Shown here piece after piece: positions 1 through 64,000 of a stretch of 64,000 bases of DNA. Both the position numbers and the translations under genes were made by a program. How positions within the stretch are numbered: position 1 is the stretch's first letter; each line of letters starts with the position of its first letter. The notes beneath the pieces were generated by a model, which had not been told where the DNA came from, ran no database searches, and saw nothing but the letters and a program-made list of their open reading frames with translations. The stretch lies in IMG/VR virus record IMGVR_UViG_3300048672_001051, positions 124,001 through 188,000 of that record. One strand, written 5' to 3'.

Positions 1-234
1 AGGTTTAGCTGAAAACATATAATTAACTCTATCAATAAAGTGATAACCGTTAAGTATAATTAAAGATCCGCCAGTATCAACAAGAGTCCAAATTAAAGAA
101 TCATGATTTTTTGAAATAAACTCAAGATCTTTGCCATATGTTTCAAAAAGACCGGCCTCATTTCCAGATTCTGTGGGGCCTAAATAGGGTGAATATTGTT
201 CAACCCACTCATCATAAGTTAAATTTGTAGACAT
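1..234 (-). CDS. Hypothetical phage protein, runs off window edge
   Basis: Manual translation from ATG at 234: [14 protein letters not shown]...[10 protein letters not shown]...IWTLVD...[11 protein letters not shown]; open to position 1. Confidence 0.7.
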
Positions 235-362
235 GCCAAAGTACCTAAGTTAAAGACTGTTAACAAATAGTTGCACCAAAGACTGTCTGATGAACCGCGA
301 AACGTTGGTATACCAGACTCGGCGCTAATTCCAGCGCCTGTTATAAAAACTAAATTTTCCAC
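219..362 (-). pseudogene. 47-aa N-terminal stub of a Sir2/CobB sirtuin
   Basis: Manual translation: [31 protein letters not shown] then stop; start overlaps upstream TAG (TAGTG), GAGG SD upstream; not in ORF track. Confidence 0.75.
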
Positions 363-1747
363 TAAGTTAAGTCCTCAGATAACCCTGTAGTCTTAAGTGA
401 TAATTCCCAATGCATATCTATAAACCTAATTATAGCTTGAGCATCAACATCAGCACTAAATACAATATTTGGACCGTGATGATTTAGATGAACTACCCAA
501 ATTAATTGGCCATTGTCAAGATAATACTCACGTAAACCTTGTATTGTGTTTTCAGCACAACTTAAACTTATTGTTTTATCAATAGCATTGTGGGAACCAC
601 ACTCAGCTTCAAATTGAGACTTACAATTAATAAAGTCCCTACTAGCTGACTTTAAAGGGCAATGAAAATGGACAATACAATCTAATGTCGGATATGCATC
701 AAATACAGATCTTTGAGTCTGACCGCCAACAGATGGCTTAGCACCATAAGCATAAATATGATCTGGGCCATCTGTAACAACTTTAACTAAACCTAAAGAC
801 TCTAATTCATTAAAATTAGATTTACGCATGGATGTTAAGAAAGTATTAGAACTTATACGCTGTGCAAAATGCCCAACGGATCCGATCTTACCAGTACCAT
901 CACCTACAGTGAAAGTTTTATAAGCGCCTTTACTTGTAACGTAGTTTACAACGTCTCTAAGAGTGCTAGCGACTTCTTCTGAGTTCCAAGGTACCAATGC
1001 ACTATCAATTACAGTAGAGCGCGTAAACGCTAAATTAGAGCGCTTAATGGCCATATCTACTAATGCTTCTAGTGCATCCTCTCTGGTATTATACCAATAA
1101 GAAGATTCTTCAGGTGTAATTAAACCATTATTTAAAATATCTGGGGAGACATCGTTTACAAAAACAATATTGGCTGAAGATTGTTTTACCAATTTCAGTC
1201 CACGTTCAAACTGAATTTCTTTAGATTTCCCACAAGTGGTTTTAAAACCAACCAATAAAATATCTTTACGAGTTTTACGAATTTTATTAATTACTTTTTC
1301 ATAAGGCTCTAGAGCTAATTCTGCTGAAGCAACATTATGAAGTCTTTCTGCATATTTGTTAAACATTGGTGCATTTAAATCACGGCAAACTCTTGTATAC
1401 CTATGGCCAACATTTAAATTATCTCTAGCGTGATACTTTAAATGTGTAGGTTTAAATTCAACCATGGCGATATTGAATACAACAATACGAACATCTGGGT
1501 CTTCAATAATTCTATCGACTTCTGAAGAAACATCTTCAGGCGTATCCATAGTACTATTAGCAGGATCTGCCATCTTAGTTAATTTTAAAATAACATCCAT
1601 TTTATTTTGTGGATGTTCTTTAAAAAGCTGCTCTAATTGCCTAGCAGTATTGCCGTAAGCAGGTGCAGACAATGCAAAATGATTGTAAACATAGGAGTTA
1701 GTGCCACCACCTAAAATTACTATTTTTTTGTTAGCTGGTAAAGCCAT
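362..1747 (-). CDS. CoaB/DFP-like domain fused to class II aldolase-like domain
   Basis: [14 protein letters not shown] and IVFVND resemble CoaB/DFP; C-terminal CIVHFHCP and LNHHG resemble class II aldolase metal motifs. Confidence 0.55.
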
Positions 1748-1754
1748 TATATTT

Positions 1755-2606
1755 TTACTCTAAGAAGAGTTTAAAAAACTCTTTTGTTGGAATTTTAACA
1801 CCGCTAGACATCTGATGCCCGCCACCACCAAGCTCTTTAGCTATTTCTGAAACATCTACACCAGTCTCAACTGATCTAAAACTAACATGTGCAACATCCC
1901 CACGTATTTCATACATAATAGAAAAAGTATATGGATTTGCTTTAGCTAAAGCATTTCCAACATGACTACTAAATTTGTAATAACAATTACAAATAGGTAC
2001 AAACATATCTTTATATTTAATTATAGTAGAATTCTCAACACACTGAGATATACACTTATCGTAATACTTTTTAATTATAGTACCTTGATTTATTAAAAAA
2101 TTAGTATGTACTGTACTTTCAGTTATAGACTTTTCTAAAACAACTGAATAGGTTTCTAGATTAAATGGTTCTAATTCAATAGCCATTAAGTATTCTTGAG
2201 TGTTAGAATACTTCCAATTCCATAAATCTCTATCTTCAACATACTTTATTAAATCTGGTACAGCCTTATTAGGATAAAAATAATCCCAAGTAAGTCCAGC
2301 GCCAGACTTTTCTAAACTAACATAAGGTGTAAATTTAGGGTGATTAAATATTGGCGCCAAAGCTTCAATTGCAGTCTTATGGTGATCAATAAAATAAACA
2401 TGATTTGCTGTTAGCAACATTTTTGAAACAACTTCGAGACTGTAAGAAAAATCTACAAAGTAAACATTCTTACCTACAACAGAAGGTGGAGCATCCGTAT
2501 AATTTCCTGGAAAATACTCAGCTTGATCTTTAAAATGTAGTTTAGTTACAGCAGCTGCTGCAAAACCGTCGGAACAGTTGTTGTGATAAATAACTATATT
2601 ATTCAT
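1755..2606 (-). CDS. DHH/DHHA1 phosphoesterase (oligoribonuclease-like)
   Basis: YHNNCSDGF, FVDF, IDHHKT, EDRDLW, GGGGH motifs. Confidence 0.9.
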   Translation of the reverse strand: MNNIVIYHNNCSDGFAAAAVTKLHFKDQAEYFPGNYTDAPPSVVGKNVYFVDFSYSLEVVSKMLLTANHVYFIDHHKTAIEALAPIFNHPKFTPYVSLEKSGAGLTWDYFYPNKAVPDLIKYVEDRDLWNWKYSNTQEYLMAIELEPFNLETYSVVLEKSITESTVHTNFLINQGTIIKKYYDKCISQCVENSTIIKYKDMFVPICNCYYKFSSHVGNALAKANPYTFSIMYEIRGDVAHVSFRSVETGVDVSEIAKELGGGGHQMSSGVKIPTKEFFKLFLE

Positions 2607-2665
2607 TTTTAATTAACTAGTTTTTAATATATTGCTATTATAAATAGCGTGTATTTGTTTAGATA

Positions 2666-2896
2666 CTAACAAGTGAGTTCAGGCTTTATTCTCGTGTAAT
2701 ACAAACTCTTCGGGAAGCTAAAACTATCTGGAAATTCTTTTAAAATATCTGAAGTGATATTCGGTGTCTCTTTTTTAAACACTAAATTTAAATGATCTTT
2801 TATAACTTTAACTTGTAGTGGTGTTATTGTTTCTGAATTAGAAAGTTCAAAAAAACCTTGGAGCCAATAACAGAAAAGTTCAGGATTATTAGTCAT
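2666..2896 (-). CDS. Hypothetical protein
   Basis: 76-aa ORF in operon; FCYWLQGFFEL...IKDHLNLVF is phage-like. Confidence 0.7.
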   Translation of the reverse strand: MTNNPELFCYWLQGFFELSNSETITPLQVKVIKDHLNLVFKKETPNITSDILKEFPDSFSFPKSLYYTRIKPELTC

Positions 2897-3180
2897 TATA
2901 AATCCACCATATTTAAAACACTGTTTAAAGTTTGAGTGTTAATCTCAAGCTCTGAATAGCAAGCGCGAATCTGTTTAGCTAAAGGCGATACATTAGGACT
3001 TCCAATAGCGCCTGAAATTGGTTGATCTTCAGGTTGAGGACTTTTTAAAACAGGCGTCAAAACTTGAAGCAGCTTGCTAATAACTGAAGATTGATTGTTA
3101 ATCTGAGCTTGCAAATTTGCAAGCTCAGATGTTAACGTAACTTCAGAGGGTGGTTTTAAAAATTGTTGAGGTTGTTGCAT
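2896..3180 (-). CDS. Hypothetical coiled-coil protein
   Basis: 94-aa ORF; its stop overlaps the start of the next gene. Confidence 0.65.
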   Translation of the reverse strand: MQQPQQFLKPPSEVTLTSELANLQAQINNQSSVISKLLQVLTPVLKSPQPEDQPISGAIGSPNVSPLAKQIRACYSELEINTQTLNSVLNMVDL

Positions 3181-3184
3181 AAAA

Positions 3185-3610
3185 TTATGCTTCCGGGTTA
3201 AATTTAATTATATTTGAAAATTTTTTAAAATGTTGTTTAAGAAATGGTTTTATTACAGGTTTACCATCAAGCCAAATACCTACAAAGATAATTGCTAGAC
3301 TAATAACTACGTAAAAAAGTATTGTCAAATAACTTACAAGTAACGCTAAAGCCGAGCTTAGAGTGTCAAGCTGCCAAGCAATTATAGGTGAAGTTACAAC
3401 AATTAAAATTGGAGCTAAAATTAAAAGTACTAGACCTGTAATAAAAATATTAAACAAAGTTGCTTTTAAAAAAGCAAAAGTATCATTAAATGCGCCAGTA
3501 CTTTCTGGGTAATTATCTGACTCTGGTTCTAAACAACCAAAAAGATAAAGACGAGAATGATAACTTTGATAAAATTTATAGATAGCTGAATGCCTAGTGA
3601 CAGTGAACAT
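3185..3610 (-). CDS. Membrane protein
   Basis: Two long hydrophobic segments. Confidence 0.7.
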   Translation of the reverse strand: MFTVTRHSAIYKFYQSYHSRLYLFGCLEPESDNYPESTGAFNDTFAFLKATLFNIFITGLVLLILAPILIVVTSPIIAWQLDTLSSALALLVSYLTILFYVVISLAIIFVGIWLDGKPVIKPFLKQHFKKFSNIIKFNPEA

Positions 3611-3619
3611 AAATAGACT

Positions 3620-4729
3620 CTAAGTGCAGGTTTTTAAACAACGTAAAACTGCTTGTGGGTATAAAGTCTTGAAGTGATCTTCAAGATTAAAATTTGGATC
3701 TTGTTTAAGCTTAAATAAAAAAGCTTTGCAAGGGTAATGTTTAACAGATTCTGCAAAATCTTTAGCAGAAAGAGCTGAGTCTATGCTGTTAAAAATAGTA
3801 TAAACATCTAAATAAAATTTATCTAAAGTGCTAAGTAATGTATCTATACAAAATTTATACTCAGGACAATAAGCAAGATACTCATGATATTCACCGCTGA
3901 GACATAATTCAATAGCTCTAACTGGTGTTAAAAAGTTACCTTTCAAATGATGTACTTTTAAATATGCATCAGATTTAACTTTAAGACGTAAGTTGTTAAC
4001 ATCTCTTAAAACAAAACCTTCTTGAAGATCTGGTAATAAATTTGCTGCTAAAACAATACTATCAAAAGTTGTAAAAGAATACTTTAAAGGCCTGTGAACA
4101 TTTAAATCTAATGCTATAGTATCAAGAATATCAGTAGTTGTATCATATCCACTTATGTTATTAAAACAACCTAAAAGAAATATTTTAGGTTCTTCGTACA
4201 TATGAACAACTTTATTATCCATAGTGCACAATTCAAAACAATACGTAAATTGTTTATCAAGCTTACTGTAAAATACTGATATGTCTTGACCTGTAGTTTC
4301 AGTGAAAGTTTTAATAAACAAATCTTTAAAAGAAATTAAAGATTCTTTTTCAAACATTGCACTTAACTGTTGGACAGGTGATTCACCATTAGGTGTACCA
4401 TTAGTACCAATTTCAAAAGACTCTGTCAGTTCATTATACCAAACGCCAATAATAGAACCATCTTCTTTAGATTCAATGGTGCAGTTTTCAAATTGAAATT
4501 TAAGATCATTTTCAGGAAATTCTCCTAAATTAAAAAATCTTGGAAACATTCGGCGGACAATTTTCATATCAGACTTACGTACAACAGTGCCACGACAATT
4601 ATGAACAATGGCAGATTCTCTAGGACTTTTTAATTGGTCATAGCTTAAAAGTATATGATCACCGTAATCACGGATATTTACAGATAAATCTGTTAAAGTT
4701 TGAAGTAATGGCTGTAATAAAATATTCAT
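3620..4729 (-). CDS. T4 Rnl1-like RNA ligase
   Basis: Nucleotidyltransferase motifs SKEDGS, CFELCT, EGFVLRD, LKVKSDAY. Confidence 0.85.
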   Translation of the reverse strand: MNILLQPLLQTLTDLSVNIRDYGDHILLSYDQLKSPRESAIVHNCRGTVVRKSDMKIVRRMFPRFFNLGEFPENDLKFQFENCTIESKEDGSIIGVWYNELTESFEIGTNGTPNGESPVQQLSAMFEKESLISFKDLFIKTFTETTGQDISVFYSKLDKQFTYCFELCTMDNKVVHMYEEPKIFLLGCFNNISGYDTTTDILDTIALDLNVHRPLKYSFTTFDSIVLAANLLPDLQEGFVLRDVNNLRLKVKSDAYLKVHHLKGNFLTPVRAIELCLSGEYHEYLAYCPEYKFCIDTLLSTLDKFYLDVYTIFNSIDSALSAKDFAESVKHYPCKAFLFKLKQDPNFNLEDHFKTLYPQAVLRCLKTCT

Positions 4730-4735
4730 AAAATC

Positions 4736-5665
4736 TCAACGAAAAGAACAATTATATCTAGACAATGATCTTGAAAGATCGGGTGATTGTAAATTAAAAA
4801 TTGCAATATATTGTGCAAGAGAATAATAGTCTGCAGGTTGTTTAAAAAACCAAGTTAAAAATAATTGCTGTCTGGAGTAATTATAACCAAACATTTTATA
4901 ATAGATGTCGTGTTCATCGAGCAATAATTGTAGAAGCTTATCGGAATAATTTCTTCGAAAAATACTGACAATTAGTGTAAAACTTGTTTTAGTATATAAG
5001 TTAGATAAGCAAATAAGCTTCCTAGCTCTATCAGCATCAATACGTCGAGTTAGTTGTACAAAAATTAAATAATGCGTAATCTTATCTAGCCCGAGATATT
5101 CTTCAAAAGGTAAACTTGTAACTACCACAGGCATATTATATTGCTGCAAAGAATCGGCTAAGCCTGCATAGTAAAGCTCTGCAACCTTTCGATACTTAGG
5201 TCTCTCTGTATTATATAAATTTAATAAATAATTATTAGTATCAGTAGTTATTGAAGCTAATTTATTCATATTATAACGTCTAACAGCACTACCTTTTCTG
5301 TAAGAACTGGCAGCTCTAATTTTAAGAATAGGTATTAAATGCTGCAAGTTTGTCATCAAATATTCATAAAAAGCAGCATTTAAAGTTTTAGTCAAACCTT
5401 TAATTGTTATACCATACTCTTGAAAAAATTTCTGATAAACAGTTGGAAAATATAGTGTAGGTTGAATGCCAAGGCGGTTAAGCGCATTGGAGCCGTAATT
5501 TTGCAATTGCCGCATTATTATATGAGCAGTTTGAGTAATTGAATAAGAGTTAAAAGGAAAACTTAAGAGTGGAGTTTGAGTGTCAACAAGAAGCACATCT
5601 AATCTAAATAATAGACGTGCTTCGTCACAGCTGACTACCTGAACTCTAAAAGGTAGAGTAGACAT
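4736..5665 (-). CDS. Hypothetical protein
   Basis: 309-aa ORF in operon, no recognised motif. Confidence 0.7.
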   Translation of the reverse strand: MSTLPFRVQVVSCDEARLLFRLDVLLVDTQTPLLSFPFNSYSITQTAHIIMRQLQNYGSNALNRLGIQPTLYFPTVYQKFFQEYGITIKGLTKTLNAAFYEYLMTNLQHLIPILKIRAASSYRKGSAVRRYNMNKLASITTDTNNYLLNLYNTERPKYRKVAELYYAGLADSLQQYNMPVVVTSLPFEEYLGLDKITHYLIFVQLTRRIDADRARKLICLSNLYTKTSFTLIVSIFRRNYSDKLLQLLLDEHDIYYKMFGYNYSRQQLFLTWFFKQPADYYSLAQYIAIFNLQSPDLSRSLSRYNCSFR

Positions 5666-5679
5666 AAAGAGTTTTTAAA

Positions 5680-6261
5680 TTAACGCCGACGGCTAGACGA
5701 ACTGCTAACACTACGGACTGAACGAGTAGAAGACTTACTAAAAGACGGTTTACTTGAATAGTTTGAAGAAGATGGTTTGTTAATAACAGGCTTAGGTGCT
5801 TGAGGCTTAACAACAACTGTTTTATTAATAATTACAGTTTTCTTAACTTGTTGTGGTTGCCGATTATAGCTACCATAATTGTTAGAATTCCCATAGTTAT
5901 TGTTATAGCGGTTGTCATAGCCATAATCTGATGAGCGATTGTTATTACTCATAGCACTAGTTAGCGCAGCACCTGCAACGGCACCAATTGCAGCACCAGC
6001 CAATGCATCACCCATACCACTGTCTTGTTGTACAATGACAGGTTGCTGTGTTGGTTGTTGTACAACCACAGGCTGTTGATACTGTTCAGCAGGCGGCTCA
6101 GATGTATAATACACAGGCGCTGGAGGCTGTTGTGTTTGAACAGGCGCAGAAGTGCGAATCACTTTTGAAACAGCAGGCTCTGAATCATCAGAGCATGCTG
6201 TAAGTGGAAACGCAACTGCTAATGCTAAACAAACAATAAGAGATTTTCGATAATTTAACAT
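5680..6261 (-). CDS. Lipoprotein with low-complexity Q/N/S-rich tail
   Basis: Signal peptide with lipobox LTAC; QQP and NNYG repeats; basic Ser-rich C-terminus. Confidence 0.75.
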   Translation of the reverse strand: MLNYRKSLIVCLALAVAFPLTACSDDSEPAVSKVIRTSAPVQTQQPPAPVYYTSEPPAEQYQQPVVVQQPTQQPVIVQQDSGMGDALAGAAIGAVAGAALTSAMSNNNRSSDYGYDNRYNNNYGNSNNYGSYNRQPQQVKKTVIINKTVVVKPQAPKPVINKPSSSNYSSKPSFSKSSTRSVRSVSSSSSRRR

Positions 6262-6277
6262 ACAGTTGGCGCTCAGT

Positions 6278-6730
6278 TTAAGATTGAACTTTATATTTTG
6301 AAGAGTACCGTTTCAGAATCAAATCAGCGCCTTTAATCAAAACAGACTGCATTGACTCATCTTCGCCTTTTGGCAAAGTAATCAAACGTTTGGTAAGACT
6401 AGCAGCAGTAGCTTCATCTTCAATAGGCAGCAAAGACGCATGAAGTGCATCTGCAGCAATTTTCAAACCAAGGGCACGAGAGAAGTTACACTCTTCACCA
6501 CAAATTGACAACGCCATGTGAACTTCGTCGACATCATTCAAAACACCGGCAATAGTGGCACCGCCACCAATCAGTTCTGGAATGCTAAGTTCTTTTTGAA
6601 CAGCAGGTGTGCAGAAAGTACGACGATCATCTACGTAGTTACGTAGGTGAATAGCGGCAACAACTGGCTCAACACCAGGATTTACACGACGAGCAGAAGC
6701 TTCGAGACTTTTTTGAGCAGGAGAGGTCAT
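6278..6730 (-). CDS. Hypothetical phage protein
   Basis: 150 aa; ALSICGEECNFSRALGLKIA resembles a common phage motif. Confidence 0.7.
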   Translation of the reverse strand: MTSPAQKSLEASARRVNPGVEPVVAAIHLRNYVDDRRTFCTPAVQKELSIPELIGGGATIAGVLNDVDEVHMALSICGEECNFSRALGLKIAADALHASLLPIEDEATAASLTKRLITLPKGEDESMQSVLIKGADLILKRYSSKYKVQS

Positions 6731-6732
6731 TA

Positions 6733-7074
6733 TTATTTCATACCTTTTTTAAGTTCACTTTTATGCACATTTTCAACTTTGGTTACAAATTTGATTGTTT
6801 GTGCAATGCCGTTAGCCACGTCTTTAGTGACAGTGGGGATATTACTTCGAATATAGGAAGTAACTGTGGCGTTACTTTGAAGCCAGCCGAGTTTATTTTT
6901 TGGTTTTTTACGAATGTTAGCAGAGCCAACAACAGTTAGAGCTTGAGCAGCTTTAACATCATTTGGAAACTTTTTGACATGTTTTTCAATTTTGCTACGC
7001 TTATTTTTGATAAACGAGCCGAGCTGTTGATAAACGGTGCCTTTTGACGGTTTACCACCTTTTTGGGGAGCCAT
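6733..7074 (-). CDS. Basic hypothetical protein
   Basis: 113 aa, Lys-rich, AAGGA SD upstream. Confidence 0.7.
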   Translation of the reverse strand: MAPQKGGKPSKGTVYQQLGSFIKNKRSKIEKHVKKFPNDVKAAQALTVVGSANIRKKPKNKLGWLQSNATVTSYIRSNIPTVTKDVANGIAQTIKFVTKVENVHKSELKKGMK

Positions 7075-7160
7075 GAAAATAAATCCTTAAAGATAAAAGG
7101 GAGGGGAGAGATTAGGGTCTTTAAGAAGCAGAGTAACAATCTACACTTAAAGACCCAGGA

Positions 7161-7234
7161 GGTTTCGAATGCGGGATTTGAACCCGCGATGACGCCTTGA
7201 AAGGGCATTGTTATAACCGCTTAACTAATTCGAA
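7161..7234 (-). tRNA. tRNA-Glu(TTC)
   Basis: Cloverleaf; anticodon loop CT-TTC-AA; T-loop TTCAAAT; ends CC-T. Confidence 0.9.
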
Positions 7235-7246
7235 ATAGTATTTAAT

Positions 7247-7322
7247 TGGAGCTACCTATAGGACTCGAACCTATAACAGGCTGATTACAAATCAGCTACT
7301 CTACCAATTGAGTTAAGGAAGC
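7247..7322 (-). tRNA. tRNA-Thr(TGT)
   Basis: GCTGA-TT-TGT-AA-TCAGC; CCA encoded. Confidence 0.95.
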
Positions 7323-7323
7323 T

Positions 7324-7521
7324 TTAAGTAGCATCTGAAATCTTAGAAACTTCGACTACAGAAGAACATTTTAAACATTTAATATAATAAAGAGTATAGT
7401 CAACATCCCAAACAGAACCAAGTTTTGTTTGAATATCAGTTTGAGAGTACTGTAAAAGAGTATAGCACCTCTTACACACAACTCTACTAAAAGAACCAAC
7501 CATACCAACCATACTGACCAT
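7324..7521 (-). CDS. Small Zn-ribbon protein
   Basis: CKRC and CLKC pairs. Confidence 0.55.
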   Translation of the reverse strand: MVSMVGMVGSFSRVVCKRCYTLLQYSQTDIQTKLGSVWDVDYTLYYIKCLKCSSVVEVSKISDAT

Positions 7522-7547
7522 GCTAGCTATCTCAATAATATTAAATT

Positions 7548-7624
7548 TGGTGCTACGGGCTGGAATCGAACCAGCGACACCTGGATTTTCAATCCAGTGC
7601 TACTACCAACTGAGCTACCGAAGC
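7548..7624 (-). tRNA. tRNA-Phe(GAA)
   Basis: CTGGA-TT-GAA-AA-TCCAG; CCA encoded. Confidence 0.95.
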
Positions 7625-7629
7625 AAAAT

Positions 7630-7870
7630 ATTAGCCGATGCCTAATAAAGCGATACTCAGTTCTTAACACTTGACCTCGCTCGAGGGTGCTGCTCGGATC
7701 CGCAAACAAGTTTGTTTGTTCTTTAGAGACCGTCGGACATATAAACGGTCTTTTGTGAAAGTTAACTTTCACAAATCATTGTAAGCAGATAAAAATACTT
7801 AAGCTGGTTTATTTGCCTAACATGCGAAGTAAGCCTAAGACAACAAAACTACTTACAATGATTTGTGAAA
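7630..7870. ncRNA. Candidate structured RNA or switch
   Basis: Perfect 19-bp inverted repeat 7767-7785/7852-7870, alternative partner 7752-7760, GC-rich hairpins at 7675-7703. Confidence 0.35.
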
Positions 7871-7899
7871 AAACCTAGAGTAACTATACTCTAGGTTTT
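7870..7899. terminator. Intrinsic terminator-like hairpin
   Basis: AAAACCTAGAG-8nt-CTCTAGGTTTT. Confidence 0.6.
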
Positions 7900-8269
7900 A
7901 ACAATACAACAATTACATGACACTTAGCCAAGCTGATTGTTTACCTTGACGCCTTGCATGCTTTTTACGATCACGTAAGTTACACATTCTATAAGGAAAA
8001 CAGCATCCAAATTTACAAGCAGCTTGGGGGAATATCTGAACGTTTAACGCCATAAGCTTTCAAAGTCAGACAAGCCCAAAGCTTTCAGCAATGCCGTCAC
8101 CATCAAACACACCCAGACCATAGCCAGCAGTCTTTGCATGAGCAGGTGAAGCAAGTACACTATACTGCATAAAAATACCTCTTTGTTTGTGATAATTAAA
8201 TGAGTACTAAAAGTACACGTTGTATTTGTGCAATTAAGCACAAAGCAGTTGTTTATTTCAAACAACTGC

Positions 8270-8364
8270 TGGCGGTAAGTGTGGGGTACGATCCCACAAC
8301 CCGATTCATCATCAGGCTCTAGTTTTCAGGACTAGTGCAATTATTCCATTTCTGCCAACTTACC
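8270..8364 (-). tRNA. tRNA-Ser(TGA)
   Basis: CTAGT-CC-TGA-AA-ACTAG; long variable arm; G73; T-loop ATCGTAC. Confidence 0.9.
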
Positions 8365-8368
8365 GTTG

Positions 8369-8457
8369 TGGAAAAAGAGCTAGGATTCGAACCTAGGACA
8401 GCTCACGCACGACGGAGTCAAATTCCGTTGTGTTGAACCAGACTTCACCACTCTTCT
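8369..8457 (-). tRNA. tRNA with TTG (Gln) anticodon on a class II long-variable-arm body
   Basis: ACGGA-AT-TTG-AC-TCCGT; 15-nt extra arm; 3-bp D stem; T73; CCA. Confidence 0.8.
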
Positions 8458-8460
8458 ATT

Positions 8461-8537
8461 TGGTGCGGAAAGCGGGACTCGAACCCGCAGCATCTGAAAT
8501 CTAAATCCAGCGTGTTTGCCAATTTCACCATTTCCGC
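8461..8537 (-). tRNA. tRNA-Leu(TAG) with short variable loop
   Basis: CTGGA-TT-TAG-AT-TTCAG; 5-nt variable loop ATGCT; A73; CCA. Confidence 0.9.
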
Positions 8538-8540
8538 AAA

Positions 8541-8615
8541 GGTACATCGTAATGGATTCGAACCATTGACCTACTCCTTGTAAGGGAGCCGCGCTACCAA
8601 CTGCGCTAACGATGC
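8541..8615 (-). tRNA. tRNA-Val(TAC)
   Basis: GCTCC-CT-TAC-AA-GGAGT; ends CC-T. Confidence 0.92.
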
Positions 8616-8670
8616 ATCTAACAAGAGCCTAACATAAGTATGCTCTTGTATTTTAAAAATTTATTAAAAA

Positions 8671-8765
8671 TGGTGTATGCAGTAGGAATCGAACCTACAC
8701 TGTGATCATTAATCCGGGATCGCGTTTACAGCGCGGTGCAACCAACCAATAGTTGCATTACATAC
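8671..8765 (-). tRNA. tRNA-Tyr(GTA)
   Basis: CT-GTA-AA loop; long variable arm; CCA. Confidence 0.92.
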
Positions 8766-8778
8766 ATGGAAAAAATCG

Positions 8779-9165
8779 TTATAAATAACGATTTACTAGA
8801 ATTGCATCGCAATTCGAAACATAAACATCGTGAGCATAATAACCGTTATGCTCATTATAAACAGTAATTTGAAACAAACCTTTAGTAGTTTCAATATTTA
8901 CAAAGATACAGTTGTCAGCTTGCACTTCTTTCAATTTTAAAGTTGTCAAATTTAAAGCGCTGTCTACTACAGAAACAGATAAAACTTGAGAATCAATAAA
9001 ATCATCAAAATTATCTAGAGAACTGAGGTAACCGTAAGATTCACAACATTTCCGTCCTTCCTGTATACCTACACCGATACACCCAGAAGATGTTTCAATT
9101 ACAAATCCAACATATCTTAAGTGTCCAACTACAAAAGAAGATTCTGATATACTTAAAATTTTCAC
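8779..9165 (-). CDS. Conserved phage hypothetical protein
   Basis: CCESYGY and YNEHNGYYAH motifs; TTG/GTG-type start. Confidence 0.7.
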   Translation of the reverse strand: MKILSISESSFVVGHLRYVGFVIETSSGCIGVGIQEGRKCCESYGYLSSLDNFDDFIDSQVLSVSVVDSALNLTTLKLKEVQADNCIFVNIETTKGLFQITVYNEHNGYYAHDVYVSNCDAILVNRYL

Positions 9166-9199
9166 ACAATAACCTCAATCTAAAAAATAACTACTACAA

Positions 9200-9372
9200 T
9201 GCTGGCCGCCGAAACTCTTTAGCACTTACTCTAGCCTACAAAAATGCAAACTAAACCGGGTTCAGGTTGTTTAAACCATTACAGAATAAACCCTCCAGCA
9301 ATTATACCGCAACTTGTATAACAATCTAGAACAGAACAGTGCATTAAGTATGTTGCTACGCTGCTGGATCCT
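9200..9372 (-). ncRNA. Candidate small structured RNA
   Basis: Nested pairings CCAGCA/TGCTGG, AATGCA/TGCATT, GGGTT/AACCC; shares GGATCC(G)AGCAGC with 7689-7701. Confidence 0.3.
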
Positions 9373-9374
9373 CG

Positions 9375-9752
9375 TTATTTTGAAGTAATTATTAAACCTT
9401 CTAAAGTTATAAAACCATACTGCTTAGAATGGTAGTAACCATATTGTCTAATATAATAAACTTCACGGTTAAACATATCAATAAAATAACTTTGATATTT
9501 TTTATGCTCTAAGAAATAAGGACTTTTAACAATATCTTTATAGACATTGTTTATAGACTTATTAATATTTTGGGCTAAAGATTTTTTAAATATTTTATAA
9601 AAAACATTAAGAATATTATTAGCACGCCAAGGAATTTTTTCTGAAACTTCATAATAAGTATTGTTTTCTTTGAATCTATATTTCATAGATTTAATATGAG
9701 TAGAAGACTCATTATTAAACTTTTTTATTTTATGCTGAATACTCAAAAACAC
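9375..9752 (-). CDS. Hypothetical protein
   Basis: 125-aa basic ORF. Confidence 0.6.
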   Translation of the reverse strand: MFLSIQHKIKKFNNESSTHIKSMKYRFKENNTYYEVSEKIPWRANNILNVFYKIFKKSLAQNINKSINNVYKDIVKSPYFLEHKKYQSYFIDMFNREVYYIRQYGYYHSKQYGFITLEGLIITSK

Positions 9753-10161
9753 ACCTACTTAAAAAGTAATATTTGGTCGAGTATTTTTTAAAGAAGATCT
9801 CGAAAACTCCACCCAAATCGGCTACAAGTTGGGATCCTTGTAGCCTGACGCAACTTTTACGACTAAGTCCAAGGTGTAATAGACTTATAGCTAAAATTTA
9901 AGAGTTTTTCTGAAACTAAGTTATCAGAAAAAACAACATTATTTATAACTAATTTAGCACTATCGCCAGCAATTGTAATAGTCCAATCTGTAATATTTTT
10001 TGGCAACTCAGTATTATTTCTAAAAATTTAAAGGCGGAAATTCAGGGATTTTAACCCCATTATATTGAGCAATTACTTCAATATTGTGAACTCTATGAAT
10101 AACTAAATTATACATAAGAATAATTTCTACCATTTTAAACATGCCTTTAAGTTAATTGTTT

Positions 10162-10207
10162 TGGTTGGCCGGGAGGGATTTGAACCCTCGATACCCTGAT
10201 TAAAAGT
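10162..10207 (-). pseudogene. 3' half of a canonical tRNA-Lys(TTT), positions 31-76
   Basis: A-CT-TTT-AA-TCAGG, T arm, CCGGCCA-A-CCA; 5' half missing. Confidence 0.85.
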
Positions 10208-10215
10208 GTAAATAT

Positions 10216-10289
10216 TGGTTGGCCTTGAAGGTATTGATCCTTCTTCTGGAAATTAAAAGTTTCCTGCATCACCTTAATGCTTAAAGCCA
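10216..10289 (-). tRNA. tRNA-Lys(TTT), divergent variant
   Basis: GGAAA-CT-TTT-AA-TTTCC; T-loop ATCAATA; CCA. Confidence 0.85.
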
Positions 10290-10296
10290 ATTATAC

Positions 10297-10325
10297 TTGA
10301 CAATATATTATAAACATAATATAGT
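10297..10325 (+). promoter_or_regulatory. Sigma70-type promoter for HNH gene
   Basis: TTGACA-N17-TATAGT. Confidence 0.7.
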
Positions 10326-10391
10326 AGTAGTTCAATAGTTAGTAGTAAACTACTAACTCAACTTACAATTAAAATTAAAGAGTATCATATT

Positions 10392-10904
10392 ATGAATAAA
10401 CAAATATTATTAGATTTTATTAAACAAAATAAATCTTCTAGACAAATTGCAGAAGAACTTCAAGTATCACAAACAACTATTAGATATTGGCTTAAAAAAT
10501 ATAATTTAAAAACTAAAATATACACACAAATTATAGATAATAAAAAAGTTTGTACTAAATGCAATATTAATAAAGAAATTTCAGAATATTATTTTAAAAA
10601 TAAAAAACATAAAAATATGCACTCGGAATGTAAACTGTGTTTTAATTCTAGAATTACCGAGCAGTTTAGAGATTTAAAAACACAGTGTATAGAATACAAA
10701 GGATCTAAATGTCAAATTTGCGATTATAATAAATATCAAGGAGCTTTAGAATTTCATCATTTAGATCCAAATGAAAAAGATTTTGCTATTTCAGCAGCAA
10801 CTTCAAGGTTGTTAAATGAAACAATGAAAAAAGAATTAGATAAATGTATATTAGTTTGTTCGAATTGCCATAAAGAAATTCACGCTAAACTAGTTGATAT
10901 TTAA
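10392..10904 (+). CDS. Freestanding HNH homing endonuclease with N-terminal HTH
   Basis: RQIAEELQVSQTTIRYWL HTH; CQIC...LEFHHLDP...CSNCHKEIH. Confidence 0.88.
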   Translation: MNKQILLDFIKQNKSSRQIAEELQVSQTTIRYWLKKYNLKTKIYTQIIDNKKVCTKCNINKEISEYYFKNKKHKNMHSECKLCFNSRITEQFRDLKTQCIEYKGSKCQICDYNKYQGALEFHHLDPNEKDFAISAATSRLLNETMKKELDKCILVCSNCHKEIHAKLVDI

Positions 10905-10929
10905 ATTTTCTACCACTGAAATATACTCC
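10905..10929 (-). pseudogene. 5' tRNA fragment (acceptor strand plus D arm)
   Basis: TGGAGTA-TA-TTTC-AGTGGTA-GAAA; perfect D stem; partner 3' half unclear. Confidence 0.5.
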
Positions 10930-10979
10930 AAAATTGCTTATTTTAAAAAATAACCACTAATCTACCGACCAATTGTGTG

Positions 10980-11165
10980 TTAAGTATTTTTTAATAACCA
11001 ATCAGCACGAACTCCTGTGAGAATATTACACTGGCTGTTATACTCACCCTCTATTTCAGCTAATTTTGTCTTAAGAATTCTATTTTCTTGAGCTAGCTGC
11101 ATATTTGCACGTCTTAAAATTTGTAATTCTTCAGTAAGCTTTAAATATTTTACACTTTCTTGCAT
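10980..11165 (-). CDS. Small coiled-coil protein
   Basis: 61 aa with heptad pattern. Confidence 0.55.
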   Translation of the reverse strand: MQESVKYLKLTEELQILRRANMQLAQENRILKTKLAEIEGEYNSQCNILTGVRADWLLKNT

Positions 11166-11293
11166 AATAAACCTTTAATACAGTTAAAAAATAAGGGTCT
11201 TTTGTTTATGAGAATAGACTGTAGTATTAAACTACAGTGAAATCAAAACATTCTGAAGACTTAAAAGTCTTACACAGGGGCGACCTACTCCTG

Positions 11294-11527
11294 TCACTTT
11301 GCCTTACGGCTACGATAATACTTTTTAAAAACACTGTAAGGAATCCGATAACTATTCAAAAACTTATTTAAATAATGCGCAGAAATTTCAGGATGATCTA
11401 TGACAAATTGATGTATATTACACAAGTATTCAAGAAGTTCTGCTCTTTCCATTTGATGTCCAGGTTCTATTGGACAATGGTACGAAGGGCCTTGTAAGTG
11501 ACGTTCCATACGATCTTTATCAAACAT
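11294..11527 (-). CDS. Hypothetical protein
   Basis: 77 aa, AAGG SD. Confidence 0.6.
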   Translation of the reverse strand: MFDKDRMERHLQGPSYHCPIEPGHQMERAELLEYLCNIHQFVIDHPEISAHYLNKFLNSYRIPYSVFKKYYRSRKAK

Positions 11528-11741
11528 AATAAACCTTAATTTTTAAAATAATACTTAGAATTTAGTTGAGGAGGTTTTACTACATACTGTTGAGTTTTAT
11601 CACACCAGATAAAAGAAGATTTTCTTTTATACAAAGTAGGTATAAGTATATTTTCATTTGGTATGTTAATAACTGCATGTATATAACTAGCATATAATTT
11701 TTTAAATAAGCTCATTTTAACTCAATCTTAAAATATATAAA

Positions 11742-11815
11742 GGCGCATTTAATGGGAATCGAACCCACATAAGACTCCTAGACAGGGAGTTACCTTACCA
11801 ATCGGCCTCAAATGC
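11742..11815 (-). tRNA. tRNA-Asp(GTC)
   Basis: ACTCC-CT-GTC-TA-GGAGT (unusual pyrimidine at 37); G73. Confidence 0.88.
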
Positions 11816-11867
11816 GTAAAAAACCAACACGTATAAGTCATAAACCTATGCTGATGTTGGTAAACAG

Positions 11868-11896
11868 TTGCATTGCTAATTACTTTGTAATATACT
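11868..11896 (+). promoter_or_regulatory. Sigma70-type promoter for HNH gene
   Basis: TTGCAT-N17-TATACT. Confidence 0.6.
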
Positions 11897-11970
11897 TGCG
11901 CTACACAAGTTCGAGTTGTTATTAAATAATCGAACAAACATTAAAATTAATAAATTACAGAGTTATAAAC

Positions 11971-12567
11971 ATGCTAAAAGAAACATCTTTAAAAGAGAAA
12001 ATAATTGATTTAAGAAATCAAAATTTAAGTTACAGAGAAATTTCTGAAAAACTTAACTGTACAAAAAGTGTAATATGCTATCACCTTACAGAAAAAGAAA
12101 AACAGAGAGTTGCAGATTCGACTAAAAAATTTAAAGAAAATAACCCTTTAAGTACAAAATTAACTCAATTTACAAGAGAGCAAGCAAAAGGACTTAATAA
12201 TAAAGCTCTTAAATTCTCTCAAGATAGAGAGATTAGAAAAGGCTTAAAATTACATAAAGATGGTGAAAATTATATAAATTATAAAAATCTTTATGAAGAG
12301 TTAATAAAAAAGCCTTATTGTTATTTAACTGGTGAAAGTGTTGATTTAACAAAGTCAGCAGATTATCAACTAGATCATATTATACCTATTTCAAAAAATG
12401 GTAGTTCTACTCTAGATAATATGGGGTTAACAACTAAAGCAGCTAATAAAGCTAAAAGCGATCTAACTTTAGAAGAGTTTTTTGATTTATGCGCAAGTGT
12501 TATTGTTCATAATAATTTAATGCCTTTAGTGGAGGCAAAACTTGCCAATAAAATATTAGCAAAATAA
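11971..12567 (+). CDS. Freestanding HNH homing endonuclease with N-terminal HTH
   Basis: LSYREISEKL HTH; CYLTG...LDHIIPISKNG...NMGLTTKAANKAK. Confidence 0.88.
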   Translation: MLKETSLKEKIIDLRNQNLSYREISEKLNCTKSVICYHLTEKEKQRVADSTKKFKENNPLSTKLTQFTREQAKGLNNKALKFSQDREIRKGLKLHKDGENYINYKNLYEELIKKPYCYLTGESVDLTKSADYQLDHIIPISKNGSSTLDNMGLTTKAANKAKSDLTLEEFFDLCASVIVHNNLMPLVEAKLANKILAK

Positions 12568-12568
12568 G

Positions 12569-12647
12569 TGGCTGCCCATCTAGGTAACGATCCTAGCTAT
12601 TCATTGTTTAACAGACAAGTCCGTGCACCATGCTCGGATTATGGGCA
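12569..12647 (-). tRNA. tRNA-Asn(GTT)
   Basis: TTGT-CT-GTT-AA-ACAA; T-loop ATCGTTA; CCA. Confidence 0.88.
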
Positions 12648-12716
12648 AAAATTTGAAGTTATGTTTTAAATGCACATAACTTCAACTACAACAAGAAAAT
12701 ATAAAGTTAAAAAATT

Positions 12717-12968
12717 TTATATAAAAAATTCACACCAGCTACTTCCAAACTTATCACTATTATTCTCTTCAGCTAATTTTTTAAATTCTTTAGCTGTGTA
12801 AGGTGTGTTAACAATAATAGATTCAAATGCTTGAGTATGTTTAAACTTAGACCAAGTTAAACTAGCACAAGACCCGCATAAATTATAAACTTGTCTAATT
12901 TGTTTACTAATTACTGGAACGTTGAAAGATACTTCTACTTCACCATTATGACAATTTACGCAACCCAT
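12717..12968 (-). CDS. Small Zn-finger protein
   Basis: CVNC and CGSC pairs. Confidence 0.6.
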   Translation of the reverse strand: MGCVNCHNGEVEVSFNVPVISKQIRQVYNLCGSCASLTWSKFKHTQAFESIIVNTPYTAKEFKKLAEENNSDKFGSSWCEFFI

Positions 12969-12971
12969 TTT

Positions 12972-13073
12972 TTAAAACTCTAAATAAATTTTAATTTGTT
13001 GTCTTGCACAAGCTTCACAACAACCATCAGGTACAGTAGCACCTGTTAAAGAATTCCAAATTACTTTTAACAT
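12972..13073 (-). CDS. Possible 33-aa peptide (track ORF trimmed to exclude tRNA)
   Basis: MLKVIWNSLTGATVPDGCCEACARQQ. Confidence 0.35.
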   Translation of the reverse strand: MLKVIWNSLTGATVPDGCCEACARQQIKIYLEF

Positions 13074-13117
13074 GCTTATCCTGCATTTTTTTAACACGTT
13101 ATAAAAACAGTGTATAA

Positions 13118-13206
13118 TGGTCCGGCCGGTGGGACTTGAACCCACAATGTGCTGTAGCACGCTCGATTATGAGTCGAGTCCATTTAACCAATTCTGGCAC
13201 AGCCGG
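13118..13206 (-). tRNA. tRNA(CAT), Ile2-like anticodon arm on a class II long-variable-arm body
   Basis: CTCGA-CT-CAT-AA-TCGAG; extra arm GTGCT-ACA-GCAC; 3-bp D stem; A73; CCA. Confidence 0.85.
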
Positions 13207-13240
13207 ATAAATTTAAAATATAAATAAAAAGGAAATAAAT

Positions 13241-13999
13241 ATGACTACATTACCAAAATATTACATTACAACTCAACATGAAATTGACAACATGAAATCA
13301 AATTCTTTAATTTTTATTAATTGTGAGTATTGCAATACAGAGTTTTCACTGCAAAAGAAGTATTTAACATTACAGCTTAAAAATCAAAACACTTACAGAA
13401 CAACATGCAGTGGAAGTTGTTTTATAAAGCTTAAATCAATAGACTCTAAAGTAATTACAAATTGTAAAACATGCGATAAAGAAATTACTAAAACAAAAAA
13501 AGAAATAGAAGGATCTAAGTCAGGTTTTGTTTTTTGCTCTAGTTCTTGTGCAGCTAAAACAAATAATATCACAAGTAAATTAAAATACTCAATTAAAAAT
13601 TGTTTAAACTGTCTTGTAGATTATAAACCTACAAGATGTAGAGATAGTGGAACATGTTCTCAATTTTGTTTAATGGAGTATGGCATGAAATCAAGAAAAT
13701 TATCAGACGTAGTTAAAAGAACTCATTCAAATAAATACGACGGCGTTAGAAGTAATGCAAGGCTTTACGCTAAATACCACTATTTACCAAAATGTGCACT
13801 ATGTAATTATGATAAACATTTTGAAGTTTGTCATATAAAAGCTTTAACTAATTTTAATAATAATGATTCATTATTTGAAATTAACAATAAAACTAATTTA
13901 ATCCATTTATGTCCAAATTGTCATTGGGAGTTTGATCACAATTTAATACAGCTTGAAACTATAGTTAAAGCACAAGTAGAAAGTTTGCTAGTCTTGTAG
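13241..13999 (+). CDS. Freestanding HNH homing endonuclease with Zn-finger repeats
   Basis: Multiple CxxC; CALC...EVCHIK...LCPNCHWEFDH. Confidence 0.88.
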   Translation: MTTLPKYYITTQHEIDNMKSNSLIFINCEYCNTEFSLQKKYLTLQLKNQNTYRTTCSGSCFIKLKSIDSKVITNCKTCDKEITKTKKEIEGSKSGFVFCSSSCAAKTNNITSKLKYSIKNCLNCLVDYKPTRCRDSGTCSQFCLMEYGMKSRKLSDVVKRTHSNKYDGVRSNARLYAKYHYLPKCALCNYDKHFEVCHIKALTNFNNNDSLFEINNKTNLIHLCPNCHWEFDHNLIQLETIVKAQVESLLVL

Positions 14000-14213
14000 A
14001 CTAGCTATGCTACAGTTGCTAAATAAAAAACGCGTACTCCCAGAATGAATACGACTAGTTGTTTAAAAATATATTTTTAAAGGATAATAACTCAGCGCTG
14101 TCTTCACACGCATAAAAAACCTAGAAGCTTTATATTCCTTCCTGTCAACACTTTCTAGTTTTATAGTCTAAAAGTGCGAAAACGACAAAAGCCTTTCTGA
14201 AGGGCTTAATTTG

Positions 14214-14642
14214 TTATTTAACCAATTCATAAATATGATAACAATAAACTTTTTCAATAAAAGGTTCATCATAAATATATTCATACTGAGGGTCTAAATT
14301 TCCAATATACTCACCCCATTTATGCCAACGCCAACCACCTTCTGCGGGTTGATCAGCTTTAACAACTGGAGTTAATGTAATCACAAATGAACGATCAGTA
14401 GAATCTACCAGTTCAGGGCATTGCTCTAGGATTTGTTCACAATTATCACAAACGCCATAAGGGCCAATATCCAAAGTTGGATATCGTTCAAAATCAGATA
14501 AAATATGGGTACCACCAAAAGAATTAATCTGGTAGATTCCAGGAATAATTTCTACAGATGGAGGTAAGTTGTGGAACTCAGTTAACATCTTTAACACTGG
14601 ATCAGCTGGATCTGCCAATAAAGAAGGCATTGGAATTAACAT
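14214..14642 (-). CDS. Conserved phage hypothetical protein
   Basis: YGVCDN and GGWRWHKWGEYIG motifs. Confidence 0.75.
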   Translation of the reverse strand: MLIPMPSLLADPADPVLKMLTEFHNLPPSVEIIPGIYQINSFGGTHILSDFERYPTLDIGPYGVCDNCEQILEQCPELVDSTDRSFVITLTPVVKADQPAEGGWRWHKWGEYIGNLDPQYEYIYDEPFIEKVYCYHIYELVK

Positions 14643-14667
14643 AATATATTTACCTATTTAAAAAGTT

Positions 14668-14741
14668 TGGAGCGGTGTGGCAGATTCGAACTGCCAACTA
14701 TTGGTTGGAAGCCAAGGTGCTGACCGTTACACTACAGTCCC
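14668..14741 (-). pseudogene. tRNA-Gly(TCC) with non-pairing (chimeric) acceptor stem
   Basis: D, anticodon (CT-TCC-AA) and T arms normal; 5' GGGACTG pairs with 3' ACACCGC at only 2 of 7 positions. Confidence 0.75.
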
Positions 14742-14760
14742 CATCACATTACAACAAAAA

Positions 14761-14847
14761 GGCAGAGTGCAGTGGACTCGAACCACAACCGTAAAAACAA
14801 TCACGTTGCTTAGCAGGCAAGTCTTAACCCAGTTAAGTTTACACTCT
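14761..14847 (-). tRNA. tRNA-Ser(GCT)
   Basis: TTGC-CT-GCT-AA-GCAA; long arm; G73. Confidence 0.88.
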
Positions 14848-15007
14848 ATTTAATTGACAATTATATGCTTCTTTTGCCGTTTAGACATGCTGTACATATC
14901 TTTAGCATTAAGAACATCTTTATATGTTGCTTTAAGAGCTTTAGATAATAACTCAGAAAACTCTTTTAAGTCAATAACTTTTTTCATATTTTTAACAATA
15001 ATAAAAA

Positions 15008-15082
15008 TGGTAGTTCTATCAAGACTTGAACTTGAGTCAAACGATTATCAATCGTCCGTTTTACCGACTAAACTACAGAACT
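15008..15082 (-). tRNA. tRNA-Ile(GAT)
   Basis: ACGA-TT-GAT-AA-TCGT; CCA. Confidence 0.92.
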
Positions 15083-15087
15083 AGTAA

Positions 15088-15117
15088 TGGTCTACTGTTG
15101 TATTAAACAGTAGACCA
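15088..15117 (-). terminator. Terminator-like hairpin after vWA gene
   Basis: TGGTCTACTGT-8nt-ACAGTAGACCA. Confidence 0.6.
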
Positions 15118-15124
15118 TAAAGAA

Positions 15125-15979
15125 TTAACGATTGCAGTAAGCTTGATAATCTTTAATCCAATTTGGAAATTCAGTTAGAAGTTTATCATACAGCTGCTCG
15201 TCAGTAATTGAAGACAAAGAGTCTACTTCAAAGAAGTTGCAGTTGTCAACAGCACGACCTGACATTGTATCAAGATGCTCAAGAATGCCGTAATTGCTGC
15301 CACCCAAACCTACAAACTGCCAGAAAATATTTTCTGTAGAAGCCTGACGGATTAGTTTAGTAATTTCAGCGTCTTTATAGACGCCACCATCACTGATGAA
15401 AATAACGTAGGTTGGTAAACCATTAGTTTCATTTTTATGGTTGGCAATAACTTCATGAATAACTTTTGGCTCATCATTTGAAAAACCAATACCTACGCCA
15501 CTGCCAGCACGGCTCAAGCTTACATTCTTAACGTAGTCTGCGATTGTAGTTAAAGTAATGCTAGGCATTTGGCGAGTCTTACAAGCGAACGCATGACACT
15601 CTAAAATGCCGTCAGGATCGAAATGAGTGGCTAGTGGTACTACACGGTCAAGAACACCCTGAACAGCGCCTGAGCCGTATTGTGAGGTCATAGAGCCAGA
15701 CGCATCAAGAACAATAACAACATTTGCTTTAACTGTAGTTAAGTTATTTTTAACCAAACTAATTGCAGCCGTTTTTGCAAAATTCAGCAAGCTTGGATTT
15801 TGAGTTTCGTACTTTTTAACAAAGTCTAATGTGCTGCTAGGGCGTTCGCCAGCGGCAAACATTTCAAGAGGAGATTTTGAAGGTTGCGGCTTAACAGCTG
15901 GAGTTGGACTTACAGGGGCAGGTGGTTCTGCTACAACAGCAGCAGGTTTACTACCAAAGAGATTTGAAAAAAAGCTCAT
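15125..15979 (-). CDS. vWA domain protein (vWA-TerF-like, Ter stress system)
   Basis: MIDAS VLDASGSM; FISDGG; FWQFVGLG; LEHLDTMSGRAVDNCNFF. Confidence 0.88.
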   Translation of the reverse strand: MSFFSNLFGSKPAAVVAEPPAPVSPTPAVKPQPSKSPLEMFAAGERPSSTLDFVKKYETQNPSLLNFAKTAAISLVKNNLTTVKANVVIVLDASGSMTSQYGSGAVQGVLDRVVPLATHFDPDGILECHAFACKTRQMPSITLTTIADYVKNVSLSRAGSGVGIGFSNDEPKVIHEVIANHKNETNGLPTYVIFISDGGVYKDAEITKLIRQASTENIFWQFVGLGGSNYGILEHLDTMSGRAVDNCNFFEVDSLSSITDEQLYDKLLTEFPNWIKDYQAYCNR

Positions 15980-16189
15980 AGATTACTCGTAAAAAATCTG
16001 AAGAATATTCTTCATTAGAAATAAAGGCTGATGTTTGTATCAAACATCACTAGGGAGTTACTGCAACTGAAGGGCAGAGTGGCTGATGATTTAGGAATAA
16101 TTCACTAACATTGTATGTAGTAACTGATACAACAACTGTAATAATCACCCAAAACCATTGACGGCTTGTAAGTACAACCATAATACATC

Positions 16190-16480
16190 CTAAAGTTTAT
16201 TGACAAATCTGGATGATTTTAAGTCAACTGGAGATACATCATTTATCAAATACTGATAGAGTTCGTCAGTAAGTTTGATTGTTCTCAAATAAATTTGAAA
16301 AGCGTAGTCAACATTTTCATGCTTATAATGAAAATAACTAACTTCTAAATCAATACTAACATCATACAGAAAATGATGATCACCACCATGAAAATTCTCT
16401 ACAGCATTTTCAAATGCTTCAATAATTTTTTTAGAAGAACTATCATTAAATAAGTCTTTCATTATAAAACGTTTAATCAT
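16190..16480 (-). CDS. Hypothetical protein
   Basis: 96-aa ORF in operon. Confidence 0.6.
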   Translation of the reverse strand: MIKRFIMKDLFNDSSSKKIIEAFENAVENFHGGDHHFLYDVSIDLEVSYFHYKHENVDYAFQIYLRTIKLTDELYQYLINDVSPVDLKSSRFVNKL

Positions 16481-16488
16481 ATTAAGTC

Positions 16489-16767
16489 TTAATCTTTTTT
16501 CCGAAATTGCCAGCCAGAAGTATGTGCATAATACATAACTGTTTTTAAGTCTGAACTTACATAAACTTTACGGCTACTTTTTAAAGTCTGATAAAAAACT
16601 TTAAAAAGTTCTTGTTGCTTGTTAAGTTCTACAGTAGTCAAAGCGGTTGAGAGTCTGTTAAACAGGGGATGTTGTATAACATTAAGTTGCTTAGCTAGCG
16701 CTAAAGCATCTGATAAACAGCCATTAATTAAAAGAAACTCAATAACAGAATCATTAAGCTTATTCAT
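16489..16767 (-). CDS. Hypothetical protein
   Basis: 92-aa ORF in operon. Confidence 0.6.
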   Translation of the reverse strand: MNKLNDSVIEFLLINGCLSDALALAKQLNVIQHPLFNRLSTALTTVELNKQQELFKVFYQTLKSSRKVYVSSDLKTVMYYAHTSGWQFRKKD

Positions 16768-16787
16768 AATAAAATCTCTCGAATATG

Positions 16788-16900
16788 TGGCAGTAGACCA
16801 AGGACTTGAACCTAAAAGATATTTATTTTAAATATCTCACAGCACCATTTTAAATAACAGTAACTAGTATGTTAAATAAACTTGACCTGTGGGGTCTACC
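16788..16900 (-). ncRNA. Atypical tRNA-like element
   Basis: Acceptor GGTAGAC/GTCTACT, G73, CCA, T-loop TTCAAGT, AT-rich hairpin arm; no recognisable D or anticodon arm. Confidence 0.5.
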
Positions 16901-16906
16901 ATAATT

Positions 16907-17416
16907 TCAGCTTAAAATTTTTAACAAATCTGGAACTGCACTAGTCATACAATAAAACTGATTGACTTGGACTTGTAGAGTTTGACGCATAAAATGCGAA
17001 AAATTATCTAATCCTTTTTGTCGATCGTCAGTAATTAGATGAACTCTTGCAAATTTTAATTGATTAACAACATCAAAAACAATATTTGCTGGAAAAATAA
17101 ATTCTTTTACATTAAAAGGATCTAATGTAAAGGAATAAGTTCTTAAATTAATGTTAATATTTAATTTATTAACAGTAATAAATTCAAACCAGACTAAAAT
17201 CTCCGGTGTTAGAACAACTTTATCATTTATAGTATTTGCTTTAAAAAAAAGACCATTGACAGCTAATACATTATTTAAAAACTCTAATCGCTGTGTAGCA
17301 GAAAATGTGGCTATAAGCCACAAATGAGGCTCAAGATTTCTTTTTTGACTATTTAAAAAACTTAAAAGCGTAGGAAAGCTTGAGCCGTGAAAACTTTCAA
17401 AAAAATGATTATTCAT
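16907..17416 (-). CDS. Hypothetical protein
   Basis: 169-aa ORF. Confidence 0.65.
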   Translation of the reverse strand: MNNHFFESFHGSSFPTLLSFLNSQKRNLEPHLWLIATFSATQRLEFLNNVLAVNGLFFKANTINDKVVLTPEILVWFEFITVNKLNININLRTYSFTLDPFNVKEFIFPANIVFDVVNQLKFARVHLITDDRQKGLDNFSHFMRQTLQVQVNQFYCMTSAVPDLLKILS

Positions 17417-17475
17417 TTTTAAAGCAACCTATAATATGGGAGTACTCTCGAGATTTGGACTAGTTCTAAAAAACT

Positions 17476-18165
17476 TTAATTTATTAAATCTAGCGTGCTT
17501 TTAACAAAATACAAATCTTGCAAAGATTTTTCAATATCTTTTAATTGAGCTTCATGTCTAAGACGTGGTGAAATACATTCTAAAATATTATTAAAGTATT
17601 CAGAGTCAGACAAACAACGACTATAAAAATCAATGTAAACTTGAGTAATAAGTTTACTTAGTTTTAATAGATTCTTTTCTGTATTATCATTGATTTTAAA
17701 AACTCTAGAGTAATTTTCTGAAATACACATTGTTGGAAAATATTTTAAATCAGTAACTAAGTTTTCATACCAAAAATCATAATTAAAAATATTTTCAGGT
17801 GTTAAAAATACTATAGAGTTAATTTTTTCATCTGTTTCTTTTAAAGCTTTTTCCCACTGCTCTTCTTCAGTTAATTTTAAAAAATTATTTATACGTTTTC
17901 TAGATTTGTAATTTTCTTCAAGTCTATTTTCTATATAAACATTTTCATAATATTGAAGGCACCTTTCTGGTGTTTGTACATCTTTATAGTACTCTGTAAA
18001 AGGAATGTGCCTGTAAAATTGAACAGACTCTACTGGATTACCTTCTACAAAATCAACTCCATTCCCTATAGTAAATAAAAAATGGCTTAATACATCAATC
18101 GGTTTTGAAAAACCTGCTGTATATTTAATTTGAGTTTCAGTTACATATTGAATTAAATAACTCAT
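17476..18165 (-). CDS. Hypothetical protein
   Basis: 229-aa ORF. Confidence 0.7.
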   Translation of the reverse strand: MSYLIQYVTETQIKYTAGFSKPIDVLSHFLFTIGNGVDFVEGNPVESVQFYRHIPFTEYYKDVQTPERCLQYYENVYIENRLEENYKSRKRINNFLKLTEEEQWEKALKETDEKINSIVFLTPENIFNYDFWYENLVTDLKYFPTMCISENYSRVFKINDNTEKNLLKLSKLITQVYIDFYSRCLSDSEYFNNILECISPRLRHEAQLKDIEKSLQDLYFVKSTLDLIN

Positions 18166-18186
18166 TTTTAAATTAACCTGGAATAT

Positions 18187-18244
18187 TGGTCGGCGCAGTC
18201 GGAATCGAACCGACGGTGTACCATTACGATGTACGCGATTCGAA
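18187..18244 (-). pseudogene. 3' half (33-76) of a class II-bodied tRNA with TCG (Arg) anticodon
   Basis: T-TCG-AA-TCGC, long arm, GTCGG-TTCGATT-CCGAC, TGCGCCG-A-CCA. Confidence 0.8.
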
Positions 18245-18253
18245 CTAAGAATT

Positions 18254-18280
18254 TGGTATCACGAACGGGATTCGAAACTG
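18254..18280 (-). pseudogene. Degenerate tRNA 3' end fragment
   Basis: TTCGAAT T-loop plus acceptor strand and ACCA. Confidence 0.55.
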
Positions 18281-18288
18281 TACTATAT

Positions 18289-18339
18289 TGGTGTGGGTAG
18301 GGAGAGTCGAACTCCCAAGGCCGAAACCTGTCAGATTTT
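18289..18339 (-). pseudogene. 3' half (35-76) of a tRNA-Leu-like gene
   Basis: AA-AA-TCTGA, AGGT-TTCG-GCCT arm, T arm, TACCCAC-A-CCA. Confidence 0.75.
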
Positions 18340-18378
18340 CTTACCACTATAGTGTAGGTTTTGGTATACAGTATAAAC

Positions 18379-18407
18379 TTGTAATTTATGTGTATAGCTG
18401 TTATAAT
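18379..18407 (+). promoter_or_regulatory. Sigma70-type promoter reading antisense through tRNA-Leu into the endonuclease gene
   Basis: TTGTAA-N17-TATAAT with extended -10 TGn. Confidence 0.65.
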
Positions 18408-18411
18408 ATAT

Positions 18412-18497
18412 TGGTGGGCGCGACAGGACTTGAACCTGCATGCTTTAAAGCGGGACTGTTTAAGAATCCTGAGTCTACCTGATTTCTCCACACGCCC
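18412..18497 (-). tRNA. tRNA-Leu(TAA)
   Basis: GGATT-CT-TAA-AC-AGTCC; long arm; CCA. Confidence 0.9.
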
Positions 18498-18526
18498 AAT
18501 AAATTAAAACTAATAAAGGATTAAAA

Positions 18527-19285
18527 ATGAATCAATTATCAAAAGAACAATTATATAGTTTATATATAAATTATTATCAAACAAATATAAGTAAATTAAA
18601 AACTGCTAAAGAAACTAAAATAGATCGCAGTACAGTAAGAAAATACTTTAATTTATTTCAAACTTCTAATATTGAAGATATTATAAATACAACACACTCA
18701 GAACTTGCTTCATTAAAAGACTATATAAATAGCTGGTCAGTAGTTGAAAAACGTTGTTATACTTATATTTTAGCACAATATTTTGGGGATGGCTATATAA
18801 ATAAAACAGCCAGAACTTGGAAATTAAGGATTTCCAATGATAAAAAATATGAAAATATAAACTGTCTTATAGAAGATTGTCTTACTACTTTATTTCCAAA
18901 CAATTGTGTATCAAGGATTAATAAAACAGGGTGTTGGGATATTTGCGTTCACAGTAAAAAACTCCCTATTTTATTTCCTCACTTAGGGCAGGGTAAAAAA
19001 CATGAAAGAAAAATAAGTTTAACAACAGAACAATTAGAACTATTAAAAATGTATCCTAAGGATTTTATCTTAGGTTGTTTACATTCCGATGGTGCTAAGT
19101 GTAAAAGAAAAACAACAAATCACTTTTATCAATTTACTAATTTATCTTTAGATATAAAAGAATTTTTTGAAATTGCTTGTAGTTGTATAGGCATACCACT
19201 TAAAAATATTAAAGCTAAAAATGTTTATATTTATAAAAGAGAATATATAAATATTATAGATTCATTTTATATTGATAAATCTTAA
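18527..19285 (+). CDS. Freestanding LAGLIDADG-type homing endonuclease with N-terminal HTH
   Basis: YILAQYFGDGYI and FILGCLHSDG motifs. Confidence 0.8.
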   Translation: MNQLSKEQLYSLYINYYQTNISKLKTAKETKIDRSTVRKYFNLFQTSNIEDIINTTHSELASLKDYINSWSVVEKRCYTYILAQYFGDGYINKTARTWKLRISNDKKYENINCLIEDCLTTLFPNNCVSRINKTGCWDICVHSKKLPILFPHLGQGKKHERKISLTTEQLELLKMYPKDFILGCLHSDGAKCKRKTTNHFYQFTNLSLDIKEFFEIACSCIGIPLKNIKAKNVYIYKREYINIIDSFYIDKS

Positions 19286-19293
19286 TTTTAACA

Positions 19294-19313
19294 ACCTGCT
19301 TCGCCATGCGCCG
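19294..19313 (-). pseudogene. 5' fragment of the split Arg(TCG) tRNA
   Basis: CGGCGCA-TG-GCGAAGCAGGT; pairs 7/7 with acceptor strand TGCGCCG at 18191-18197. Confidence 0.8.
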
Positions 19314-19624
19314 ATATGTTTCTAACAACAATATAAAATCTTCTGGCTATATTTTCGTATACAGCATATCTGTTTTGTTAAAAGATCCGGACCTTTCAGA
19401 TGTTTTTACTCTTAAACTACAGAAGATAAACTACTTATTACAAAATTTTTGCAGTGCAAACTGCTTTGTAATCCGTATAAAAACGTGTATTAAATAACTT
19501 AGTTTGTACTTGTTTCGCTTCTAAGCAAGCTTTAGGCGTTGAATACTCTTGAGAGCCGCTAGAAACACTGTCAGTGCTACTTACAAGAACCCAAGTTAAA
19601 ATCCAAATATTCATACAAAAGTCC

Positions 19625-19840
19625 TTAAATAATAAATTCGACAGTACTTGGTGCTGTCACCATGTAATAAGTTTCTTTAAAAAGTTTTAAAGAAACACTT
19701 ACGTTTTTAAACGGAATTTTATCACGAAAAGCATTAATCAAATTTGGTAAAGATTCTGCAAGAGCTAGTTTAATATCAACTAATCCAGACTCTTTTTCTT
19801 TATCCAATAACTTTAAAAGTTCTTGTTTAAAGTTAATCAT
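19625..19840 (-). CDS. Hypothetical protein (start moved to MINFKQ)
   Basis: 71 aa after trimming overlap with upstream gene. Confidence 0.5.
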   Translation of the reverse strand: MINFKQELLKLLDKEKESGLVDIKLALAESLPNLINAFRDKIPFKNVSVSLKLFKETYYMVTAPSTVEFII

Positions 19841-20054
19841 ATGTAATCGTCCGTTGTTTAAAAGTTGCACTACTAGTAGTGCTATTTTCGCAACGTGCAA
19901 TGTAAAGTCTTTCGGCATTAACCCACAATTTTGTTAATGCGCAGTCTTCAAAACCTGAACGTAAATTTAATTCACGCTCAGCTTCTTCTATAGACGTACA
20001 GCCTTGTAAAAAAGCTAAAAACACTGCAGCAATAATAAAACTTTTAATTTTCAT
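19833..20054 (-). CDS. Small lipoprotein
   Basis: Signal peptide with lipobox LQGC. Confidence 0.7.
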   Translation of the reverse strand: MKIKSFIIAAVFLAFLQGCTSIEEAERELNLRSGFEDCALTKLWVNAERLYIARCENSTTSSATFKQRTITYD

Positions 20055-20180
20055 AAGTAATCCTAGTTATAAAGTCATGCTTACTGAACAGCTTCAGCAG
20101 CTTTAAACATTTTATCAATAATAATTTCAAGCTCATCGAGTAAAAGATGAGCTTGTTTAATAAGTTCTGGCATAAATACC

Positions 20181-20717
20181 TCAACAATATTGTGAGTGGT
20201 TATTTGGTGCAATACAAAAATTGTTAGTCAACAGTTTAAAACAACCTTGAGGTACAATTTTTGAAAGCTTGATATACTCATTGGCATTTAAAAGTTCACG
20301 CACAAGTGTGCCTGAAATGTTTAAATCTGATGTAAAATCACAAAAAGTAACTTTTGGATTTAACTCTAAAATTTGATTTAAATATGTAGTAGTACTTAAG
20401 TCTTTCTTAGAACCCGCTAAATGACTGATATCAAAAAGATCAATGAGTTTTGAAACAGACTGTAGCCAGCTGTTGGTGTCTAAGTCATCGTATAACGGTA
20501 TAAATAAGAATTTATCTGCGTCATCAGATGAAAAAGAATTTTTAATACAGTTGACTCTAAAATTAAAATCAAATGGATTTAAATCGTCTACAATACCTAC
20601 GCCTATAGCGACAACAACATTGTTCAAAGTTTTATTCAAAGCTTGTTGAAGTTGCTGAAAATGTCCATTATGGAAACCTTGAAAACGCCCAACAATTAGA
20701 AAATTTGAGTTAATCAT
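20181..20717 (-). CDS. NMN adenylyltransferase (NadM-like, HxGH nucleotidyltransferase)
   Basis: GRFQGFHNGH and ISGTLVRE motifs. Confidence 0.8.
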   Translation of the reverse strand: MINSNFLIVGRFQGFHNGHFQQLQQALNKTLNNVVVAIGVGIVDDLNPFDFNFRVNCIKNSFSSDDADKFLFIPLYDDLDTNSWLQSVSKLIDLFDISHLAGSKKDLSTTTYLNQILELNPKVTFCDFTSDLNISGTLVRELLNANEYIKLSKIVPQGCFKLLTNNFCIAPNNHSQYC

Positions 20718-21195
20718 TTTGACAACCTTGAAGCTTTTTAATTAAATTATCAGCAACTTCAGCAGTAAAACCATAACTATTATCAATTTTTAGAAACTTA
20801 GTTTCATGTTGATAACTTGCATCAGAATCGTCGTCTAAGACGTAGTAATCTTCACAAGTGTTATTGGCTAACCAGTCGGAGATTTGCAAGCCACGGGCAA
20901 TTAAGCCCGCGCGCTTACGGTGTTCTTCAGGTACTAAATCTTTGCAAGTTGTTGAACCAACAACTTCTGCTGTTAAACCCATTGATTTACAAACTATCTG
21001 TAAAGTTTGAAAGTCATATAGTTTGCGCCAACTACTGCTGACAACTATTTTAAAATTACAAACATCAGTTAAGCGATTAATATTTGCAATTAATATTGGA
21101 GAATAAGAATCAATATCATTAGATTGTAATGTTACTAAGTCTGTCGACTCACAAGCATTTATAACACCATCAAAATCAAGAAAAAGAATTTTCAT
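20710..21195 (-). CDS. HAD-family phosphatase (RNA-repair type)
   Basis: FLDFDGV, VVSSSWR, VLDDD; start trimmed to exclude tRNA-Trp. Confidence 0.85.
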   Translation of the reverse strand: MKILFLDFDGVINACESTDLVTLQSNDIDSYSPILIANINRLTDVCNFKIVVSSSWRKLYDFQTLQIVCKSMGLTAEVVGSTTCKDLVPEEHRKRAGLIARGLQISDWLANNTCEDYYVLDDDSDASYQHETKFLKIDNSYGFTAEVADNLIKKLQGCQND

Positions 21196-21209
21196 GTCTA
21201 AACTCAAAA

Positions 21210-21284
21210 TGGCAGCTATGCACGGACTCGAACCGCAACTAATGGTTTTGGAGACCATTGTCCTGCCAATTAGACGACATAGCT
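21210..21284 (-). tRNA. tRNA-Trp(CCA)
   Basis: ATGGT-CT-CCA-AA-ACCAT; CCA. Confidence 0.93.
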
Positions 21285-21291
21285 ACAACAA

Positions 21292-23829
21292 TTAACGATA
21301 CATTTTTGTTAAATATTTTGTTAACAAAAACTGTGCGTGTAAATCAGAACGCTCTTCTGCGTACTCAATTTCTAACTCAGTTGAAAGCTCTTGTAAACGT
21401 TTATCAATTTTAAGTAATAAAGAGTCAAGGCTAAAAGTCATTTCATTTAAACCTACCACTTTTAAACCTGCCAAAGTTTTTAAACGTGATATGGCAACAT
21501 AACCCTGACCTTTTTCAAAAACTTTTGATAAATCTATCTCAGCTTCGTCTAAACTCATACCTTGACAGTTTGACATTACAAAGCCATTTTGAATAAAATT
21601 TCCAGCATTTGGAACCTCAACACATTGCGATTCAAGTTCAATATTGACTAAATTTTCAATTCGAACGTAATAAAAATCTAACAAGTCAGAACAAATTGAA
21701 GGTACATAATCTCTAGTGACGTAACCTCTTTTTAAACTAGCTTTATACATTGTATAAGATATGTATTTATTCGTATACCAATTTAAAAGAGTTTCCTTAG
21801 TTACTGGAACTCTACTATTAGAATCAGTTCTGATAATAGTGTAATTTAAAAGTCTTTGTTGATTAAATTTATTTATAAATCCGACATAATCTCTAAAAAG
21901 CTTGCAGTACTTACCATAAATATATAAATAAGTAATGTTATCTTTTTTTGATATTGTACAAGCAATCCCTACACGTAATAAGACTTGCTGTACAAATTGA
22001 CAAACAGTAAAAGATTTATTAGCAAATTCAATGTGATCTACTTTACTTTGTTTAATATTTACAGTGCCGTCTTCATAAAGACCTTTTAAAAAAGATAACT
22101 GAACAGAAAGGGGTGATTGTTTTATAATATGAGGAACTTGTTTTAAATTTGAAACTAATTCAGGACACCACTCATTCAGTATATAATGAGAAAGATGACG
22201 AGAACAGACTTCAAATTGATAAAAATCTTTACCACCCACATTTAAAATTCTAATAGGGTTATCAACGACATTAAATAAATTAATACATAATTGTTTAAAA
22301 CGTTCTACTGTTTCAATATGTTTTTTAGTTAAGCTAAAAGAACTTTTTCTAACAGTTCCGTCAGCTAAAAGCAATCCTAAGAATTCTGAGAAATTTTCAT
22401 CAAGTACTTCTGGTAATTTGTATTTTACAGTGCGTACATCAAATATTTTTGAAGTCGCAGATGACAATTTTAAATAAGGACTATTACATGTTTGATTAAG
22501 TTTCAGTTTAAGCCATTGACCTACAATAAGCTCTTTAGCTTCTACATAATTCCAAGAATCTCCAGTAAAAGCTAAGCACTTGTGAGAATCAGTGACCTTA
22601 ATACTATAGTTACGCTCACAAATAATTTCTTTTCCAGTTAGTAAGTGGTTATTAACTTTATTAACATAAGGCAACACTTCAAACTCAGTTTGTATTGCGC
22701 CTGACTCTTGTATATCTTTAATCTGCAATAAGCCTTGAGTAGTATTAACATAAGTGTCAGGATGAATACACTTATGGACTGTTATAGCGTAAGCAAGCGT
22801 TAAAGGCACTTGAGTATAAGTAGCGGTGTTACCAGCGCCATTGTTTTCAAAACGCCATTCAACAGGGTCGGCAGTCACTGTTAATCCTGTTGTTAATTTA
22901 ACTTTAGGATAATATTGACCATTAAATCTTTCAAAACCTACGACTGTACCTTGAGACCCATTAGCGTACTGTCCATTTATGTTGTCATTTTTAACAAACA
23001 TAACTTTAGTGTTAAGTTTTAATTCAAGAACTTCAGGAGCTTTAATATTTGCTTTTAACATATCTACAAATATAGATTTACCTGTAGTTTTAGCCTTATT
23101 AGTATACACAATACCTGGCAGGGCATCAAAATGTTGTTTATTAATAGCTGTAACGTCTCTGTTGTGAGTATACAACTTTAAAGGATTTGTGAGCGTATTT
23201 GAAGAAGTCGCAGCAATAATATCAATGTGCTCTTGAGTGACAGTTTGAGATCTTATTGCATTTAAAATATCATTTAACTTATCACCATCAGCTTGACGAT
23301 ATTGTTTTGTTAAGTAGCAAGACTTAAAATTTGCTCTAACCCAAACAGGTGACATAAAGCAAAATTTATCGCGATTGGCTTCACCATTAGTACTAACTGG
23401 TGGTAATTGTAGCCCATCACCAGCTAATATAACTTGAAGACCGCCAAATGGTTTTTCACTCTGCCGTAGCCTACGTAGTACAAAATCAATTGCTTCAAAC
23501 TGATCTTTGTGCAACATAGATATTTCATCAATAACTAAAACGCGAGCTTTAATTATCTTCATGTATTTTATTTGATTTTTCTTAATCTTGTCGACATGTG
23601 TTTGTGTAATGTGGCTTTTAATTCCAATGCCAGTCCAAGAGTGAATTGTCTGACCATCAATATTTGTAGCTGCAATACCTGTAGACGCAGTAATAGCGTA
23701 AGGCACGTTACGAGCTTTAAGATAGTCTAAATACACTTTTAAAGTATAAGATTTACCAACACCTGCAGAGCCAGTTAAAAATACATTGGCACCTGTTTTA
23801 AGAATATTTAAAGCAGTTGTTTGATCCAT
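21292..23829 (-). CDS. Pif1-family SF1B helicase precursor containing an intein
   Basis: GSAGVGKS, IDEISM, GDGLQLPP, AITVHK|CQG, YVAISR. Confidence 0.92.
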   Translation of the reverse strand: MDQTTALNILKTGANVFLTGSAGVGKSYTLKVYLDYLKARNVPYAITASTGIAATNIDGQTIHSWTGIGIKSHITQTHVDKIKKNQIKYMKIIKARVLVIDEISMLHKDQFEAIDFVLRRLRQSEKPFGGLQVILAGDGLQLPPVSTNGEANRDKFCFMSPVWVRANFKSCYLTKQYRQADGDKLNDILNAIRSQTVTQEHIDIIAATSSNTLTNPLKLYTHNRDVTAINKQHFDALPGIVYTNKAKTTGKSIFVDMLKANIKAPEVLELKLNTKVMFVKNDNINGQYANGSQGTVVGFERFNGQYYPKVKLTTGLTVTADPVEWRFENNGAGNTATYTQVPLTLAYAITVHKCIHPDTYVNTTQGLLQIKDIQESGAIQTEFEVLPYVNKVNNHLLTGKEIICERNYSIKVTDSHKCLAFTGDSWNYVEAKELIVGQWLKLKLNQTCNSPYLKLSSATSKIFDVRTVKYKLPEVLDENFSEFLGLLLADGTVRKSSFSLTKKHIETVERFKQLCINLFNVVDNPIRILNVGGKDFYQFEVCSRHLSHYILNEWCPELVSNLKQVPHIIKQSPLSVQLSFLKGLYEDGTVNIKQSKVDHIEFANKSFTVCQFVQQVLLRVGIACTISKKDNITYLYIYGKYCKLFRDYVGFINKFNQQRLLNYTIIRTDSNSRVPVTKETLLNWYTNKYISYTMYKASLKRGYVTRDYVPSICSDLLDFYYVRIENLVNIELESQCVEVPNAGNFIQNGFVMSNCQGMSLDEAEIDLSKVFEKGQGYVAISRLKTLAGLKVVGLNEMTFSLDSLLLKIDKRLQELSTELEIEYAEERSDLHAQFLLTKYLTKMYR
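21568..22770 (-). mobile_element. 401-aa intein with LAGLIDADG endonuclease
   Basis: Starts CIHPDT after TVHK, ends FVMSN before Cys+1; FLGLLLADG and FLKGLYEDG motifs. Confidence 0.92.
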
Positions 23830-23885
23830 AGCAGTGTTTCATTTTTAATAATTGTATATTTAATGTGTTTTATAAAATTTGTGAG

Positions 23886-23961
23886 TGGTCCACCTGGAGG
23901 GATTCGAACCCCCAATCTAGAGAATAGAAGTCTCTTGCTTTATCCATTTAGCCACAGGCGG
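23886..23961 (-). tRNA. tRNA-Arg(TCT)
   Basis: AGAGA-CT-TCT-AT-TCTCT; CCA. Confidence 0.93.
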
Positions 23962-23971
23962 AAAATAAAAA

Positions 23972-24148
23972 TTAATCAAAAAAACTTTCAAGAATATCTA
24001 GAAAGTTTTTTAAAACATAATCTAGAAAAGCCAAAATAATTGCAGCAACAAATCCAATTAACAATGCAAAAGAAACTTTAGTAATTGTTAAAGAAATTCC
24101 TGCAACTACAATAAATACAGCAATAAAAAATTGGAGTCTTGCTGACAT
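23972..24148 (-). CDS. 58-aa two-helix membrane protein
   Basis: Manual translation MSARLQFFIAVFIVVAG...; below track cutoff. Confidence 0.55.
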   Translation of the reverse strand: MSARLQFFIAVFIVVAGISLTITKVSFALLIGFVAAIILAFLDYVLKNFLDILESFFD

Positions 24149-24335
24149 TTTGTGAAACCTTTTAGCCTAAAGCTGAGAAATTAAAGTGTAATCACTAAGT
24201 TTAAAATTCTTAATGATAAAAACTTTGCCAGTAAAAAAGCATACTTCTTCATAATGCTGCCCTAAAATTTTTGGAGGCTTACATAAATAAAGACGACACA
24301 ATGCTTTTGTTTTATTATTACGATAAAAACTCATA

Positions 24336-24548
24336 TTAATAAAGTTTCTCTAAATATCTGTCTAGATTAGTTTTCAGCTTAAGTTTTTCTTCAGGCGTAC
24401 ATTTTGAGTAATAGCTGTAGAAAAAACTAAATTCTATCCAACCTTCCGTATTAATTACTGAACATTTGCGACACACAACATCGGTAGTTTTTAAAAACCA
24501 AGAGATTGTCGTGCCACAGGAGTGGCAGTGAGAATAAAAAATACCCAT
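24336..24548 (-). CDS. Small Zn-ribbon protein
   Basis: CHSC and CRKC pairs. Confidence 0.6.
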   Translation of the reverse strand: MGIFYSHCHSCGTTISWFLKTTDVVCRKCSVINTEGWIEFSFFYSYYSKCTPEEKLKLKTNLDRYLEKLY

Positions 24549-24572
24549 AATATAGTAAAATCCTGCGTATTT

Positions 24573-24809
24573 TTAAATTGCTAAATTCATTTTACAACAA
24601 AAATCGTCAATGTCCCGATGGTATATCTCTCCAAGACTACTTTGGTAAACAATCAATATAGGAGTACCTTTTAAAACACCTGCTGGTTTACTAATACCTA
24701 AAACTTTATATGTATTAGGTTGATCTGAATAAGTAGCTTCAATATCATTATGATCGTTCAACAGTTTTAATAAGAGATCTGGAACATAACTCTTTGCAAC
24801 TAAATTCAT
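24573..24809 (-). CDS. Hypothetical protein
   Basis: 78 aa; YKVLGI...IVYQS...YHR pattern. Confidence 0.6.
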   Translation of the reverse strand: MNLVAKSYVPDLLLKLLNDHNDIEATYSDQPNTYKVLGISKPAGVLKGTPILIVYQSSLGEIYHRDIDDFCCKMNLAI

Positions 24810-24823
24810 ATTTAAAATCTATA

Positions 24824-24900
24824 TGGAGCTTGTGCAGAGACTTTAACTCTGTATCACTGGATTTGCAATCCAGTCCCTCGAACACTTCGGGTTAACAAGC
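24824..24900 (-). tRNA. tRNA-Cys(GCA)
   Basis: CTGGA-TT-GCA-AA-TCCAG; atypical T-loop TTAAAGT; T73; CCA. Confidence 0.85.
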
Positions 24901-24904
24901 ATGT

Positions 24905-25114
24905 TTAATGGATGTTTAAAACATACCACAAAATACAACCTGCAACAATTGAAGAAGCTGCAGAAACTAAAAAACTTGCGAAATATGATTTAAAATCACA
25001 ATCTTTTTTTAAAACTTCAGGTGGAGTAGTTTGAGGGCTGCTGGATGCAATTCCCAAATCGTTACCCAGACCATCCCACATTTCAAAACAATTTTGAGAG
25101 TAAATGTTAAACAT
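24905..25114 (-). CDS. Small membrane protein
   Basis: C-terminal hydrophobic helix. Confidence 0.55.
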   Translation of the reverse strand: MFNIYSQNCFEMWDGLGNDLGIASSSPQTTPPEVLKKDCDFKSYFASFLVSAASSIVAGCILWYVLNIH

Positions 25115-25130
25115 AAAAATACCTTAAAAA

Positions 25131-25261
25131 GTACAAGGCCAGGACTCGAACCTGGAACCAGCTGATTGGTCGATGTAAACCTTTACTACAACACTCTATG
25201 GAGGTTAAAAGTGCAAAAGTTACTTTTTGTCGGCTGCTCTACCGATTGAGCTACCCTGTAC
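25131..25261 (-). ncRNA. tRNA-shaped RNA with about 60-nt insert in place of the anticodon loop; candidate Y (Yrl) RNA
   Basis: Acceptor (G)TACAGGG/CCTTGTA(C), canonical D and T arms, no CCA, followed by U run; starts 11 nt after TROVE stop. Confidence 0.75.
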
Positions 25262-25272
25262 TATTTTAAAAC

Positions 25273-26736
25273 TTAAACTGAAAGTGTATTAATTAACACT
25301 TCAGCATCACCAGACATGCTAAGGTATTGTAAGATGTTGTCGCTATAGCCTGCAAACTGAGTCCAACCATTAGATGGCTGTGCAGCAGATGTAGGTGAGC
25401 GGCCCATATTAAAAGCAAATTTATGCTCAATACTTCTAAAAAAGCTGTCAAAAGAATTGCCAGTGGCTAAAGACTGCAGCTGCATGTCTGAAAACATGAA
25501 CACAGTGTCTAATTCAACATTTGGAATGTTGTCAACAATACTTGCTAAATTAGTTCCACCGCCGACATCAAAGTGTTTAATCTTATTAATGATATCTTGA
25601 TAAGAATCACTAACAGACACTTCAATATTTTTAGAGAATGTGCCAAAGGTTGTAATGTAAACTGGTATGTTGTAATTATGTAATGATTTACAAATCACAG
25701 CAGCCAGAAAAGCACTATTATTCATTGGAATGCCCTGCATTGACAAGCTTGCGTCAACAACTAACCAACAAGCTCGTTTAGAAACTTGTGGAACATTGTC
25801 AATAGCGTAGCCCAAAGCTTGCACTAACTCGCTTTTGTACGATTGCGTTTGGTCGATAGCTGAATAAAACTGATATGGATACAGTTTTGCTCTAGCTACT
25901 GAACGACGATCGACAAGTTTTGAGCGAATTAAACTTTGAATTTCAGTTAAGCTTTCTGAAGCAACAAGCATACTAATAGACATGCGTTCGATATTAGCTA
26001 AGTTTTTAAGCAAAGCTTGATAACCGAGTTTATTGTTGCGTAGAAGGCTTAACCAACTGTCAATTCGAGCTTGAGGTGTTGAATTTTGCGAACTATCACT
26101 AAGCAAAACTTCGTGAGTGTCAGGTTTTTCTAAAGTATTATTTAAAATACATTTAAAAATACGTGACTGCTCAGAATCCTTAGGTTGAGGCCTTGCTGTT
26201 AAAATAAGAAACTTCAAATTGACATTGTTAATCTTTCGGTTATATTTGCCAAATTGATAAGCATCAAACTTATTTAAACCAACTTCCAAAGATTTTTTTA
26301 CAATTTTAGGAAGTTCTTTAGGCAGCAAACCGCCTGCAAGTAAATTACCAACTAGTTTCAACATGTCATCGACACGATAAAAATACTCGCCAATCAACTT
26401 ATAAGAGTTTGGAGGAAACTCAGTACAAGTTAAAAGATAGCTAGTTAGTAAATCTAAAGGTGCTTGTTTTAACCCAAGTATATGCCGTGCAAAAATAGCC
26501 AGATTAAAAACAAATTTACTTTCACCTGCAGCGTGTAAGTCTGCAAGTAGTTTAATAACAACAGTCTGAAGTTCAGTCTGTGTGTGGTAAAAAGTATCAC
26601 CTTTAATTAAACTGTTCAACACAATGTTTAAAAGTTGTTGTTTAGAGCTTAAAGTTAGTTGAGGATTCCCCTCAAGAGAAATTGACATTTTTGTCATTTG
26701 AACATCGCCTTTTAAAAGGGAAATGCTGACTTTCAA
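25273..26736 (-). CDS. Ro60/TROVE domain protein with C-terminal vWA
   Basis: FGKYNRK, THEVLLS, YQALLKNLANI, LYPYQFYSA, VVDASLSM, GGTN, FSDMQ. Confidence 0.85.
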   Translation of the reverse strand: MKVSISLLKGDVQMTKMSISLEGNPQLTLSSKQQLLNIVLNSLIKGDTFYHTQTELQTVVIKLLADLHAAGESKFVFNLAIFARHILGLKQAPLDLLTSYLLTCTEFPPNSYKLIGEYFYRVDDMLKLVGNLLAGGLLPKELPKIVKKSLEVGLNKFDAYQFGKYNRKINNVNLKFLILTARPQPKDSEQSRIFKCILNNTLEKPDTHEVLLSDSSQNSTPQARIDSWLSLLRNNKLGYQALLKNLANIERMSISMLVASESLTEIQSLIRSKLVDRRSVARAKLYPYQFYSAIDQTQSYKSELVQALGYAIDNVPQVSKRACWLVVDASLSMQGIPMNNSAFLAAVICKSLHNYNIPVYITTFGTFSKNIEVSVSDSYQDIINKIKHFDVGGGTNLASIVDNIPNVELDTVFMFSDMQLQSLATGNSFDSFFRSIEHKFAFNMGRSPTSAAQPSNGWTQFAGYSDNILQYLSMSGDAEVLINTLSV

Positions 26737-26760
26737 TTGAAAGTCAGCTTTAAATTTAAA

Positions 26761-27330
26761 TTACTGAATTGAGCGGATAAAACCTGCCAAGTCAGTCTTA
26801 CTACCTGCGCCAACAGCTTTAAACTTCCAATCGCCGTTATGTCGATACAGCTCTGCAAAAGTCACAAGAGTGCTTGTCGAATGATCTTCAGTCAAGTCAA
26901 AACGAAGAATTTCAACGTTAGTAACATTGTCAACCATACGTGCATACGAGTTATCGACTTGGCCAAAATTTTGCGAATTTTCCGCTGCATTGTGGATGCT
27001 AACCACGATTACAATTTTGGCAACATCAGCAGGCACTAGTGGCAAGTTGATAAAAATTTCTTCATCATCACCAGAGGCGCCACCAGTACGGTTATCACCA
27101 CTTAAAGTGACAGCCTTGTTTGGAGATTCTTTTTGGTTATAAAAAATGACGTTGGCTTCAGTGGCAAGTTTGCCATCTGAATTTAACAAATATGCAGAAG
27201 CATCCAAATCATGCGGATATGGAGAAGCAGTGGCATTTGGATTCCAGCCAAGTCCAATCATAATTTTACTAAGAGTTGGACAATCTTTGCTCAAGTTGAG
27301 GCTTTGGCCCTTTTCAAAAGACAATGACAT
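26761..27330 (-). CDS. terD: TerD-family stress protein
   Basis: LSFEKGQSLNL, GLGW, DLDASA, GDNRTG...GDDE, ELYRHNGDWKFKAVG. Confidence 0.92.
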   Translation of the reverse strand: MSLSFEKGQSLNLSKDCPTLSKIMIGLGWNPNATASPYPHDLDASAYLLNSDGKLATEANVIFYNQKESPNKAVTLSGDNRTGGASGDDEEIFINLPLVPADVAKIVIVVSIHNAAENSQNFGQVDNSYARMVDNVTNVEILRFDLTEDHSTSTLVTFAELYRHNGDWKFKAVGAGSKTDLAGFIRSIQ

Positions 27331-27366
27331 ATTTATACAAACCTTTGTTAACAGCATTAAGATTAA

Positions 27367-27714
27367 TTAGTCACAAATTTTGTAACTAACATTACAAGTG
27401 CCTTGGTTTAGGAAACCTAAACTTTGTGCAGCTTTTTTTGATAAATCAAGAGCTCGCCCTTTAATATAAGGCCCTCTGTCATTAACACGAACTTTAATTG
27501 TCTTAGCAGTCTTCAAATTAGTGACACACAAAACAGTACCAAAAGGTAACGTTTTATGCGCTACGGTCAAATCATTTTGATTAAACCTTTCACCATTTGC
27601 AGTTTGTTTTCCATGAAAACCTGGCCCGTACCAAGAAGCTTTACCGTGAAGTAAATCTGCAGCTGGGCATAAACTACTAAAACAAAGAGCTAATACTGAA
27701 ATAAAATATTTCAT
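27367..27714 (-). CDS. rlpA: RlpA-family lytic transglycosylase (DPBB)
   Basis: GKASWYG, TANGERF, HKTLPFGT, VNDRGPY, LDLSKKAA. Confidence 0.92.
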   Translation of the reverse strand: MKYFISVLALCFSSLCPAADLLHGKASWYGPGFHGKQTANGERFNQNDLTVAHKTLPFGTVLCVTNLKTAKTIKVRVNDRGPYIKGRALDLSKKAAQSLGFLNQGTCNVSYKICD

Positions 27715-27908
27715 ATAAACTCTCCTTCTATAATATTTTGCAGAATTGCAAAAATAGTATGTAAGTTTTGTCGGTTATGTTCCGACATTGGATTGTCGTA
27801 CCAATCATTGAGACGGTCAGGTGTGAGACCTGGCAGAATATAGTCAACATACTCACATAATCGACTATAGCAACACACAGTATTTTGTACGAAGTGTGTT
27901 ACAAACAA
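27711..27908 (-). CDS. Hypothetical protein
   Basis: 65 aa, coupled to neighbours. Confidence 0.55.
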   Translation of the reverse strand: MFVTHFVQNTVCCYSRLCEYVDYILPGLTPDRLNDWYDNPMSEHNRQNLHTIFAILQNIIEGEFI

Positions 27909-27909
27909 C

Positions 27910-28392
27910 TCAGGTGAGCATTAGCTTAATAGTTTCTCGAACTTCCATAAGTACAAGACCCAGCTTATTTTCACCTAGCCATTTTTCTTTTTTATAGATA
28001 TCTGGATTATATAAACTTAAACCAACACCCCAAAGTAAATCTTTAGGTGAGGCTTCAACAAGAATTTTATCACCAGTTTCTAAAAGACGAGTACGGATAT
28101 AAGGATTTTGCATAAACTTCAACAAGTTAGCTTCCACCATATACTCGTATGAAACTTGCAACCAATCTTCAGGTACAAAGTTGGCTACACGTCGACCAAA
28201 ACCTTTAATTTCGTCTGGGTTTGAAGTCTTTAAAATCTTTTGTGCAATTTTTACATCGTTGAAATACAAAGCTTTAGAATACATAAAGTATTGCTCAGTG
28301 CTCGTAAACCAATGATTATAGCGATCGCTATAAAATTTTGTAATATAAAAATTACTAAAATAATTTTTATAAAAAGGTACTATGTTATTCAC
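27910..28392 (-). CDS. NADAR (YbiA-like) family protein
   Basis: FSNFY, EQYFMYSKA, LVEASPKDLLWGVG, GENKLG. Confidence 0.92.
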   Translation of the reverse strand: MNNIVPFYKNYFSNFYITKFYSDRYNHWFTSTEQYFMYSKALYFNDVKIAQKILKTSNPDEIKGFGRRVANFVPEDWLQVSYEYMVEANLLKFMQNPYIRTRLLETGDKILVEASPKDLLWGVGLSLYNPDIYKKEKWLGENKLGLVLMEVRETIKLMLT

Positions 28393-28540
28393 GGAGTAAC
28401 TCGTTTATTTTTAATATTACGGGAATTTCGCCATGTACGATAAGATGTTTTCTTTGTTGTAAGCCAACATCCAAAAACATAAAACCAGTAAAGAGCTGTA
28501 ATAAGCCCAATCAACGCTAAAACATTTGTTACACTGATAA

Positions 28541-29167
28541 TCAGCATGTTTGAACACTCTCTGCCTTAATGAGGTTGAAAATAGTTTTATACAAACCTGG
28601 ATGAATATCATGCAAAAGTGGTGTAACTTGTGCACGAATTCTATTACGCCTATATTTTAAATTTGAATTGGATTTATCTGTGTGATAACAGATTGAATGC
28701 CTAGCTGCATACTCGTAAAAATCATTCTTACGTACAAGCAAAAATGGTCTTATAACATTAACTGTCGAGTATGGAATTAACTTAGGCTTGCCAGTAAGAC
28801 AAGTCATAATCCAATTTTCAACCTGATCATCTAAATGATGACCAGTGATAATTGGGTATTCTTTTTTAGTGAAAAAGTTATAACGTTGTCTATGATAATA
28901 ACTTTCTTCATTAACAGAAGAGTCAGTTAATTTTTTTAGATAGTCAATATGCAACTTAATGTTTGGGTATTCTTTAACATTCGACCAATAAAAATTTAAA
29001 ACTGCATTTAAATTTGCAGAACTATCTTGTGTATAATGCCACAAGTAGTGGATATGAATTTCACGGCTTTTTGATTGCATTAAAAAATGAACAATACTCA
29101 AGCTGTCAACACCGCCAGAACAAGCTACACCTAAAATATTAGGAATTTTACCAAGAAGTTCAAACAT
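28541..29167 (-). CDS. tilS: tRNA(Ile)-lysidine synthetase, N-terminal catalytic domain only
   Basis: PP-loop ACSGGVDS, GHHLDDQVE, RPFL, DKSN...RRNRIR; 208 aa. Confidence 0.82.
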   Translation of the reverse strand: MFELLGKIPNILGVACSGGVDSLSIVHFLMQSKSREIHIHYLWHYTQDSSANLNAVLNFYWSNVKEYPNIKLHIDYLKKLTDSSVNEESYYHRQRYNFFTKKEYPIITGHHLDDQVENWIMTCLTGKPKLIPYSTVNVIRPFLLVRKNDFYEYAARHSICYHTDKSNSNLKYRRNRIRAQVTPLLHDIHPGLYKTIFNLIKAESVQTC

Positions 29168-29179
29168 ACAATTTCGCTA

Positions 29180-29836
29180 TTAAGTAAAGTCTACTTCAGG
29201 CATAATTTTTTGATAAATCATTGTATTCATGTCTAACTCATATTCCAGCTCTGGTGGGAAATGAATGTGTGCATCTGGGCTGATATAAATCCGCAAAGTA
29301 TGATCTGGAGAGATGCCTTCAATGAGACCAATAAATTGGACTTCGTGTGCCATTTCTGGGAAAAATGGGAAAATCCAAGGAGTATCTTGATTATACGTAA
29401 GAAGCAAATATTCATAAGCTTCCATATGTAAATCAAAATCATCAATCATTTTCAGACGAATTTTATGAGGATACTCAGCAGTTGGTACCGTTTGACGGAC
29501 AACAGACCCATCGCTAGGTGTTGGAGTAGGTTCAACATAAGCACTCATTTGAGCAATACGTTCCAACAGTGCAGCGTCTGTCGCTGACACACCAGTAGTA
29601 GCTTGGATAGTTTCTTGTGGTGTACTGAAAGTTGCAGTAGGCTCAGATGTGGGAGCTAATGTCGCTGCAGCTTCTGTAGGTGCAGCAGCTACAACTGGCT
29701 GAATATTCAGCTGACTAGCAAGACTTTGCGTAGTTGTCACTGTAGCATCAGCAACCACAAGCTGCGGTGTATTTGCATTACGAGCATCTAAAGCGGTTTG
29801 TAGATTATTAGTCACTGTCATAGAGATTATACTCAA
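29180..29836 (-). CDS. Hypothetical protein with Ala/Thr/Pro-rich linker
   Basis: 218 aa; low-complexity N half, globular acidic C half. Confidence 0.7.
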   Translation of the reverse strand: MSIISMTVTNNLQTALDARNANTPQLVVADATVTTTQSLASQLNIQPVVAAAPTEAAATLAPTSEPTATFSTPQETIQATTGVSATDAALLERIAQMSAYVEPTPTPSDGSVVRQTVPTAEYPHKIRLKMIDDFDLHMEAYEYLLLTYNQDTPWIFPFFPEMAHEVQFIGLIEGISPDHTLRIYISPDAHIHFPPELEYELDMNTMIYQKIMPEVDFT

Positions 29837-29869
29837 TTGATATTTATGTTGATAATTTTAAAAATAAAA

Positions 29870-30178
29870 GACCTAGCTTTGATCCTAAGGCTAGGGCTTA
29901 GCCTACACACCAGCTACGAGTAAACACCAAGGACAGACCCCTTGTAAAAACATATACGTAGATTTTAAAAAGCTTTAAGCATTACGCTTTAAACTTTGCC
30001 TATCATAAACTTTTAGCTTTTAGCTTTAAGCTTTAAGCTTTAAGAGTCGAAAAGCACCGTCTTGCCAGAAGCAAGACAGTCCACTTTTTTATCTTATGAT
30101 AGCGGTAATAAATAATGGCTATTACCAAGCCCGTCTGTAACGGTATTTGCAGTGTGCAAGTAAAGATCAGTTCAAATA
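29870..30178 (-). ncRNA. Candidate structured RNA with tandem T(T/A)AAAG(C/T) heptamers
   Basis: Five tandem 7-mers at 30008-30044 plus two more nearby; multiple hairpins; 9-bp long-range stem. Confidence 0.55.
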
Positions 30179-30799
30179 CTAAAGTTCGAGTTCGACTTTA
30201 ATATTAATATTTGCTTCTGAAAGTACAGTGTCAAGTTCTGATTTCAAGAACTCAATCTGTACAGCCATTGCTTCCATATGCTCAGCTGGGGTACTTGAAG
30301 AGCCTTTATAAGCTAAGATAACTGGACAATGTAACTTGTCCAAACTATCTTTAAACGAGGCCACCATATCTGCAGGTGTAGTCGGATCCATTTTAGCTAA
30401 AGTTTGTGCTTCATAAGCTTCAGCAATTTTTTGAGTATCAAGAAATTGCCGACGATACGTAGCTAAAATAGTCTCAAGCTCTGCCACATAATTTTTACGA
30501 ATAATGGCTTCAGCAATAGACATTTCTACACCATTCACAACAACAGTGTTTTCAACGTTTGCTTTAGCAATAGCACTTTTAATGCGAATAATTTGATCTG
30601 CTTTTGCAGTCAGGCTTTGGCCTGACGACATAATAGCATTATTCAAACTTTTATCATCTGGATACGTCTTCAAACTTGGGCGACGTGTTTGAGTTCCAAT
30701 TACAAGACTGACAAGTACAGAACGATCTAATAGTTTTTTAAAACTATCAGGATGCTGTTTAACCATACTGAGAAGACGATGAAGGGTGTACTGGGCCAT
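30179..30799 (-). CDS. Coiled-coil protein, DIP1984-like from memory (start at MAQYTLHRLL)
   Basis: TLHRLL, MSIAEAIIRK, IEFLKSELDTVLSEAN pattern. Confidence 0.65.
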   Translation of the reverse strand: MAQYTLHRLLSMVKQHPDSFKKLLDRSVLVSLVIGTQTRRPSLKTYPDDKSLNNAIMSSGQSLTAKADQIIRIKSAIAKANVENTVVVNGVEMSIAEAIIRKNYVAELETILATYRRQFLDTQKIAEAYEAQTLAKMDPTTPADMVASFKDSLDKLHCPVILAYKGSSSTPAEHMEAMAVQIEFLKSELDTVLSEANINIKVELEL

Positions 30800-30945
30800 A
30801 AAAAATCCTATGTTTAAGTGTAAAGGAAAAAAGAAATAATAAGAAAAAGAATAGTTGTAGTATAGTAAATAAAACAACAATATTCTTTACAAAATAATGT
30901 TAAAAATTTCATGTTTAACCTTCAAAGGTAAACAAAGGCATTAAT

Positions 30946-30979
30946 GATGCTCCCTCTTATTTAAATAAGAGGGAGCATC
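30946..30979 (-). terminator. Terminator-like hairpin after NAMPT-like gene
   Basis: 15-bp perfect stem GATGCTCCCTCTTAT/ATAAGAGGGAGCATC. Confidence 0.7.
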
Positions 30980-30982
30980 TAG

Positions 30983-31272
30983 TTAAGACCAAAGACGCTG
31001 GCGAATTGCTTCCAATGAAGTTTCAGCAACAAACTGACCATCTTTATAGACAGTTTGAAGACATCCAACAGCTTCTTCTTCAAGTGTCACACTGTCTTTT
31101 AAGACGTATGCGCCACTCTCGCCAACAACTTGCAAAAGACCTTTTGCAGATTTTTTTGAAGAATCTGTTTTAGGATCTTTATAAATTGCTTGTGATTGGC
31201 CATTAACAATAGCGTTAGTGGCTTTCACTGCAGTGCCCAAATGATCACGAGAAAGCATATTCAAAGAGAATG
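30983..31272 (-). CDS. nadV: NAMPT-like protein, exon 2
   Basis: Splicing gives GVG-S-FSLNMLSRDHLGTAVKAT...KDPKTD...KKSAKG, matching the NAMPT C-terminus. Confidence 0.88.
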
Positions 31273-32289
31273 CATTTTTAAATAGTCGCCTAAAGGCGAT
31301 ACTACAGGAATATTAAAAAGTTCTGTCGACCAGTTCGTAAACACGCGAAAACTTTTATGCGTGTCTAAAATTAGTTGTTCAATCTGATAGGCAGTGTATA
31401 AATTTGTTTGTAAGCTGTCTAATAAGCTAACAGAGAGTTTAGACTTACTTTCAATAGCTTTTAAACGCTTATCTAAATTAGTCGTAATACCTATTTTATA
31501 ATAGGGTCCAACTTTTAAATAATAGACAAAAGCATTTACAAATTTTTTATCAGGATTTCTCAAAAAGAAACAATCTGAATAATTGCCGAGTAATTTTTTA
31601 TTTGCAACTAAATCGTCTATAGCACATCTAAAACAATGCTGACCTTGCAAATGTTTTGCAAAAGATTTTTTAAACAATCCGTGAATTGGGCATACAATAT
31701 CAATTACACTACGCATATTAACATATAAATCCAAATTTGTTTTAGGATAAATATATTTAAAATTGTAGTGATTATTGCAACGATTGATAACAGAATAATA
31801 GTCAGAAGTTCTTGTAACTTTAGATAAGTTAATGACACATCTCGGACAAAATTCTGTATATAATCTTTTATAAGCAAAATTTGTTAATTGATAAAAATAT
31901 GCACAATTTTTACAAATAAAATTTACTTTCAACTCTTTAAGAGTTGTTACAGTCGGTTGATCAACAACTTCATAAATAAAAGCATTAGTTTCGAAATTTT
32001 CCTTTAAAAGTGTTAAACGTTCTAAAAACTTATTAGCCATAGCTTTTGACAAATTAACATGCCTTTTTAAAGCTACGGCTGCAGCTGTAGATTGTTTATA
32101 CTCTTTTAAACATAAATGACAAGAATGTTTAGCTTGTAAATGCTTATCAGCTGTTTGCTGAAAAACATAGTTATGTTTTAAACATTTTATATCTGATTTA
32201 TCTTTCCAACTTTTAGCTTGGAAATTTGAATAATCGTATAAGCCATTGTAACGATTTTTTGCTTTGTTTATAAAAAACTCAATATTCAT
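31261..32289 (-). CDS. Intron-encoded endonuclease: Zn-finger repeats plus C-terminal GIY-YIG-like (T5orf172-type) domain
   Basis: C-x2-H...H-x4-C-x2-C repeats; VYYLKVGPYYKIGITTNLDKRL; GGAGGT SD. Confidence 0.8.
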   Translation of the reverse strand: MNIEFFINKAKNRYNGLYDYSNFQAKSWKDKSDIKCLKHNYVFQQTADKHLQAKHSCHLCLKEYKQSTAAAVALKRHVNLSKAMANKFLERLTLLKENFETNAFIYEVVDQPTVTTLKELKVNFICKNCAYFYQLTNFAYKRLYTEFCPRCVINLSKVTRTSDYYSVINRCNNHYNFKYIYPKTNLDLYVNMRSVIDIVCPIHGLFKKSFAKHLQGQHCFRCAIDDLVANKKLLGNYSDCFFLRNPDKKFVNAFVYYLKVGPYYKIGITTNLDKRLKAIESKSKLSVSLLDSLQTNLYTAYQIEQLILDTHKSFRVFTNWSTELFNIPVVSPLGDYLKMHSL

Positions 32290-32640
32290 CTAGTATTACA
32301 CCTCCATTTTTTGTGTTAATTATTATAACACAAAAATTAAAAATGTAAATTTAAAAATGGACTATATCTTCACTCCTAAATAAGGAGGCTTCCTGTTTCG
32401 GGTGATAAAACCCTACTCTACTCGCTTCTTCGGGTAGTTAACCCTATGCTTTCGATAGTCTCTGAACTCTCATCTGTATTTATTATACAGATGCTCAGCT
32501 GCGGATTAATTCATCAATAAACTTTTTACTATACCTAGGTCATTACGCTAGCCCTTATCTATATCACTATGATAAGTTAGTATTTATTGATTAAGAACAG
32601 TCCCCGCAATTAAGGAAGTTTTACTTGGGCCATTTTGTTA
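31273..32640 (-). mobile_element. Group I intron, 1368 nt
   Basis: P AATTGCGGGGA 32601-32611, Q AATCCGCAGC 32498-32507, R GTTCAGAGACTAT 32455-32467, S AAGATATAGTCC 32359-32370; P1 TTGGGT/GCCCAA with U.G at splice site; terminal G. Confidence 0.93.
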
Positions 32641-34096
32641 ACCCAACGCCAAATACAATATTGGTGCTAGCAAAGCCTTTCGCTTCAAGCCGTTTGAAAA
32701 TTTCAGTAGCACGTTCAAATGTAATGCCATCGCCATAAATCATACCGATATGACTATCTAGTACTTTATAGCCAAGCTCGTTAACCGTGCCGCCGAATAA
32801 ATCCCAAAGAGCTTCAATTGTGCCTTTGTACTCAACATCAATTTCTTTTTCAACAAAAGACATTACTGCAGTTTTATGATTGAGCTGATAATAATTTGGA
32901 GCTGCACGAACCCACGTTAATTCATTAGCAGTCACAACCCACAGCTTATCATCCCATTTAAAAGACATTGTGTAAGTAGTCACACCTTCTTTATTAGTTG
33001 GTGTGGTAGCTTCGACTTTGTTTGCAATACGCATTTTACAAACACTTAAAAATTCATCAAAAGTCTCAGCAGACTCTTTTGAAATTTCAATGTATTGCAA
33101 ATTTGTACCTGTAATGATATCGACAGGATTGCCGGAATCACCACGAATAACAAATTTGCCATCACGCGACATAATTTTGTCTTTGTGAATTGGTAAAATG
33201 TTTTCAATAACATTCCAATAGTCATAACTGTCAGCTACATAGCTGACAATACCCGTTTTGAATTGATTCAATACGTAGTCAATATACTTGACTTCACCAT
33301 CGTACTTATCATCAGGGTTAGACATTGTAATACCTAAAGTGGTAACACTATGCTCACCAGCTGGGACTGAATAGGCAATAGGTTGTTTTGAAATATCAGC
33401 ATTATAGTACTGTTCTAAGTACATGATTGCAGGCATATTATCTGAGCCCAAAGAGCTTAGAAGAAAACCTGCACCATTTGCTGCTGAACTTTCAAAACCA
33501 CTTTGACCGCGGAATGAAAAATCATGCAATTGAAAATCTACACCATCTGTTGAACCAGTGGTTTTGATTGCTGCCGCATTAGCTAAAATACGGAACAATC
33601 GGCCAACAGTTGCAACTGTCATTGGCTTCCAAATCTGAGCACTCAAGATAGTCTCAAGATAATTTGGAAGCCACTGAAAATCTGGATGAGTATTTTTTAT
33701 AGTAAACAGTGGAATGTTTGGTTGTACTAAGGAACCTTCAGGCAAGCCTTTGATTTCAATAGGTAAATAGCCCAAATCATGCAACTGTTCAAAATGCGAG
33801 TAATCACTCATACCGATGTATGGCGTGAGTACACGTTTCATCTCAGCGATAACTTCATCTTTTGGCTGATTAAAAAATGTGTCATTCCACATATTGTGAA
33901 AAATTTCTTTGATAGCTGCTTGCAAACCAAAGAAAACAATTTGATCATCAAACAACGGATAAAGTTGTTTCAAATAATGCGTAAATCGAGCAGTAAAGTT
34001 CGAATAAATCTGCTGTGTACCTGGAGTGGTAAACTGAATATGACTCAATTTGTATGAGTCTGTTAGTAGTGCTGCAAAAGCTGGAGTTAACTTCAT
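32641..34096 (-). CDS. nadV: NAMPT-like protein (NadV or Namat), exon 1; spliced product 581 aa
   Basis: LTDSYKLSH, YLET, LHDFSFRG, PAGEHS, VADSYD, RGDSGNP, IYGDGIT. Confidence 0.92.
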
Positions 34097-34105
34097 AAAA
34101 ATCTC

Positions 34106-34933
34106 TTAAAAATCATTAGCTGTTTTAACAAACATAGTATTAATCATACCATGCCAATTATAATAAGCATAAACCATGTCAATATCTACAAGCAGAGGTT
34201 CGAGACCTTTACTGAAAATACCATGAGTAATGTATAGTGTAACAGTTTTAGCGCCAGCTTCTTTTAAAGCTTTAGCTAGTTGGATAAAAGTCCAACCACC
34301 GTCGCAGATATCATCTGCAATTAAAACATCCAAACCGTCAACAGGATCAGTTACACGAGTACCTGTGATTGCACCAGTAGTGACATCACGGTCTTTCAAT
34401 GCAACAATTAACTTGTTGACGCCAAGAGCTTTGCTAACATTTAAACACTTTTTATAAGCACCAGCATCTGGACTAATAATAGCGTCAAAAGTTTTTCCAA
34501 AGTCGAATGTTTTAATACACTCATATTGATTTATAACATAAGAGTTATTAATTAAAGCTGGAGCAACATCACTGTGAGGATCAGTTACTATAACTTTAGG
34601 AAGATTGAAGCTATTTAGCAATTCTGCAAATAACTTTAAACTTTGAGCATCACCTTCAACCATTGCACGATCTTGACGTGCAAAAGAGATATATGGCAGA
34701 TATAACACAATATCAGAAGATGTTGATTTGAGGACGCTTAAGACTTGGAGCAATGCAAGAACGCCACTGGAATCTTTTATTTTCGCAGTAACATTAAAGC
34801 TATCACAAGTGTTAGCAGCCCCTAGAGTGACTTGTACTTCTCCAGCTGAGAAAGTTTTGCAACTCACCTCAAGTGGGATTGTTGTTTGAAGTCCTTTGAG
34901 ACGACCAACAACGGTAATTAATGATTTCATCAT
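34106..34933 (-). CDS. prs: Ribose-phosphate pyrophosphokinase-like protein (PRS or Adps)
   Basis: FSAGEV, PYISFARQDR, DPHSDV, SPDAGA, ADDICDGGWTF, THGIFSKG. Confidence 0.9.
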   Translation of the reverse strand: MMKSLITVVGRLKGLQTTIPLEVSCKTFSAGEVQVTLGAANTCDSFNVTAKIKDSSGVLALLQVLSVLKSTSSDIVLYLPYISFARQDRAMVEGDAQSLKLFAELLNSFNLPKVIVTDPHSDVAPALINNSYVINQYECIKTFDFGKTFDAIISPDAGAYKKCLNVSKALGVNKLIVALKDRDVTTGAITGTRVTDPVDGLDVLIADDICDGGWTFIQLAKALKEAGAKTVTLYITHGIFSKGLEPLLVDIDMVYAYYNWHGMINTMFVKTANDF

Positions 34934-35007
34934 AATTCCTGTAGAAGTTGTCTATATGATAGATACTAAAACAATACCTATCAGATAACCGCCTTATACA
35001 AAAAGAG

Positions 35008-35040
35008 TGGGGGGGTTGATTTAAAAAATCAATCCCCCCA
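35008..35040 (-). terminator. Terminator-like hairpin
   Basis: G-run TTGAT / ATCAA C-run stem downstream of TerC-like gene. Confidence 0.6.
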
Positions 35041-35047
35041 CTTCAAA

Positions 35048-36091
35048 TTATTTAGCTTTTAAAGACTTAACAACAGCAATACCGATAAATACAATACCGA
35101 GAACTGCAGCTAAAAACTCATTAACATGGCTAAAAATTGAATAAAACATAATACCAACTAGACCTAAGATAGCCCAGAATGCACCATGTTCAAGATATTT
35201 CAGTGTTGAAATACGTTGATTATCAAGCAGTTGCAATGTAAAACTACGTACAAACATTGCACCAATACCTAGACCTAGCATAATAATAAAGATGTTGGTA
35301 CTAACAGCAAAAGCTGCTACAACGCCATCTAAACTGAAAGATGCATCAACAAGCTCAAGATAAAGCAAACCAACAACACCTTGTCGAATTACACCATCTG
35401 CAGTTCCATCAGAGAGTTTATCTGAAATGAAATGCAGTGCATAAAATGACACCATACCGATGGCTGCTGCGATAACTACTTCAACGCCAAAATATGCTTG
35501 ATAAAATCCATAAACAAATGCTGCAAGCGCAACGGAAGTTACCAGCAATGGTTGGCGAAGTTTTTGAAATAATGTTTCAAACTTAGGAAACAAGTGGTCT
35601 TCTTTATCTTTATTAATAAAGAAACCCATAGCAACACAAAGAAGAAACATACCGCCAAAAGCTGCAATCTGAGGATGAACTGATTGCAAAACTTCACCAT
35701 AGTGTTTTGAATCGTTAACTGCCATATTGAAAGTTTCAATCAAGCCTAAGCTTGCAGCAGAACTAACAATTACCAGTGGGAACACAAAACGCATACCAAA
35801 GACGGCGATAGGTAAACCAACCCAAAGGAAAATTTTACGCCATTTATCATTCCAATTTTTCAAAATTGTCATGTTAAAAACAGCATTATCCAATGATACA
35901 GAGGTTTCAACAAGGCCTAGCATTAAAACGCTAAGCAAGCCTGCCAGTCCAAAAAAATAAAAAGCAACAATTGCAGCAAAGATTGTTGCAAAAAAGGACG
36001 CAGTATGATACTTACGGATTTGATCAAACATGATAGAACTCTGATTTAACGCCAAGAAAGCCACGCGTTGTTGCCACTTTATACGTTTCAC
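35048..36091 (-). CDS. TerC-like (DUF475-type) membrane protein
   Basis: ETSVSLDNAV, DASFSLDGVVAAFA, YLEHGAFWAI; many TM helices. Confidence 0.88.
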   Translation of the reverse strand: MKRIKWQQRVAFLALNQSSIMFDQIRKYHTASFFATIFAAIVAFYFFGLAGLLSVLMLGLVETSVSLDNAVFNMTILKNWNDKWRKIFLWVGLPIAVFGMRFVFPLVIVSSAASLGLIETFNMAVNDSKHYGEVLQSVHPQIAAFGGMFLLCVAMGFFINKDKEDHLFPKFETLFQKLRQPLLVTSVALAAFVYGFYQAYFGVEVVIAAAIGMVSFYALHFISDKLSDGTADGVIRQGVVGLLYLELVDASFSLDGVVAAFAVSTNIFIIMLGLGIGAMFVRSFTLQLLDNQRISTLKYLEHGAFWAILGLVGIMFYSIFSHVNEFLAAVLGIVFIGIAVVKSLKAK

Positions 36092-36118
36092 CTGTTAAGG
36101 TAGTGGGTTTTAACTGCA

Positions 36119-36514
36119 TTAATGGAGTAAGCTAAACAATTTACTGTTTTCTTCGCAGTAATTTGAATGCTGCGGGTTTAACAACGTTTCTTTTGTAACA
36201 AAAAAGACATAACCTAGTTTGGTCAAATCTATGTTATCAAAAGCAGGCCCTTGATATTTATAGACCATAATCATAACATCTGTGGTATGTTTTAAAAGAA
36301 AACGAACATGCTCAACTTCTAAAGCAATACCTAGATCTAGATGTACTTTACGGACTAGTCCATGCCAGTAATTTTCATAAGGCCCTAGAAGACCTCCAGG
36401 CAACCTGAATTTACCAGTAGTCTCATCACGAACTACAAGAATTAATCCTTCAGGTGTTTCGTGATACAAACAACTGGCTGCATCAATATTAGTCGTAGTC
36501 ATAGTCGTAGTCAT
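36119..36514 (-). CDS. Nudix-fold protein with degenerate Nudix box
   Basis: LPGGLLGPYENYWHGLVRKVHLDLGI; REUXEE glutamates lost. Confidence 0.7.
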   Translation of the reverse strand: MTTTMTTTNIDAASCLYHETPEGLILVVRDETTGKFRLPGGLLGPYENYWHGLVRKVHLDLGIALEVEHVRFLLKHTTDVMIMVYKYQGPAFDNIDLTKLGYVFFVTKETLLNPQHSNYCEENSKLFSLLH

Positions 36515-36710
36515 TATCGCGGCCTTTAGATTTCCGTTGACGAGACTTCAATCGTCGGTCATCACGACCTGGTTTTTGAAGCCATCCTTTTTGACCAGTC
36601 TTTGTAACTGGTTGTTCGTCAAGCTCTTGAAAACCTGAGTTTTCAAACAACTTAATTTCATTATTAAAATCATCAGACATGATAAGCAAGTCCTGGAATA
36701 CCTGTTGCAT
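36489..36710 (-). CDS. Small charged protein
   Basis: RRLKSRQRK and DYDYDYD tail; start uncertain. Confidence 0.55.
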   Translation of the reverse strand: MQQVFQDLLIMSDDFNNEIKLFENSGFQELDEQPVTKTGQKGWLQKPGRDDRRLKSRQRKSKGRDNDYDYDYD

Positions 36711-37014
36711 TTACAGCCATAGTGTCAATCTGAATTGGCGCGTCTTTCCAGTACAAATGCCGAGTCCACTGCTTACAAGCCAACACTTTAATTTTCAAAC
36801 CGCGGCTTACAAGCAATTCGTGAGTACTTCGAATTTCAAATGTGCGTTGGGGTAACCCCAAAGTTTTTGCAATAATTTGACACAACCCTGTAAATTCAGA
36901 GTAGGATAATTCGTTAACTTTGTTAACATTTACAAATTTAACGAAGTTGTCAGCAAAACGACACAAGTCTGATTCTGACCAACGAGGGCGGGGGTTTACT
37001 GCTAAGCGTGGCAT
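36673..37014 (-). CDS. Hypothetical protein (start moved to MPRLAV)
   Basis: 113 aa after trimming overlap with HD gene. Confidence 0.55.
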   Translation of the reverse strand: MPRLAVNPRPRWSESDLCRFADNFVKFVNVNKVNELSYSEFTGLCQIIAKTLGLPQRTFEIRSTHELLVSRGLKIKVLACKQWTRHLYWKDAPIQIDTMAVNATGIPGLAYHV

Positions 37015-37060
37015 AAGGGCTACCTTACATACTAAAAAAGAATGAACTACAACAACATGC

Positions 37061-37573
37061 TTAACGCAATGCAGCAAAAATCTGCATATACTCAGCTTGA
37101 TATTTTGAAATGCGAAGCAAACTTTGCTCAACAGTTTCAGAATTTTTAAAGCGACCAATAAGACTATTGTGAGTTAAGTCAGCAAGTTTGATATATTTAA
37201 CATATTCAAATTCTGCTGGAACTTCACAAATATTCTGAATATACTCTGCACGAGACATATCCGATTTTTTTGTCAAGAAGACTAAAGCTTGATCTAGCAG
37301 TAGAGCTACACGATCGCCTAAAATGCTCTCTAAGCCGTTAAATAGCTCTTGAGCTACAACTGGACTTAAATCTTCGTACACGTCGTGTAGAAGGGCTACG
37401 GCGGCAGCAAACTCGCTATAGTCTGGCAGAAGAGCCTCTGTAAATACAGCCACTGTTTCGCAATGGAAATAATAAGGCAAACCATCAGAAAGTTTTTTAG
37501 CTGAGAATTCACATCTTACAAATTCAAGTGCAAAATCGTCTAAACGATTTTTAGGCTTGTAAGTGATATACAT
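37061..37573 (-). CDS. HD-domain hydrolase, RelA/SpoT-hydrolase (SAH/Mesh1) type
   Basis: PYYFHCETVA, LLHDVYED, LTKK, IKLADLTHNS. Confidence 0.8.
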   Translation of the reverse strand: MYITYKPKNRLDDFALEFVRCEFSAKKLSDGLPYYFHCETVAVFTEALLPDYSEFAAAVALLHDVYEDLSPVVAQELFNGLESILGDRVALLLDQALVFLTKKSDMSRAEYIQNICEVPAEFEYVKYIKLADLTHNSLIGRFKNSETVEQSLLRISKYQAEYMQIFAALR

Positions 37574-37575
37574 GG

Positions 37576-38001
37576 CTATGATCCCATAACTAGTGGTCGA
37601 TAACTTTCAAAAAGATTTTTAATATCTGCAGTAACTGGCTCTAAAGCCAATGTTGTAGCAGAATAAAAACCATCTTTGTCAGTATACAAAATTGCCGATA
37701 AATTTAAGTTATCACGAATATATTCGTGAAGACTAGAGACTGTGTCTGGCGCTACTAGCAAGATTAACTCTGGTTGCCGTTTACTAGGACTTCCATAAAG
37801 TAAACCAGCTTCATAAGCAGCCATAGCAATATGCTTTAAATAAACTTGAACAGGTAAACCTTTATTTACAAAAATATGCAAATATGTAGGCTCTTGTCCA
37901 AGCATGTCGCCAACAAAGTTGTTGGTAAACTTATCAGCAGTTAGCAACGCTTGGTCTGGTAGGATACCAGAAGTTGGAAATTCCATAGCAGTAGCTGGCA
38001 T
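37576..38001 (-). CDS. Peptidyl-tRNA hydrolase 2 (Pth2)-like protein
   Basis: YLHIFVNKGL...HIAMAAYEAG...LILLV...TTLALEPV pattern. Confidence 0.5.
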   Translation of the reverse strand: MPATAMEFPTSGILPDQALLTADKFTNNFVGDMLGQEPTYLHIFVNKGLPVQVYLKHIAMAAYEAGLLYGSPSKRQPELILLVAPDTVSSLHEYIRDNLNLSAILYTDKDGFYSATTLALEPVTADIKNLFESYRPLVMGS

Positions 38002-38003
38002 GT

Positions 38004-38384
38004 TTAAAGTCCTCTGACTTTACAGATTGTTTGTTTGATTTCAATTAAATCATCTTTGATTTGTTCCTGTTCTTCGTGAGTAAAAATATCACGATCAACA
38101 ATAACTTTTGTAATCATATTTGCAATAATGCAAGGAATGATTACAAATATCCAAAAATGACCTAAAAGAATAGTTAAAACTTTACCTAAAACAGTGTGTG
38201 GTGATATATCTCCATAACCAATAGTTAATGAAGTTATGCAAGCCCACCAAAGGCTGTTGAACAACGTCTCATGCTCAACAATTGAGTAAACAACAGTGCT
38301 TAAAACAAGGCTTAGCCCGTATGTAAAAAATAACAGGCTGAGATTGTTTGAAAGCTTTGTAAACAGCTTTATAAATGAGGACAT
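38004..38384 (-). CDS. Pore-only two-TM potassium channel
   Basis: SLWWACITSLTIGYGDISP selectivity filter flanked by TM helices. Confidence 0.9.
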   Translation of the reverse strand: MSSFIKLFTKLSNNLSLLFFTYGLSLVLSTVVYSIVEHETLFNSLWWACITSLTIGYGDISPHTVLGKVLTILLGHFWIFVIIPCIIANMITKVIVDRDIFTHEEQEQIKDDLIEIKQTICKVRGL

Positions 38385-38824
38385 TTTGGATTGTGATCTT
38401 GAAAATGATCAAACAGTAGTGTAAATACGCGACTGTTATAAGTTTCAAAACGATACGATGGAATATGATTAAGTTTTACAGGCAATTTTAAAAGTTCAAT
38501 TACATCTTTAATGAACAAAACAATTGCAGCAGAACGACTTATACCCATTAAACAATGTACATAAATATTGTCGTAAGGTTTTAAATCACCATTCACATCA
38601 AAAACGAGATCGTAGATTACCTTAGCATGCTTTGTTGTGAAACTAAAGTGATCATCTTCAAAGATTAACTGTGCACTAGCCGCAAATTTGTCACCTAAAT
38701 CAAAACGATTATCAGGTTTGGTGATAACAGAAATTGCAAGAGTTTTAGACAAATCTAAATTACCTTGCATAATTTTTTCACCAAAAACATATTGTGAAAA
38801 AAAGTCAATATTTAAATTTTTCAT
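38369..38824 (-). CDS. Protein-tyrosine/dual-specificity phosphatase-like protein
   Basis: VHCLMGISRS (CX5R). Confidence 0.82.
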   Translation of the reverse strand: MKNLNIDFFSQYVFGEKIMQGNLDLSKTLAISVITKPDNRFDLGDKFAASAQLIFEDDHFSFTTKHAKVIYDLVFDVNGDLKPYDNIYVHCLMGISRSAAIVLFIKDVIELLKLPVKLNHIPSYRFETYNSRVFTLLFDHFQDHNPKCPHL

Positions 38825-38826
38825 CG

Positions 38827-39273
38827 TTAAGGCTCCAACCGTAGCTGCTCTTTTAAAAAAGAATAGTTAGGATATTTTTCAAATTGAATACAATGCCAAA
38901 CATTAGGCGTATCGGAATATTGCAGGATATTAGTAATAGTTCCAACACGCCCATGATACATTGAACCTGGATAATAAATTTTCACGTTATCATTAATTTT
39001 AAAAGACCGTGGTTGAGACGATGCAATTAAAATTTTTAAGAAATCTTCAGAGACTACTCGACAAGGCGGACTTCCAACTATTAAAGAAACAGTATTTTCA
39101 AAAATATCTAAACATTCAGTATTAGATATTTTTTTGAAAATACTGTAGCTACAAATTTCAAGTACACCATCAACTAAACGTTGTTTAGGTTGAATATAGT
39201 GCTGACCTTTCTTAACAAATAAGCTGAGAGGGTTTGTTAGAGTACTCATAAGAAGACCTTTAGAATAAATCAA
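38827..39273 (-). CDS. Hypothetical protein
   Basis: 148 aa; C-terminal KOW/SH3-like GRVGTITNI. Confidence 0.6.
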
Positions 39274-40481
39274 GCAAAGATTTTAATCCGTGCAATATTT
39301 TTCTTACCAAGTTGAACTACAACAGTTTGACCAGCTGTAAAAACAACAGTTGGTGTAGCAATAACACCATCAACTTTTACAGCACTATTTTTTAAAGCGT
39401 CCTTAGCCATTGCAGAGTTTTTAGCTAATTTAGCTCGTAGTAGTACACTACCAATAAACAACTGCTCCTGTCCTTCTAAAGATAGGCTGACTTCAGGCAT
39501 GTCCTCTGGTAGCTCACCATCCATGATGCGGTTGCCTGAGCTCTTGTGAGCATTGGCGGCGGCATCGGCGTCGTGGAAGCGTTCGATCAACTCTAATGCC
39601 AAGATGCGCTTGATCTCTTGCGGGTTACGGCCTGCTTGCATTTCGGCAAGTAGCGATTCGACTTCGCTCATGCTGCGGAAACTGAGCAGCTCGAAGTAAC
39701 GGGCGATCAGTGTGTCTGGCATGGAGAGGATTTTTTGATACATGCTGCCTGCGCTGTCGTGCACACCAATATAGTTGCCCAGTGACTTTGACATTTTTTG
39801 TACGCCGTCAAGTCCTTCTAGGATTGGGACGGTGATACAGACTTGTGGGGTTTGGTCGTAGCGCGATTGCAGGGTGCGACCCATCAATAGGTTAAAGGTT
39901 TGATCGGTTCCACCAAGTTCGACGTCAGCCTTGAGTGCAACAGAATCATAGCCTTGTACTAATGGGTACAAAAACTCGTGAATTGCAATCGGTTGTTGGT
40001 CGTTAAAGCGCTTACTAAAGTCATTACGTTCCATCATGCGGGAGACGGTTTGCTGACTGGCTAGACGAATCAGGTCGGCGGCGGACATGGCATCAAACCA
40101 TGTGCTGTTAAACACGACTTCGGTTTTGGCGGGATCCAGAATTTTAAACACTTGTTCTTGGTAGCTCTTGGCATTTTCGGCCACTTGTTCGCGAGTCAGT
40201 GGTGGGCGGGTAGCGCTTTTGCCTGTGGGATCGCCAATCATGCCGGTGTAGTCGCCAATCAAGAAGAGGACGTGGTGGCCAAGTTCTTGGAAGGTGCGTA
40301 GTTTGTTGATCAATACGGTATGACCCAAATGCAGGTCTGGTGCGGTGGGATCGAATCCGGCTTTGATGCGCAGCGGGCGATTTTCTTGCAGTTTTTTGAG
40401 CAGGTCTTCGCGCGAGATGATTTCGCTGGTGCCGCGTTCGATCAGGGCCAGTTGTTGCTCGGCTGGGAGAAAGGAGGTCAT
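39270..40481 (-). CDS. tyrS: Tyrosine--tRNA ligase, GC-mosaic, Moraxellaceae-like
   Basis: [34 protein letters not shown]; C-terminal S4 domain. Confidence 0.97.
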
Positions 40482-40669
40482 GTTAATATGCTCAAGATGA
40501 CAGAAGCAATAGCAACTGTTTCAGAAGAATGAGCAATTAAAAAATAAGTTAAGATAATCATGTGTCATCATCACAAGTAAAAGATTTAAAAAAGAATAAA
40601 GCTATAAAAATAGCTAGAGGATATTTTAGAAGTTTCATTTTGAATAGCCTTTGAGTCGTGGTATAACTT

Positions 40670-40960
40670 TTAATGGAAGTGTTGGTATAAAACAATCCCG
40701 ATACAATGAGTTAAAATAAGACAAATAAAATTAATTAAAAAATAATTTTTAAAAGTCTTTTGAGCATAGTATTCTCTATTAAAAATTAAAAAGAATACTA
40801 AAGCTTGTGCAAAACAGCTAAGTAAAATACCTACGTAAGTCAATTCTGGTGGTGGCGCAACAAATGCTAACCAACCAGAAATTGCAATAACATAGATAAT
40901 AACTCTGCCAAAAAGCATAATATTATTAAAAAAATTTGAAGGTTGTGCTGAAGAATTCAT
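40670..40960 (-). CDS. Small three-TM membrane protein
   Basis: Hydrophobic segments. Confidence 0.65.
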   Translation of the reverse strand: MNSSAQPSNFFNNIMLFGRVIIYVIAISGWLAFVAPPPELTYVGILLSCFAQALVFFLIFNREYYAQKTFKNYFLINFICLILTHCIGIVLYQHFH

Positions 40961-40962
40961 TT

Positions 40963-41190
40963 TTAAATACTCTCAGAATACTTTAAAAGCCAATGACGAG
41001 TTACTGTACATTGATCAACTGGATAAGCTTTATCACCAATGAAGTAGATGTTTTTAATACGACTTACTTCAAAATTTAATACATACATTTTTTCAGTATT
41101 ACAAACAACTGTCAAAGGCATGATAATTAAATACAAAATAAAGAATATTCCAGCAGTAATCAAAACAAGTTTACTAATACTTTTAAACAT
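40963..41190 (-). CDS. Small membrane-anchored protein
   Basis: N-terminal TM helix. Confidence 0.6.
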   Translation of the reverse strand: MFKSISKLVLITAGIFFILYLIIMPLTVVCNTEKMYVLNFEVSRIKNIYFIGDKAYPVDQCTVTRHWLLKYSESI

Positions 41191-41229
41191 TGCGCTAACC
41201 TTTAGCTAAAAAATTATTAGTTGTAGCGC

Positions 41230-41870
41230 CAGAGTCGGCGTACATTCCGTTTTGTGTTAAAAGAACAGTACTCATATCGGTAACACTTAATCAGGGTAGA
41301 GAGGAAAAGCTTTGTTGTTTCTCAATAATAGTCTATTTTACAAAAGCATTATTGAGAAACAACAACTTTTTAAGGTTGTTGTTTCTACGGCGTTCTTTAG
41401 ATTCTAATTTTAAATAAGGTTGATGTAATTTAGCCTTTCGGCTAACGATAAAGCAGTAATTTAGGCATATTTTATCTCGCAAGGTGGGGGCGGGAACGGC
41501 GGAAAGAACTGGGCTAATGTTACATTACAACAAAGAATTAATAGTTGCAAAACAGACAGACTAGCTAGAAAGTTTTGCAACATGGGTTTTACCGATTAAG
41601 CAGATAAATAAATCAACTGCCTTGTAGAGCCTATAGCAAAATAGGTTTTACGCGCTGTATACACTATATTTTAGTATATTAGTGTATTTCTCAACGCTTA
41701 AAAAATTGCTTTTTGACTAAACAAACGGTACGGTTGTCGCACTTTTTAGTCGCTATAATATTTTAAAAAGTGCGACATTTACTCAGAAAGATGGAATGCC
41801 ACTTTTGGACATTCAATATACACCCCCTGAGCTATGCTATAAGCGTAAGACGCCTTTTACAAGGCGTCCG
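41230..41870 (-). ncRNA. About 640-nt ORF-free, hairpin-rich region (large ncRNA or origin candidate)
   Basis: Perfect inverted repeats of 18, 14 and 10 bp; two GNRA-capped hairpins on the minus strand. Confidence 0.4.
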
Positions 41871-41903
41871 GTGACTTTCACACCTTTAAGTACCTAGGGC
41901 ATT

Positions 41904-42329
41904 TTAAGTGCGGGCTGGTTTTTTGATCTTTGCCAACTCTTTCAAATCTTTTGGATCCAGAAGAATTTCAAGCGCTTGATCTTTCAATTGGCACTTGCCA
42001 ACTAGCAACTGCAAAAGCGGTACAGGATTCGAAGATTCACATGCGTAATTTTCTGCTTCTGTAACGTCTTTAAGCAACTTTGTTAGGCGAGTTTCTTGCG
42101 CGCGAAGCGAACGAAGCTCGGCCACCATCTTAATGCGAGTTTCTTGGCTGATATTAATCAAGCGAGTTACACCAGTAGCGTAAACAGTAGCTTTCTCAAT
42201 TTCAGCTGCAGCATTTTGTTGCGCTAAGATTTGCTTGACCAAGTCGATATTTACACCAGCTGGTGCCATACTTGTCAAGTCGTCAGGTTTCAAATGTGCT
42301 TGAGCAGCACGGCTCAATACGCTAGACAT
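41904..42329 (-). CDS. Coiled-coil hypothetical protein
   Basis: 141 aa, GAGG SD, higher-GC codon usage. Confidence 0.7.
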   Translation of the reverse strand: MSSVLSRAAQAHLKPDDLTSMAPAGVNIDLVKQILAQQNAAAEIEKATVYATGVTRLINISQETRIKMVAELRSLRAQETRLTKLLKDVTEAENYACESSNPVPLLQLLVGKCQLKDQALEILLDPKDLKELAKIKKPART

Positions 42330-42396
42330 GGGCTTATCCTCATAAGGGCGGATTGGTATGAAAGATTACTGCAACAACAACACAAACATGCTTTTA

Positions 42397-42849
42397 CTAC
42401 TTTGTTAAAACAACACTTCCATTTTGAAAATGTTTACAAAGTTCGTTCGTAGCTACAGCAGATAAACTTGTAACTAAAGGCAACATTTGATCTGTTGTGC
42501 GTAATGAGTTAGCACTACGTGCAAGTTTTCCATTGTTATCGCGATAAGTTTCGTAAATAACCTCTGAGTTAATTACTAACTTAAATTTTGAAAAATTGTC
42601 AAATGTGCATTTTAAAGTTCGAGATTTATTTGTCAAAACTAAAAGACCATTTACTTTAGTTTTGACAATATCTTTTCGAGCATAAAGATTAAAAATTGTG
42701 TAATAAACAACTTTTTTAACAGGATATTTTTGGATAACAATCCAAAAAAGAATTAAAATCAATAACAAAAAAGCTAGCAGTGTAAAAATTGCTTGTAAGC
42801 TTATAAGTATAAAAGACATGGTGGTTGCTACAGTATATGGAGGACACAC
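42397..42849 (-). CDS. Membrane-anchored hypothetical protein
   Basis: N-terminal TM helix. Confidence 0.6.
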   Translation of the reverse strand: MCPPYTVATTMSFILISLQAIFTLLAFLLLILILFWIVIQKYPVKKVVYYTIFNLYARKDIVKTKVNGLLVLTNKSRTLKCTFDNFSKFKLVINSEVIYETYRDNNGKLARSANSLRTTDQMLPLVTSLSAVATNELCKHFQNGSVVLTK

Positions 42850-42859
42850 ACATGCTTAT

Positions 42860-43450
42860 TTATGGTGCTAATGTTGTACTATCTAAGTGCAGTCCTGCTT
42901 TCAAAGCTTCCATGAAATCTACATCCATTCCAGGCGAATACTGAGATTTAATTTTGGATGCGACATAAGAGGTTCTAGGCTCTGCTAAACCAGTACCATA
43001 TTGATATTCCCGACTAAAGAAATCTCTTTGGCCATAGCTACCTAACTCAACACCATCATACTCCAAATCGCAGTCTACTTTTTTACAATACAAGCCTATG
43101 CTTCTAAAAAAAATCAAAGCATCTTCTTGTATATTTCTAGTTGTAGGTCCAATTGTACACAACTCTAATTTTAAAAAAATCTTTTGATGTGTCTCATCTT
43201 CTACGTCATTTCTAACACAAGGAGTTAGAGCCATGTAAGCTCCATCTTCAAGTTTAGGTAGTAGACTAAAGAATGACTGTTCGGCACTACCAACATAATA
43301 TTGATTTGTTGGTGGATAAGCTTTAGAAATTCCTTCAAAGCTTAAATCAATAAATTCTTTATCAATGATATATGGCACTGATAATGCTTTATAACCTAAA
43401 CTTTGATAAAAATTTATTGCAGCAGTCAAGTAAGGTAAGGATATCATCAT
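42860..43450 (-). CDS. Minimal class II aminoacyl-tRNA synthetase-like catalytic domain
   Basis: Motif 2-like TPCVRND...HQKIFLKLEL; ELGSYG; motif 3-like GTGLAEPR; ATGATGA overlap with upstream gene. Confidence 0.65.
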   Translation of the reverse strand: MMISLPYLTAAINFYQSLGYKALSVPYIIDKEFIDLSFEGISKAYPPTNQYYVGSAEQSFFSLLPKLEDGAYMALTPCVRNDVEDETHQKIFLKLELCTIGPTTRNIQEDALIFFRSIGLYCKKVDCDLEYDGVELGSYGQRDFFSREYQYGTGLAEPRTSYVASKIKSQYSPGMDVDFMEALKAGLHLDSTTLAP

Positions 43451-44043
43451 AGCGTAAATCTCTGTAAATGATACATTGGAAGTTTTTCGCAATTATCTAG
43501 AAAGCTTAACTCTAATTTAGATTCATGAATAACTCTAAAAACACTGAAATCATGTGAATTTTGAACAGCAAGTTTATCAATAATTTCAAGATCATTTGTA
43601 AAATACATTTTAGAATTAATTACAGGAGTACCTTTAAGAATCTCTAAAATAGCATTTTTTGAAAAAATTGTCTGATCATTTGAATTAGGGACTGAGTTTT
43701 CTGTAACATAGTAAGTTATGTTACCAATAACTACTACATGACAATTATTCTGGCAAACAATATATTCACCATTATCTATCAGATACTCAAATAAGTTAAA
43801 ACAAGGTCTTGAACCTGTTTCAAATACTTCTTTAGTTTTACTAGCCATTATGTCTAGATCTTTGACAGTTAAGCCTAATTTAAATGCTTCTGATTTTATA
43901 CATAAAAATAAATCAGACAACTCTGTAGCTGCCATTATTTTATTTTTATGACTAAGCGCATCAATATATTCTAAAAATTCTTCATAAATTTTAAAAGGTG
44001 ATGTGTGCGGAACTTTTGGAATTTCAAGTGTATGATAAGACAT
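43447..44043 (-). CDS. MazG-like nucleotide pyrophosphohydrolase with C-terminal extension
   Basis: KIYEEFLEYIDA...ATELSDLF. Confidence 0.65.
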   Translation of the reverse strand: MSYHTLEIPKVPHTSPFKIYEEFLEYIDALSHKNKIMAATELSDLFLCIKSEAFKLGLTVKDLDIMASKTKEVFETGSRPCFNLFEYLIDNGEYIVCQNNCHVVVIGNITYYVTENSVPNSNDQTIFSKNAILEILKGTPVINSKMYFTNDLEIIDKLAVQNSHDFSVFRVIHESKLELSFLDNCEKLPMYHLQRFTL

Positions 44044-44081
44044 ATTTAAATATTTCTCTAAATTATAATACTTAAATGCTT

Positions 44082-44546
44082 TTATAAATATCTAAGATTG
44101 TGTATAGGTACAACTTCACCTGCAATGTAAAAAATTGAAGAGTATCTTTGTCCAGAATTTACATTTGAAATTCGTGCAGTAGATCCGTGTAATAAGCCAT
44201 TTTTAAAAAATCCTTCAGGTACAGTTGAATTATAAGCTCTGCGGCTATTTTTAAAATTACCGAACATACGTCTATTTGAAAGGTAAAAAGAATCTTTAAA
44301 TGTTGCAACAGTTGATTCATAATCAGTAACACACTTACAAGATTTTGGGATATTAGGATACGTATTATAAAAAACAACTTGATTATAAAAATATTTTAAA
44401 ATATTTTCAAATTGAAGTAGTCTGTTAGTTTTTAATAAAAATTTTAAAATTTTTATTTTTTCAATTAAAGGATACCTTGAAGTCATCCTGTGAGAATTAT
44501 TTAAAATAAATGTGTAATATTCTTCAGCTTCACTTCTTTTTAACAT
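44082..44546 (-). CDS. LRxL-array paralog 1
   Basis: LHG...YIAG...LRYL. Confidence 0.8.
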   Translation of the reverse strand: MLKRSEAEEYYTFILNNSHRMTSRYPLIEKIKILKFLLKTNRLLQFENILKYFYNQVVFYNTYPNIPKSCKCVTDYESTVATFKDSFYLSNRRMFGNFKNSRRAYNSTVPEGFFKNGLLHGSTARISNVNSGQRYSSIFYIAGEVVPIHNLRYL

Positions 44547-44547
44547 A

Positions 44548-44934
44548 TTATAAATCTCTTAGTTGTAAATATTTTGGTAATTCTTCATCATTAATGATAA
44601 AAGAAACTAAACTAGTAGCCATATCTTTAAAAGCTCCGTGAAGTTCATAGCTCTCTAAAAAATACATTTTATTTTGATAAGCATGTTGAAAGCCACTAAC
44701 TTGTAAACCAATTTTATTTAATTTAGAAGTTAAATAGTATGAGTTATATCTACTCTTACAAAAACCTGACGGAATTTTAAGAGAACCTTTTCGACAATAA
44801 ATATCATGAAGTATCGCTCTAAAATACGCATTAAAATCTTTAGGGTTTTCCATTGTAATTAGATGTTCGTACTGGCTTTTATTAAACTCTTTAAGGTTTA
44901 ATAAAAAATCTATATATTCTTTTGTATATATCAT
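44548..44934 (-). CDS. LRxL-array paralog 2
   Basis: LHG...LRDL. Confidence 0.8.
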   Translation of the reverse strand: MIYTKEYIDFLLNLKEFNKSQYEHLITMENPKDFNAYFRAILHDIYCRKGSLKIPSGFCKSRYNSYYLTSKLNKIGLQVSGFQHAYQNKMYFLESYELHGAFKDMATSLVSFIINDEELPKYLQLRDL

Positions 44935-44951
44935 ACTTTAAACCTGTAACT

Positions 44952-45305
44952 TTATAAATGTGCTAAATTTGTTATATTTAAAACTAGTCGTTTATTTATA
45001 TAAAAAGAATATTTTTTAGTATATTTTTCAAAGTAGCAGCCGTGTTGATTCCCACAAGTTAAAAAAGAATTTACATATAAACTTTTAGAAATTCCGAAAA
45101 TATAATTTTCGGAATGTTGATAAAATTCAACATTTCTCCATTTAGCAAAACCTGCTTTTTTAAAATGTTTTCTTAAATCTTTAAATAAATTAAGCCTGTA
45201 GAAACTATAACGCATTAAAATATCAAAATCTACACAAGAACCTACTTTAGCAGTTTTTATCAGGTCAGTATACAAATCAGTTAAGTATCTTTCGTTCATA
45301 CTCAT
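44952..45305 (-). CDS. LRxL-array paralog 3
   Basis: QHG...YIN...LAHL. Confidence 0.8.
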   Translation of the reverse strand: MSMNERYLTDLYTDLIKTAKVGSCVDFDILMRYSFYRLNLFKDLRKHFKKAGFAKWRNVEFYQHSENYIFGISKSLYVNSFLTCGNQHGCYFEKYTKKYSFYINKRLVLNITNLAHL

Positions 45306-45306
45306 A

Positions 45307-45708
45307 TTAAAGCTCTCTTAAATTTGAAATTTTTAATCTTTGATTATTTATTGCAAAATGTGTTTTTTGATATTCTGATGCAACTGCGCCCAAGAATCTG
45401 TTAGCCACAACAAAGCCAGTTCTCCTTGTAGTGCTAGTACAAAGACCTATTGCGTCACATTTAGTGGTTAAAAAACCTGACAGGCCAGAATCACTTTTAA
45501 ATTTACCAGCTAAAGGTTGTTTATAATCCCAAGCAATTGTTCGATTACCAGTTGTTTTGTTAAGATAAACTATAGACCGAGCATACTCCCAAAACATTTT
45601 TTTACTTTTAATTCCTAAAAAATATTTATTATTAAAGTACTTTTTATCCCAATTTTTTGTAACAAATTTACTAGCTTCTGGGTCGTGTTGCCAATCAAAT
45701 GTTTGCAT
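45307..45708 (-). CDS. LRxL-array paralog 4
   Basis: KMFWEYAR...LREL. Confidence 0.8.
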   Translation of the reverse strand: MQTFDWQHDPEASKFVTKNWDKKYFNNKYFLGIKSKKMFWEYARSIVYLNKTTGNRTIAWDYKQPLAGKFKSDSGLSGFLTTKCDAIGLCTSTTRRTGFVVANRFLGAVASEYQKTHFAINNQRLKISNLREL

Positions 45709-46106
45709 TATAAGTATCTCAAGTTAGTAATTGGTTTTTTGTATCCAGCTATGTAGTGCGTCAGCTGAGCGTTATAAACCTCTGCACCATGTTGTGCTGA
45801 ACTATTTAGATGGTACTTAATTCTATCACCACGAACTGATTTGACTAAACCAATTGTTTTTGCCTTAGCTGTAATAATATAGCTAATATCTGAGTTAGGT
45901 GAATACGCAATTCCACCTATATTATAAAAAATATCTAACAGATCATATCTTAGCATGTCTCTAACAAGAGAATAAAATTCTTTAGAATTTTTATTTCTAG
46001 TTGTATTTTTAAAAATTCCTATTAGTTGTGGAGTTACTTTTGAACAAGCACTAAAGCCATCTAAAATTTCTTGCGGTGTTGAATTATTAAAATCAATTTT
46101 TTTCAT
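45708..46106 (-). CDS. LRxL-array paralog 5
   Basis: QHG...YIAG...LRYL. Confidence 0.8.
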   Translation of the reverse strand: MKKIDFNNSTPQEILDGFSACSKVTPQLIGIFKNTTRNKNSKEFYSLVRDMLRYDLLDIFYNIGGIAYSPNSDISYIITAKAKTIGLVKSVRGDRIKYHLNSSAQHGAEVYNAQLTHYIAGYKKPITNLRYL

Positions 46107-46483
46107 AAATGTCTCAAATGTGTAGCTGCTACACGTTCACCATCAATATAAAGTTTTAAAGAATTTGCGACAGCACCATGACGGATGTCGTTAGCATAAA
46201 ATATTCTTAAATCGCCTTCCTCGAAAATCCCAAGCATGCCACTATTTTTTAAATAATAATTACAACCGTAAGTACTTCGTATAAAGCCATTTTTTAATTT
46301 AGCTAGTAACCTATGATTAAATAGAGAAGGGTATACTTGAATCGTATTTCTCAAGAATCCCCAAAAATATTTAGGATTTTTTTCGTATGAATATTTTATC
46401 AAATATTTATAATAAAGATTGGAAGTTCCTAAATGTTTTTTTATAAGTTTAATAGCATCAAAAACATCTTTAATTTCATGCAT
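46103..46483 (-). CDS. LRxL-array paralog 6
   Basis: KYFWGFLR...RHG...LRHL. Confidence 0.8.
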   Translation of the reverse strand: MHEIKDVFDAIKLIKKHLGTSNLYYKYLIKYSYEKNPKYFWGFLRNTIQVYPSLFNHRLLAKLKNGFIRSTYGCNYYLKNSGMLGIFEEGDLRIFYANDIRHGAVANSLKLYIDGERVAATHLRHL

Positions 46484-46484
46484 A

Positions 46485-46922
46485 TTACAAATACCTTAAA
46501 TGTGTACAGGATACAACTTGATCAGCAATATTAAAATAAGTTTCTACGTAAGAGTGATATGTGTCTGTCGCGTCGTCATAATCTTCTCCGCTGTAAATAG
46601 TAGCTCCATGCTCCCCAACTGAAGACTTAAACCACTGCGAATCTGAAGTGGTAATTAAGCCTCTGGTGCTATTGTGGTAAGAACTGTAGTAGTGTGTTGG
46701 TGGAGAATGTGTAGACTTGAGTGGATCATAACTCTCAGCCGGTCCAGAACTTACTGTTATAGTTTCGTTTTTAAATGTTCTTCTAATTTTTAAATATCTA
46801 ACATACCGCCAAAATGATTTTAGATCTTTTTCTAATAATAATTTTTCAAGCATTATTACTTCATGCTGATAATTTTTAATTGAGCTAAGCTCTTTAAGTA
46901 TTTCAAGAGGTGTACTATACAT
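46485..46922 (-). CDS. LRxL-array paralog 7
   Basis: KSFWRYVRY...EHG...LRYL. Confidence 0.8.
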   Translation of the reverse strand: MYSTPLEILKELSSIKNYQHEVIMLEKLLLEKDLKSFWRYVRYLKIRRTFKNETITVSSGPAESYDPLKSTHSPPTHYYSSYHNSTRGLITTSDSQWFKSSVGEHGATIYSGEDYDDATDTYHSYVETYFNIADQVVSCTHLRYL

Positions 46923-46942
46923 TATAAATCTCTAAATTTTAA

Positions 46943-47353
46943 TTACAAGTATCTTAAAGATGCCGTATCAATAGGTCTGTTGTTAATCCAAAAGCGTTTT
47001 GTTCTGTTAGGTTCATATAAACTCCCATGCACAGAACAACGTTCTTTGCAGAAATATTTCCTTTTTGTAGGTGATAAGTGAAAACCAATCAGTTCAAGAT
47101 TTTTTTTACGATAATAGATTTCACTATTAAAGTCTAAGCTGTTGACATATTTACCAGCACCTAACTCTTTTTTAAATTTTTTTAAAAATTTAGAATTCTG
47201 GGAGTTATAATTTTCTAAAAAATGCCTAATTCTTGGAATAATATTTTTTAAATCTGTAGAATTTTCAATTTTAATATTATTAAAATAATTAAAAAAAACA
47301 GTTTGTTCAGAAATTTTTTTAACAAATTTTCTAAATTTTTTTTCGGTTAACAT
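46943..47353 (-). CDS. LRxL-array paralog 8
   Basis: VHG...WIN...LRYL. Confidence 0.8.
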   Translation of the reverse strand: MLTEKKFRKFVKKISEQTVFFNYFNNIKIENSTDLKNIIPRIRHFLENYNSQNSKFLKKFKKELGAGKYVNSLDFNSEIYYRKKNLELIGFHLSPTKRKYFCKERCSVHGSLYEPNRTKRFWINNRPIDTASLRYL

Positions 47354-47370
47354 TATAAAGTCCTTAGTAG

Positions 47371-47772
47371 CTACAAACTTCTTAAAGAAGTTATTAATGT
47401 TTGGTGCCCATTTAGATATAAAGATATATCATTAAAATGTTTAGAAGCGCCGTGTTGTTTAGTATCTAGTAAAAAATACATATATTGCTTATTTTGAAAT
47501 ACTAATTTATGTCTACGATTTGGTGGACCTATAGTGTAAATAGCATAAGTAATTTTATTAACTTTTAAATATACGCTACAAACATAACCAAAACTGCTGT
47601 TAAAATTTGGTAATTTAATATACTTTCTTGATGCTAAAAATCTAACATAAGCCCAAAAGTCTTTAAGATTACCATTACTACTTAAAGACAGCATATAATT
47701 TGTTCTACTTCCAAGAGTATATTTATCAATTTCATTTAGTACAGTTTGAATTTTATTCATATTACAATTCAC
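47371..47772 (-). CDS. LRxL-array paralog 9
   Basis: KDFWAYVRF...QHG...LRSL. Confidence 0.8.
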   Translation of the reverse strand: MNCNMNKIQTVLNEIDKYTLGSRTNYMLSLSSNGNLKDFWAYVRFLASRKYIKLPNFNSSFGYVCSVYLKVNKITYAIYTIGPPNRRHKLVFQNKQYMYFLLDTKQHGASKHFNDISLYLNGHQTLITSLRSL

Positions 47773-48187
47773 TTAATTTTAAATTTGAAATATGTTTATC
47801 ATTAACATAAATTAGATAAGAAGTAGTACCAATCTGCGCCATACCGTGAGACTCATCCTGTTTTTTATAAGTTTTTTGATTTGACATACTAAGTAAACCA
47901 AAAGTATTGTCAGAACTATTAACATAACCTACAACTTTTAAGCTGTGCGGTGCTATAAGGTGTCCAGCAATTTTTAATTCTAAATCTTCTAGATTAAAAA
48001 AAGTGTAACGTTTATAAAATCGCAGAGTACCAAAAAATTTCATTAAATTTTTATAATTATTTAATGAAATTTTTTTCAAAGATATCAAAGCATTTGTTGC
48101 AAAGTATGAACTAACTACAGAATTTTGCTCTGCAATAGCCTCTATTTCACCTAATATTTGTAAACATGAATCTTTAGTTTCTAGCAT
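47762..48187 (-). CDS. LRxL-array paralog 10
   Basis: SHG...YVN...LSEL. Confidence 0.8.
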   Translation of the reverse strand: MLETKDSCLQILGEIEAIAEQNSVVSSYFATNALISLKKISLNNYKNLMKFFGTLRFYKRYTFFNLEDLELKIAGHLIAPHSLKVVGYVNSSDNTFGLLSMSNQKTYKKQDESHGMAQIGTTSYLIYVNDKHISNLKLSEL

Positions 48188-48202
48188 AATTTGTAATAAT
48201 CC

Positions 48203-48583
48203 TTAAAGATTTCTTAATGTTCTATATGCAGGTACCCTACAGCCTTCAAAATAGAAGGTTGTTATATTACCTGTCTTAGAGCAGCCGTGTATAACATTTT
48301 TAGAATAAAAATTAACTCTAATAAAAGATACTGAAAAACCTACACAACTATTATTACTTGTTAGGTAGTAACTTACTGTATTATCTGTTGAAATTATAGC
48401 ACCATAGCTTTTAGAGCACAGGTACATCTCAAATAAGCCTCTAGATATTTTTTTTAAATAGCGCACTTTAGCCCAAAAATACTTATATTCACCAGCATCT
48501 AAATGTTTTTTTAAAGTTTGGATACTCTTATCTTCGTATATATCTAAATCTATTATATATTTCAAAACATCTTGTGGGGTCAT
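48203..48583 (-). CDS. LRxL-array paralog 11
   Basis: KYFWAKVRY...IHG...LRNL. Confidence 0.8.
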   Translation of the reverse strand: MTPQDVLKYIIDLDIYEDKSIQTLKKHLDAGEYKYFWAKVRYLKKISRGLFEMYLCSKSYGAIISTDNTVSYYLTSNNSCVGFSVSFIRVNFYSKNVIHGCSKTGNITTFYFEGCRVPAYRTLRNL

Positions 48584-49065
48584 AAGTCTCTCAATCTTAA
48601 GTTTTTTGGGGCGTAGCAGTCTGGTTTAAATAAAAATTTAAATTTTATAGACTGGGCTTCGTATACAGTACCGTGTGACCCAGTAAATTTTGTTTGAAAA
48701 TGTTTAGAATATGTATGCACTACTAACCCTACGTTGTTTAAATTTTTACCATTTGCGTAATAACTACAGTTTTCTTTATAATAATATCCAGACATATTTA
48801 AATTAAGTCTAAAATAGGTTGGAAGTTGATAATTTATATATCTTGCATACCCCCAAAATTTTTTAAAATCTTTGTCCATAAAAAATTTTAAAAGTTTATC
48901 GTATTTTGCGCTTGATACCGTGTCTAGTGCATAAAAATATTGCAAAACTTTTAAAGGATTAACAATAACTGTGTAGTTAAAGCTTTTATAAAAAAGCATT
49001 AAAGTTTTTGTAGAATTATCATATATCTTAATATTTAAAATATAGTTTATAAGCTTATTAAACAT
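48580..49065 (-). CDS. LRxL-array paralog 12
   Basis: KKFWGYARY...SHG...LRDL; start uncertain. Confidence 0.8.
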   Translation of the reverse strand: MFNKLINYILNIKIYDNSTKTLMLFYKSFNYTVIVNPLKVLQYFYALDTVSSAKYDKLLKFFMDKDFKKFWGYARYINYQLPTYFRLNLNMSGYYYKENCSYYANGKNLNNVGLVVHTYSKHFQTKFTGSHGTVYEAQSIKFKFLFKPDCYAPKNLRLRDL

Positions 49066-49067
49066 AG

Positions 49068-49466
49068 TTATAAGTACCTTAAATTTGAAATATGTATAAG
49101 GTCACCGTCTAGATAATAAGCTACCTCAGAGGAGTTGTGCTGATATGTGCCGTGCCTTGAAGAGTTTTTTAAAAAATAATTAAAATAATATTTATTGCTT
49201 TTAACTAAGCCAATTAAATCTCTAGCTGTATTTATAGTGTATAGTGCGTTTTCACCCGGAGTGTTTGCACTCCCCGCTACATTATAAAAGTTAGTTAATT
49301 CATAAAAATGTACTATATATCTTAAATATTTTAAAGCTTCGTTAAACATTAAATTTTTAATATAGTCTTCAGCAGTTTTTATATGACTAAAGTGTATCTG
49401 AGGTATTTGTTTTAAAATTTTTAAAATCTGCTGAGGTTTTAAATTATTAAAATCTGTTGTAATCAT
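49068..49466 (-). CDS. LRxL-array paralog 13
   Basis: RHG...YLDG...LRYL. Confidence 0.8.
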   Translation of the reverse strand: MITTDFNNLKPQQILKILKQIPQIHFSHIKTAEDYIKNLMFNEALKYLRYIVHFYELTNFYNVAGSANTPGENALYTINTARDLIGLVKSNKYYFNYFLKNSSRHGTYQHNSSEVAYYLDGDLIHISNLRYL

Positions 49467-49834
49467 AAATTCCTTAAACCTGTATACGGTATTTTTTTAC
49501 CCATCAGATATAACCTTGTATTCTTGCGATCAACATCATCTTTAAAACTTCCATGTTGCATATTATTACTTGTAAAATATTTTAAATATTTATATTCTAA
49601 ATAGCCGACTTTATAAAAATCCTTAGAAGTGCCTATAAAAAAAGTATGCCAATTATTAATATCTCTAGTTTGACCGGTTTTAAATTTGCCTAGGTTTAGA
49701 TGAGGAATTAAATAATATCTAGCGCGCTCCCAAAATAATTTAATATCATTTGTAAGGTAAATTTTATTCAGTGCATTAAAAATTGAAGCATATTTTAAAT
49801 ATTCTAAAACTTTTTCTGGTGTGTCGTAAATCAT
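49463..49834 (-). CDS. LRxL-array paralog 14
   Basis: KLFWERARY...QHG...LRNL. Confidence 0.8.
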   Translation of the reverse strand: MIYDTPEKVLEYLKYASIFNALNKIYLTNDIKLFWERARYYLIPHLNLGKFKTGQTRDINNWHTFFIGTSKDFYKVGYLEYKYLKYFTSNNMQHGSFKDDVDRKNTRLYLMGKKIPYTGLRNL

Positions 49835-49846
49835 TTTATAAGCCTA

Positions 49847-50278
49847 TTAAAGATTTCTTAAAGTAGTTTTTAAACTTAACTTTTGTCCATAAATATAGTG
49901 AAAAGCTGAAGTAATTTTATAATATTCAAAAATGTTGATATCAAAAAATTGTCCATGAGGCAAACTTGCAGTGTAGTAACCTTTTTTTGTAGCCCTTTTA
50001 TAAAGTCCAAATCTTTCTGAGTTATTTTTAATATAATAGTTTGGTGCGTCATTATAGTCGAACGCTACATAACCTTTAGCAGTATGTGAATTTAAAAATT
50101 TTGCATCTAAGCGCCAACGCATAGTGTTAATATATCTAATATTATTCCAAAAATTATTTAAATCATCGTTAATAATATTTGTAACTAATTTTTCATAAGT
50201 TTTATTATTAAGATTATTTTTTATATATTTTAAAATATCAAATATTTCTCGAGCTTCTTCAACACTTACTTTACCCAT
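49847..50278 (-). CDS. LRxL-array paralog 15
   Basis: NNFWNNIRY...PHG...LRNL. Confidence 0.8.
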   Translation of the reverse strand: MGKVSVEEAREIFDILKYIKNNLNNKTYEKLVTNIINDDLNNFWNNIRYINTMRWRLDAKFLNSHTAKGYVAFDYNDAPNYYIKNNSERFGLYKRATKKGYYTASLPHGQFFDINIFEYYKITSAFHYIYGQKLSLKTTLRNL

Positions 50279-50279
50279 A

Positions 50280-50669
50280 TTATAATTCCTTTAAAGCTAC
50301 ATTTAAAATATTATTGTTAACCAACAACTCGTAACGTCGCCTATTTAGTTTTGTTGTTGCAGGTAAAACTCTACCATTCATAAAAGTTTTATGACTGCGG
50401 TTGGCTATTACGAGGCCAACTTTTAAGTTATTACTTTTTATGTAAAAAGTGCTTAACATACTATGAGTTATAACAAAAGCTTTACCGATGTTGTAAATAC
50501 CTAAATCAATTTTTAATTTATAATAGGATTTTATTCCACGCGCAAACATCCAAAATAACTTATCGTTTTTAGATAACAATTCACGTCTTAGCTTATAAAA
50601 TTCTAAATAAACTTGAGAATGATTTCTTAAAAGTTCATCCATAAATTCTTCAGGTGTGTCAAAAACCAT
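50280..50669 (-). CDS. LRxL-array paralog 16
   Basis: KLFWMFAR...LKEL. Confidence 0.8.
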   Translation of the reverse strand: MVFDTPEEFMDELLRNHSQVYLEFYKLRRELLSKNDKLFWMFARGIKSYYKLKIDLGIYNIGKAFVITHSMLSTFYIKSNNLKVGLVIANRSHKTFMNGRVLPATTKLNRRRYELLVNNNILNVALKEL

Positions 50670-50681
50670 TGCATAATGCTC

Positions 50682-51068
50682 CTATATATATCTTAAATTA
50701 TTTACATTCAAATTTGAACCATTAATAAAATATACACCTGAAACTTTACTAAATCCGTTTAGCATGTTTTTATTATAAAAAGAACTCGAAGAATCACGGT
50801 TGTGTAGTCCAAATTTTACAAAATTTTTTTTAAAATAGTAAAAATTTCTAAAAGAGTTGCTTGCAAAACGTCCGGTAGATATTTTAGAATTTTTACTGAC
50901 AGGTTCTAAATCTAAAATACAGTTATTAGTATATCGGATAATTTCCCAAAACTTTTTATAATCACCTTCGTTAATACTATTTAATAATCTTACACAGAAA
51001 GAGTCTTTAGCGCCTAAATTATTTTCAATATATTTAACTATATTAAATATTTCTACAACTTCAGTCAT
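50682..51068 (-). CDS. LRxL-array paralog 17
   Basis: KKFWEIIRY...FING...LRYI. Confidence 0.8.
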   Translation of the reverse strand: MTEVVEIFNIVKYIENNLGAKDSFCVRLLNSINEGDYKKFWEIIRYTNNCILDLEPVSKNSKISTGRFASNSFRNFYYFKKNFVKFGLHNRDSSSSFYNKNMLNGFSKVSGVYFINGSNLNVNNLRYI

Positions 51069-51070
51069 AA

Positions 51071-51445
51071 CTACAAATCTCTTAATTTTAAAAATTTTGG
51101 TAAAGGTTTATTATCAATAATAAACCTACCCCTAGTATTTTGTCCGTGATAGCAGTCATTTTTAAAATATTGTACTTTACGGTCATTATAATGTTTTCCA
51201 AATCTCTGTCGACGACTGTTTACATAAAATTTATCGTTAAATAAACTGTATTTTGCAAAACCAGCTTTACGTTTATCGGATAAAATTTTTAACTCTTGAG
51301 TAAATTCAATATGTCTACAAATTTTCCAAAAATCTTCTAAAGATTTTTGGAAAATAACTTCAAGAATTTTTTTAAGACCGGGAGATTTATTACCCAAGCT
51401 TTTTTGAAATTCTTTATATGTTTGAAATATTTCTTCATGATCCAT
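51071..51445 (-). CDS. LRxL-array paralog 18
   Basis: EDFWKICRH...YHG...LRDL. Confidence 0.8.
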   Translation of the reverse strand: MDHEEIFQTYKEFQKSLGNKSPGLKKILEVIFQKSLEDFWKICRHIEFTQELKILSDKRKAGFAKYSLFNDKFYVNSRRQRFGKHYNDRKVQYFKNDCYHGQNTRGRFIIDNKPLPKFLKLRDL

Positions 51446-51446
51446 T

Positions 51447-51872
51447 TTATATATACCTTAAGTTTTTTACAGATAGAGGTCGGCCATTAATAATAATTCC
51501 AGTTTCACTGCTAGTACCATGATACTGACTATTATTAAAAAAATTTAATTCGCCATTCCAGTTATCAAAACCTAAAATACAATGGTCTTTAACATAATTA
51601 GTTACAGTTAAAGTTTTACCAGAAATAGCTTTACCAGTAGGATATTTATTAAATATCCTACTTAGGTTTAGCTCTTCATTTAAATTTAAATTTAAATAAA
51701 TATGTCTAACTACACACCAAAACAAATTTATATTTGGAGGTTCAGCCAAAAGGCTTAGTCTTAATACTTCAACACTAACTTGTGTATCATAAGCTAAAGA
51801 ATCGTAACAGTTATCTTCAGCTATAAGATTATTAATATAGTTTAAAAATTCTTCACATTCTAATATGTCCAT
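51447..51872 (-). CDS. LRxL-array paralog 19
   Basis: LFWCVVRH...YHGT...LRYI. Confidence 0.8.
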   Translation of the reverse strand: MDILECEEFLNYINNLIAEDNCYDSLAYDTQVSVEVLRLSLLAEPPNINLFWCVVRHIYLNLNLNEELNLSRIFNKYPTGKAISGKTLTVTNYVKDHCILGFDNWNGELNFFNNSQYHGTSSETGIIINGRPLSVKNLRYI

Positions 51873-52279
51873 TATAAATACCTTAAGTTAGTAACATTGC
51901 ACGCGACAGCATTTACATAAAATCTTCTTGTGTGTTGACAATAACCGTGAACTTTACCTAAAAATCTAGCGCGGTACAAATAGCCTGATACTCCTGGGAG
52001 CCGAATAACGCCAAAAACTATAGAATTACTATTTACGTAAATTTTAAGGTCTTCAGCATGTCGGTTACAGACTCCAGCTTCATATTCATATAGTGTAAAA
52101 GTAAAATTACATAAATATTTAAAGTATCTTGCAACTTCCCAAAATCTTTTGAAAGACTTTTTAATTAAAAGATTTTCCAAATATTCATAATCACGGTGGC
52201 TTAAGTGTATAAATCTTTCTAAAACTTCAGTTGCTTTTTGAAACTCACTCATTCTTATAAATACCTTAAATTTGAACAT
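51872..52279 (-). CDS. LRxL-array paralog 20
   Basis: KRFWEVARY...VHGY...LRYL; likely start MSEFQ. Confidence 0.8.
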   Translation of the reverse strand: MFKFKVFIRMSEFQKATEVLERFIHLSHRDYEYLENLLIKKSFKRFWEVARYFKYLCNFTFTLYEYEAGVCNRHAEDLKIYVNSNSIVFGVIRLPGVSGYLYRARFLGKVHGYCQHTRRFYVNAVACNVTNLRYL

Positions 52280-52638
52280 TGAATATAAATATTTTTTATA
52301 TAAAATTCAGGGTTAGTCAGACTGCCTGAGCAGCCATGTAAAGTATCATTCACGTGAAATTGCTTTTTTTCGCAGTAGTTGTGTCGCCCAATTCTTTTAA
52401 AATTACTGTTAAAATAACAAAATTTTTTGTCTGTTAAATCTAGACTATATCCACTATTATATTTTCCAAAAGATACGTCGTACCTAAAACCGTGCTTAAT
52501 ATAACGAGCTACACTCCAAAATTTTTTTAAGTCTCCAGTTATTAAAATATTATTTAAAGTTTTTAATATACGTGTTGGGTACTTAAGTGTAGCCATATGG
52601 TCTATTATTACGTTTGGATCTTCAATAACTTGTAACAT
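52255..52638 (-). CDS. LRxL-array paralog 21
   Basis: KKFWSVARY...LHG...LRYL. Confidence 0.8.
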   Translation of the reverse strand: MLQVIEDPNVIIDHMATLKYPTRILKTLNNILITGDLKKFWSVARYIKHGFRYDVSFGKYNSGYSLDLTDKKFCYFNSNFKRIGRHNYCEKKQFHVNDTLHGCSGSLTNPEFYIKNIYIQCSNLRYL

Positions 52639-52639
52639 T

Positions 52640-53002
52640 TTAAAGCTCTCTTAATTTTAAATCGTAAATTGGCTTACCGTTAATTTTGAAACCTAAATAA
52701 CCTGTGCCATGCAATTTATCTTTATTTACAAACAAATGTCCAATTAAACATTTGTTTAGACCTACTCGCTCACTTTTTGAATTTACGTAAAAAGTTATTT
52801 GACTACTCATATTTTGTGAAAAACCAGAAGTGTGTGAATTTAACTTTAAGTGTGGACACAGACCTTTTAAAAACCTTGCATATATCCAAAAAAATTTAGT
52901 ATCACAACTTTTAACAATAGCTTTTAAATTTTTAAAAATAGTGTCATTAGACTCAAACTTAATTTCGTTTAAAAAAGTTAATATTTCTAATTCTTGATTC
53001 AT
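52640..53002 (-). CDS. LRxL-array paralog 22
   Basis: KFFWIYARF...LHGT...LREL. Confidence 0.8.
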   Translation of the reverse strand: MNQELEILTFLNEIKFESNDTIFKNLKAIVKSCDTKFFWIYARFLKGLCPHLKLNSHTSGFSQNMSSQITFYVNSKSERVGLNKCLIGHLFVNKDKLHGTGYLGFKINGKPIYDLKLREL

Positions 53003-53004
53003 GC

Positions 53005-53388
53005 TTATAAATGCCTTAAACTTGTTATAGGTCGACTATTACTTTTTATATAAAATTTTTTTGTAAAATTAGAATAGCCGTGTGCATAACCGTCAAGTCT
53101 AAATGTTTCACAAGATTTTCTCTCTAAAAGAAAAGTTTTACCAAATTTTCTGCCAGTACTATTTAAATAGTAAGCCCAATTATTATCTGATCTTTTGGCA
53201 AGACCAGACTCATATTCATATAATCCAATAGGAAGTCTTGATTCATATTTAATATATCTAGCTATTTCCCAAAATATTTTAAAGCATTTCTGCTTTAAAA
53301 TATAATTAAGATTAATGCAAATAATTTTGTAGCGCGCAAAATTTTCAAAATATTCTAAAACTCTGGTTGCTTTTTCAGATTCATTCAT
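53005..53388 (-). CDS. LRxL-array paralog 23
   Basis: KIFWEIARY...AHGY...LRHL. Confidence 0.8.
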   Translation of the reverse strand: MNESEKATRVLEYFENFARYKIICINLNYILKQKCFKIFWEIARYIKYESRLPIGLYEYESGLAKRSDNNWAYYLNSTGRKFGKTFLLERKSCETFRLDGYAHGYSNFTKKFYIKSNSRPITSLRHL

Positions 53389-53389
53389 A

Positions 53390-53788
53390 TTACAAGTACC
53401 TTAAGCTATTAACATGGTTAATAAAATTATTTAAAAAATATTTTTGCATAGTAAAATTATAACCGTGAAGTTTGTTTTGAATAGTGAAATAACGTTGAGG
53501 ATCTTTTCTATTGTCAACAACTTTACCTACTCGTCTGCTAATAGAATTAACATACGCATAGTAGGTATTTGAGCTGTTTATAGCTTTTCCAGCGCTATAT
53601 TCTGCTAAGTCTAAAGTTATTAAAGATTGATATTTTAATTTCAAATATCTTACATACTCCCAATAACGTTTAAAAATTCCTGTCTTTAAACCAAAATTAT
53701 ATTGCTCAGTTAAAAACTGCAAATTAAATTTCTCTTTAGAATTTTTAATTTGCATAAAAATATTTGCACCAAATGTCAAAACATTCAT
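53390..53788 (-). CDS. LRxL-array paralog 24
   Basis: KRYWEYVRY...LHGY...LRYL. Confidence 0.8.
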   Translation of the reverse strand: MNVLTFGANIFMQIKNSKEKFNLQFLTEQYNFGLKTGIFKRYWEYVRYLKLKYQSLITLDLAEYSAGKAINSSNTYYAYVNSISRRVGKVVDNRKDPQRYFTIQNKLHGYNFTMQKYFLNNFINHVNSLRYL

Positions 53789-53791
53789 CAG

Positions 53792-54226
53792 TTAAAGCTC
53801 TCTTAATTTTAAATTAAAAACATCTTCGTCATTAACACTAAATCCGAGACTATGAGTACCATGGCAGGTACTGTCTGTACAGTAGTACTTATGATCATCT
53901 GACGAGATATGCAAACCTATTGTAAAATTATCAGATTTTATATAACTAGTTGTTATAAGTTTTATCGGATCTATAATAGCACCTACTGGGTACTTATTAT
54001 AAAATTTATCTAAGTCTGCGTACCAACTAAATATATCATATGCATATCTGACTACGCCCCAAAAAAAGACTGAATTTAGAGGTTTTTGAGTTGCAATAAA
54101 ATCTAGCCTATTTACAATATCTATAAGTGTTGGTGAACACTCACCTTCAATACTTATTTTCACTATCTCTAAAACTTCTTTGAAGTATTTAACAACCTCT
54201 AAACACTCTTTTAATTTCAAATCCAT
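53792..54226 (-). CDS. LRxL-array paralog 25
   Basis: FFWGVVRY...CHGT...LREL. Confidence 0.8.
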   Translation of the reverse strand: MDLKLKECLEVVKYFKEVLEIVKISIEGECSPTLIDIVNRLDFIATQKPLNSVFFWGVVRYAYDIFSWYADLDKFYNKYPVGAIIDPIKLITTSYIKSDNFTIGLHISSDDHKYYCTDSTCHGTHSLGFSVNDEDVFNLKLREL

Positions 54227-54227
54227 A

Positions 54228-54620
54228 CTATAAATGCCTTAAATGCAGGTCAATCATGTCGCCATTAATAATAAAATAACTTTTATCGAGAGTATTACTT
54301 TGTCCATGGCTTGTACCTTTAAAACGAAAGCTGTGAGTTTTAATCCAGCCGGCTGCTACACAATTACCTAGTCTTATACCTGAAGTTGTACAGTAAAATT
54401 TTCCAAAAAATTTATTTGGTACTTGGCTAAAACCTTCAGAATATTTTTTTAAATCTACATTTTTCGTATGACAATTTTTTAAATAACGAGCTGCTTGCCA
54501 AAATACTTTAGCACTTCTTTCAATATTAATGACATTTAATAAAATTTTATAAGCTTCCTCATTTTCTTTTTTAAAGTCTGTTAAAACTTTAAAAATTTCT
54601 AACGCTTGAACTTCATTCAT
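54228..54620 (-). CDS. LRxL-array paralog 26
   Basis: KVFWQAARY...SHG...LRHL. Confidence 0.8.
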   Translation of the reverse strand: MNEVQALEIFKVLTDFKKENEEAYKILLNVINIERSAKVFWQAARYLKNCHTKNVDLKKYSEGFSQVPNKFFGKFYCTTSGIRLGNCVAAGWIKTHSFRFKGTSHGQSNTLDKSYFIINGDMIDLHLRHL

Positions 54621-54622
54621 AT

Positions 54623-55003
54623 TTACAGATACCTGAGAGATTTGATACGATTAGGAATACCGTTTAAATAATATTTTTTATCTATTTGGTCATAGCCGTG
54701 AAGCTCACCTTTAATATAAAAATATTCACGATTATCAAAAATAGCGCGACCAAATCTTTCGAGAGAGCTTGATAAATATCCTGGACGTCTAGACTCTGAA
54801 TTAAATATAGGTCCAGCAGTGTATTCTTTTAAATCTATTTCATGTCCAGCACACGCTTTAAAAAATCTCAGTATCATCCAGTATTTTTTAAAATTGGCAG
54901 TTTTTAATGCCAATTTAAATTCGTCTTTTAGTTCACTGCCTAGCTTATGACGCGTGTCCGGAATAAGTTGAAAAATATGCTGTGCAAATAGTTCTTCTCT
55001 CAT
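54623..55003 (-). CDS. LRxL-array paralog 27
   Basis: KKYWMILRF...LHGY...LRYL. Confidence 0.8.
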   Translation of the reverse strand: MREELFAQHIFQLIPDTRHKLGSELKDEFKLALKTANFKKYWMILRFFKACAGHEIDLKEYTAGPIFNSESRRPGYLSSSLERFGRAIFDNREYFYIKGELHGYDQIDKKYYLNGIPNRIKSLRYL

Positions 55004-55455
55004 TATAACTCTCTTAGTCTTAAAGTATTTTTTAGTGCGCGATCATTTATATTGAAACTAATACTATTATTAATACTGCAAGTCCCATGCTTCATATCTT
55101 TAAGTCTATAACTTGTACTCTCCAAGTAATAATCCAAACCTATTAGTTTAAAATCTGTTGTAAGATAACTTACAATTTTTAAATCTGTCGGTGATCTAGC
55201 CAAACCTGCAGGATATTTATTTAAAGTTTTGTCGAAATAATAAAAATAATTTGCCAAATTTAAATAGACATAACGGGTTATCTGCCAAAAACAAATAATA
55301 CTTGGACTAGGAGATTTAAAAATGTAGTCTAAAATTTTACAAGCAAGCGATAATTCATCAATATATTTTATACGAACATTTTTAAGCATTTCAGGCGTTT
55401 CTAAATATTCTTTAAAATATCTTAAGATTTTTTCAGAGTCTTCTAGTTGTGTCAT
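55003..55455 (-). CDS. LRxL-array paralog 28
   Basis: CFWQITRY...KHGT...LREL. Confidence 0.8.
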   Translation of the reverse strand: MTQLEDSEKILRYFKEYLETPEMLKNVRIKYIDELSLACKILDYIFKSPSPSIICFWQITRYVYLNLANYFYYFDKTLNKYPAGLARSPTDLKIVSYLTTDFKLIGLDYYLESTSYRLKDMKHGTCSINNSISFNINDRALKNTLRLREL

Positions 55456-55457
55456 AA

Positions 55458-55835
55458 TTACAAATCTCTCAGTTTTAAATTAGAATTTAAAACACAATTA
55501 TTTATTTTTAAAATAAATATTTTTGAAGCCTTATTAACATACACGCCGTGCATTCCACCGTTATTTTGAAAAAATTTTAAATTAATATTGTCATATTCGC
55601 CGAAAGACCTGAGATAACTATTAAAATAATATTTTCGATTAGTGCCAGGCGATACATACAAACCAGCTCTTGTTAGAAAATTTGGCCGTACTGGACGGCC
55701 AACATCATATTGTAATTCTCTTAAAACACCTAGGAATTTAGTTGTCTCACCGTCAGCTAACATTTTTAAACATAAAATATATGCATACGTATTTTTCGGA
55801 ATATTTTGTAATAAATCTAAAAATAATATTTTCAT
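55458..55835 (-). CDS. LRxL-array paralog 29
   Basis: YYFNS...MHG...LRDL. Confidence 0.8.
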   Translation of the reverse strand: MKILFLDLLQNIPKNTYAYILCLKMLADGETTKFLGVLRELQYDVGRPVRPNFLTRAGLYVSPGTNRKYYFNSYLRSFGEYDNINLKFFQNNGGMHGVYVNKASKIFILKINNCVLNSNLKLRDL

Positions 55836-56242
55836 TATAAATGCCTTAATTCTCTAGTTTTTACATCACGGCTGTTAATAATAAAAATAAAGCCTCTCTC
55901 AATGTCAAAAACCCCATGTTTTCGACTTTGTTTGTAATGCCTTCTAGCTACACTATTAAATTTAGCCATACCAATTACTTTGTCTTGTTTGTTTACATAA
56001 TAATGATAATTACCTAATATTGATGTAGCTAAGCCTGAACGCATGTGGCCTATATCTACACCCGAAGGCTTTATAGCTTTATGGTAATTATAATGTCTAA
56101 TAATCTCCCAAAATTTTTTAAAATTGTTAGTAGCAATTAAACTTTCTAATTTTCTAGTAGTTTTTTTGTCAATACTTGGTTGATTATACTCTTGTATAAT
56201 TTTTAAAATTTCATAAGGATTTGTAGTAATCATTTGCCACAC
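55835..56242 (-). CDS. LRxL-array paralog 30
   Basis: KKFWEIIRH...KHG...LRHL. Confidence 0.8.
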   Translation of the reverse strand: MWQMITTNPYEILKIIQEYNQPSIDKKTTRKLESLIATNNFKKFWEIIRHYNYHKAIKPSGVDIGHMRSGLATSILGNYHYYVNKQDKVIGMAKFNSVARRHYKQSRKHGVFDIERGFIFIINSRDVKTRELRHL

Positions 56243-56254
56243 CTTTGTTAATAT

Positions 56255-56674
56255 TTATAAATACCTTAGATTTTTTTTGTAAAAAAAATCATTATTAATA
56301 TACATGGTAGTAATATTATTCAGGAAAGCCATGCCGTGAAAATAATTATTTTTAAAAAATAAACATTCTTTATTAATACCAGTCTTGTGTAAACCTATTC
56401 TTAAGCCTAAGGAGTTAATATAAAAACTTTCATTGCCTGAGTTTAGGCTAACAAAACCGCTTGCCTTACTTCCTAGCGGTATTTTTAAATCATAATTTTG
56501 ATTAACATACCGACATACTTCCCAAAATTTTTTAGTATTATTTTGATAAATCAATTGTGATAGTATTGCAGGGTAATCTTTTAAAGTAATATACTTTTTT
56601 GTATATTTTTCAACTTCTTTTATAATTTCTAAGGGTTGCATTTCTAGAGATTCCTTAAAGACTTTGTTGGGCAT
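56255..56674 (-). CDS. LRxL-array paralog 31
   Basis: KKFWEVCRY...FHG...LRYL; likely start MQPLE. Confidence 0.8.
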   Translation of the reverse strand: MPNKVFKESLEMQPLEIIKEVEKYTKKYITLKDYPAILSQLIYQNNTKKFWEVCRYVNQNYDLKIPLGSKASGFVSLNSGNESFYINSLGLRIGLHKTGINKECLFFKNNYFHGMAFLNNITTMYINNDFFYKKNLRYL

Positions 56675-57039
56675 TCAGAATTATTAATATAATTTTGAAA
56701 ATAAGAATTCACAGTACGAACTCCGTGTAATTTTCTATTTTTAAAAAATAATTTTGCTTTATGATGGATTGATAAACCCACCACCTTACCTTTACTATTT
56801 AAATAGTAACTACTAGATAAGTTATGCATACAAGCTAAGCCCACTAAACGTGGGCCTGTAATATATTTTAAATCAAATTCATTTTTTAAATATCTGTACA
56901 GTTCCCAAAATTCTTTAACATTTTTAGTAGTACTTAAAAGATTGTAAACATAATGATTACAGTCAGCAGGATCTTTTAAAATTAATTTTAAAAGATCATA
57001 TATTTCAATAATTTCGTGTTGTTCAATTGTCTTAGTCAC
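56644..57039 (-). CDS. LRxL-array paralog 32
   Basis: KEFWELYRY...LHG...LRNL. Confidence 0.8.
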   Translation of the reverse strand: MTKTIEQHEIIEIYDLLKLILKDPADCNHYVYNLLSTTKNVKEFWELYRYLKNEFDLKYITGPRLVGLACMHNLSSSYYLNSKGKVVGLSIHHKAKLFFKNRKLHGVRTVNSYFQNYINNSECPTKSLRNL

Positions 57040-57408
57040 TTATAAATACCTTAAGCTCCGCCATGTCAGTAAATTGCCTTTAAGCCAGAATTTATGAAAT
57101 CTATCATCGCAACCATGCCTATAGCCTTGACAATAAAAAACTCTATCTCGAGAGTTTCTTGCAAATCCAAATTCTCTAGCTTCTCTATTAATATAACTTA
57201 AAAAATTAGAATTAGAGTTATAAATTTTACCAGCAGTATACTCACCTAAAATTAAATTAAACTTTTCTGTTTTTTTAATTCTACGAGCTACACTCCAAAA
57301 TTCTTTAAAATTTTGGTTAAGAAGACATTCTTGCAAAAGTCTAGTGTCAATATGGTAACTAAATCTTAAGTGGTCTAAAACATTTTTAGCTGATTCTAAT
57401 TCAGTCAT
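57040..57408 (-). CDS. LRxL-array paralog 33
   Basis: KEFWSVARR...RHG...LRYL. Confidence 0.8.
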   Translation of the reverse strand: MTELESAKNVLDHLRFSYHIDTRLLQECLLNQNFKEFWSVARRIKKTEKFNLILGEYTAGKIYNSNSNFLSYINREAREFGFARNSRDRVFYCQGYRHGCDDRFHKFWLKGNLLTWRSLRYL

Positions 57409-57409
57409 A

Positions 57410-57886
57410 TCATAAATACCTTAGCCTAGTCACATTACTTCGTATTCCATCAATATAAAAATCAGGTGCATTGAATCTTTTATATGCGCCATGTCTAATA
57501 TTATTTTTAAAATAACATGATTCATTATCAGACCTTTGACACAGACCTATCATGCCACTATTTTTTAATTTATAATAAAAATTATTATAACGCATAAACT
57601 TACCATTAAAATAATGTTGTAAGTTTATTTCAGGGCAATAAGAAGTACTAATATATTTTATTTTAGGCCAAAAATTTTTGGTATTATTGTCTGATAGAGC
57701 ATTTTTAAAAAGTCGCAAAATATCTACAGACTTTAAAGATCTTTGATAAACAGTTCTAACTATATCTTCACGAGTGTGACACTTTTTTAAAATTTCTTTT
57801 GTATTACAAGGATTGTAAAAAAAAGGAAAAGGACTTGGTGACAATATGGTTGAATAAGCCATAGACGTAATATCTGTAGGGTACAT
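57410..57886 (-). CDS. LRxL-array paralog 34
   Basis: KNFWPKIKY...RHG...YIDG...LRYL. Confidence 0.8.
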   Translation of the reverse strand: MYPTDITSMAYSTILSPSPFPFFYNPCNTKEILKKCHTREDIVRTVYQRSLKSVDILRLFKNALSDNNTKNFWPKIKYISTSYCPEINLQHYFNGKFMRYNNFYYKLKNSGMIGLCQRSDNESCYFKNNIRHGAYKRFNAPDFYIDGIRSNVTRLRYL

Positions 57887-57898
57887 AAAATATCCGTT

Positions 57899-58117
57899 TT
57901 AAAGTTGTAATAGTGTAATATTTTTTGAAAGTTTTTTACCAGCTATATATAATGTAATATTCTCTTGATCCTGTAGCGAAGAACCATGTCTTCCAGCTAT
58001 AGAGTTAAAGAAACTTTCAAAAGAGTCCATATATAACCCAACAATTCTTGCCAAACTATCTCTAAAATAATTGCCGTATTCGCCAGTATAGTAACCTGCA
58101 ACTTCAGATTTTTCCAT
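57899..58117 (-). CDS. LRxL-array paralog 35, lacking the N-terminal helical half
   Basis: 72 aa: GYY...IVG...RHG...LYIAG...LLQL. Confidence 0.7.
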   Translation of the reverse strand: MEKSEVAGYYTGEYGNYFRDSLARIVGLYMDSFESFFNSIAGRHGSSLQDQENITLYIAGKKLSKNITLLQL

Positions 58118-58276
58118 AAAAATGACTCGTTATTGTAAACAAAAAAGGGGTTTTAAGCTAAGATGCTAAAGCTTTGCACCCCTTAAAATAAGTATACTTA
58201 AATAATATTGCTTAAAAAAATGACTCGTTATTGTGATAGAAAAATTTTTTAAAAACAATTCTAACAACAATAACGA
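58118..58276. repeat. 19-bp direct repeat and partial inverted copy upstream of the array
   Basis: AAAAATGACTCGTTATTGT at 58118-58136 and 58216-58234; ACAATAACGA at 58267-58276. Confidence 0.75.
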
Positions 58277-58310
58277 TAAAAAATAAAAAGTCAAAAAAGC
58301 CTTATAGCTC

Positions 58311-58592
58311 TTAAAGCTTTAAAAAGAATTTATTAGAATTTTCTAAATTAGAAAGCAGATATACGTGCTTAATATTCAGAAAAGAGTCAATAAATGAATA
58401 ACCTAAAATATTATTTTGATTTGAAGTTTTAAGAACCTTCAAATCTTTAATAAGATTCAAATTATTAATGAAATAATTCAAATAACTATGATTACCTTGA
58501 ACATTTGGAAAATTAGAATATAAATCTTCTAAAATTTTCCGAGTAGTATTCAAGTTACGAGCACGTGTTAAAACATACCGCGGGCGAGTCAT
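58311..58592 (-). CDS. Hypothetical protein (start MTRPRY)
   Basis: GGAGG SD before ATG at 58592; 93 aa. Confidence 0.6.
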   Translation of the reverse strand: MTRPRYVLTRARNLNTTRKILEDLYSNFPNVQGNHSYLNYFINNLNLIKDLKVLKTSNQNNILGYSFIDSFLNIKHVYLLSNLENSNKFFLKL

Positions 58593-58770
58593 TAAAACCT
58601 CCACAAAAAGAAAGAATTTTTGATACGGTAAACCAGAGATTGGGGGATTGTTTGCACTAGTCCAAGGGGGTTAGACCAGAATTGCAAATAAAAGAACCAC
58701 TACTACATAAGTTTTCCAAGACTACTCTAACGATCTTCAATGATCATTGATGCTATAATGCTTTTTAATT

Positions 58771-58800
58771 GGTGTTTCGGAAGTTAACTTCCGAAACACC
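58771..58800. terminator. Perfect 30-bp palindrome after the RNAP stop
   Basis: GGTGTTTCGGAAGTT|AACTTCCGAAACACC. Confidence 0.65.
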
Positions 58801-58810
58801 GTGTTAAGGA

Positions 58811-61800
58811 TTACATACCTAAACTTTTCATTAGTGCATCTAAGTCATCTGGCGGAACGTTACCATTTGAATTAGCGCCTTCTTGAATGTTAAGGTCACT
58901 AAACTCTTCAGGATCTGCACAGAAAGCCTCAAATTTCTGACGGATCTCGAAAAGTTTTGAAACAAGTGAACCGAAATATGTGTTTTCAGAAATGAATGTC
59001 TCCCACATTTTCAATTCACTTTCGTCTACCGGAATTCGACCCTTATTGTATAAAGAGATAAAATTCCGACAACCTTTTAAAGCCTTCGAATGAGAACCCC
59101 AAGTGATAATAAACAAAAGTTTATTAATATCACCAAGGGTCATCCGATATTCAGGTTTTTGCAATTCAGCAATAATAATCTTACGATTTTCAGGCAATGC
59201 CATATTGCGCAGAAAGAACATTTCAAAGTCCTTACTACCATTTTTGGCATGCTTAATTGCTTCAATAACTTTTTCCTGAACCAAACGAGTATAAGCAAAA
59301 GAGAATTGTTTAAATTCTAAATCGCTAAGGGGCTGCAATAAAACAGGGTTAGGGACATTAGCAGTTTTGTATAAACCTTTATTTGCGACAAAGAATGCTT
59401 GATAACACTGCATTAAAGCAGTAGCAGTCCAAATGTCTAGGGTGGCAGGGCCAATATTAGCTTTAGCAACAGAGGCATTAAGCAAATACTGTTGATAGCA
59501 TGGAATGCCATTTTGAGGTGCCATTGGAACTTTGTTCAGTTTATAAACATGTTGACCAATAGGTAACAACTTGTTAGTTGTTTCATACTCACCATCAATA
59601 TACTCTTCATTCCAACATAATTCTTGCTCAAGAGGTTGAGGCCGAACAAATCGACGAAGAATTTCTTGACCAATTGGATTAGGAATAGCTAATGGTAGAG
59701 CATCACCATCACAATCACTTCGTGCTTCCAAAGCAATAGTAGGGCTGATTAACAGAATGTCACTATTGTACCGAGGATTCAAATACGCGTGCAAATCAAT
59801 ATTATGCACTGTCTTCAAATACATTCGGAACAAGTTAACATCCCAAATACGAGGTACTTGTAGCTGCATTTCCCAAAGTACAGGATTACGCACTGCTAAG
59901 CTACGAGGAACTTCGTTTAAAGCACGATCTACAGCTTGTTTGTCTAAAGTGCCATGCTCATTTAAACGCGCTAAGATGTCAATCTGAGAACTAACAAGAC
60001 GTTCCCAATCATCACCAAAGGCTTCATTCGAGATACGTTCAAATTTAGACTGACTCATAACAACAACAACATCAGGTGGTAGATAATGATCAACTACCTG
60101 TTTCATACCAAAGCCTTTCATACGAGGCTTGATAAGATGTTGAATTACCATTTGAGCGGCTTCTTCGTCTGAATAAAGCGTCGATTTAACTGCACGCAAA
60201 TACTCGTCTAAAGCATAAGACTGTTGTCGATTGTTGTCAGGCATTAACATGTTTCGGAAAACTTTATTATACCCTTTCAGGTATTTATAGTTTTCACGAA
60301 CAAGTCGCAAAATCTTAGACAATCGAATTAAAATGTCTGGATAATTTGTTTCGCCACTCATAAGTCGACCAGTAAACCGGTTCAACAAATAAGCACTAGG
60401 CATCCGGACACAAGGGCCGCCGAGAGAGCTGAAATCCAAATAAAAACCATTCGGATTATATTCAGCATTTAACAAGCGAGAATTAGATGGAAAAATTGCC
60501 TTCTTTGTTAATACAAAGTCGTCAGGTCCATACATAGGATTCTTACTAATTAAATCGGCAGGGGTGATAATTGGAAGTTCATCAACTTCTGAAAATACAG
60601 CGCGATCATCTGTTAGAATTTTAAACAATTCATAAACAGCTTTAATAGAATCAGGATCACGATAACTTTCAAAAATATGATTTGCAAGTTCAAGCGATAC
60701 GCCACCTTGGAATGTTAACATCTTCAAGGTTTCAAACATTACAGATTGAGGTTTCCAATCTGCGTAGATGTCAGTAATTTCAGTGTAGTTGATATAGACA
60801 AGTCCAATCTCAACGTTAACTTCATTACCAAAATTATCTACATATTTGTATTCAGGCAAAGACTGAGACGCAGCATTAATTTCAGCTTCATCCAATGAAT
60901 TTAAATAGCCTGAATTACCACGTTTAACACTGGGTTTATAGTAGCCCAGCTTAACAGCTAGAGCAGCTCGTGCTAAAACAATGGTGTTTGATGCAGCTTT
61001 AACAGCATTCATACCAGTAACAATGTCCGGTACGAGAAAATCTTTTTCATTCCAAGTGTTATCTGTCGAGGAATCTCCAAGATATTCAGAAGCATTTGGA
61101 TAACGTTCAGCAATAGCAGAGTCATCAAAAACATTCTTAAACATAATCTTACCAGTATTGGTAAGAACTTTAGTAACACCTTTAAGTCCGGTGCTACTTG
61201 TGATACGGCAGTTACCTGCACGGCAAATACCTTTAAAACGAATTTTAAAAGAATTTGCAATGCTTGTCGCATCAATAGAAAGTACAGTAATGGTTTTAAA
61301 ATTGTACAAGTCGATAGGACTTGACAAGTTATTCAACCCAACTGTAAATGTTTTAAAAGAAGGCTGATAAGTCTTGCCAGCTTCTACTAAAACTTCAGAA
61401 AAAATTTCTTCAATACTGAAAGAAACTTCTAAAGCTTGAGCTGCAATAGTTGCTGCAATTTCAATTTCACCGGAAACAAAACGTTTAGTGTCTGGGTCCA
61501 TTGGATGAAATACAATAAAAGCTTCACGTTGGCAATCGTCTTTACGAGTAAAGACGTCACCATTAATGATATAATCCTGTGTAAAAACAGAATTACTAGG
61601 GTTTTCAATCTTTAGATGCTCTCCTAAAGAATGAGTTTTAAGACGAGCAGCTAACGACTGTTTATTATCGAAAATAGTCAAGATCGAAGGAACTGTATCT
61701 CGAAGATTTTCAGAATAACCTGTGTTGCGAAACATAAAAGGCTGTTCACCTGTAAACAGGCTAACAGTAGCAGTTTTAGACATACTACCTTCAGATGTCA

Positions 61801-62434
61801 GATGAATCTGACAATCACGGATAATATTTGGCCAATCTTTTTCACGAGGTTGTGAATTAGAAATAATTTGGCCAAGAACAAACTTACCATTATTGATTTT
61901 GTCCAGATGTTGATTAAAACTAAGAATAACAAAAGAATGTTCAGATTTTTTCTGAGCATTAAAACTTACAGGCTTGGTATAATTTGCAAAAGACTGCAAA
62001 TTATTAATATCAGTGTTTAACAAACCTGTATAGATGTCTTTGCTGTACTGTTGATACATATTAAGACGATCTACTAAAATAAGATAAAATACTTGATTTT
62101 GATTAAGAATCAAATAATTATGATGACCAAAATAATCAATTCGACTATTAGAAGTCGAGCTGACTTCTACGAGAAAAGGATAATACGTTGTCTGCACTGG
62201 TGCAGTGCTAGGTGAAAACAATGTTTTACGAATAATAACTTCCATTGCATGAGTATCACTGCGAGGGAAAGCTATAATAACATCATCATCAGCATTAATA
62301 GAATAATTGCACAGCCCACTGTAACCTTGAGGCAGGTGTCCAATAAGTTCTTCAGCTGTGCAATTTGCCGGAATATCACGAAAGGCTTGTGTGCGTACAA
62401 TACCATCCAAACGTGCAATCGGAAATGAAGACAT
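58811..62434 (-). CDS. Single-polypeptide two-barrel DNA-directed RNA polymerase (beta-like plus beta-prime-like)
   Basis: Beta-like RITSSTGLKGV (K/R-x7-K) and PDIV; beta-prime-like VRNPVLW and catalytic RSDCDGD at 59702-59716. Confidence 0.8.
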   Translation of the reverse strand: MSSFPIARLDGIVRTQAFRDIPANCTAEELIGHLPQGYSGLCNYSINADDDVIIAFPRSDTHAMEVIIRKTLFSPSTAPVQTTYYPFLVEVSSTSNSRIDYFGHHNYLILNQNQVFYLILVDRLNMYQQYSKDIYTGLLNTDINNLQSFANYTKPVSFNAQKKSEHSFVILSFNQHLDKINNGKFVLGQIISNSQPREKDWPNIIRDCQIHLTSEGSMSKTATVSLFTGEQPFMFRNTGYSENLRDTVPSILTIFDNKQSLAARLKTHSLGEHLKIENPSNSVFTQDYIINGDVFTRKDDCQREAFIVFHPMDPDTKRFVSGEIEIAATIAAQALEVSFSIEEIFSEVLVEAGKTYQPSFKTFTVGLNNLSSPIDLYNFKTITVLSIDATSIANSFKIRFKGICRAGNCRITSSTGLKGVTKVLTNTGKIMFKNVFDDSAIAERYPNASEYLGDSSTDNTWNEKDFLVPDIVTGMNAVKAASNTIVLARAALAVKLGYYKPSVKRGNSGYLNSLDEAEINAASQSLPEYKYVDNFGNEVNVEIGLVYINYTEITDIYADWKPQSVMFETLKMLTFQGGVSLELANHIFESYRDPDSIKAVYELFKILTDDRAVFSEVDELPIITPADLISKNPMYGPDDFVLTKKAIFPSNSRLLNAEYNPNGFYLDFSSLGGPCVRMPSAYLLNRFTGRLMSGETNYPDILIRLSKILRLVRENYKYLKGYNKVFRNMLMPDNNRQQSYALDEYLRAVKSTLYSDEEAAQMVIQHLIKPRMKGFGMKQVVDHYLPPDVVVVMSQSKFERISNEAFGDDWERLVSSQIDILARLNEHGTLDKQAVDRALNEVPRSLAVRNPVLWEMQLQVPRIWDVNLFRMYLKTVHNIDLHAYLNPRYNSDILLISPTIALEARSDCDGDALPLAIPNPIGQEILRRFVRPQPLEQELCWNEEYIDGEYETTNKLLPIGQHVYKLNKVPMAPQNGIPCYQQYLLNASVAKANIGPATLDIWTATALMQCYQAFFVANKGLYKTANVPNPVLLQPLSDLEFKQFSFAYTRLVQEKVIEAIKHAKNGSKDFEMFFLRNMALPENRKIIIAELQKPEYRMTLGDINKLLFIITWGSHSKALKGCRNFISLYNKGRIPVDESELKMWETFISENTYFGSLVSKLFEIRQKFEAFCADPEEFSDLNIQEGANSNGNVPPDDLDALMKSLGM

Positions 62435-62455
62435 AATACGTTCCTTAAAAAATGT

Positions 62456-62806
62456 CTAAAGTGTTGTGTATAAAAAACACTCTTGACTGTTGAAAAACAA
62501 CGGTTCAGTTTGAATAAGATAACCATTGGTCATCAGATTCATCTGAATCCTCTTTACAGCAGTATGATTTAAGAGTTCTGAATTTTTTAAAAACAAAAAT
62601 CCTAAACCAGAATCTTTACAATAATCAATATTATTGAAAAAATCTGTGACATCAAAGTCTTGATAAGACTTAGAGTCAGAAGCTTTAATGACAGACTCAA
62701 GATCAATAAAAACATGTTCAACATTTTCAAAGATGTTGACAGATTGATTTTGAGATTGTTTGGGTTGAAGAGCCAGTACAACTGGTTTCAAAATAGTATC
62801 AGACAT
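62456..62806 (-). CDS. Hypothetical protein
   Basis: 116 aa directly upstream of RNAP. Confidence 0.7.
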   Translation of the reverse strand: MSDTILKPVVLALQPKQSQNQSVNIFENVEHVFIDLESVIKASDSKSYQDFDVTDFFNNIDYCKDSGLGFLFLKNSELLNHTAVKRIQMNLMTNGYLIQTEPLFFNSQECFLYTTL

Positions 62807-63080
62807 GATAATAAGTCCTAAGAGGTATTGATAATAAAAAATCCATTATAGTCTGAATTTAAACATGTGGTAACCTCTTTAACCACATTAAAATTCAAAC
62901 CCTGAAATCGTAAAAACATTACACGATTCATCCTATCTGTTCAAAAGAATTACTGTAACCAGTAAAGTATTACAAAAATTGAAAGCAATAAAACAAAAAA
63001 TGTTACATTAAACATCAAAGATGATTAACATTTTAACCTCCGTTAAAAATTGATTAAACTTAATGTAATGCTCCAACTTA

Positions 63081-63344
63081 TTAAGTCAGAGCATTTTGAA
63101 CTTGAATGTTTTTAATACAGGCATTTTGTAAATAATGCCTATAAAAATACATCGCAATTCTTTCACAACATAAACCTGCAATAAATGTTGTAGCTAATAG
63201 CCAACTAACACTCATTACAGGTGCTAATAATGTAACGGAAAACCATGAAATTAAACAAAGAGAACTCAAAAGAACTACTGTATAAATTCTTGTAGAGTTT
63301 TCAAAAAATTTCATGTTAAGTGTTACTTGCCGCACGGGTTTCAT
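63081..63344 (-). CDS. Small two-TM membrane protein
   Basis: Hydrophobic segments. Confidence 0.65.
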   Translation of the reverse strand: MKPVRQVTLNMKFFENSTRIYTVVLLSSLCLISWFSVTLLAPVMSVSWLLATTFIAGLCCERIAMYFYRHYLQNACIKNIQVQNALT

Positions 63345-63586
63345 GCAGATACAGTTCGGATGTTGTTAATCATCGAATTGATACCTTCGCCAGCTAAATA
63401 AGCAGCAGCAAAGAGCCCCGCATAGTAAAAAACTTCAATGGCTGCATGTGCAAACAGCATATGAAAGCCAAAGAAATAACCAGCAGCAGCAACAACTGCC
63501 ATAGTAGCAGCGGTTACAAGAATACGTTGGCTGGTGTTATTGCTAACACAAATTTTAGCAGCAGGTGTGGCGGTTGCAGTAGTCAT
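63341..63586 (-). CDS. Small membrane protein (start MTTATATP)
   Basis: Ala-rich TM helices; GAGG SD. Confidence 0.65.
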   Translation of the reverse strand: MTTATATPAAKICVSNNTSQRILVTAATMAVVAAAGYFFGFHMLFAHAAIEVFYYAGLFAAAYLAGEGINSMINNIRTVSA

Positions 63587-63608
63587 GATTTGAATCCTCA
63601 AAATTTGA

Positions 63609-63794
63609 TTATGCAGCAACAGAATTGTTACTTGCATTTAAAAGAGTTGAATTTTCAGCGTATTGTTTATATAACGCAACGCATAAAAATCCAATGGCAC
63701 TAACTAGCATAATGTTGGTAAAACCAACAACACTGCCAAGAATAATGCCAACAAAAAGCAGTAACCAGTCTTGGACACTGACTAAGATTTTCAT
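63609..63794 (-). CDS. Small membrane protein
   Basis: Two TM helices; CAGGGAG SD. Confidence 0.55.
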   Translation of the reverse strand: MKILVSVQDWLLLFVGIILGSVVGFTNIMLVSAIGFLCVALYKQYAENSTLLNASNNSVAA

Positions 63795-64000
63795 ACAAAA
63801 GCTCCCTGAGGTAAACCTGTCCAGTCGCTATAAGCTTTGCCATAACCATGTTTATACTGTAAGCCAATGCTTCTGTAGGCATAAACAAGATTTGTAAACA
63901 TTGTTTTCAAAGCAAACCCGAATTGACCAAATCGAACATTCATTATGTTATACCTTGCCATTGCAAAGTAATAAATGAAGTAAGATTTAATAGCCCAAAC

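What the first reader, a model, noticed from the sequence alone, without database searches (positions are those of the whole stretch)
39270..40481. TyrRS gene is a compositional mosaic: host-like GC-rich catalytic part fused in frame to an AT-rich C-terminus
Seen: spot counts give 31/60 GC at lines 40081 and 40381 but 23/60 and 21/60 at lines 39301 and 39361. The shift is near 39480-39500, at the start of the S4 domain, with no frame break. The protein closely resembles Acinetobacter-type TyrRS (from memory). Inference: recent homologous replacement of most of a resident phage tyrS by a roughly 50% GC Moraxellaceae allele, keeping a phage tRNA-binding S4 domain. This both identifies the host and may retune tRNA specificity.
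Basis: partly seen in the sequence, partly recalled or inferred. Interest (0 to 1): 0.6.

Follow-up and report, generated by a model that had tools for sequence, protein, structure and literature searches.

The report
Mosaic host–phage tyrosyl-tRNA synthetase gene
An uncultured freshwater jumbo phage carries a tyrosyl-tRNA synthetase gene whose first 85% was recently copied from a Moraxellaceae bacterium, while its last 60 codons (the tRNA-binding S4-like domain) are an old, phage-adapted version. It is a clean example of gene conversion between host and phage, and it points to the phage's host.

Summary
tyrS (window 39270-40481, minus strand, 403 aa) has GC about 0.5 and GC3 0.58 over codons 1-343, and GC3 0.12 over codons 344-403. 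The phage's median GC3 is 0.235.

- **N-part:** it is 98.3% (aa) and 95.6% (nt) identical to a chromosomal allele of an uncultured Moraxellaceae bacterium of about 49% GC. Runs of 270 and 188 nt are identical, and there is no AT-ward drift.
- **C-part:** it is only about 50% identical to any TyrRS. Synonymous sites are saturated and codon usage is phage-like, yet it is collinear to the stop, open, keeps the family's conserved residues, and is predicted to fold as an S4-like domain.
- **Junctions:** the breakpoint lies in window 39452-39489 (chi2 308, 0 of 300 permutations). The 5' edge is at the ATG.
- **Interpretation:** A recent host-derived tract overwrote most of an old resident phage tyrS.

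Caveats:
- No parental AT-rich allele was found.
- A 60-column tree cannot separate the segments by topology, only by branch length.
- The idea that the retained domain retunes tRNA choice is untested, though the phage tRNA-Tyr has an enlarged variable arm.

The process is known from cyanophage psbA/psbD. I found no earlier phage aaRS example.

The parts
39270..40481 (-). tyrS, an intact 403-aa bacterial-type tyrosyl-tRNA synthetase. HIGH motif = HLGH, residues 51-54. KMSKS = residues 229-233.
   Evidence: ORF and translation. TIGR00234 scores 376 bits against a cut-off of 113.8, over residues 8-401. PF00579 matches residues 33-315. The AF2 model has pLDDT 84. The best fold matches are full-length Thermus TyrRS-tRNA complexes.
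39490..40481 (-). Recently acquired host-derived tract (gene nt 1-992). It covers the Rossmann catalytic domain, the alpha-helical domain, the linker and the first strand of the C-terminal domain. Composition and codon usage are bacterial.
   Evidence: Identity to the P0002 allele over nt 1-1028 is 95.6%: 87.8% for nt 1-90, 93.4% for 91-453 and 98.3% for 454-1028. The two are identical from nt 805 to 992. The codon-usage LLR is -113.5. Of 37 phage-unique sites, 14 go to AT and 18 to GC. GC3 of 0.583 is not below the bacterial alleles' 0.54-0.57.
39453..39489 (-). Crossover or transition zone (gene nt 993-1029). It ends in the shared CAGTTGTTTAT (QLFI) motif.
   Evidence: There are 5 differences in 37 nt, after 188 nt with none (Fisher p 9e-5). 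The maximum chi-square breakpoint falls after nt 1028, with chi2 307.7 and 0 of 300 permutations reaching it.
39270..39452 (-). Old, phage-adapted 3' part (gene nt 1030-1212 including the stop). It encodes most of the S4-like C-terminal tRNA-binding domain.
   Evidence: Identity to the donor alleles is 51% nt and 48% aa, ungapped, with the same stop position. GC3 is 0.117 and the codon LLR is +25.0. pS is 0.83 and dN 0.50. The phage keeps 16 of 21 strongly conserved columns against 15 of 39 variable ones (p 0.007). The frame is open where only 0.8% of shuffles are. pLDDT is about 90, with two helices followed by a beta sheet.
40482..40669 (-). AT-rich, phage-type upstream intergenic region. 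It holds one promoter-like site (40568-40541). Similarity to bacterial loci begins only at the base before the ATG.
   Evidence: Searches show no similarity to the conserved bacterial upstream sequence. One search gives the promoter-like site. GC is 0.22-0.27.
8671..8765 (-). Phage tRNA-Tyr(GUA), 95 nt. It has G1-C72, A73 and a variable arm of about 22 nt. It is a possible cognate substrate of the retained phage-type C-terminal domain (inference only).
   Evidence: ARAGORN. Rfam tRNA scores 34.9 bits against a gathering score of 29. The tRNA-Tyr of the donor-like MAG is 84 nt, with a variable arm of about 13 nt.

Best explanation
**What it is.** The gene is a functional-looking chimeric tyrS, made by recombination between a tyrS long resident in this ME3-like jumbo phage lineage and the chromosomal tyrS of a Moraxellaceae bacterium.

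**The old copy.** The resident copy was itself captured long ago from a Moraxellaceae-type bacterium. It has since been fully recoded to phage codon usage.

**The new tract.** The bacterial donor is a close relative of an uncultured MAG cluster with about 49% GC, and is presumably the current host. The incoming tract replaced codons 1 to about 331-343. That covers the catalytic Rossmann domain with HIGH and KMSKS, the alpha-helical domain and the linker.

**The joints.** The 3' crossover lies in a 37-nt zone ending at the conserved CAGTTGTTTAT (QLFI) motif. The 5' edge lies at the start codon, so the phage's own upstream region still drives the gene.

**What was kept.** The last 60 codons, most of the S4-like domain, remain the old phage version. 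In solved Thermus TyrRS-tRNA complexes this domain holds the long variable arm and anticodon stem of tRNA-Tyr. That role is established knowledge from 1H3E; it was not tested here.

**Shown:** two segments with very different divergence and codon usage, a sharp in-frame collinear breakpoint, the donor lineage, and continued constraint on the old domain.

**Inferred:**
- The old segment is the remnant of a full-length resident gene.
- The exchange took place during infection.
- The enzyme charges tRNA-Tyr.
- Keeping the phage-type domain may serve the phage's own unusual tRNA-Tyr. It may equally be an accident of where the crossover fell.
For: **Breakpoint and divergence**
- Nucleotide similarity to the MAG allele is 89.8% and ends at gene nt 1028.
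- Amino-acid differences from P0002 are 6 of 343 before the breakpoint and 31 of 60 after it (Fisher p 8e-24).
- Maximum chi-square is 307.7, reached by 0 of 300 permutations.
- dS is 0.196 in the N-part and saturated in the C-part.

**Codon usage**
- The LLR is -113.5 for the N-part and +25.0 for the C-part.

**Comparison with bacterial alleles**
- Bacterial allele pairs that are 95-100% identical in the N-part are 68-100% identical in the C-part. The phage is 98.3% and 48.3%.

**Recency**
- The N-part shows no amelioration: 14 changes to AT against 18 to GC. GC3 is not lowered.
- Runs of 188 and 270 nt are identical to a bacterial chromosomal allele.

**The C-part is a true TyrRS C-terminus**
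- It sits inside the Moraxellaceae-type clade (100* against the beta and other gamma clade), on the longest end branch in the tree, 0.55.
- It aligns without gaps to the same stop.
- Conserved columns are kept preferentially, and the frame is open.
- It is confidently predicted as an S4-like fold.

**Context**
- Both flanks are phage DNA, and the genome holds a single tyrS.
- The bacterial context of the donor alleles is anmK-tyrS.
- The phage is related to Acinetobacter phage ME3, which has no tyrS at the matching position.

**Against a misassembly**
- The exact mosaic protein is on two contigs with the same neighbours.
- An independent Logan assembly of run X1 holds all 355 sampled 31-mers of window 38301-41700. 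The chance that none of them spans a given junction is 0.035.
Against: - No full-length AT-rich parental tyrS, and no close relative of the C-part, was found in the viral, metagenome or protein collections.
- The AU test does not reject placing the C-part as sister to the donor clade (p 0.73). Topology alone therefore does not prove two origins.
- The shared sequence at the joints is very short, so ordinary homologous recombination is not demonstrated. A 5' edge exactly at the ATG is not what a crossover inside homologous coding sequence would predict.
- Read-level continuity and coverage could not be checked.
- The closest full-length donor allele is only 95.6% identical, so the true donor is unsampled.
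Confidence: 0.77

Rival explanations
1. The parents are the same but the route differs. A complete host tyrS was captured first, next to or in place of the old copy. Then either a deletion between tandem new and old copies at the conserved QLFI stretch, or a patch from a co-infecting phage carrying the old allele, produced the in-frame chimera.
For: A tandem-copy deletion naturally gives a collinear, in-frame chimera with a joint in a conserved motif. The 5' edge exactly at the ATG fits an illegitimate capture better than a crossover within homology.
Against: No remnant of a second copy or of host flanking DNA is left. The genome has one tyrS match. No repeats flank the gene. The outcome cannot be told apart from direct gene conversion with the data in hand.
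Confidence: 0.15
2. Assembly chimera. The metagenome assembler stitched about 1 kb of a bacterial tyrS into the phage contig.
For: The source is a metagenome in which related bacteria may co-occur. Strain-level chimeras are common in such assemblies.
Against: Two joints would be needed. Both would have to be collinear and in frame, and would require shared k-mers between alleles that are about 50% identical. The phage would still need its own tyrS to supply the 3' part. The exact protein occurs on two contigs. Logan's separate assembly of run X1 holds 100% of the sampled 31-mers, and the chance that none spans a junction is 0.035.
Confidence: 0.04
3. The whole gene was captured once, recently, and the last 60 codons then diverged in place. 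Possible causes are local hypermutation or selection tied to the downstream gene's signals.
For: The AU test cannot exclude the C-part branching with the donor clade.
Against: This would need saturation of synonymous sites (pS 0.83) and 50% amino-acid change in 180 nt. Meanwhile the adjacent 188 nt carry no change at all, and the N-part shows no AT drift. The boundary is sharp to within 37 nt. No DGR-like or repeat features were seen.
Confidence: 0.02
4. A truncated host tyrS was fused to an unrelated phage ORF that happens to encode an S4-type RNA-binding domain.
For: Pfam S4 (PF01479) does not reach threshold on the phage C-part, so it is atypical.
Against: The C-part aligns without gaps to the TyrRS C-termini, down to the same stop. 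It gives E = 9e-11 to full-length TyrRS in the search restricted to residues 336-403. It lies inside the Moraxellaceae-type TyrRS clade. TIGR00234 covers residues 8-401.
Confidence: 0.02

Closest known systems
Intragenic host-phage recombination in cyanophage psbA/psbD (Zeidner et al., as cited in Sullivan et al. 2006, PMC1484495)
   Same: A host-derived auxiliary gene carried by a phage shows patchy %G+C and statistically supported intragenic exchange with host alleles. Exchange is proposed in both directions.
   Different: Here the gene is an aminoacyl-tRNA synthetase in a jumbo phage of Moraxellaceae. The two parts differ far more: one has saturated dS and the other has identical runs. The boundary lies about 14 residues inside a functional domain, so the enzyme is a near domain-level chimera.
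TyrRS genes of jumbo phages (Cronobacter GAP32, Pectobacterium CBB, Erwinia/Serratia Eneladusvirus-like phages, Xanthomonas XbC2)
   Same: These are large phages with tRNA banks that carry their own tyrS.
   Different: Those proteins are only 26-29% identical to this one. I found no report of a host-allele mosaic among them. This gene belongs to the Moraxellaceae chromosomal subfamily.
Chromosomal TyrRS of Moraxellaceae (A. baumannii structure 6bqy; uncultured MAG alleles P0002-P0007)
   Same: They share the family, the 403-aa length, the motifs and the fold. The N-part is 97-98% identical to the MAG alleles.
   Different: The last 60 residues are about 48% identical and are encoded with phage codons. 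The gene sits in phage DNA, without the bacterial anmK neighbour or upstream region.
Acinetobacter phage vB_AbaM_ME3 (Metrivirus; PMC5000817)
   Same: Genome size is similar (234.9 against 229.7 kb) and AT content is high. It shares the Kef-like small ORF and core proteins at 31-47% aa identity.
   Different: ME3 has no tyrS at the matching position or anywhere else. Nucleotide similarity is negligible, so this is a distant relative and not the same genus.

Membership tests
Bacterial-type tyrosyl-tRNA synthetase (TIGR00234, class I) | Full-length match to the equivalog model above its curated cut-off | tested here: met
   376.3 bits against a cut-off of 113.8, over residues 8-401.
Bacterial-type tyrosyl-tRNA synthetase (TIGR00234, class I) | Class I signature motifs HIGH and KMSKS | tested here: met
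   HLGH at residues 51-54 and KMSKS at 229-233 in the translation. Both are invariant in the family alignment.
Bacterial-type tyrosyl-tRNA synthetase (TIGR00234, class I) | C-terminal S4-like tRNA-binding domain | tested here: met
   The AF2 model of residues 331-403 has pLDDT about 90, with two helices and a beta sheet. Foldseek aligns the full length to Thermus TyrRS-tRNA 1h3e. Pfam PF01479 itself does not reach E 0.01 on this copy.
Bacterial-type tyrosyl-tRNA synthetase (TIGR00234, class I) | Tyrosylation of tRNA-Tyr | not testable with these tools
   This needs an aminoacylation assay.
Host-phage intragenic recombinant auxiliary gene (psbA/psbD type) | Compositional patchiness inside one intact ORF | tested here: met
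   GC3 is 0.583 against 0.117, with GC1 and GC2 flat.
Host-phage intragenic recombinant auxiliary gene (psbA/psbD type) | Statistically supported breakpoint against an identified host allele | tested here: met
   Maximum chi-square is 307.7, reached by 0 of 300 permutations. The donor allele is 95.6-98.3% identical.
Host-phage intragenic recombinant auxiliary gene (psbA/psbD type) | Discordant phylogeny of the segments | tested here: inconclusive
   The N-part is nested in the donor clade with an end branch of 0. The C-part has an end branch of 0.55, but the AU test does not reject the same clade (p 0.73). The discordance is in depth, not in resolved topology.
Host-phage intragenic recombinant auxiliary gene (psbA/psbD type) | Second parent (a phage-resident allele) observed | tested here: not met
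   No relative of the C-part was found in the viral, metagenome or protein collections. Its existence is inferred from codon usage.
ME3-like (Metrivirus-related) jumbo phages of Acinetobacter | Shared core genes and genome architecture | tested here: inconclusive
   Only ME3 and PBAB25 match two large core proteins, at 31-47% aa identity. One 115-nt DNA match exists. Local synteny around the Kef-like ORF is partial. No whole-genome comparison was made.

The most novel reading that the evidence does not exclude
The phage tyrS is in ongoing, two-way exchange with host chromosomal tyrS.

**Evidence for exchange.** The bacterial P0002 allele is a P0003-type gene. It matches P0003 in the 600 nt upstream, in nt 1-453 and from nt 993 on. 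It also carries a patch of about 515 nt (nt 474-987) that matches the phage copy at 46 of 52 informative sites. That patch ends exactly where the phage sequence stops being bacterial-like.

**What it would mean.** If the patch came from the phage, the phage shuttles synthetase alleles between Moraxellaceae strains. In the same reading, the old S4-like domain is kept through repeated conversions because it is co-adapted to the phage's own tRNA-Tyr with its enlarged variable arm. The result would be a partly private synthetase-tRNA pair.
Probability: 0.15. Interest if true: 0.7.

Novelty: new member of a known kind. Interest (0 to 1): 0.48.

Why it matters
- **Host link.** It ties an uncultured 230-kb freshwater jumbo phage to a specific uncultured Moraxellaceae lineage. 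The tie reaches about 95-98% nucleotide identity, with identical runs of 188-270 nt. That is much tighter than composition or tRNA matching allows.
- **Turnover of translation genes.** It shows that translation genes in large phages are not only captured once and left to ameliorate. Host alleles can overwrite them, much as happens with cyanophage photosystem genes.
- **A natural experiment.** The result is a near domain swap in a synthetase: a host catalytic and anticodon-recognition body joined to a long-diverged phage tRNA-arm-binding domain. It sits next to a phage tRNA-Tyr with an unusual variable arm. This makes co-adaptation of the TyrRS C-terminal domain and the tRNA variable arm directly testable.

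Tried and rejected
- **Reads.** There is no read-level test. Scans were kept to 40720 or below.
- **Relatives of the flanking ORFs and the Kef-like ORF in viral contigs:** none.
- **Relatives of the C-part:** none in viral contigs or metagenome contigs. The protein search restricted to residues 336-403 gave at best 55% identity, all to ordinary TyrRS.
- **A nearer donor:** a fragment search with residues 1-180 found nothing above 87%. An exact 37-mer from the 5' end had no match in JGI metagenomes.
- **Other phage tyrS hits.** L082 (IMG/VR) and "Acinetobacter phage MD-2021a" are host-composition bacterial-type genes. L082 is 88% nt identical to Psychrobacter, and a TraA relaxase sits on another MD-2021a contig. 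They are not a phage tyrS lineage.
- **Mobile-element signs.** No flanking direct or inverted repeats of note.
- **GC-rich contig ends.** They have no DNA match in the donor-like MAG genome, no PHROG or Pfam identity for the largest ORFs, and no phage match for the 1211-aa ORF.
- **5' patchwork idea, rejected.** I asked whether the first 90 nt are a mix with the old allele. Of the 11 phage-unique sites there, 7 go towards G or C.

Full report
**Setting.** The window is bases 124001-188000 of a 229,656-bp viral contig that CheckV rates 98% complete. The contig has 34.8% GC and a bank of 15 tRNA genes. It also carries NAD-salvage genes and many orphan ORFs. Its only relatives among sequenced phages are Acinetobacter phages. 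The window shares a 115-nt DNA match and a Kef-like small ORF with the jumbo phage vB_AbaM_ME3. Two large core proteins match only ME3, at 31-47% amino-acid identity, and PBAB25. ME3 has no tyrS at the matching position or elsewhere.

**The observation.** The ORF at 39270-40481 on the minus strand encodes an unbroken 403-aa protein. It is a full-length tyrosyl-tRNA synthetase: TIGR00234 scores 376 bits against a cut-off of 113.8, over residues 8-401, and PF00579 covers residues 33-315. The HIGH (HLGH) and KMSKS motifs are present.

In 150-nt windows GC is 0.45-0.56 from the start codon down to about 39450. It is about 0.3 in the last 180 nt and on both flanks. The step is carried by third codon positions alone. 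GC3 is 0.583 for codons 1-343 and 0.117 for codons 344-403, while GC1 and GC2 do not move. Among 214 phage ORFs the median GC3 is 0.235 and the maximum is 0.554.

**Two histories in one gene.** The nearest genome allele is in a Moraxellaceae MAG (L002). It is 89.8% identical at the nucleotide level over gene nt 1-1028, and there the alignment stops. Upstream, similarity starts at the base before the ATG.

A closer allele, P0002, lies on at least four ENA metagenome assemblies in the bacterial context anmK-tyrS at about 49% GC. It is 95.6% identical over nt 1-1028, with 39 synonymous and 6 non-synonymous codon differences. Over nt 1029-1209 it is only 51% identical.

At the protein level the phage is 98.3% identical to P0002 over residues 1-343 and 48.3% over residues 344-403 (Fisher p 8e-24). 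The alignment has no gaps and the stop position is the same. A maximum chi-square scan puts the breakpoint after nt 1028, with chi2 307.7 and 0 of 300 permutations reaching it.

| Measure | N-part (codons 1-343) | C-part (codons 344-403) |
|---|---|---|
| dS or pS against P0002 | dS 0.196 | pS 0.83 (saturated) |
| dN against P0002 | 0.008 | 0.50 |
| Codon-usage LLR (phage over bacterium) | -113.5 | +25.0 |
| GC3 | 0.583 | 0.117 |

Among 4,560 bacterial allele pairs, those 95-100% identical in the N-part are 68-100% identical in the C-part. The phage-donor pair falls far outside that range.

**How recent is the N-part?** There are 37 sites where the phage differs from all seven sampled bacterial alleles. 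They show no drift towards A or T: 14 go to AT and 18 to GC. The phage's GC3 is not lower than the bacterial alleles' 0.54-0.57. The tract has therefore not begun to ameliorate in a genome whose equilibrium GC3 is about 0.23.

Identity to P0002 is uneven: 87.8% for nt 1-90, 93.4% for nt 91-453 and 98.3% for nt 454-1028. There are no differences at all from nt 805 to 992.

A three-way comparison explains this. The bacterial P0002 allele is a P0003-type gene. The two are 100% identical in the 600 nt upstream and in nt 1029-1209. P0002 carries a patch of about 515 nt (nt 474-987) that agrees with the phage at 46 of 52 informative sites (Fisher p 5e-13). Either an unsampled sister lineage gave DNA to both the phage and the P0002 strain, or the phage and that strain exchanged DNA directly. 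In both cases, tracts identical to the phage copy sit in a bacterial chromosome today.

**The junctions.** After 188 identical bases there is a 37-nt zone with five differences (nt 993-1029, window 39453-39489). It ends in the shared CAGTTGTTTAT that encodes the conserved QLFI. From nt 1030 similarity is at the level of distant homologues (p 9e-5). The P0002 patch ends at nt 987-993, the same place.

In the AlphaFold model the flexible linker is at residues 318-329 and the C-terminal domain begins with a strand at 330-334. The joint therefore lies about 14 residues inside that domain, at the start of its first helix.

The 5' edge is at the start codon. The 188-nt upstream region is AT-rich, holds one promoter-like site, and bears no resemblance to the conserved bacterial upstream sequence. 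No repeats or mobile-element signs flank the gene.

**What is the C-part?** It is a real TyrRS C-terminus, not a foreign S4 protein.
- In a tree of the 60 columns it falls inside the Moraxellaceae-type clade, with support 100 against the betaproteobacterial and other gammaproteobacterial clade. It has the longest end branch of all 97 rows, 0.55.
- Its exact place is unresolved. An AU test does not reject it as sister to the donor clade (p 0.73). The two segments therefore differ in depth, not in demonstrable topology.
- It is still under constraint. It keeps 16 of 21 columns that are at least 80% conserved in 96 bacterial sequences, against 15 of 39 variable columns (p 0.007). The frame is open where only 0.8% of shuffles are.
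- The model gives pLDDT of about 90 there, with two helices and a beta sheet. The best fold matches are full-length Thermus TyrRS-tRNA complexes.
- No close relative exists in the viral contigs, the JGI metagenome contigs or the 5.8-billion-protein collection. The other "phage" hits of this subfamily are bacterial-type genes.

**Best explanation.** An old tyrS, captured long ago from a Moraxellaceae-type bacterium and fully recoded in the phage lineage, had its first 331-343 codons overwritten recently by the chromosomal allele of a current Moraxellaceae host. The old S4-like domain was left in place.

The route is inferred and cannot be settled here. It could be direct gene conversion at microhomologies, or capture of a whole gene followed by a deletion between the new and old copies.

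Function is also inferred. The domain that was kept is the one that contacts the long variable arm of tRNA-Tyr in solved Thermus complexes. That is established knowledge from 1H3E, which is also the top fold match. Tyrosine identity elements are reviewed in PMC9976931.

The phage encodes its own tRNA-Tyr. It has the bacterial identity elements G1-C72, A73 and GUA, but its variable arm is about 22 nt, against about 13 nt in the donor-like MAG. This is compatible with co-adaptation and does not prove it. A neutral crossover position explains the data equally well.

**Is it an assembly artefact?** I could not lay reads. Four points argue against a chimera:
- Two collinear in-frame joints would be needed between alleles that are about 50% identical locally.
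- The phage would still need its own tyrS to supply the 3' part.
- The exact protein is recorded on two contigs with the same neighbours.
- Logan's separate assembly of run X1 holds all 355 sampled 31-mers of window 38301-41700. The chance that none spans a given junction is 0.035.

I put this rival at about 4%.

**Comparison with what is known.** Patchy %G+C and intragenic exchange between host and phage copies are established for cyanophage psbA and psbD (PMC1484495). Jumbo phages are known to carry tyrS and tRNA banks, but those TyrRS are only 26-29% identical to this one. My literature searches turned up no earlier host-allele mosaic of a phage aaRS. That is an absence of hits in the held library, not proof of absence.

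I therefore class this as a new member of a known kind. The process is ordinary, the example is unusually clean, and the domain-level outcome is testable.

Noticed in passing
Outside the window: genome 1-3800 and 212,951-227,950 (loci L090:1-4000, L089:2900-18000): Both ends of the contig are GC-rich, up to 0.61, with ORF GC3 of about 0.5 against a phage median of 0.235. They hold large orphan ORFs of 1211, 728 and 703 aa, a 634-aa ORF with YadA-head repeats and a peptidase PHROG, and a PF10118 hydrolase. The 1211-aa ORF gives only weak Atlas leads (0.87-0.88), to viral orphan clusters and the RdRP-like family PF05183. No DNA match in the donor-like MAG. This may be one continuous block if the genome is circularly permuted, and possibly another recently acquired module.
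   Followed up: partly
L084:4000-5212 against L121:1500-2712 (bacterial loci): The bacterial P0002 tyrS allele is itself recombinant. It has a P0003-type backbone plus a patch at nt 474-987 that matches the phage copy at 46 of 52 informative sites. The patch ends where the phage's junction zone begins. The direction of exchange is unknown.
   Followed up: partly
window 7161-23961: A bank of 15 tRNA genes, all on the minus strand. Several have unusual lengths for their type: Tyr 95 nt, Gln 89 nt, Met 89 nt. The Tyr gene scores only 34.9 bits on the Rfam tRNA model.
   Followed up: partly
window 21292-23829 (-): An 845-aa helicase-like ORF matches the ME3 helicase in two pieces that cover only about 51% of its length. 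This suggests an inserted element, such as an intein or a nuclease domain, or a fusion.
   Followed up: no
window 32621-34933 (-): An NAD-salvage pair: nicotinamide phosphoribosyltransferase (491 aa) and ribose-phosphate pyrophosphokinase (275 aa). The matching ME3 region carries a nicotinamide-nucleotide adenylyltransferase-like gene.
   Followed up: no
window 38004-38824 (-): A small Kef-like ORF (Ion_trans_2, 126 aa) shared with ME3 gp314. Next to it is a 151-aa ORF with a sub-threshold dual-specificity phosphatase match.
   Followed up: no
Nothing can be concluded about them. They lie in the 96-aa orphan ORF upstream of tyrS and were left out of all later searches.
   Followed up: no

Follow-up and report, generated by a model that had tools for sequence, protein, structure and literature searches.

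Positions 44082 to 58117 of the window, a 64,000-nucleotide stretch of an uncultured phage genome of about 230 kb (a JGI contig of 229,656 bp), carry a tandem array of 35 paralogous genes on the minus strand, about 14 kb in size. The array, in a jumbo phage, is a multigene family that is both old and lineage-restricted, made up of very diverged copies of one small undescribed protein. It is best read, with a probability of roughly 45%, as an early, translationally coupled operon that may encode a repertoire of binders for conflict with the host.

The sequence-only reading had described 35 consecutive paralogs at this location, and the open reading frames and profile scores bear this out. Scored against a profile of the remaining 34, each member reaches 18.8 to 84.3 bits, above the best of 200 shuffles per member (at most 13.3 bits), and a six-frame profile scan of the whole window recovers exactly these 35 and nothing further. 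Mean pairwise identity among the members is about 20%. The family had gone unrecognised at first sight, and indeed there is no match to it in Pfam, PHROGs, NCBIfam, PADLOC or PDB sequences. No enzyme family matches any array member and no catalytic-looking constellation of residues was found. A search of 1.84 billion representative proteins, as had been proposed, identified the family only in this phage and in one relative (two short contigs).

Structure modelling, also proposed earlier, was conducted on member m21 (52255..52638, minus strand, 127 aa). The AlphaFold2 model, based on a 45-sequence alignment, is confident (pLDDT 94.8, pTM 0.85). Helices at residues 8-17, 22-34 and 37-51 form a three-helix N-terminal bundle, followed by seven strands across residues 63-119, which make 3.5 beta-hairpins of irregular length (about 18 to 21 residues), and by a C-terminal turn at 124-126. 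The members are small, mostly very basic cytoplasmic proteins with a predicted N-terminal helical bundle and MORN-like hairpins. The motifs named from the sequence are real, based on position frequencies over the 45 sequences. These are K38 (71%), F40 (84%), W41 (73%), R45 (91%) and Y46 (53%) in the N-terminal half, and G63 (96%), Y75 (82%), G84 (98%), H101 (91%) and G102 (98%) in the central and C-terminal parts. The idea of a shared scaffold with a variable remainder holds as well: the conserved positions are those of the hydrophobic core, Gly and the HG turns, while the other positions vary almost freely, with entropies above 3 bits. Across the members, constancy is limited to the core, the turns with glycine or HG, and the final four residues.

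The likeness of the HG...Y-x-NG segments to MORN repeats stands at the level of the fold but not of the sequence. The best Foldseek matches are MORN-repeat proteins of giant viruses, with a probability of about 0.99, but they are weak (E of 7e-3 to 0.1, none below 7e-3) and cover the C-terminal half only. No Pfam MORN model matches any member, even at E <= 1, and NCBIfam detects no YwqK/MORN family in any of the 45 members. The top PDB fold neighbours are choline-binding repeats and the CROP repeats of clostridial toxins, at insignificant values (E >= 0.16, TM about 0.2). Those modules are also repeated hairpins, which build an extended binding surface, but they bind carbohydrate or choline and form long extracellular arrays within one polypeptide.

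Among the closest known systems are the MORN-repeat proteins (Pfam MORN / MORN_2), in particular the expanded multigene families in giant viruses of amoebae (Orpheovirus, pithoviruses, marseilleviruses); the repeat-protein multigene families of giant viruses have been reviewed (PMC5753266). As in these, the C-terminal two thirds of the array proteins is a hairpin stack with a recurring 'aromatic-aromatic-h-N-x ... h/H-G' unit, and the family has expanded greatly within a single large viral genome. The array proteins differ in having no Pfam MORN match and only 3.5 irregular hairpins, which are fused to a conserved three-helix domain that the fold matches do not cover. In addition, the host of the array phage is a bacterium and the copies run without interruption as a single translationally coupled operon.

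The genes are tightly packed. By the ORF listing, 34 are of 117 to 161 aa and one is of 72 aa; with the JGI ATG starts, which change five genes, array lengths are 115 to 161 aa. The 34 junctions, using the JGI starts, comprise 7 overlaps (-1 or -4 nt), 18 gaps of 0 to 3 nt, one gap of 7 nt and 8 gaps of 12 to 21 nt, so that 25 of 34 are overlaps or gaps of no more than 3 nt. The coding fraction of the region is 98.9%, and the other five frames together contain only two ORFs of at least 60 aa.

It has to be considered whether the array is a duplication relic without current function, generated by a genomic accordion or by selfish or neutral expansion, and now drifting and decaying. Its GC content (27.6%, against 34.4% in the rest of the window) and codon use set it apart, it changes fast in sequence, the four genes at its downstream end (m01 to m04) have the poorest fit to the profile, and one of the relative's members (r03) is frameshifted in a run of ten A. 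However, all 35 frames are intact, where composition predicts 0.089 stops per codon and a chance of about 2e-5 for an open frame of 117 codons. Core and turn positions have stayed conserved among paralogs that are older than the split of the two phages, the junctions retain what their sequence suggests is working ribosome-binding geometry, and the relative has retained the promoter and leader together with orthologs and the relative order of several members. A relic is very unlikely.

On a tree the relative's members interleave with those of the array (9 label changes, 9.9 in shuffles), which places the duplications before the two phages diverged. Long DNA repeats were not found within the array. 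Array ortholog pairs are 34 to 38% identical, with one pair at 60%, versus 53 to 85% for four flanking genes, and dN is 0.58 to 0.72 versus 0.10 to 0.43. The array members evolve faster than the flanking genes. Pairwise dN/dS is 0.35 to 0.85 and never exceeds 1; since dS is saturated, the higher dN of the array is not assignable to positive as opposed to relaxed selection. The sole member with a well-conserved ortholog is m20 (51872..52252, minus strand, 126 aa from its ATG start), which is 60% identical to r08 of the relative.

The first gene, m35, at the upstream end (57899..58117, minus strand), is the one of 72 aa. It has the beta-hairpin half without the helical domain and matches profile positions 63-122 only in the six-frame scan. 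The first member in the relative (L007:654-962, 102 aa) is also beta-only, matching positions 66-128, and the two are similar by BLASTP (E = 5e-5). With this beta-half match and a counterpart of the same type in the relative, m35 is a beta-only member and not a random fragment.

A listing of the tails confirms that 31 of 35 members end in L-R-x-[L/I], the exceptions being LAHL, LSEL, LKEL and LLQL, and that all 35 end in L-x-x-[L/I]. Over the 45 sequences L124 is conserved at 100%, R125 at 87% and L127 at 91%. This tail appears to be dual-coded, in part as observed and in part as we infer: its Leu-Arg codons (TTA AGR) double as the Shine-Dalgarno sequence for the gene that follows. The TTA-AGR sits 5 to 13 nt upstream of the next ATG, and its purine-rich motif is the same as that of ribosome-binding sites elsewhere in the phage; the Shine-Dalgarno-like 4-mers AAGG, GAGA, AGGA and AGAG are enriched 4 to 18 nt upstream of array and non-array starts. 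The Arg of the tail is always encoded by AGR (39 of 39) and never by CGN, whereas R45, an internal Arg that is equally conserved, uses CGN in 15 of 41 (37%, p = 1.3e-5). AGG is used for 21 of 39 tail Arg codons versus 3 of 41 for R45 (p = 5.5e-6), and the tail AGG:AGA ratio is 19:9 at 5 to 13 nt from the next ATG versus 3:9 farther off (p = 0.018). The double use of these codons would account for the fixed AGR/AGG choice and for part of the LRxL conservation. AGR is also used in the 12 Arg tails that are far from a start codon, which the Shine-Dalgarno explanation alone does not predict, unless the spacers there are recent.

Coupled polycistronic operons with a Shine-Dalgarno sequence inside the end of the preceding gene are part of general bacterial and phage genetics. 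The array resembles them in its overlapping or abutting stop and start codons and in the location of its purine-rich motif within the upstream coding sequence. It differs in that one set of four codons recurs at about 30 junctions in a row, and the ribosome-binding site thus shows as a conserved protein motif. No description of a ribosome-binding site appearing in this way in a paralog family was found in literature searches. The m08/m07 spacer (46923..46942, minus strand) has a second, non-coding tail-like copy (AGA GAT TTA TAA) directly before the m07 ATG, which may be either a free-standing ribosome-binding site or a lost-gene relic. A similar copy is present in the m09/m08 spacer (47354-47370).

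The leucines persist beyond what translation needs. L(-4) and L/I(-1) are present in 47 of 47 tails, a basic residue is found at -3 in 14 of 17 uncoupled tails, and m01, the last gene of the array (44082..44546, minus strand), keeps LRYL with the next gene starting 38 nt downstream. Retention of L-x-x-L where no gene follows closely indicates that the tail is also under constraint at the protein level, most likely as a cap that closes the last hairpin. In the m21 model the last seven residues (121-127; mean pLDDT 83) are placed with fair confidence, and they make a short helical turn and not a free tail.

It had been suggested that LRxL is a docking or cargo signal. This is weakened by the modelled turn and because much of the tail conservation has a simpler cause in the ribosome-binding site of the next gene; what survives is the persistence of L-x-x-L. 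As cargo, the members would be small basic internal or ejected virion proteins, loaded via the C-terminal motif and injected with the DNA. Like the array, the T4-type internal-protein locus encodes proteins that are small, basic, fast-evolving and specific to the phage, and that have a short terminal element in common; one or more of the T4 proteins counter a host restriction system. However, in T4 the signal sits at the N-terminus and is cut off by the prohead protease, and T4 loci are a handful of unrelated genes, whereas the array has 35 homologs with freely varying N-termini and a folded-looking C-terminal element that overlaps the next ribosome-binding site. The array sits among auxiliary and RNA-repair genes with no structural genes in view around it, and its sigma-70-like promoter suggests early rather than late expression. 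Packaging is improbable.

The same tail, or the K-x-F-W-x3-R-Y helix of the N-terminal domain, or both, might instead dock all members on a single shared machine, for instance a host protease or, on the phage side, a complex such as the neighbouring 1207-aa protein, with the variable hairpins bringing in targets, following F-box protein logic. These two most conserved surface-capable elements are common to all members, the hairpin surfaces vary, the tail leucines do not depend on a ribosome-binding site and the members are all made together. Yet no F-box or other adaptor domain was detected by sequence or fold, the N-terminal domain modelled alone yields no PDB match better than E = 9, and the conserved helix-3 residues may simply pack on the sheet, consistent with the two-domain pTM of 0.85. 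An adaptor library is quite improbable.

The charge of the proteins could point to nucleic acid or membrane binding and not to protein targets. In 31 of the 35 members the pI is at least 8.4, compared with a median of 5.9 among other genes. The members average a net charge of about +8 and are rich in K, R, Y and N. The proteins might then coat or sequester RNA, tRNA, DNA or anionic lipid, with paralogs differing in preferred sequence or structure, for example different tRNAs or defence RNAs. Conserved basic residues (K38, R45, R125) and a neighbourhood rich in tRNA, aminoacyl-tRNA synthetase, RNA ligase, Ro/TROVE and RNA-repair genes are in keeping with this, and eukaryotic MORN repeats are reported as phospholipid binders in work that the review mentioned above (PMC5753266) cites. 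Against it, no known nucleic-acid-binding fold was recovered, including for the N-terminal domain alone in PDB, four members are acidic (pI 4.9-6.1), and generic binding through charge offers little reason for 35 separate specificities. This alternative is not very likely.

A binder or decoy repertoire is the most plausible function, as suggested by anatomy, neighbourhood and analogy, on which this reading draws. The window also carries genes for NAD salvage, Ter proteins, RNA repair, an RNA ligase, Ro/TROVE, TyrRS and 15 tRNAs, a conflict-type neighbourhood. The basic composition of the members, given above, would suit binders as well. One scaffold with many surfaces would be produced together, each binder recognising a different molecule of the host or of a competitor, and the repertoire may serve host takeover, counter-defence or host range. 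Giant viruses and poxviruses are thought to use their expanded families of repeat proteins in this way. Tandem polyimmunity arrays in bacterial polymorphic-toxin loci contain diverged immunity proteins, including a MORN-variant (YwqK-type); each is presumed to neutralise a different protein, and the MORN-type scaffold inhibits by binding. The array may be likened to these, as a lead only, in its side-by-side small diverged paralogs on one presumed binding scaffold. It differs in lacking a YwqK/MORN match in NCBIfam and adjacent toxin genes, and in its setting, which is the genome of a lytic-type jumbo phage and not a conflict island of a bacterium.

For this binder operon, the 35 genes would be read by host RNA polymerase as one long message, early, with translation coupled from gene to gene as TTA AGR xxx TTA stop doubles as the next Shine-Dalgarno sequence. 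There is no room for internal promoters, and a conserved promoter and leader lie ahead of the array, so it is probably a single transcription unit. The promoter (TTGACT-16 nt-TATTGT, 58267..58294, minus strand) is sigma-70-like by consensus match; the relative has TTGACG-17 nt-TATTGT, keeping hexamers and spacing with a different spacer sequence. Promoter-like sites number 124 (105.8 +/- 8.2 expected), and terminator-like sites show no excess over expectation.

The two phages share 90% identity in the leader (58118..58310, minus strand). A stem-loop with a T-run (58141-58184) is flanked there by a 19-nt box that occurs twice, at 58216-58234 and, abutting the first ATG, at 58118-58136. Directly upstream is a conserved 97-aa gene (58311..58604, minus strand) with no family match and a 93-aa ortholog in L007. 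Beyond it is an ultra-conserved non-coding block (58622..58721, minus strand), about 98-100% identical to the relative and with a predicted long hairpin (58651-58688). This block, which precedes both the 97-aa gene and the array, is a candidate RNA or control element. A perfect 13-bp hairpin (58771..58800, minus strand) just past the stop of the 1207-aa gene is likely the end of the upstream transcription unit.

A listing of open reading frames in the window confirmed the 35 consecutive minus-strand frames between positions 44082 and 58117 that had been picked out in the sequence-only reading, and its motif counts were found to be correct when recounted on the members. These genes fill 98.9% of the region and lie head-to-tail on one strand. 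When the ATG starts of the JGI annotation are used for five of the genes, the 34 junctions comprise 7 overlaps (1 or 4 nt), 18 gaps of 0 to 3 nt, one gap of 7 nt, and eight gaps of 12 to 21 nt; 25 of the 34 are therefore an overlap or a gap of 3 nt or less. The mean pairwise identity of the members is approximately 20% and only about 127 of the 595 pairs attain a BLASTP E-value below 1e-3. Judged from sequence comparison, homology of the 35 is nevertheless secure despite this low identity, because a profile built without the member in question gives it 18.8 to 84.3 bits, compared to 13.3 bits or less for shuffled controls (200 per member), and because a six-frame profile scan of all 64 kb returns exactly these 35. 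The array consists of 35 homologs that take up 6% of a 230-kb genome. From the base composition, one stop is expected per 11 codons, so that a frame of 117 codons would stay open by chance with a probability of approximately 2e-5; it is highly improbable that the array is a functionless relic.

By arithmetic on coordinates, the window represents positions 124001 to 188000 of the JGI metagenome contig Ga0485282_000001 (229,656 bp, sample 3300048672), which is the same contig as IMG/VR UViG 3300048672_001051, and the genome is that of a jumbo phage. A 2.7 kb Logan contig from another run and sample is 100% identical to window positions 50681 to 53424 and so shows no population variation over that stretch. 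Its nearest annotated relatives are two Acinetobacter phages, MD-2021a, at 52% on the helicase, and vB_AbaM_ME3, at 46% on the helicase and 31% on the 1207-aa protein encoded upstream of the array. From these relatives, Moraxellaceae may tentatively be taken as the hosts. ME3 and a 254-kb contig, the next-nearest phages sharing the flanking genes, are without the array.

The family, which the sequence-only reading did not recognise, has no match beyond noise for any of the 35 members in Pfam, PHROGs, NCBIfam, or the PDB sequences, and the 50,697 deposited phage genomes searched by tblastn likewise gave nothing but noise. Among the PADLOC defence-system models, one member matches one candidate model (E = 0.011) and there are no other matches. 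An exhaustive profile search of 1.84 billion representative proteins, of the kind proposed from the sequence alone, gave 47 matches, being 33 of the window's own proteins, 13 from the single Logan sample SRR28032195, and one spurious repeat protein. The relatives are thus limited to two contigs of one sample, with no additional family members in two further metagenome scans. When the neighbouring 1207-aa protein was used to scan IMG/VR, the source contig was the sole match. The 10 window members examined are all singletons at 90% identity clustering. Such expansions can be nearly invisible to family databases, given that this family is found in only two phage lineages among approximately 15 billion proteins.

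The two contigs of the second phage, here called the relative, carry the same locus at the same place, as judged from the orthologs of flanking genes on both. On the first (L003, 7.7 kb) there are 12 complete members and a partial one, and after them come orthologs, with 53 to 85% identity, of the four genes that lie downstream of the array in the window. The second (L007, 1.9 kb) has an ortholog of the 97-aa gene that lies upstream of the array, a 102-aa beta-only member like m35 (the 72-aa first gene of the window array), and then two complete members and the beginning of one more. Counted on these two fragmentary contigs of a partly assembled array, the relative has at least 16 to 17 members. 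A frameshift within ten consecutive A splits one of its members, r03 (L003:1007-1404), with the second frame continuing to the HG...LRNL end; genuine decay and a read error in the homopolymer are both possible causes.

An AlphaFold2 model of the member m21 (52255-52638, 127 aa), built with a 45-sequence alignment, has a pLDDT of 94.8 and a pTM of 0.85. It has predicted helices at residues 8-17, 22-34, and 37-51, seven strands between residues 63 and 119 that make up 3.5 hairpins, and a helical turn at 124-126, with a mean pLDDT of 83 over the final seven residues (121-127). The tandem beta-hairpins in an elongated antiparallel sheet that are a feature of MORN proteins are present in this model. 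Foldseek against predicted viral structures returned almost only giant-virus MORN-repeat proteins, from Orpheovirus, Solumvirus, pithoviruses, and Tunisvirus, with probabilities of 0.96 to 1.00 and E-values of 7e-3 to 0.1; these matches cover the hairpin part alone and their TM-scores, normalised to the whole query, are approximately 0.3 to 0.4. Against the PDB, the hairpin repeats of CROP, choline-binding, and SET7/9 N-domain proteins were nearest, none of them significant.

At the sequence level, there is no match to the Pfam families MORN (PF02493) or MORN_2 (PF07661) in an hmmscan of the 35 members at E <= 1, nor any MORN or YwqK match in NCBIfam for 45 members. The MORN consensus is a regular repeat of approximately 23 residues of the Y-x-G-x-W-x-x-G-x-x-x-G-x-G type. 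The three units of this family (Y74-Y75..G84; F94..H101-G102; F112-Y113-I114-N115) share [FY]-[FY]-h-N-x ... h/H-G, with irregular spacing and one conserved glycine per unit. The suggestion of a MORN-like protein made from the sequence alone therefore stands for the fold only, through the Foldseek matches.

The conserved columns of the alignment are the hydrophobic core of the helices, one Gly or HG and an aromatic pair per hairpin, and L124, R125, and L127, while nearly all remaining columns have an entropy above 3 bits. The column statistics thus bear out the earlier description of a fixed scaffold with a hypervariable surface. The histidine of the HG motif, H101, is encoded by CAC in 21 of 41 members, although the GC3 of the array is only 19%. 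Modelled alone, the helical N-terminal domain has a pLDDT of 85 and no PDB neighbour with an E-value below 9. The K-x-F-W-x3-R-Y helix had suggested an F-box, a homeodomain, or an HTH, for none of which there is a Pfam match or a fold neighbour; the absence of any neighbour for the isolated domain leaves the F-box and homeodomain ideas unsupported. That the array is a library of adaptors docking on a common machine is quite unlikely, there being no F-box or other adaptor domain among the Pfam results and no such PDB neighbour for the N-domain model.

The array encodes a new protein family of two domains, with a MORN-like scaffold, and all 35 copies are intact. By fold and mode of expansion, the closest known systems are the MORN-repeat multigene families that giant viruses carry (PMC5753266). 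The likeness is at the level of the fold, whereas membership by sequence fails. The closest parallels in logic would be the internal-protein locus of T4 and the toxin loci of bacteria, with their immunity genes in tandem arrays. The T4 internal proteins are defined by an N-terminal signal that the array members lack; no N-terminal capsid-targeting sequence of the T4 type, removed by the prohead protease, was found in the member alignment. It is on these two grounds, the failed MORN sequence membership and the missing T4-type signal, that the array is filed as a new family. Packaging of the members as internal proteins of the virion is also unlikely, since variation and indels in the alignment are greatest at the N-termini and the shared element is C-terminal.

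This shared element, the C-terminal L-R-x-L tail, is encoded as TTA AGR nAK TTA TAA and is followed by an ATG within 0 to 3 nt. Genes of the window outside the array have TAAGG, TTAGAG, or TAAGAGA at an equal distance before their starts, and the 4-mers enriched 4 to 18 nt upstream of starts are identical for array and non-array genes (AAGG, GAGA, AGGA, and AGAG). The decisive control is the codon use at two equally conserved arginines, R45 in helix 3 and R125 in the tail. CGN codons are used in 15 of 41 cases at R45 and 0 of 39 at R125 (Fisher p = 1.3e-5), and AGG in 3 of 41 and 21 of 39, respectively (p = 5.5e-6). R125 is AGR in 39 of 39 cases, while the codon choice at R45 is like that of the gene bodies. 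The ratio of AGG to AGA in the tail is 19:9 when it is 5 to 13 nt before the next ATG and 3:9 when it is farther away (p = 0.018). Intergenic spacers of 17 to 20 nt bear their own Shine-Dalgarno (SD) sequence, in two cases with a second tail-like copy, and where the tail arginine of m16 has become lysine (AAG GAA) the AAGGA is retained. The upstream gene thus contains an SD-like motif at ribosome-binding distance from the next start, and the codons of this motif are more restricted than the amino acid requires.

The ribosome-binding site (RBS) does not explain everything. All 47 tails retain the leucine at -4 and the leucine or isoleucine at -1, using varied leucine codons, and a basic residue at -3 is present in 14 of the 17 tails without a nearby start, including that of the last gene in the array. 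Because these leucines and the basic residue are kept away from starts, the tail appears to be under a double constraint, as a protein element that would close the last hairpin and as codons that would be fixed as the SD for the next gene. The 12 arginine tails that are far from any start likewise use AGR only, which the RBS account leaves unexplained. The sequence-only reading had taken the shared tail as a clue to docking; the tail is indeed conserved, but RBS dual coding accounts for much of this conservation, and together with the proposed tail cap it makes a common docking role, though possible, unnecessary as an explanation. The tail residues also do not fit the consensus patterns of ER-retrieval, PDZ, degron, or protease-site motifs. 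An apparent 'conserved C-terminal peptide motif' of abutting paralogs can be the RBS of the next gene seen in protein space, which is exposed when its codons are compared with those used for the same amino acid at another position of equal conservation.

Read from the opposite strand, the tail codons TAT TTA TAA give TATAAATA, a motif found 27 times in the window compared to 13.9 expected. Its plus-strand copies at array junctions (44083, 51873, 52256, 52284, 56256, and 57041) are probably a by-product of the tail codons. The motif was considered as a T4-type late promoter on the opposite strand; the sense-strand copies that were checked are inside genes.

Within the array, promoter-like sites are slightly above the shuffled expectation and terminator-like sites equal it, and the spacers are too short to hold promoters. 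Upstream, the order is the stop of the 1207-aa gene, a perfect hairpin (58771-58800, minus strand), a non-coding block of approximately 100 nt (58622-58721, minus strand; L007:70-190), the 97-aa gene, and a 193-nt leader. The block, which has a predicted long hairpin at 58651-58688, is 98 to 100% identical between the two phages, whose neighbouring proteins are merely 30 to 85% identical, and the viral and metagenome collections have no other occurrence of an exact 27-mer from it. The block is a candidate for a small RNA or a control element. The leader is 90% identical to that of the relative, compared to 74 to 80% for the coding DNA of flanking genes in the same kind of alignment. It has a sigma-70-like promoter, TTGACT-16 nt-TATTGT, of which the relative keeps the hexamers and the spacing, but not the spacer sequence. 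A 19-nt box that is absent elsewhere in the window is present twice in the leader, and between the two copies lies a stem-loop with a T-run; boxes and stem-loop together possibly form a control point. Nothing near gathering scores was found by Rfam for the leader and upstream block. These features suggest that the array would be transcribed early by the host polymerase as one long transcript, its genes being translationally coupled from one to the next.

In a maximum-likelihood tree, the members of the relative interleave with those of the window (9 label changes compared to 9.9 when shuffled) and there are supported ortholog pairs (m20/r08, m12/r11, m08/r12, and m19/r04). The paralogs therefore arose before the two phages diverged, and the gene order of the array is partly kept between these phages. 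The best full-length pair of members is 37% identical, and no recent duplicates are seen; recent duplication or gene conversion finds no support, as long, high-identity DNA repeats are absent and only short motif-coding stretches are repeated. The ortholog pairs are 34 to 38% identical (60% for m20/r08) compared to 53 to 85% for flanking genes, with a dN of 0.58 to 0.72 compared to 0.10 to 0.43. Pairwise dN/dS is 0.35 to 0.85, with a saturated dS (0.7 to 1.8), thus the type of selection cannot be assigned. The array is old and its surface is fast-changing. Seven window genes, m01 to m07, come after the one that is orthologous to the last member in the relative, on its downstream side, and include the least typical members.

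The array also differs in composition, with a GC content of 27.6% compared to 34.4% in the rest of the window and a GC3 of 19% compared to 24%. It prefers AGA and TTA codons, and the phage-encoded tRNA-Arg(UCU) and tRNA-Leu(UAA) read AGA/AGG and TTA/TTG, which are dominant in the array and not in other genes. Its proteins are enriched in K, R, Y, and N and are strikingly basic, the pI being at least 8.4 in 31 of the 35 compared to a median of 5.9 for other genes. This charge could point to charge-driven binding of RNA, DNA, or membrane, which is a doubtful explanation overall. The acidic exceptions have a pI of 4.9 to 6.1 and include m19 and m25, of the subgroup with a long N-terminus.

Taken by analogy, the array may be a repertoire of binders for host (or competitor) molecules early in infection, a reading given a probability of roughly 0.45. 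Giant eukaryotic viruses and poxviruses characteristically carry diverged repeat proteins in large tandem families, which have been linked there to host range and immune evasion. Tentatively, the repertoire could be a library of specific inhibitors or adaptors against host defence or competitor proteins or RNAs, in one coupled early operon, in which the hairpin surface of each member would neutralise a different target or hand it to a common machine. If so, it would be the equivalent in a bacterial virus of the multigene families that giant viruses and poxviruses have for host range, and would be built on a new MORN-like scaffold of two domains. Should the members prove to be specific binders, they would provide a ready panel of inhibitors of bacterial defence or physiology, all small, stable, and of a single scaffold, and binder engineering would gain a new family whose fold is predicted with confidence. 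A literature search found no description of this family or of a comparable phage array, nor of any bacteriophage array of this size, with 35 homologs in one operon. The array is real and worth follow-up and its function is inferred; the weight it was given in the sequence-only reading was too high for this reason and because the tail is largely explained by RBS dual coding.

The array borders a 45-kb block of auxiliary genes for NAD salvage, RNA repair, tRNAs, and Ter proteins, kinds of gene that are associated with virus-host conflict. On the minus strand, the NMNAT-like nucleotidyltransferase (20181-20717), NAMPT (32621-34096), PRPP-synthetase-like protein (34106-34933), and Nudix protein (36119-36514) make up an NAD-salvage set. 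It resembles the NAD-reconstitution pathways with which phages reportedly counteract NAD-depleting defence. Also on the minus strand is a block of RNA-repair and Ter-type stress genes, made up of a T4-type RNA ligase 1 (3620-4729), a TerF-type vWA protein (15125-15979), a HAD 'Swiss-army-knife' RNA-repair domain (20710-21258), a Ro/TROVE protein (25273-26736), TerD (26761-27357), a PP-loop ATPase (28541-29167), and TerC/DUF475 (35048-36091). There are 15 minus-strand tRNA genes (7161-23961), including tRNA-Arg(UCU) and tRNA-Leu(UAA), and among them plus-strand HNH/HTH endonuclease-like ORFs (10392-10904, 11971-12567, and 13241-13999). The Dda/Pif1-type helicase (21292-23829, minus strand) is split by an intein with a LAGLIDADG endonuclease domain. 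The window further encodes TyrRS and a K+ channel.

Two other neighbours of the array are on the minus strand. A 195-aa protein (42860-43447), 84% identical in the relative, has homologs with approximately 40% identity that are widespread in large phages, some with class-II aminoacyl-tRNA-synthetase Pfam matches; by sequence it looks like a minimal class-II aaRS-like domain. The 1207-aa protein (58811-62434), 31% identical to ME3 proteins, has no match in Pfam, PHROG, NCBIfam, or the PDB sequences, and in ME3 the gene for its homolog is broken by an endonuclease gene. It contains a D-C-D-G-D stretch reminiscent of the metal-binding loop of the two-barrel RNA polymerases.

Follow-up and report, generated by a model that had tools for sequence, protein, structure and literature searches.

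When prokaryotic genes are closely spaced, the Shine-Dalgarno (SD) sequence lies inside the upstream coding sequence if the genes are 1-4 nt apart and in the spacer if they are 9-15 nt apart, with 5-8 nt avoided as a spacer length (Palleja et al. 2009, PMC2784483). Translational coupling by termination-reinitiation has been described at -4/-1 overlaps (Huber et al. 2019, PMC6728339; Huber et al. 2023, PMC10666635), and a gap of approximately 20 nt almost abolishes the coupling (Huber et al. 2023, PMC10666635). Lineage-specific expansions are known from jumbo phages; Bacillus phage G, for example, carries a zinc ribbon in ~35 copies (Iyer et al. 2021, PMC7824862). In the present study, we analyzed a window (the whole stretch of DNA considered here, 64,000 nucleotides) from a ~229.7-kb freshwater jumbo phage, a distant relative of Acinetobacter phage ME3. 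Its minus strand carries an unbroken tandem run of 34 paralogous genes spanning ~14 kb, preceded by a degenerate member and a conserved leader, as follows.

44082-57886, minus strand: array of 34 paralogous genes for proteins of 117-161 aa (~125 aa), delimited by open reading frames, refined starts, alignment and structure model
57899-58117, minus strand: degenerate first member of 72 aa, reduced to the beta domain and its HG motif; tail LLQL
58118-58310, minus strand: conserved non-coding leader upstream of the array, from alignment with contig L011 of a related phage

The refined starts of the array genes match independent public gene calls. Pairwise identity among the 34 paralogs is ~20% (37% for the best full-length pair), and the C-terminus reads L-[R/K]-x-[L/I] in 34 of 34 members (LRxL hereafter). 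A preliminary description of this DNA had covered 46923-57420, and the array extends beyond that range. The tail motif that it reported is real, and the gene ends that it quoted, at 46485, 49068, 51872, 52255, 53005, 53390, 55835 and 57040, all read TTA-AGG-(TAT/TAC/CAT)-(TTA/TTG)-TAA, but the strand needs correcting, because the genes are on the minus strand and the low coordinates are stop codons. As in Bacillus phage G, a small domain family has grown to ~35 copies in one jumbo phage lineage; unlike that case, the fold is different and the copies stand in a single uninterrupted tandem run whose junctions are apparently coupled. The leader contains a 14-nt motif twice (58123-58136 and 58221-58234), of which a genome-wide pattern search found no other copy, and may be a promoter or operator. 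Between 42000 and 60000, promoter-like sites were in slight excess (124 versus 105.8 +/- 8.2 in shuffled sequence), terminator-like sites occurred at chance level only, and an Rfam search returned tRNAs and nothing else. The phage was found in none of the RNA runs.

MORN and MORN_2 (YwqK-like) beta-hairpin repeat proteins are expanded in giant viruses too. The fold predicted for the array proteins consists of an N-terminal three-helix bundle and a C-terminal beta-hairpin (MORN-like) domain (model pLDDT 88.7), and, as in MORN and MORN_2 proteins, the predicted C-terminal half stacks beta-hairpins with a recurring G...HG...NG pattern. Unlike MORN proteins, the array proteins have the helix bundle and the LRxL tail and are without a Pfam MORN match: ten members searched at E up to 1 gave no match to PF02493 or PF07661 and no family at all, and PHROGs assigned no family to array members. 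The neighbors of the model in BFVD and the ESM-Atlas were mostly MORN proteins with weak scores (TM 0.46-0.49), and the C-domain alone reached Z of at most 3.8 against the PDB and Foldseek E of 0.03 or worse. Fold searches with the whole model and the C-domain, PDB sequence-profile searches and protein-atlas searches yielded only weak MORN-like or CROP-like neighbors and a generic three-helix bundle.

When a profile of the 34 members was compared with 1.84 billion representative proteins, it recovered 33 of the 34 members, 13 proteins of a related phage, all encoded on two contigs (L009 and L011) from one other sample, and one further weak match, to a 734-aa protein. Among these 1.84 billion proteins, the family was thus found only in the window phage and one relative. 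Flanking genes of the two phages are 53-85% identical, and the relative has ~16 members on record compared with 34 in the window. It also has a shortened member at the same position as the degenerate first member:

L011 654-962: shortened member of the relative, ending in LKHL

Acinetobacter phage ME3 has a homolog of the 1207-aa gene, but no such array follows downstream of it. A second freshwater study contains near-identical short contigs, which say nothing firm on copy-number variation.

The 33 junctions between array genes fall into two classes by the distance from stop to next start: 26 are tight (-4 to +3 nt), seven are loose (12-21 nt), and none lies at 4-11 nt. The tight class comprises three ATGA overlaps, four TAATG overlaps and 19 gaps of 0-3 nt, the commonest spacing being +1/+2. 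Representative junctions, and the further loose gaps from the junction tabulation, are as follows.

51872-51886, minus strand: tight AGG junction, TTA-AGG-TAT-TTA-TAA, whose stop overlaps the next ATG (gap -1)
50670-50681, minus strand: loose junction of 12 nt with its own AGGAG-type SD in the gap; the upstream tail uses AGA
56234-56254, minus strand: loose gap
49835-49846, minus strand: loose gap
48188-48202, minus strand: loose gap
44935-44951, minus strand: loose gap

Because most of the genes abut, with gaps of -4 to +3 nt, the next gene's SD must sit within the final four or five codons of the gene before it. Counted from the third base of the tail Arg codon, the next start is 8-12 nt away at 23 of the 26 tight junctions; at the three ATGA overlaps it is 5 nt away. 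The loose gaps hold AGGAG-, AAGGA- or AGG-type SD-like sequence of their own. Thus, the array shows all three spacing features of the prokaryotic pattern of Palleja et al. Unlike that pattern, its SD is written in one conserved C-terminal peptide motif, 34 times, the same motif stands at tight and loose junctions and so provides an internal control, and remnants of lost genes are apparently retained as SD carriers. Likewise, the ATGA and TAATG overlaps and the gaps of 0-3 nt resemble the systems of Huber et al., and the separate SDs in the loose gaps fit the near loss of coupling at ~20 nt; the putatively coupled junctions here, however, most often have a spacing of +1/+2 rather than -4/-1.

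The choice of Arg codon in the tails differs from that in the gene bodies. Tails contain 15 AGG, 16 AGA and no CGN codon (n=31), whereas bodies contain 23 AGG (11%), 102 AGA and 77 CGN (38%; n=202), so that AGG is enriched in tails (15/31 versus 23/202), as the preliminary description had suggested; Fisher p is 5e-6 against the bodies and 4e-9 against the rest of the genome, the paralogs not being statistically independent, while at ~20% identity synonymous sites should be saturated. Among tails in which x is not D or E, tight junctions have 14 AGG and two AGA, and loose ones one AGG and five AGA (p=0.004); the exception is the gene at 56255-56641, which uses AGG though the next start is 21 nt off. 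The same dependence is seen in the relative, where L009 and L011 have AGG at six of six tight junctions and AGA at three of three loose ones (p=1.8e-5 for window and relative combined), a replication that covers one related phage and two short contigs. For Lys, AAA is used at the relative's three loose junctions and AAG-GAA at the single tight Lys junction of the window.

Duplex energies were scored with the canonical CCUCC core, from which the anti-SD of the host may differ. The other 251 genes of the phage show a G-rich SD peak at -13 to -8, with a mean of -3.07 kcal/mol over the region -20 to -4 (-0.97 for random 17-mers), and the means at tight and loose array junctions are -4.04 and -4.40 kcal/mol. 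When the last six codons at tight junctions were recoded synonymously, the summed SD energy was -105.0 in the actual sequence versus -43.5 +/- 9.1 in the recoded ones (z=-6.7, 0/2000), whereas at loose junctions the difference (-10.0 versus -5.8 +/- 4.9) was not significant. At 51872-51886, for instance, the energy is -3.9 kcal/mol and the mean of its synonymous recodings -0.8. AGG enrichment, its dependence on tightness, the recoding test and the replication in the relative together support the proposal that the L-R codons supply the SD of the following gene, the tail having a double role. The AAGAGAG tails, which the preliminary description had included in this role, are SD-like but show no synonymous-codon signal: for the ten tails of the LR[D/E]L type, recoding was not significant (0.18-0.77 of simulations at least as strong as observed), and their sequence follows from the amino acids and default codons. 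Masking of the SD by mRNA structure was considered and rejected; predicted folding is weakest at gene starts (-2.5 versus -4.6 kcal/mol overall), and the junctions are the least folded places.

The evidence also supports selection on LRxL at the protein level, at which the preliminary description had hinted. Its Leu codons vary (six kinds at position -4 and five at -1), R to K substitutions are tolerated, and it is kept where no SD is served: it occurs at loose junctions, in 13 of 13 members of the relative and in the last member of the array. The last member (44082-44546) had already been noted for retaining LRxL despite a distant next start, which is correct, although the gap is 38 nt rather than 39. 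The motif may cap the structure or serve as a docking peptide shared by all members.

Taken with the spacing and the gene relics treated below, these observed codon statistics make it probable that the protein motif, SD selection at tight junctions and relic tails together account for the locus. Leu-Arg written as TTA-AGR already gives UAAG, the 5' part of the SD consensus. At a tight junction, selection would then favor the otherwise rare AGG (UAAGG), AGA followed by a G-starting Asp or Glu codon, or AAG-GAA for Lys-Glu, and these bases would pair as an SD. On what is presumably a single array transcript, the ribosome ending one gene would start the next at once by SD-aided termination-reinitiation, and free ribosomes could also enter at the junctions because the mRNA is least folded there. 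Across a gap of 12-21 nt, a separate SD in the gap would serve the next gene and the tail Arg would revert to the common AGA. Upon loss of a member, the only surviving deletions would be those that leave the next gene an SD; therefore, the tail of a dead gene could outlast the gene as an orphan.

Two extra non-coding tail copies had been reported between genes, and both are present as described.

46922-46942, minus strand: orphan tail L-K-F-R-D-L-stop, directly following the stop of gene 46943-47353 in the same frame; the orphan's stop codon overlaps the ATG of the following gene
47353-47370, minus strand: orphan tail L-L-R-T-L-stop, with AGG, directly following the TAG of gene 47371-47760 in the same frame; the orphan's stop codon overlaps the ATG of the following gene

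On a 15-nt matrix derived from the real tails, the first reaches 15.3 bits and the second 12.4 bits, and at least 12 bits is reached by only two of the 251 upstream regions of non-array genes (Fisher p=0.004). Instead of scars, the orphans could be small tandem duplications of a junction, or ordinary SD regions that resemble tails. Each continues the frame of the gene upstream, at a distance of 18 or 21 nt past its stop, as a codon-wise duplication predicts, any SD with an AT-rich spacer looks somewhat tail-like, and the copy at 47353-47370 scores only 5.7 bits on a 21-nt tail matrix. However, the copy at 46922-46942 scores 17.7 bits on that matrix, the top match in the ~229.6-kb genome outside the real tails, and belongs to the LKLRDL class, differing over 21 nt at three positions from three real L[K/Q]LRDL tails and at nine from the tail of the gene directly upstream. 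Equally tail-like upstream regions are as rare as stated above, the remaining five loose gaps are not tail-like, and the relative has gene remnants that still hold their tails: at L009 883-1006, a gutted paralog keeps its head and an FFING...NLRHL tail and overlaps the following gene at ATGA, and at L009 3407-3445, a 12-codon mini-ORF with its tail kept lies between two tight stop/start signals. We therefore regard duplication or chance resemblance as unlikely. The reading of the orphans as scars of deleted genes is supported by these comparisons for 46922-46942, probably a relic of a lost LKLRDL-class gene, and is plausible for 47353-47370, whose origin is less certain; the remnants on L009 would be intermediates. 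Selective retention of the tails would fit the proposed loss of members. Stop-codon read-through into the in-frame orphans was rejected as well, there being no suppressor tRNA and an ordinary stop-codon usage; no alternative genetic code was assumed.

The preliminary description further proposed that the ~15-bp junction is a DNA-level module that may act as a recombination seam where cassettes are gained and lost. On this view, cassettes would be exchanged between junctions, and the motif would be kept for that exchange. Array content differs strongly between the window phage and its relative, and identical 15-mers occur at several junctions. Nevertheless, we consider this very improbable. The best full-length identity in the array, 37%, gives no sign of recent duplication, unequal exchange or homogenization, and indels do not end at the motif as had been expected: the traceable deletion ends in the L009 relics are within gene bodies or a few codons from gene ends. 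Partial members exist (57899-58117 and L011 654-962). The information profile confines identity to the L, R, L and stop codons and the SD, the Leu codons being variable, and the shared 15 nt are expected from conserved L-R-x-L, codon bias and SD selection. Fifteen nucleotides are also short for homologous exchange. No recombinase was found among the scanned neighbors of the array, and no joints within 46000-52000 were seen in contigs of two freshwater runs, contigs being a weak test.

AGG could also have been chosen for slow decoding, the ribosome stalling just ahead of the stop codon to allow folding or reinitiation, rather than for pairing with 16S rRNA; it is the second-rarest Arg codon of the phage (167/2125), whose tRNA-Arg set consists of tRNA-Arg(UCU) only. 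We give this very little credence, as the same junction dependence is seen for Lys, whose AAG does not count as a rare codon, the G positions of the tails coincide with the genome-wide SD peak, and the loose gaps carry SD-like sequences of their own. That the tail is conserved for the protein alone and the AGG excess is ancestral or accidental would agree with the retention of LRxL where no SD is needed, but this is scarcely credible, since ~20% protein identity should have randomized third positions and yet CGN is absent (0/31) and AGG makes up 48%, AGG follows tightness within the family and again in the relative, the similarity table shows no split into AGG and AGA tail clades, and the recoding result (z=-6.7) speaks against it.

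The mechanism is a textbook one, and the array illustrates with great clarity what is already known of closely packed genes in bacteria. It amounts to a natural experiment on dual coding, in which one peptide motif is written 34 times with the SD needed or not, and codon choice follows that need almost perfectly. It also indicates how the last codons of a dead gene may persist because its neighbor depends on them, which is relevant to the annotation of short 'non-coding' gaps in phage operons. The 34 copies evolve fast, and their family is hardly seen elsewhere. One speculative and rather doubtful possibility for their use is that the proteins are a diversified library of small binders, each a helical bundle with a beta-hairpin sheet, that dock on one phage or host machine via LRxL, are made in fixed proportion from one coupled 14-kb chain, and serve as a fast-turnover repertoire for host range or counter-defence. 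If so, the tail would be at once a protein address label and an mRNA coupling signal.

The array is made up of 34 minus-strand genes (44082-57886) that encode proteins of 117-161 aa, and the gene ends listed in the preliminary description, with their C-terminal LRxL tails (L-[R/K]-x-[L/I]), are all correct when read on that strand. Four starts in the ORF list were shifted to the first ATG past the upstream stop; the shifted starts agree with the public gene calls and with the ortholog on L009, a contig of a related phage. With the corrected starts, the stop-to-start spacing is -4 to +3 nt at 26 junctions (tight) and 12-21 nt at seven (loose), and no junction falls at 4-11 nt. This bimodal spacing is the pattern that Palleja et al. 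found across prokaryotes (PMC2784483), where genes 1-4 nt apart have the Shine-Dalgarno (SD) sequence within the upstream gene, those 9-15 nt apart have it in the spacer itself, and distances of 5-8 nt are avoided. Along the array, the mRNA is predicted to fold most weakly at the gene starts, and thus the SD sites are predicted to be open rather than masked by mRNA structure.

In the upstream regions of the 251 non-array genes of the phage, G content peaks between -13 and -8. The GG of the tail AGG is at -13 to -9 in tight junctions, except in three ATGA overlaps, where it is nearer the start. AGG is in excess among the tail Arg codons, both against the array gene bodies (Fisher p=5e-6) and against the rest of the genome (p=4e-9).

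Arg codons in the tails (31 Arg) and in the array gene bodies (202 Arg)
AGG: 15 in tails, 23 in gene bodies
AGA: 16 in tails, 102 in gene bodies
CGN: 0 in tails, 77 in gene bodies

With tails that have Asp or Glu as their third residue set aside, tight junctions have 14 AGG and two AGA, both of the latter preceded by TTG to give GAGA, whereas loose junctions have one AGG and five AGA (tight versus loose, p=0.004). This contrast is an internal control of the array and makes the case for the SD stronger. The last array member, which no array gene follows, has AGA as its tail Arg codon, and AAG-GAA encodes Lys-Glu in the only tight-junction tail with these residues. In each gene, the final six codons were also re-encoded 2000 times with the codon usage of the array itself; scored against the canonical anti-SD, which may differ from that of the host, the pairing energies at tight junctions summed to -105.0 kcal/mol, versus -43.5 +/- 9.1 in the simulations (z=-6.7), and those at loose junctions to -10.0, versus -5.8 +/- 4.9. 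All seven loose gaps contain an SD-like sequence of their own (mean -4.40 kcal/mol with the same anti-SD). Little of the recoding signal comes from the ten LR[D/E]L-type tails; the SD-likeness of this class is due to its amino acids, since AGA-GAN is already the default spelling.

The related phage, represented by two contigs from another sample, L009 (7.7 kb, array end and flanking genes) and L011 (1.9 kb, array head), follows the same rule. Its flanking genes are 53-85% identical to those of the window, and its array members mostly 28-37% (60% in one pair). It uses AGG at six of six tight junctions, AGA in three of three loose Arg tails and AAA in three of three loose Lys tails; for the window and the relative combined, p=1.8e-5. 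The tail and junction pattern is therefore real and highly non-random, and the AGG enrichment, its dependence on the junction, the recoding result and the rule shared with the relative support the proposal that the tail codons serve as the SD of the next gene, a mechanism that is already known (PMC2784483, PMC6728339, PMC10666635).

The preliminary description had added, as a counterpoint, that LRxL might also be under selection at the protein level, and rightly so. Six different codons occur at one of the two tail Leu positions and five at the other, Lys occasionally stands in for Arg, and the motif is kept at loose junctions, in the last array member and in all members of the relative. For these reasons, the peptide is taken to be conserved for the protein, with the SD superimposed through codon choice.

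Two extra non-coding tail copies between genes had been proposed to be scars of deleted genes. Both are in frame, immediately after the upstream stop, and only two of the upstream regions of 251 ordinary genes are as tail-like (p=0.004). With real tails excluded, nothing else in the genome matches the 21-nt tail matrix as well as the copy at 46922-46942. This copy is of the LKLRDL class: over 21 nt it differs from three real tails of that class at three positions and from the adjacent tail at nine; thus, it was probably not copied from its neighbour, and it is best read as a remnant of a lost array member. The copy at 47353-47370 argues less strongly for a lost gene, and a small duplication may account for it instead. 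Relics of array members were found in L009 at the following positions.

883-1006: gutted paralog with about 16 head and about 17 tail codons left, in different frames, ending NLRHL
1007-1318 (also given as 1007-1405): frameshifted array member, with the break in a run of ten A
3407-3445: mini-ORF of 12 codons, flanked by two tight signals

The gutted paralog starts 1 nt past the preceding stop, and its own stop overlaps the next ATG. In the frameshifted member (1007-1318), the NLRNL tail still adjoins the next start; over 1007-1405 the remainder, including the HG, FYID and NLRNL features, runs on in the +1 frame, and the break may stem from misassembly, from decay to a pseudogene or from slippage. 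These relics serve as intermediates of gene loss and support the reading of the orphan tails as scars. The relics would keep the tail because a deletion that also took it would deprive the next gene of its SD, and selection alone would be enough for this retention. The further proposal that the junction is a recombination seam for array cassettes was not supported. Only the fact that the window phage and the relative differ widely in gene content speaks for it, whereas no pair of members is more than 37% identical over the full length, which argues against copies made by recent exchange; the traceable deletions have their ends within genes; the information at the junction is limited to codons accounted for by LRxL, the stop and the SD; and no joints occurred in the contigs of two runs, contigs being a weak test.

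The array members can be aligned end to end at about 20% mean identity, with a conserved FW..RY motif, several glycines, an HG pair, FYING and the C-terminal L-R-x-L. Two members far apart in the array (57410-57886 and 46103-46483) are 46% identical over the C-terminal 54 residues only, the N-terminal domain being much lower, a hint that the family is mosaic at the domain level or has diverged unevenly. The structure model from the 34-sequence alignment is confident (pLDDT 88.7); it has three helices, then seven short strands, and ends in a turn at the C-terminus. It comes closest in structure to MORN-repeat proteins from giant viruses, phages and bacteria (TM < 0.5), and the beta domain alone reached Z <= 3.8 against known structures. 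Because these scores are weak and no Pfam or PHROG model matched the array members, we call the predicted fold MORN-like rather than MORN. When 1.84 billion representative proteins were searched with a profile of the family, 47 matched, namely 33 of the 34 array members, 13 proteins on L009 and L011, and one weak match within an unrelated 734-aa protein; the family thus appears to be almost private to this phage lineage. Nothing comparable was found at the corresponding place in the Acinetobacter jumbo phage vB_AbaM_ME3 (ME3).

The window is bases 124001-188000 of an IMG/VR virus record of 229,656 bp, and the sequencing runs that contain its sequence are freshwater metagenomes only. From its gene content, the neighbourhood of the array looks like that of a jumbo phage; the protein domains, apart from the 1207-aa protein, come from a neighbourhood domain scan.

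7161-24900, minus strand: 15-16 tRNA genes, dispersed
21292-23829, minus strand: PIF1-type helicase with an intein carrying a LAGLIDADG endonuclease domain
within 25273-40481, minus strand: TROVE/VWA protein
within 25273-40481, minus strand: nicotinamide phosphoribosyltransferase
within 25273-40481, minus strand: TerC-like (TerC/DUF475) membrane protein
within 25273-40481, minus strand: class I (Trp/Tyr) tRNA synthetase
in the same jumbo-phage neighbourhood: RNA ligase
58118-58310, minus strand: non-coding leader, with a counterpart in L011 497-654
58811-62434, minus strand: 1207-aa protein, 31% identical to hypothetical proteins of ME3

The leader is much better conserved in the relative than the genes are. 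A 14-nt motif occurs in it twice (58123-58136 and 58221-58234), these being the only copies in the genome, and one copy, called the second, ends just ahead of the ATG of the degenerate first array member. The leader may be a promoter or operator of the entire array. Sequence searches of Pfam, PHROG and PDB gave no match for the 1207-aa protein, and within the phage collection only records of Acinetobacter phages contain relatives of it (ME3, at about 31% identity, and PBAB25); in ME3 the homologous gene is split into two pieces with an endonuclease gene in between. The protein contains an S-D-C-D-G-D stretch, which may resemble the loop that binds metal in two-barrel RNA polymerases. The tRNA set includes tRNA-Arg(UCU), tRNA-Leu(UAA), tRNA-Leu(UAG) and those for Tyr, Asp and Glu, which read the tail codons, and no suppressor tRNA is among them. 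The TROVE/VWA, TerC/DUF475 and nicotinamide phosphoribosyltransferase genes form a tellurite-resistance-like and NAD-salvage module alongside the tRNA synthetase, partly syntenic with the Ter module described in ME3 (PMC7824862).

The array thus displays the known mechanism of an SD within the upstream gene with unusual clarity. The less ordinary part is the array itself, 34 copies of a fast-diverging and nearly private family in a freshwater jumbo phage.
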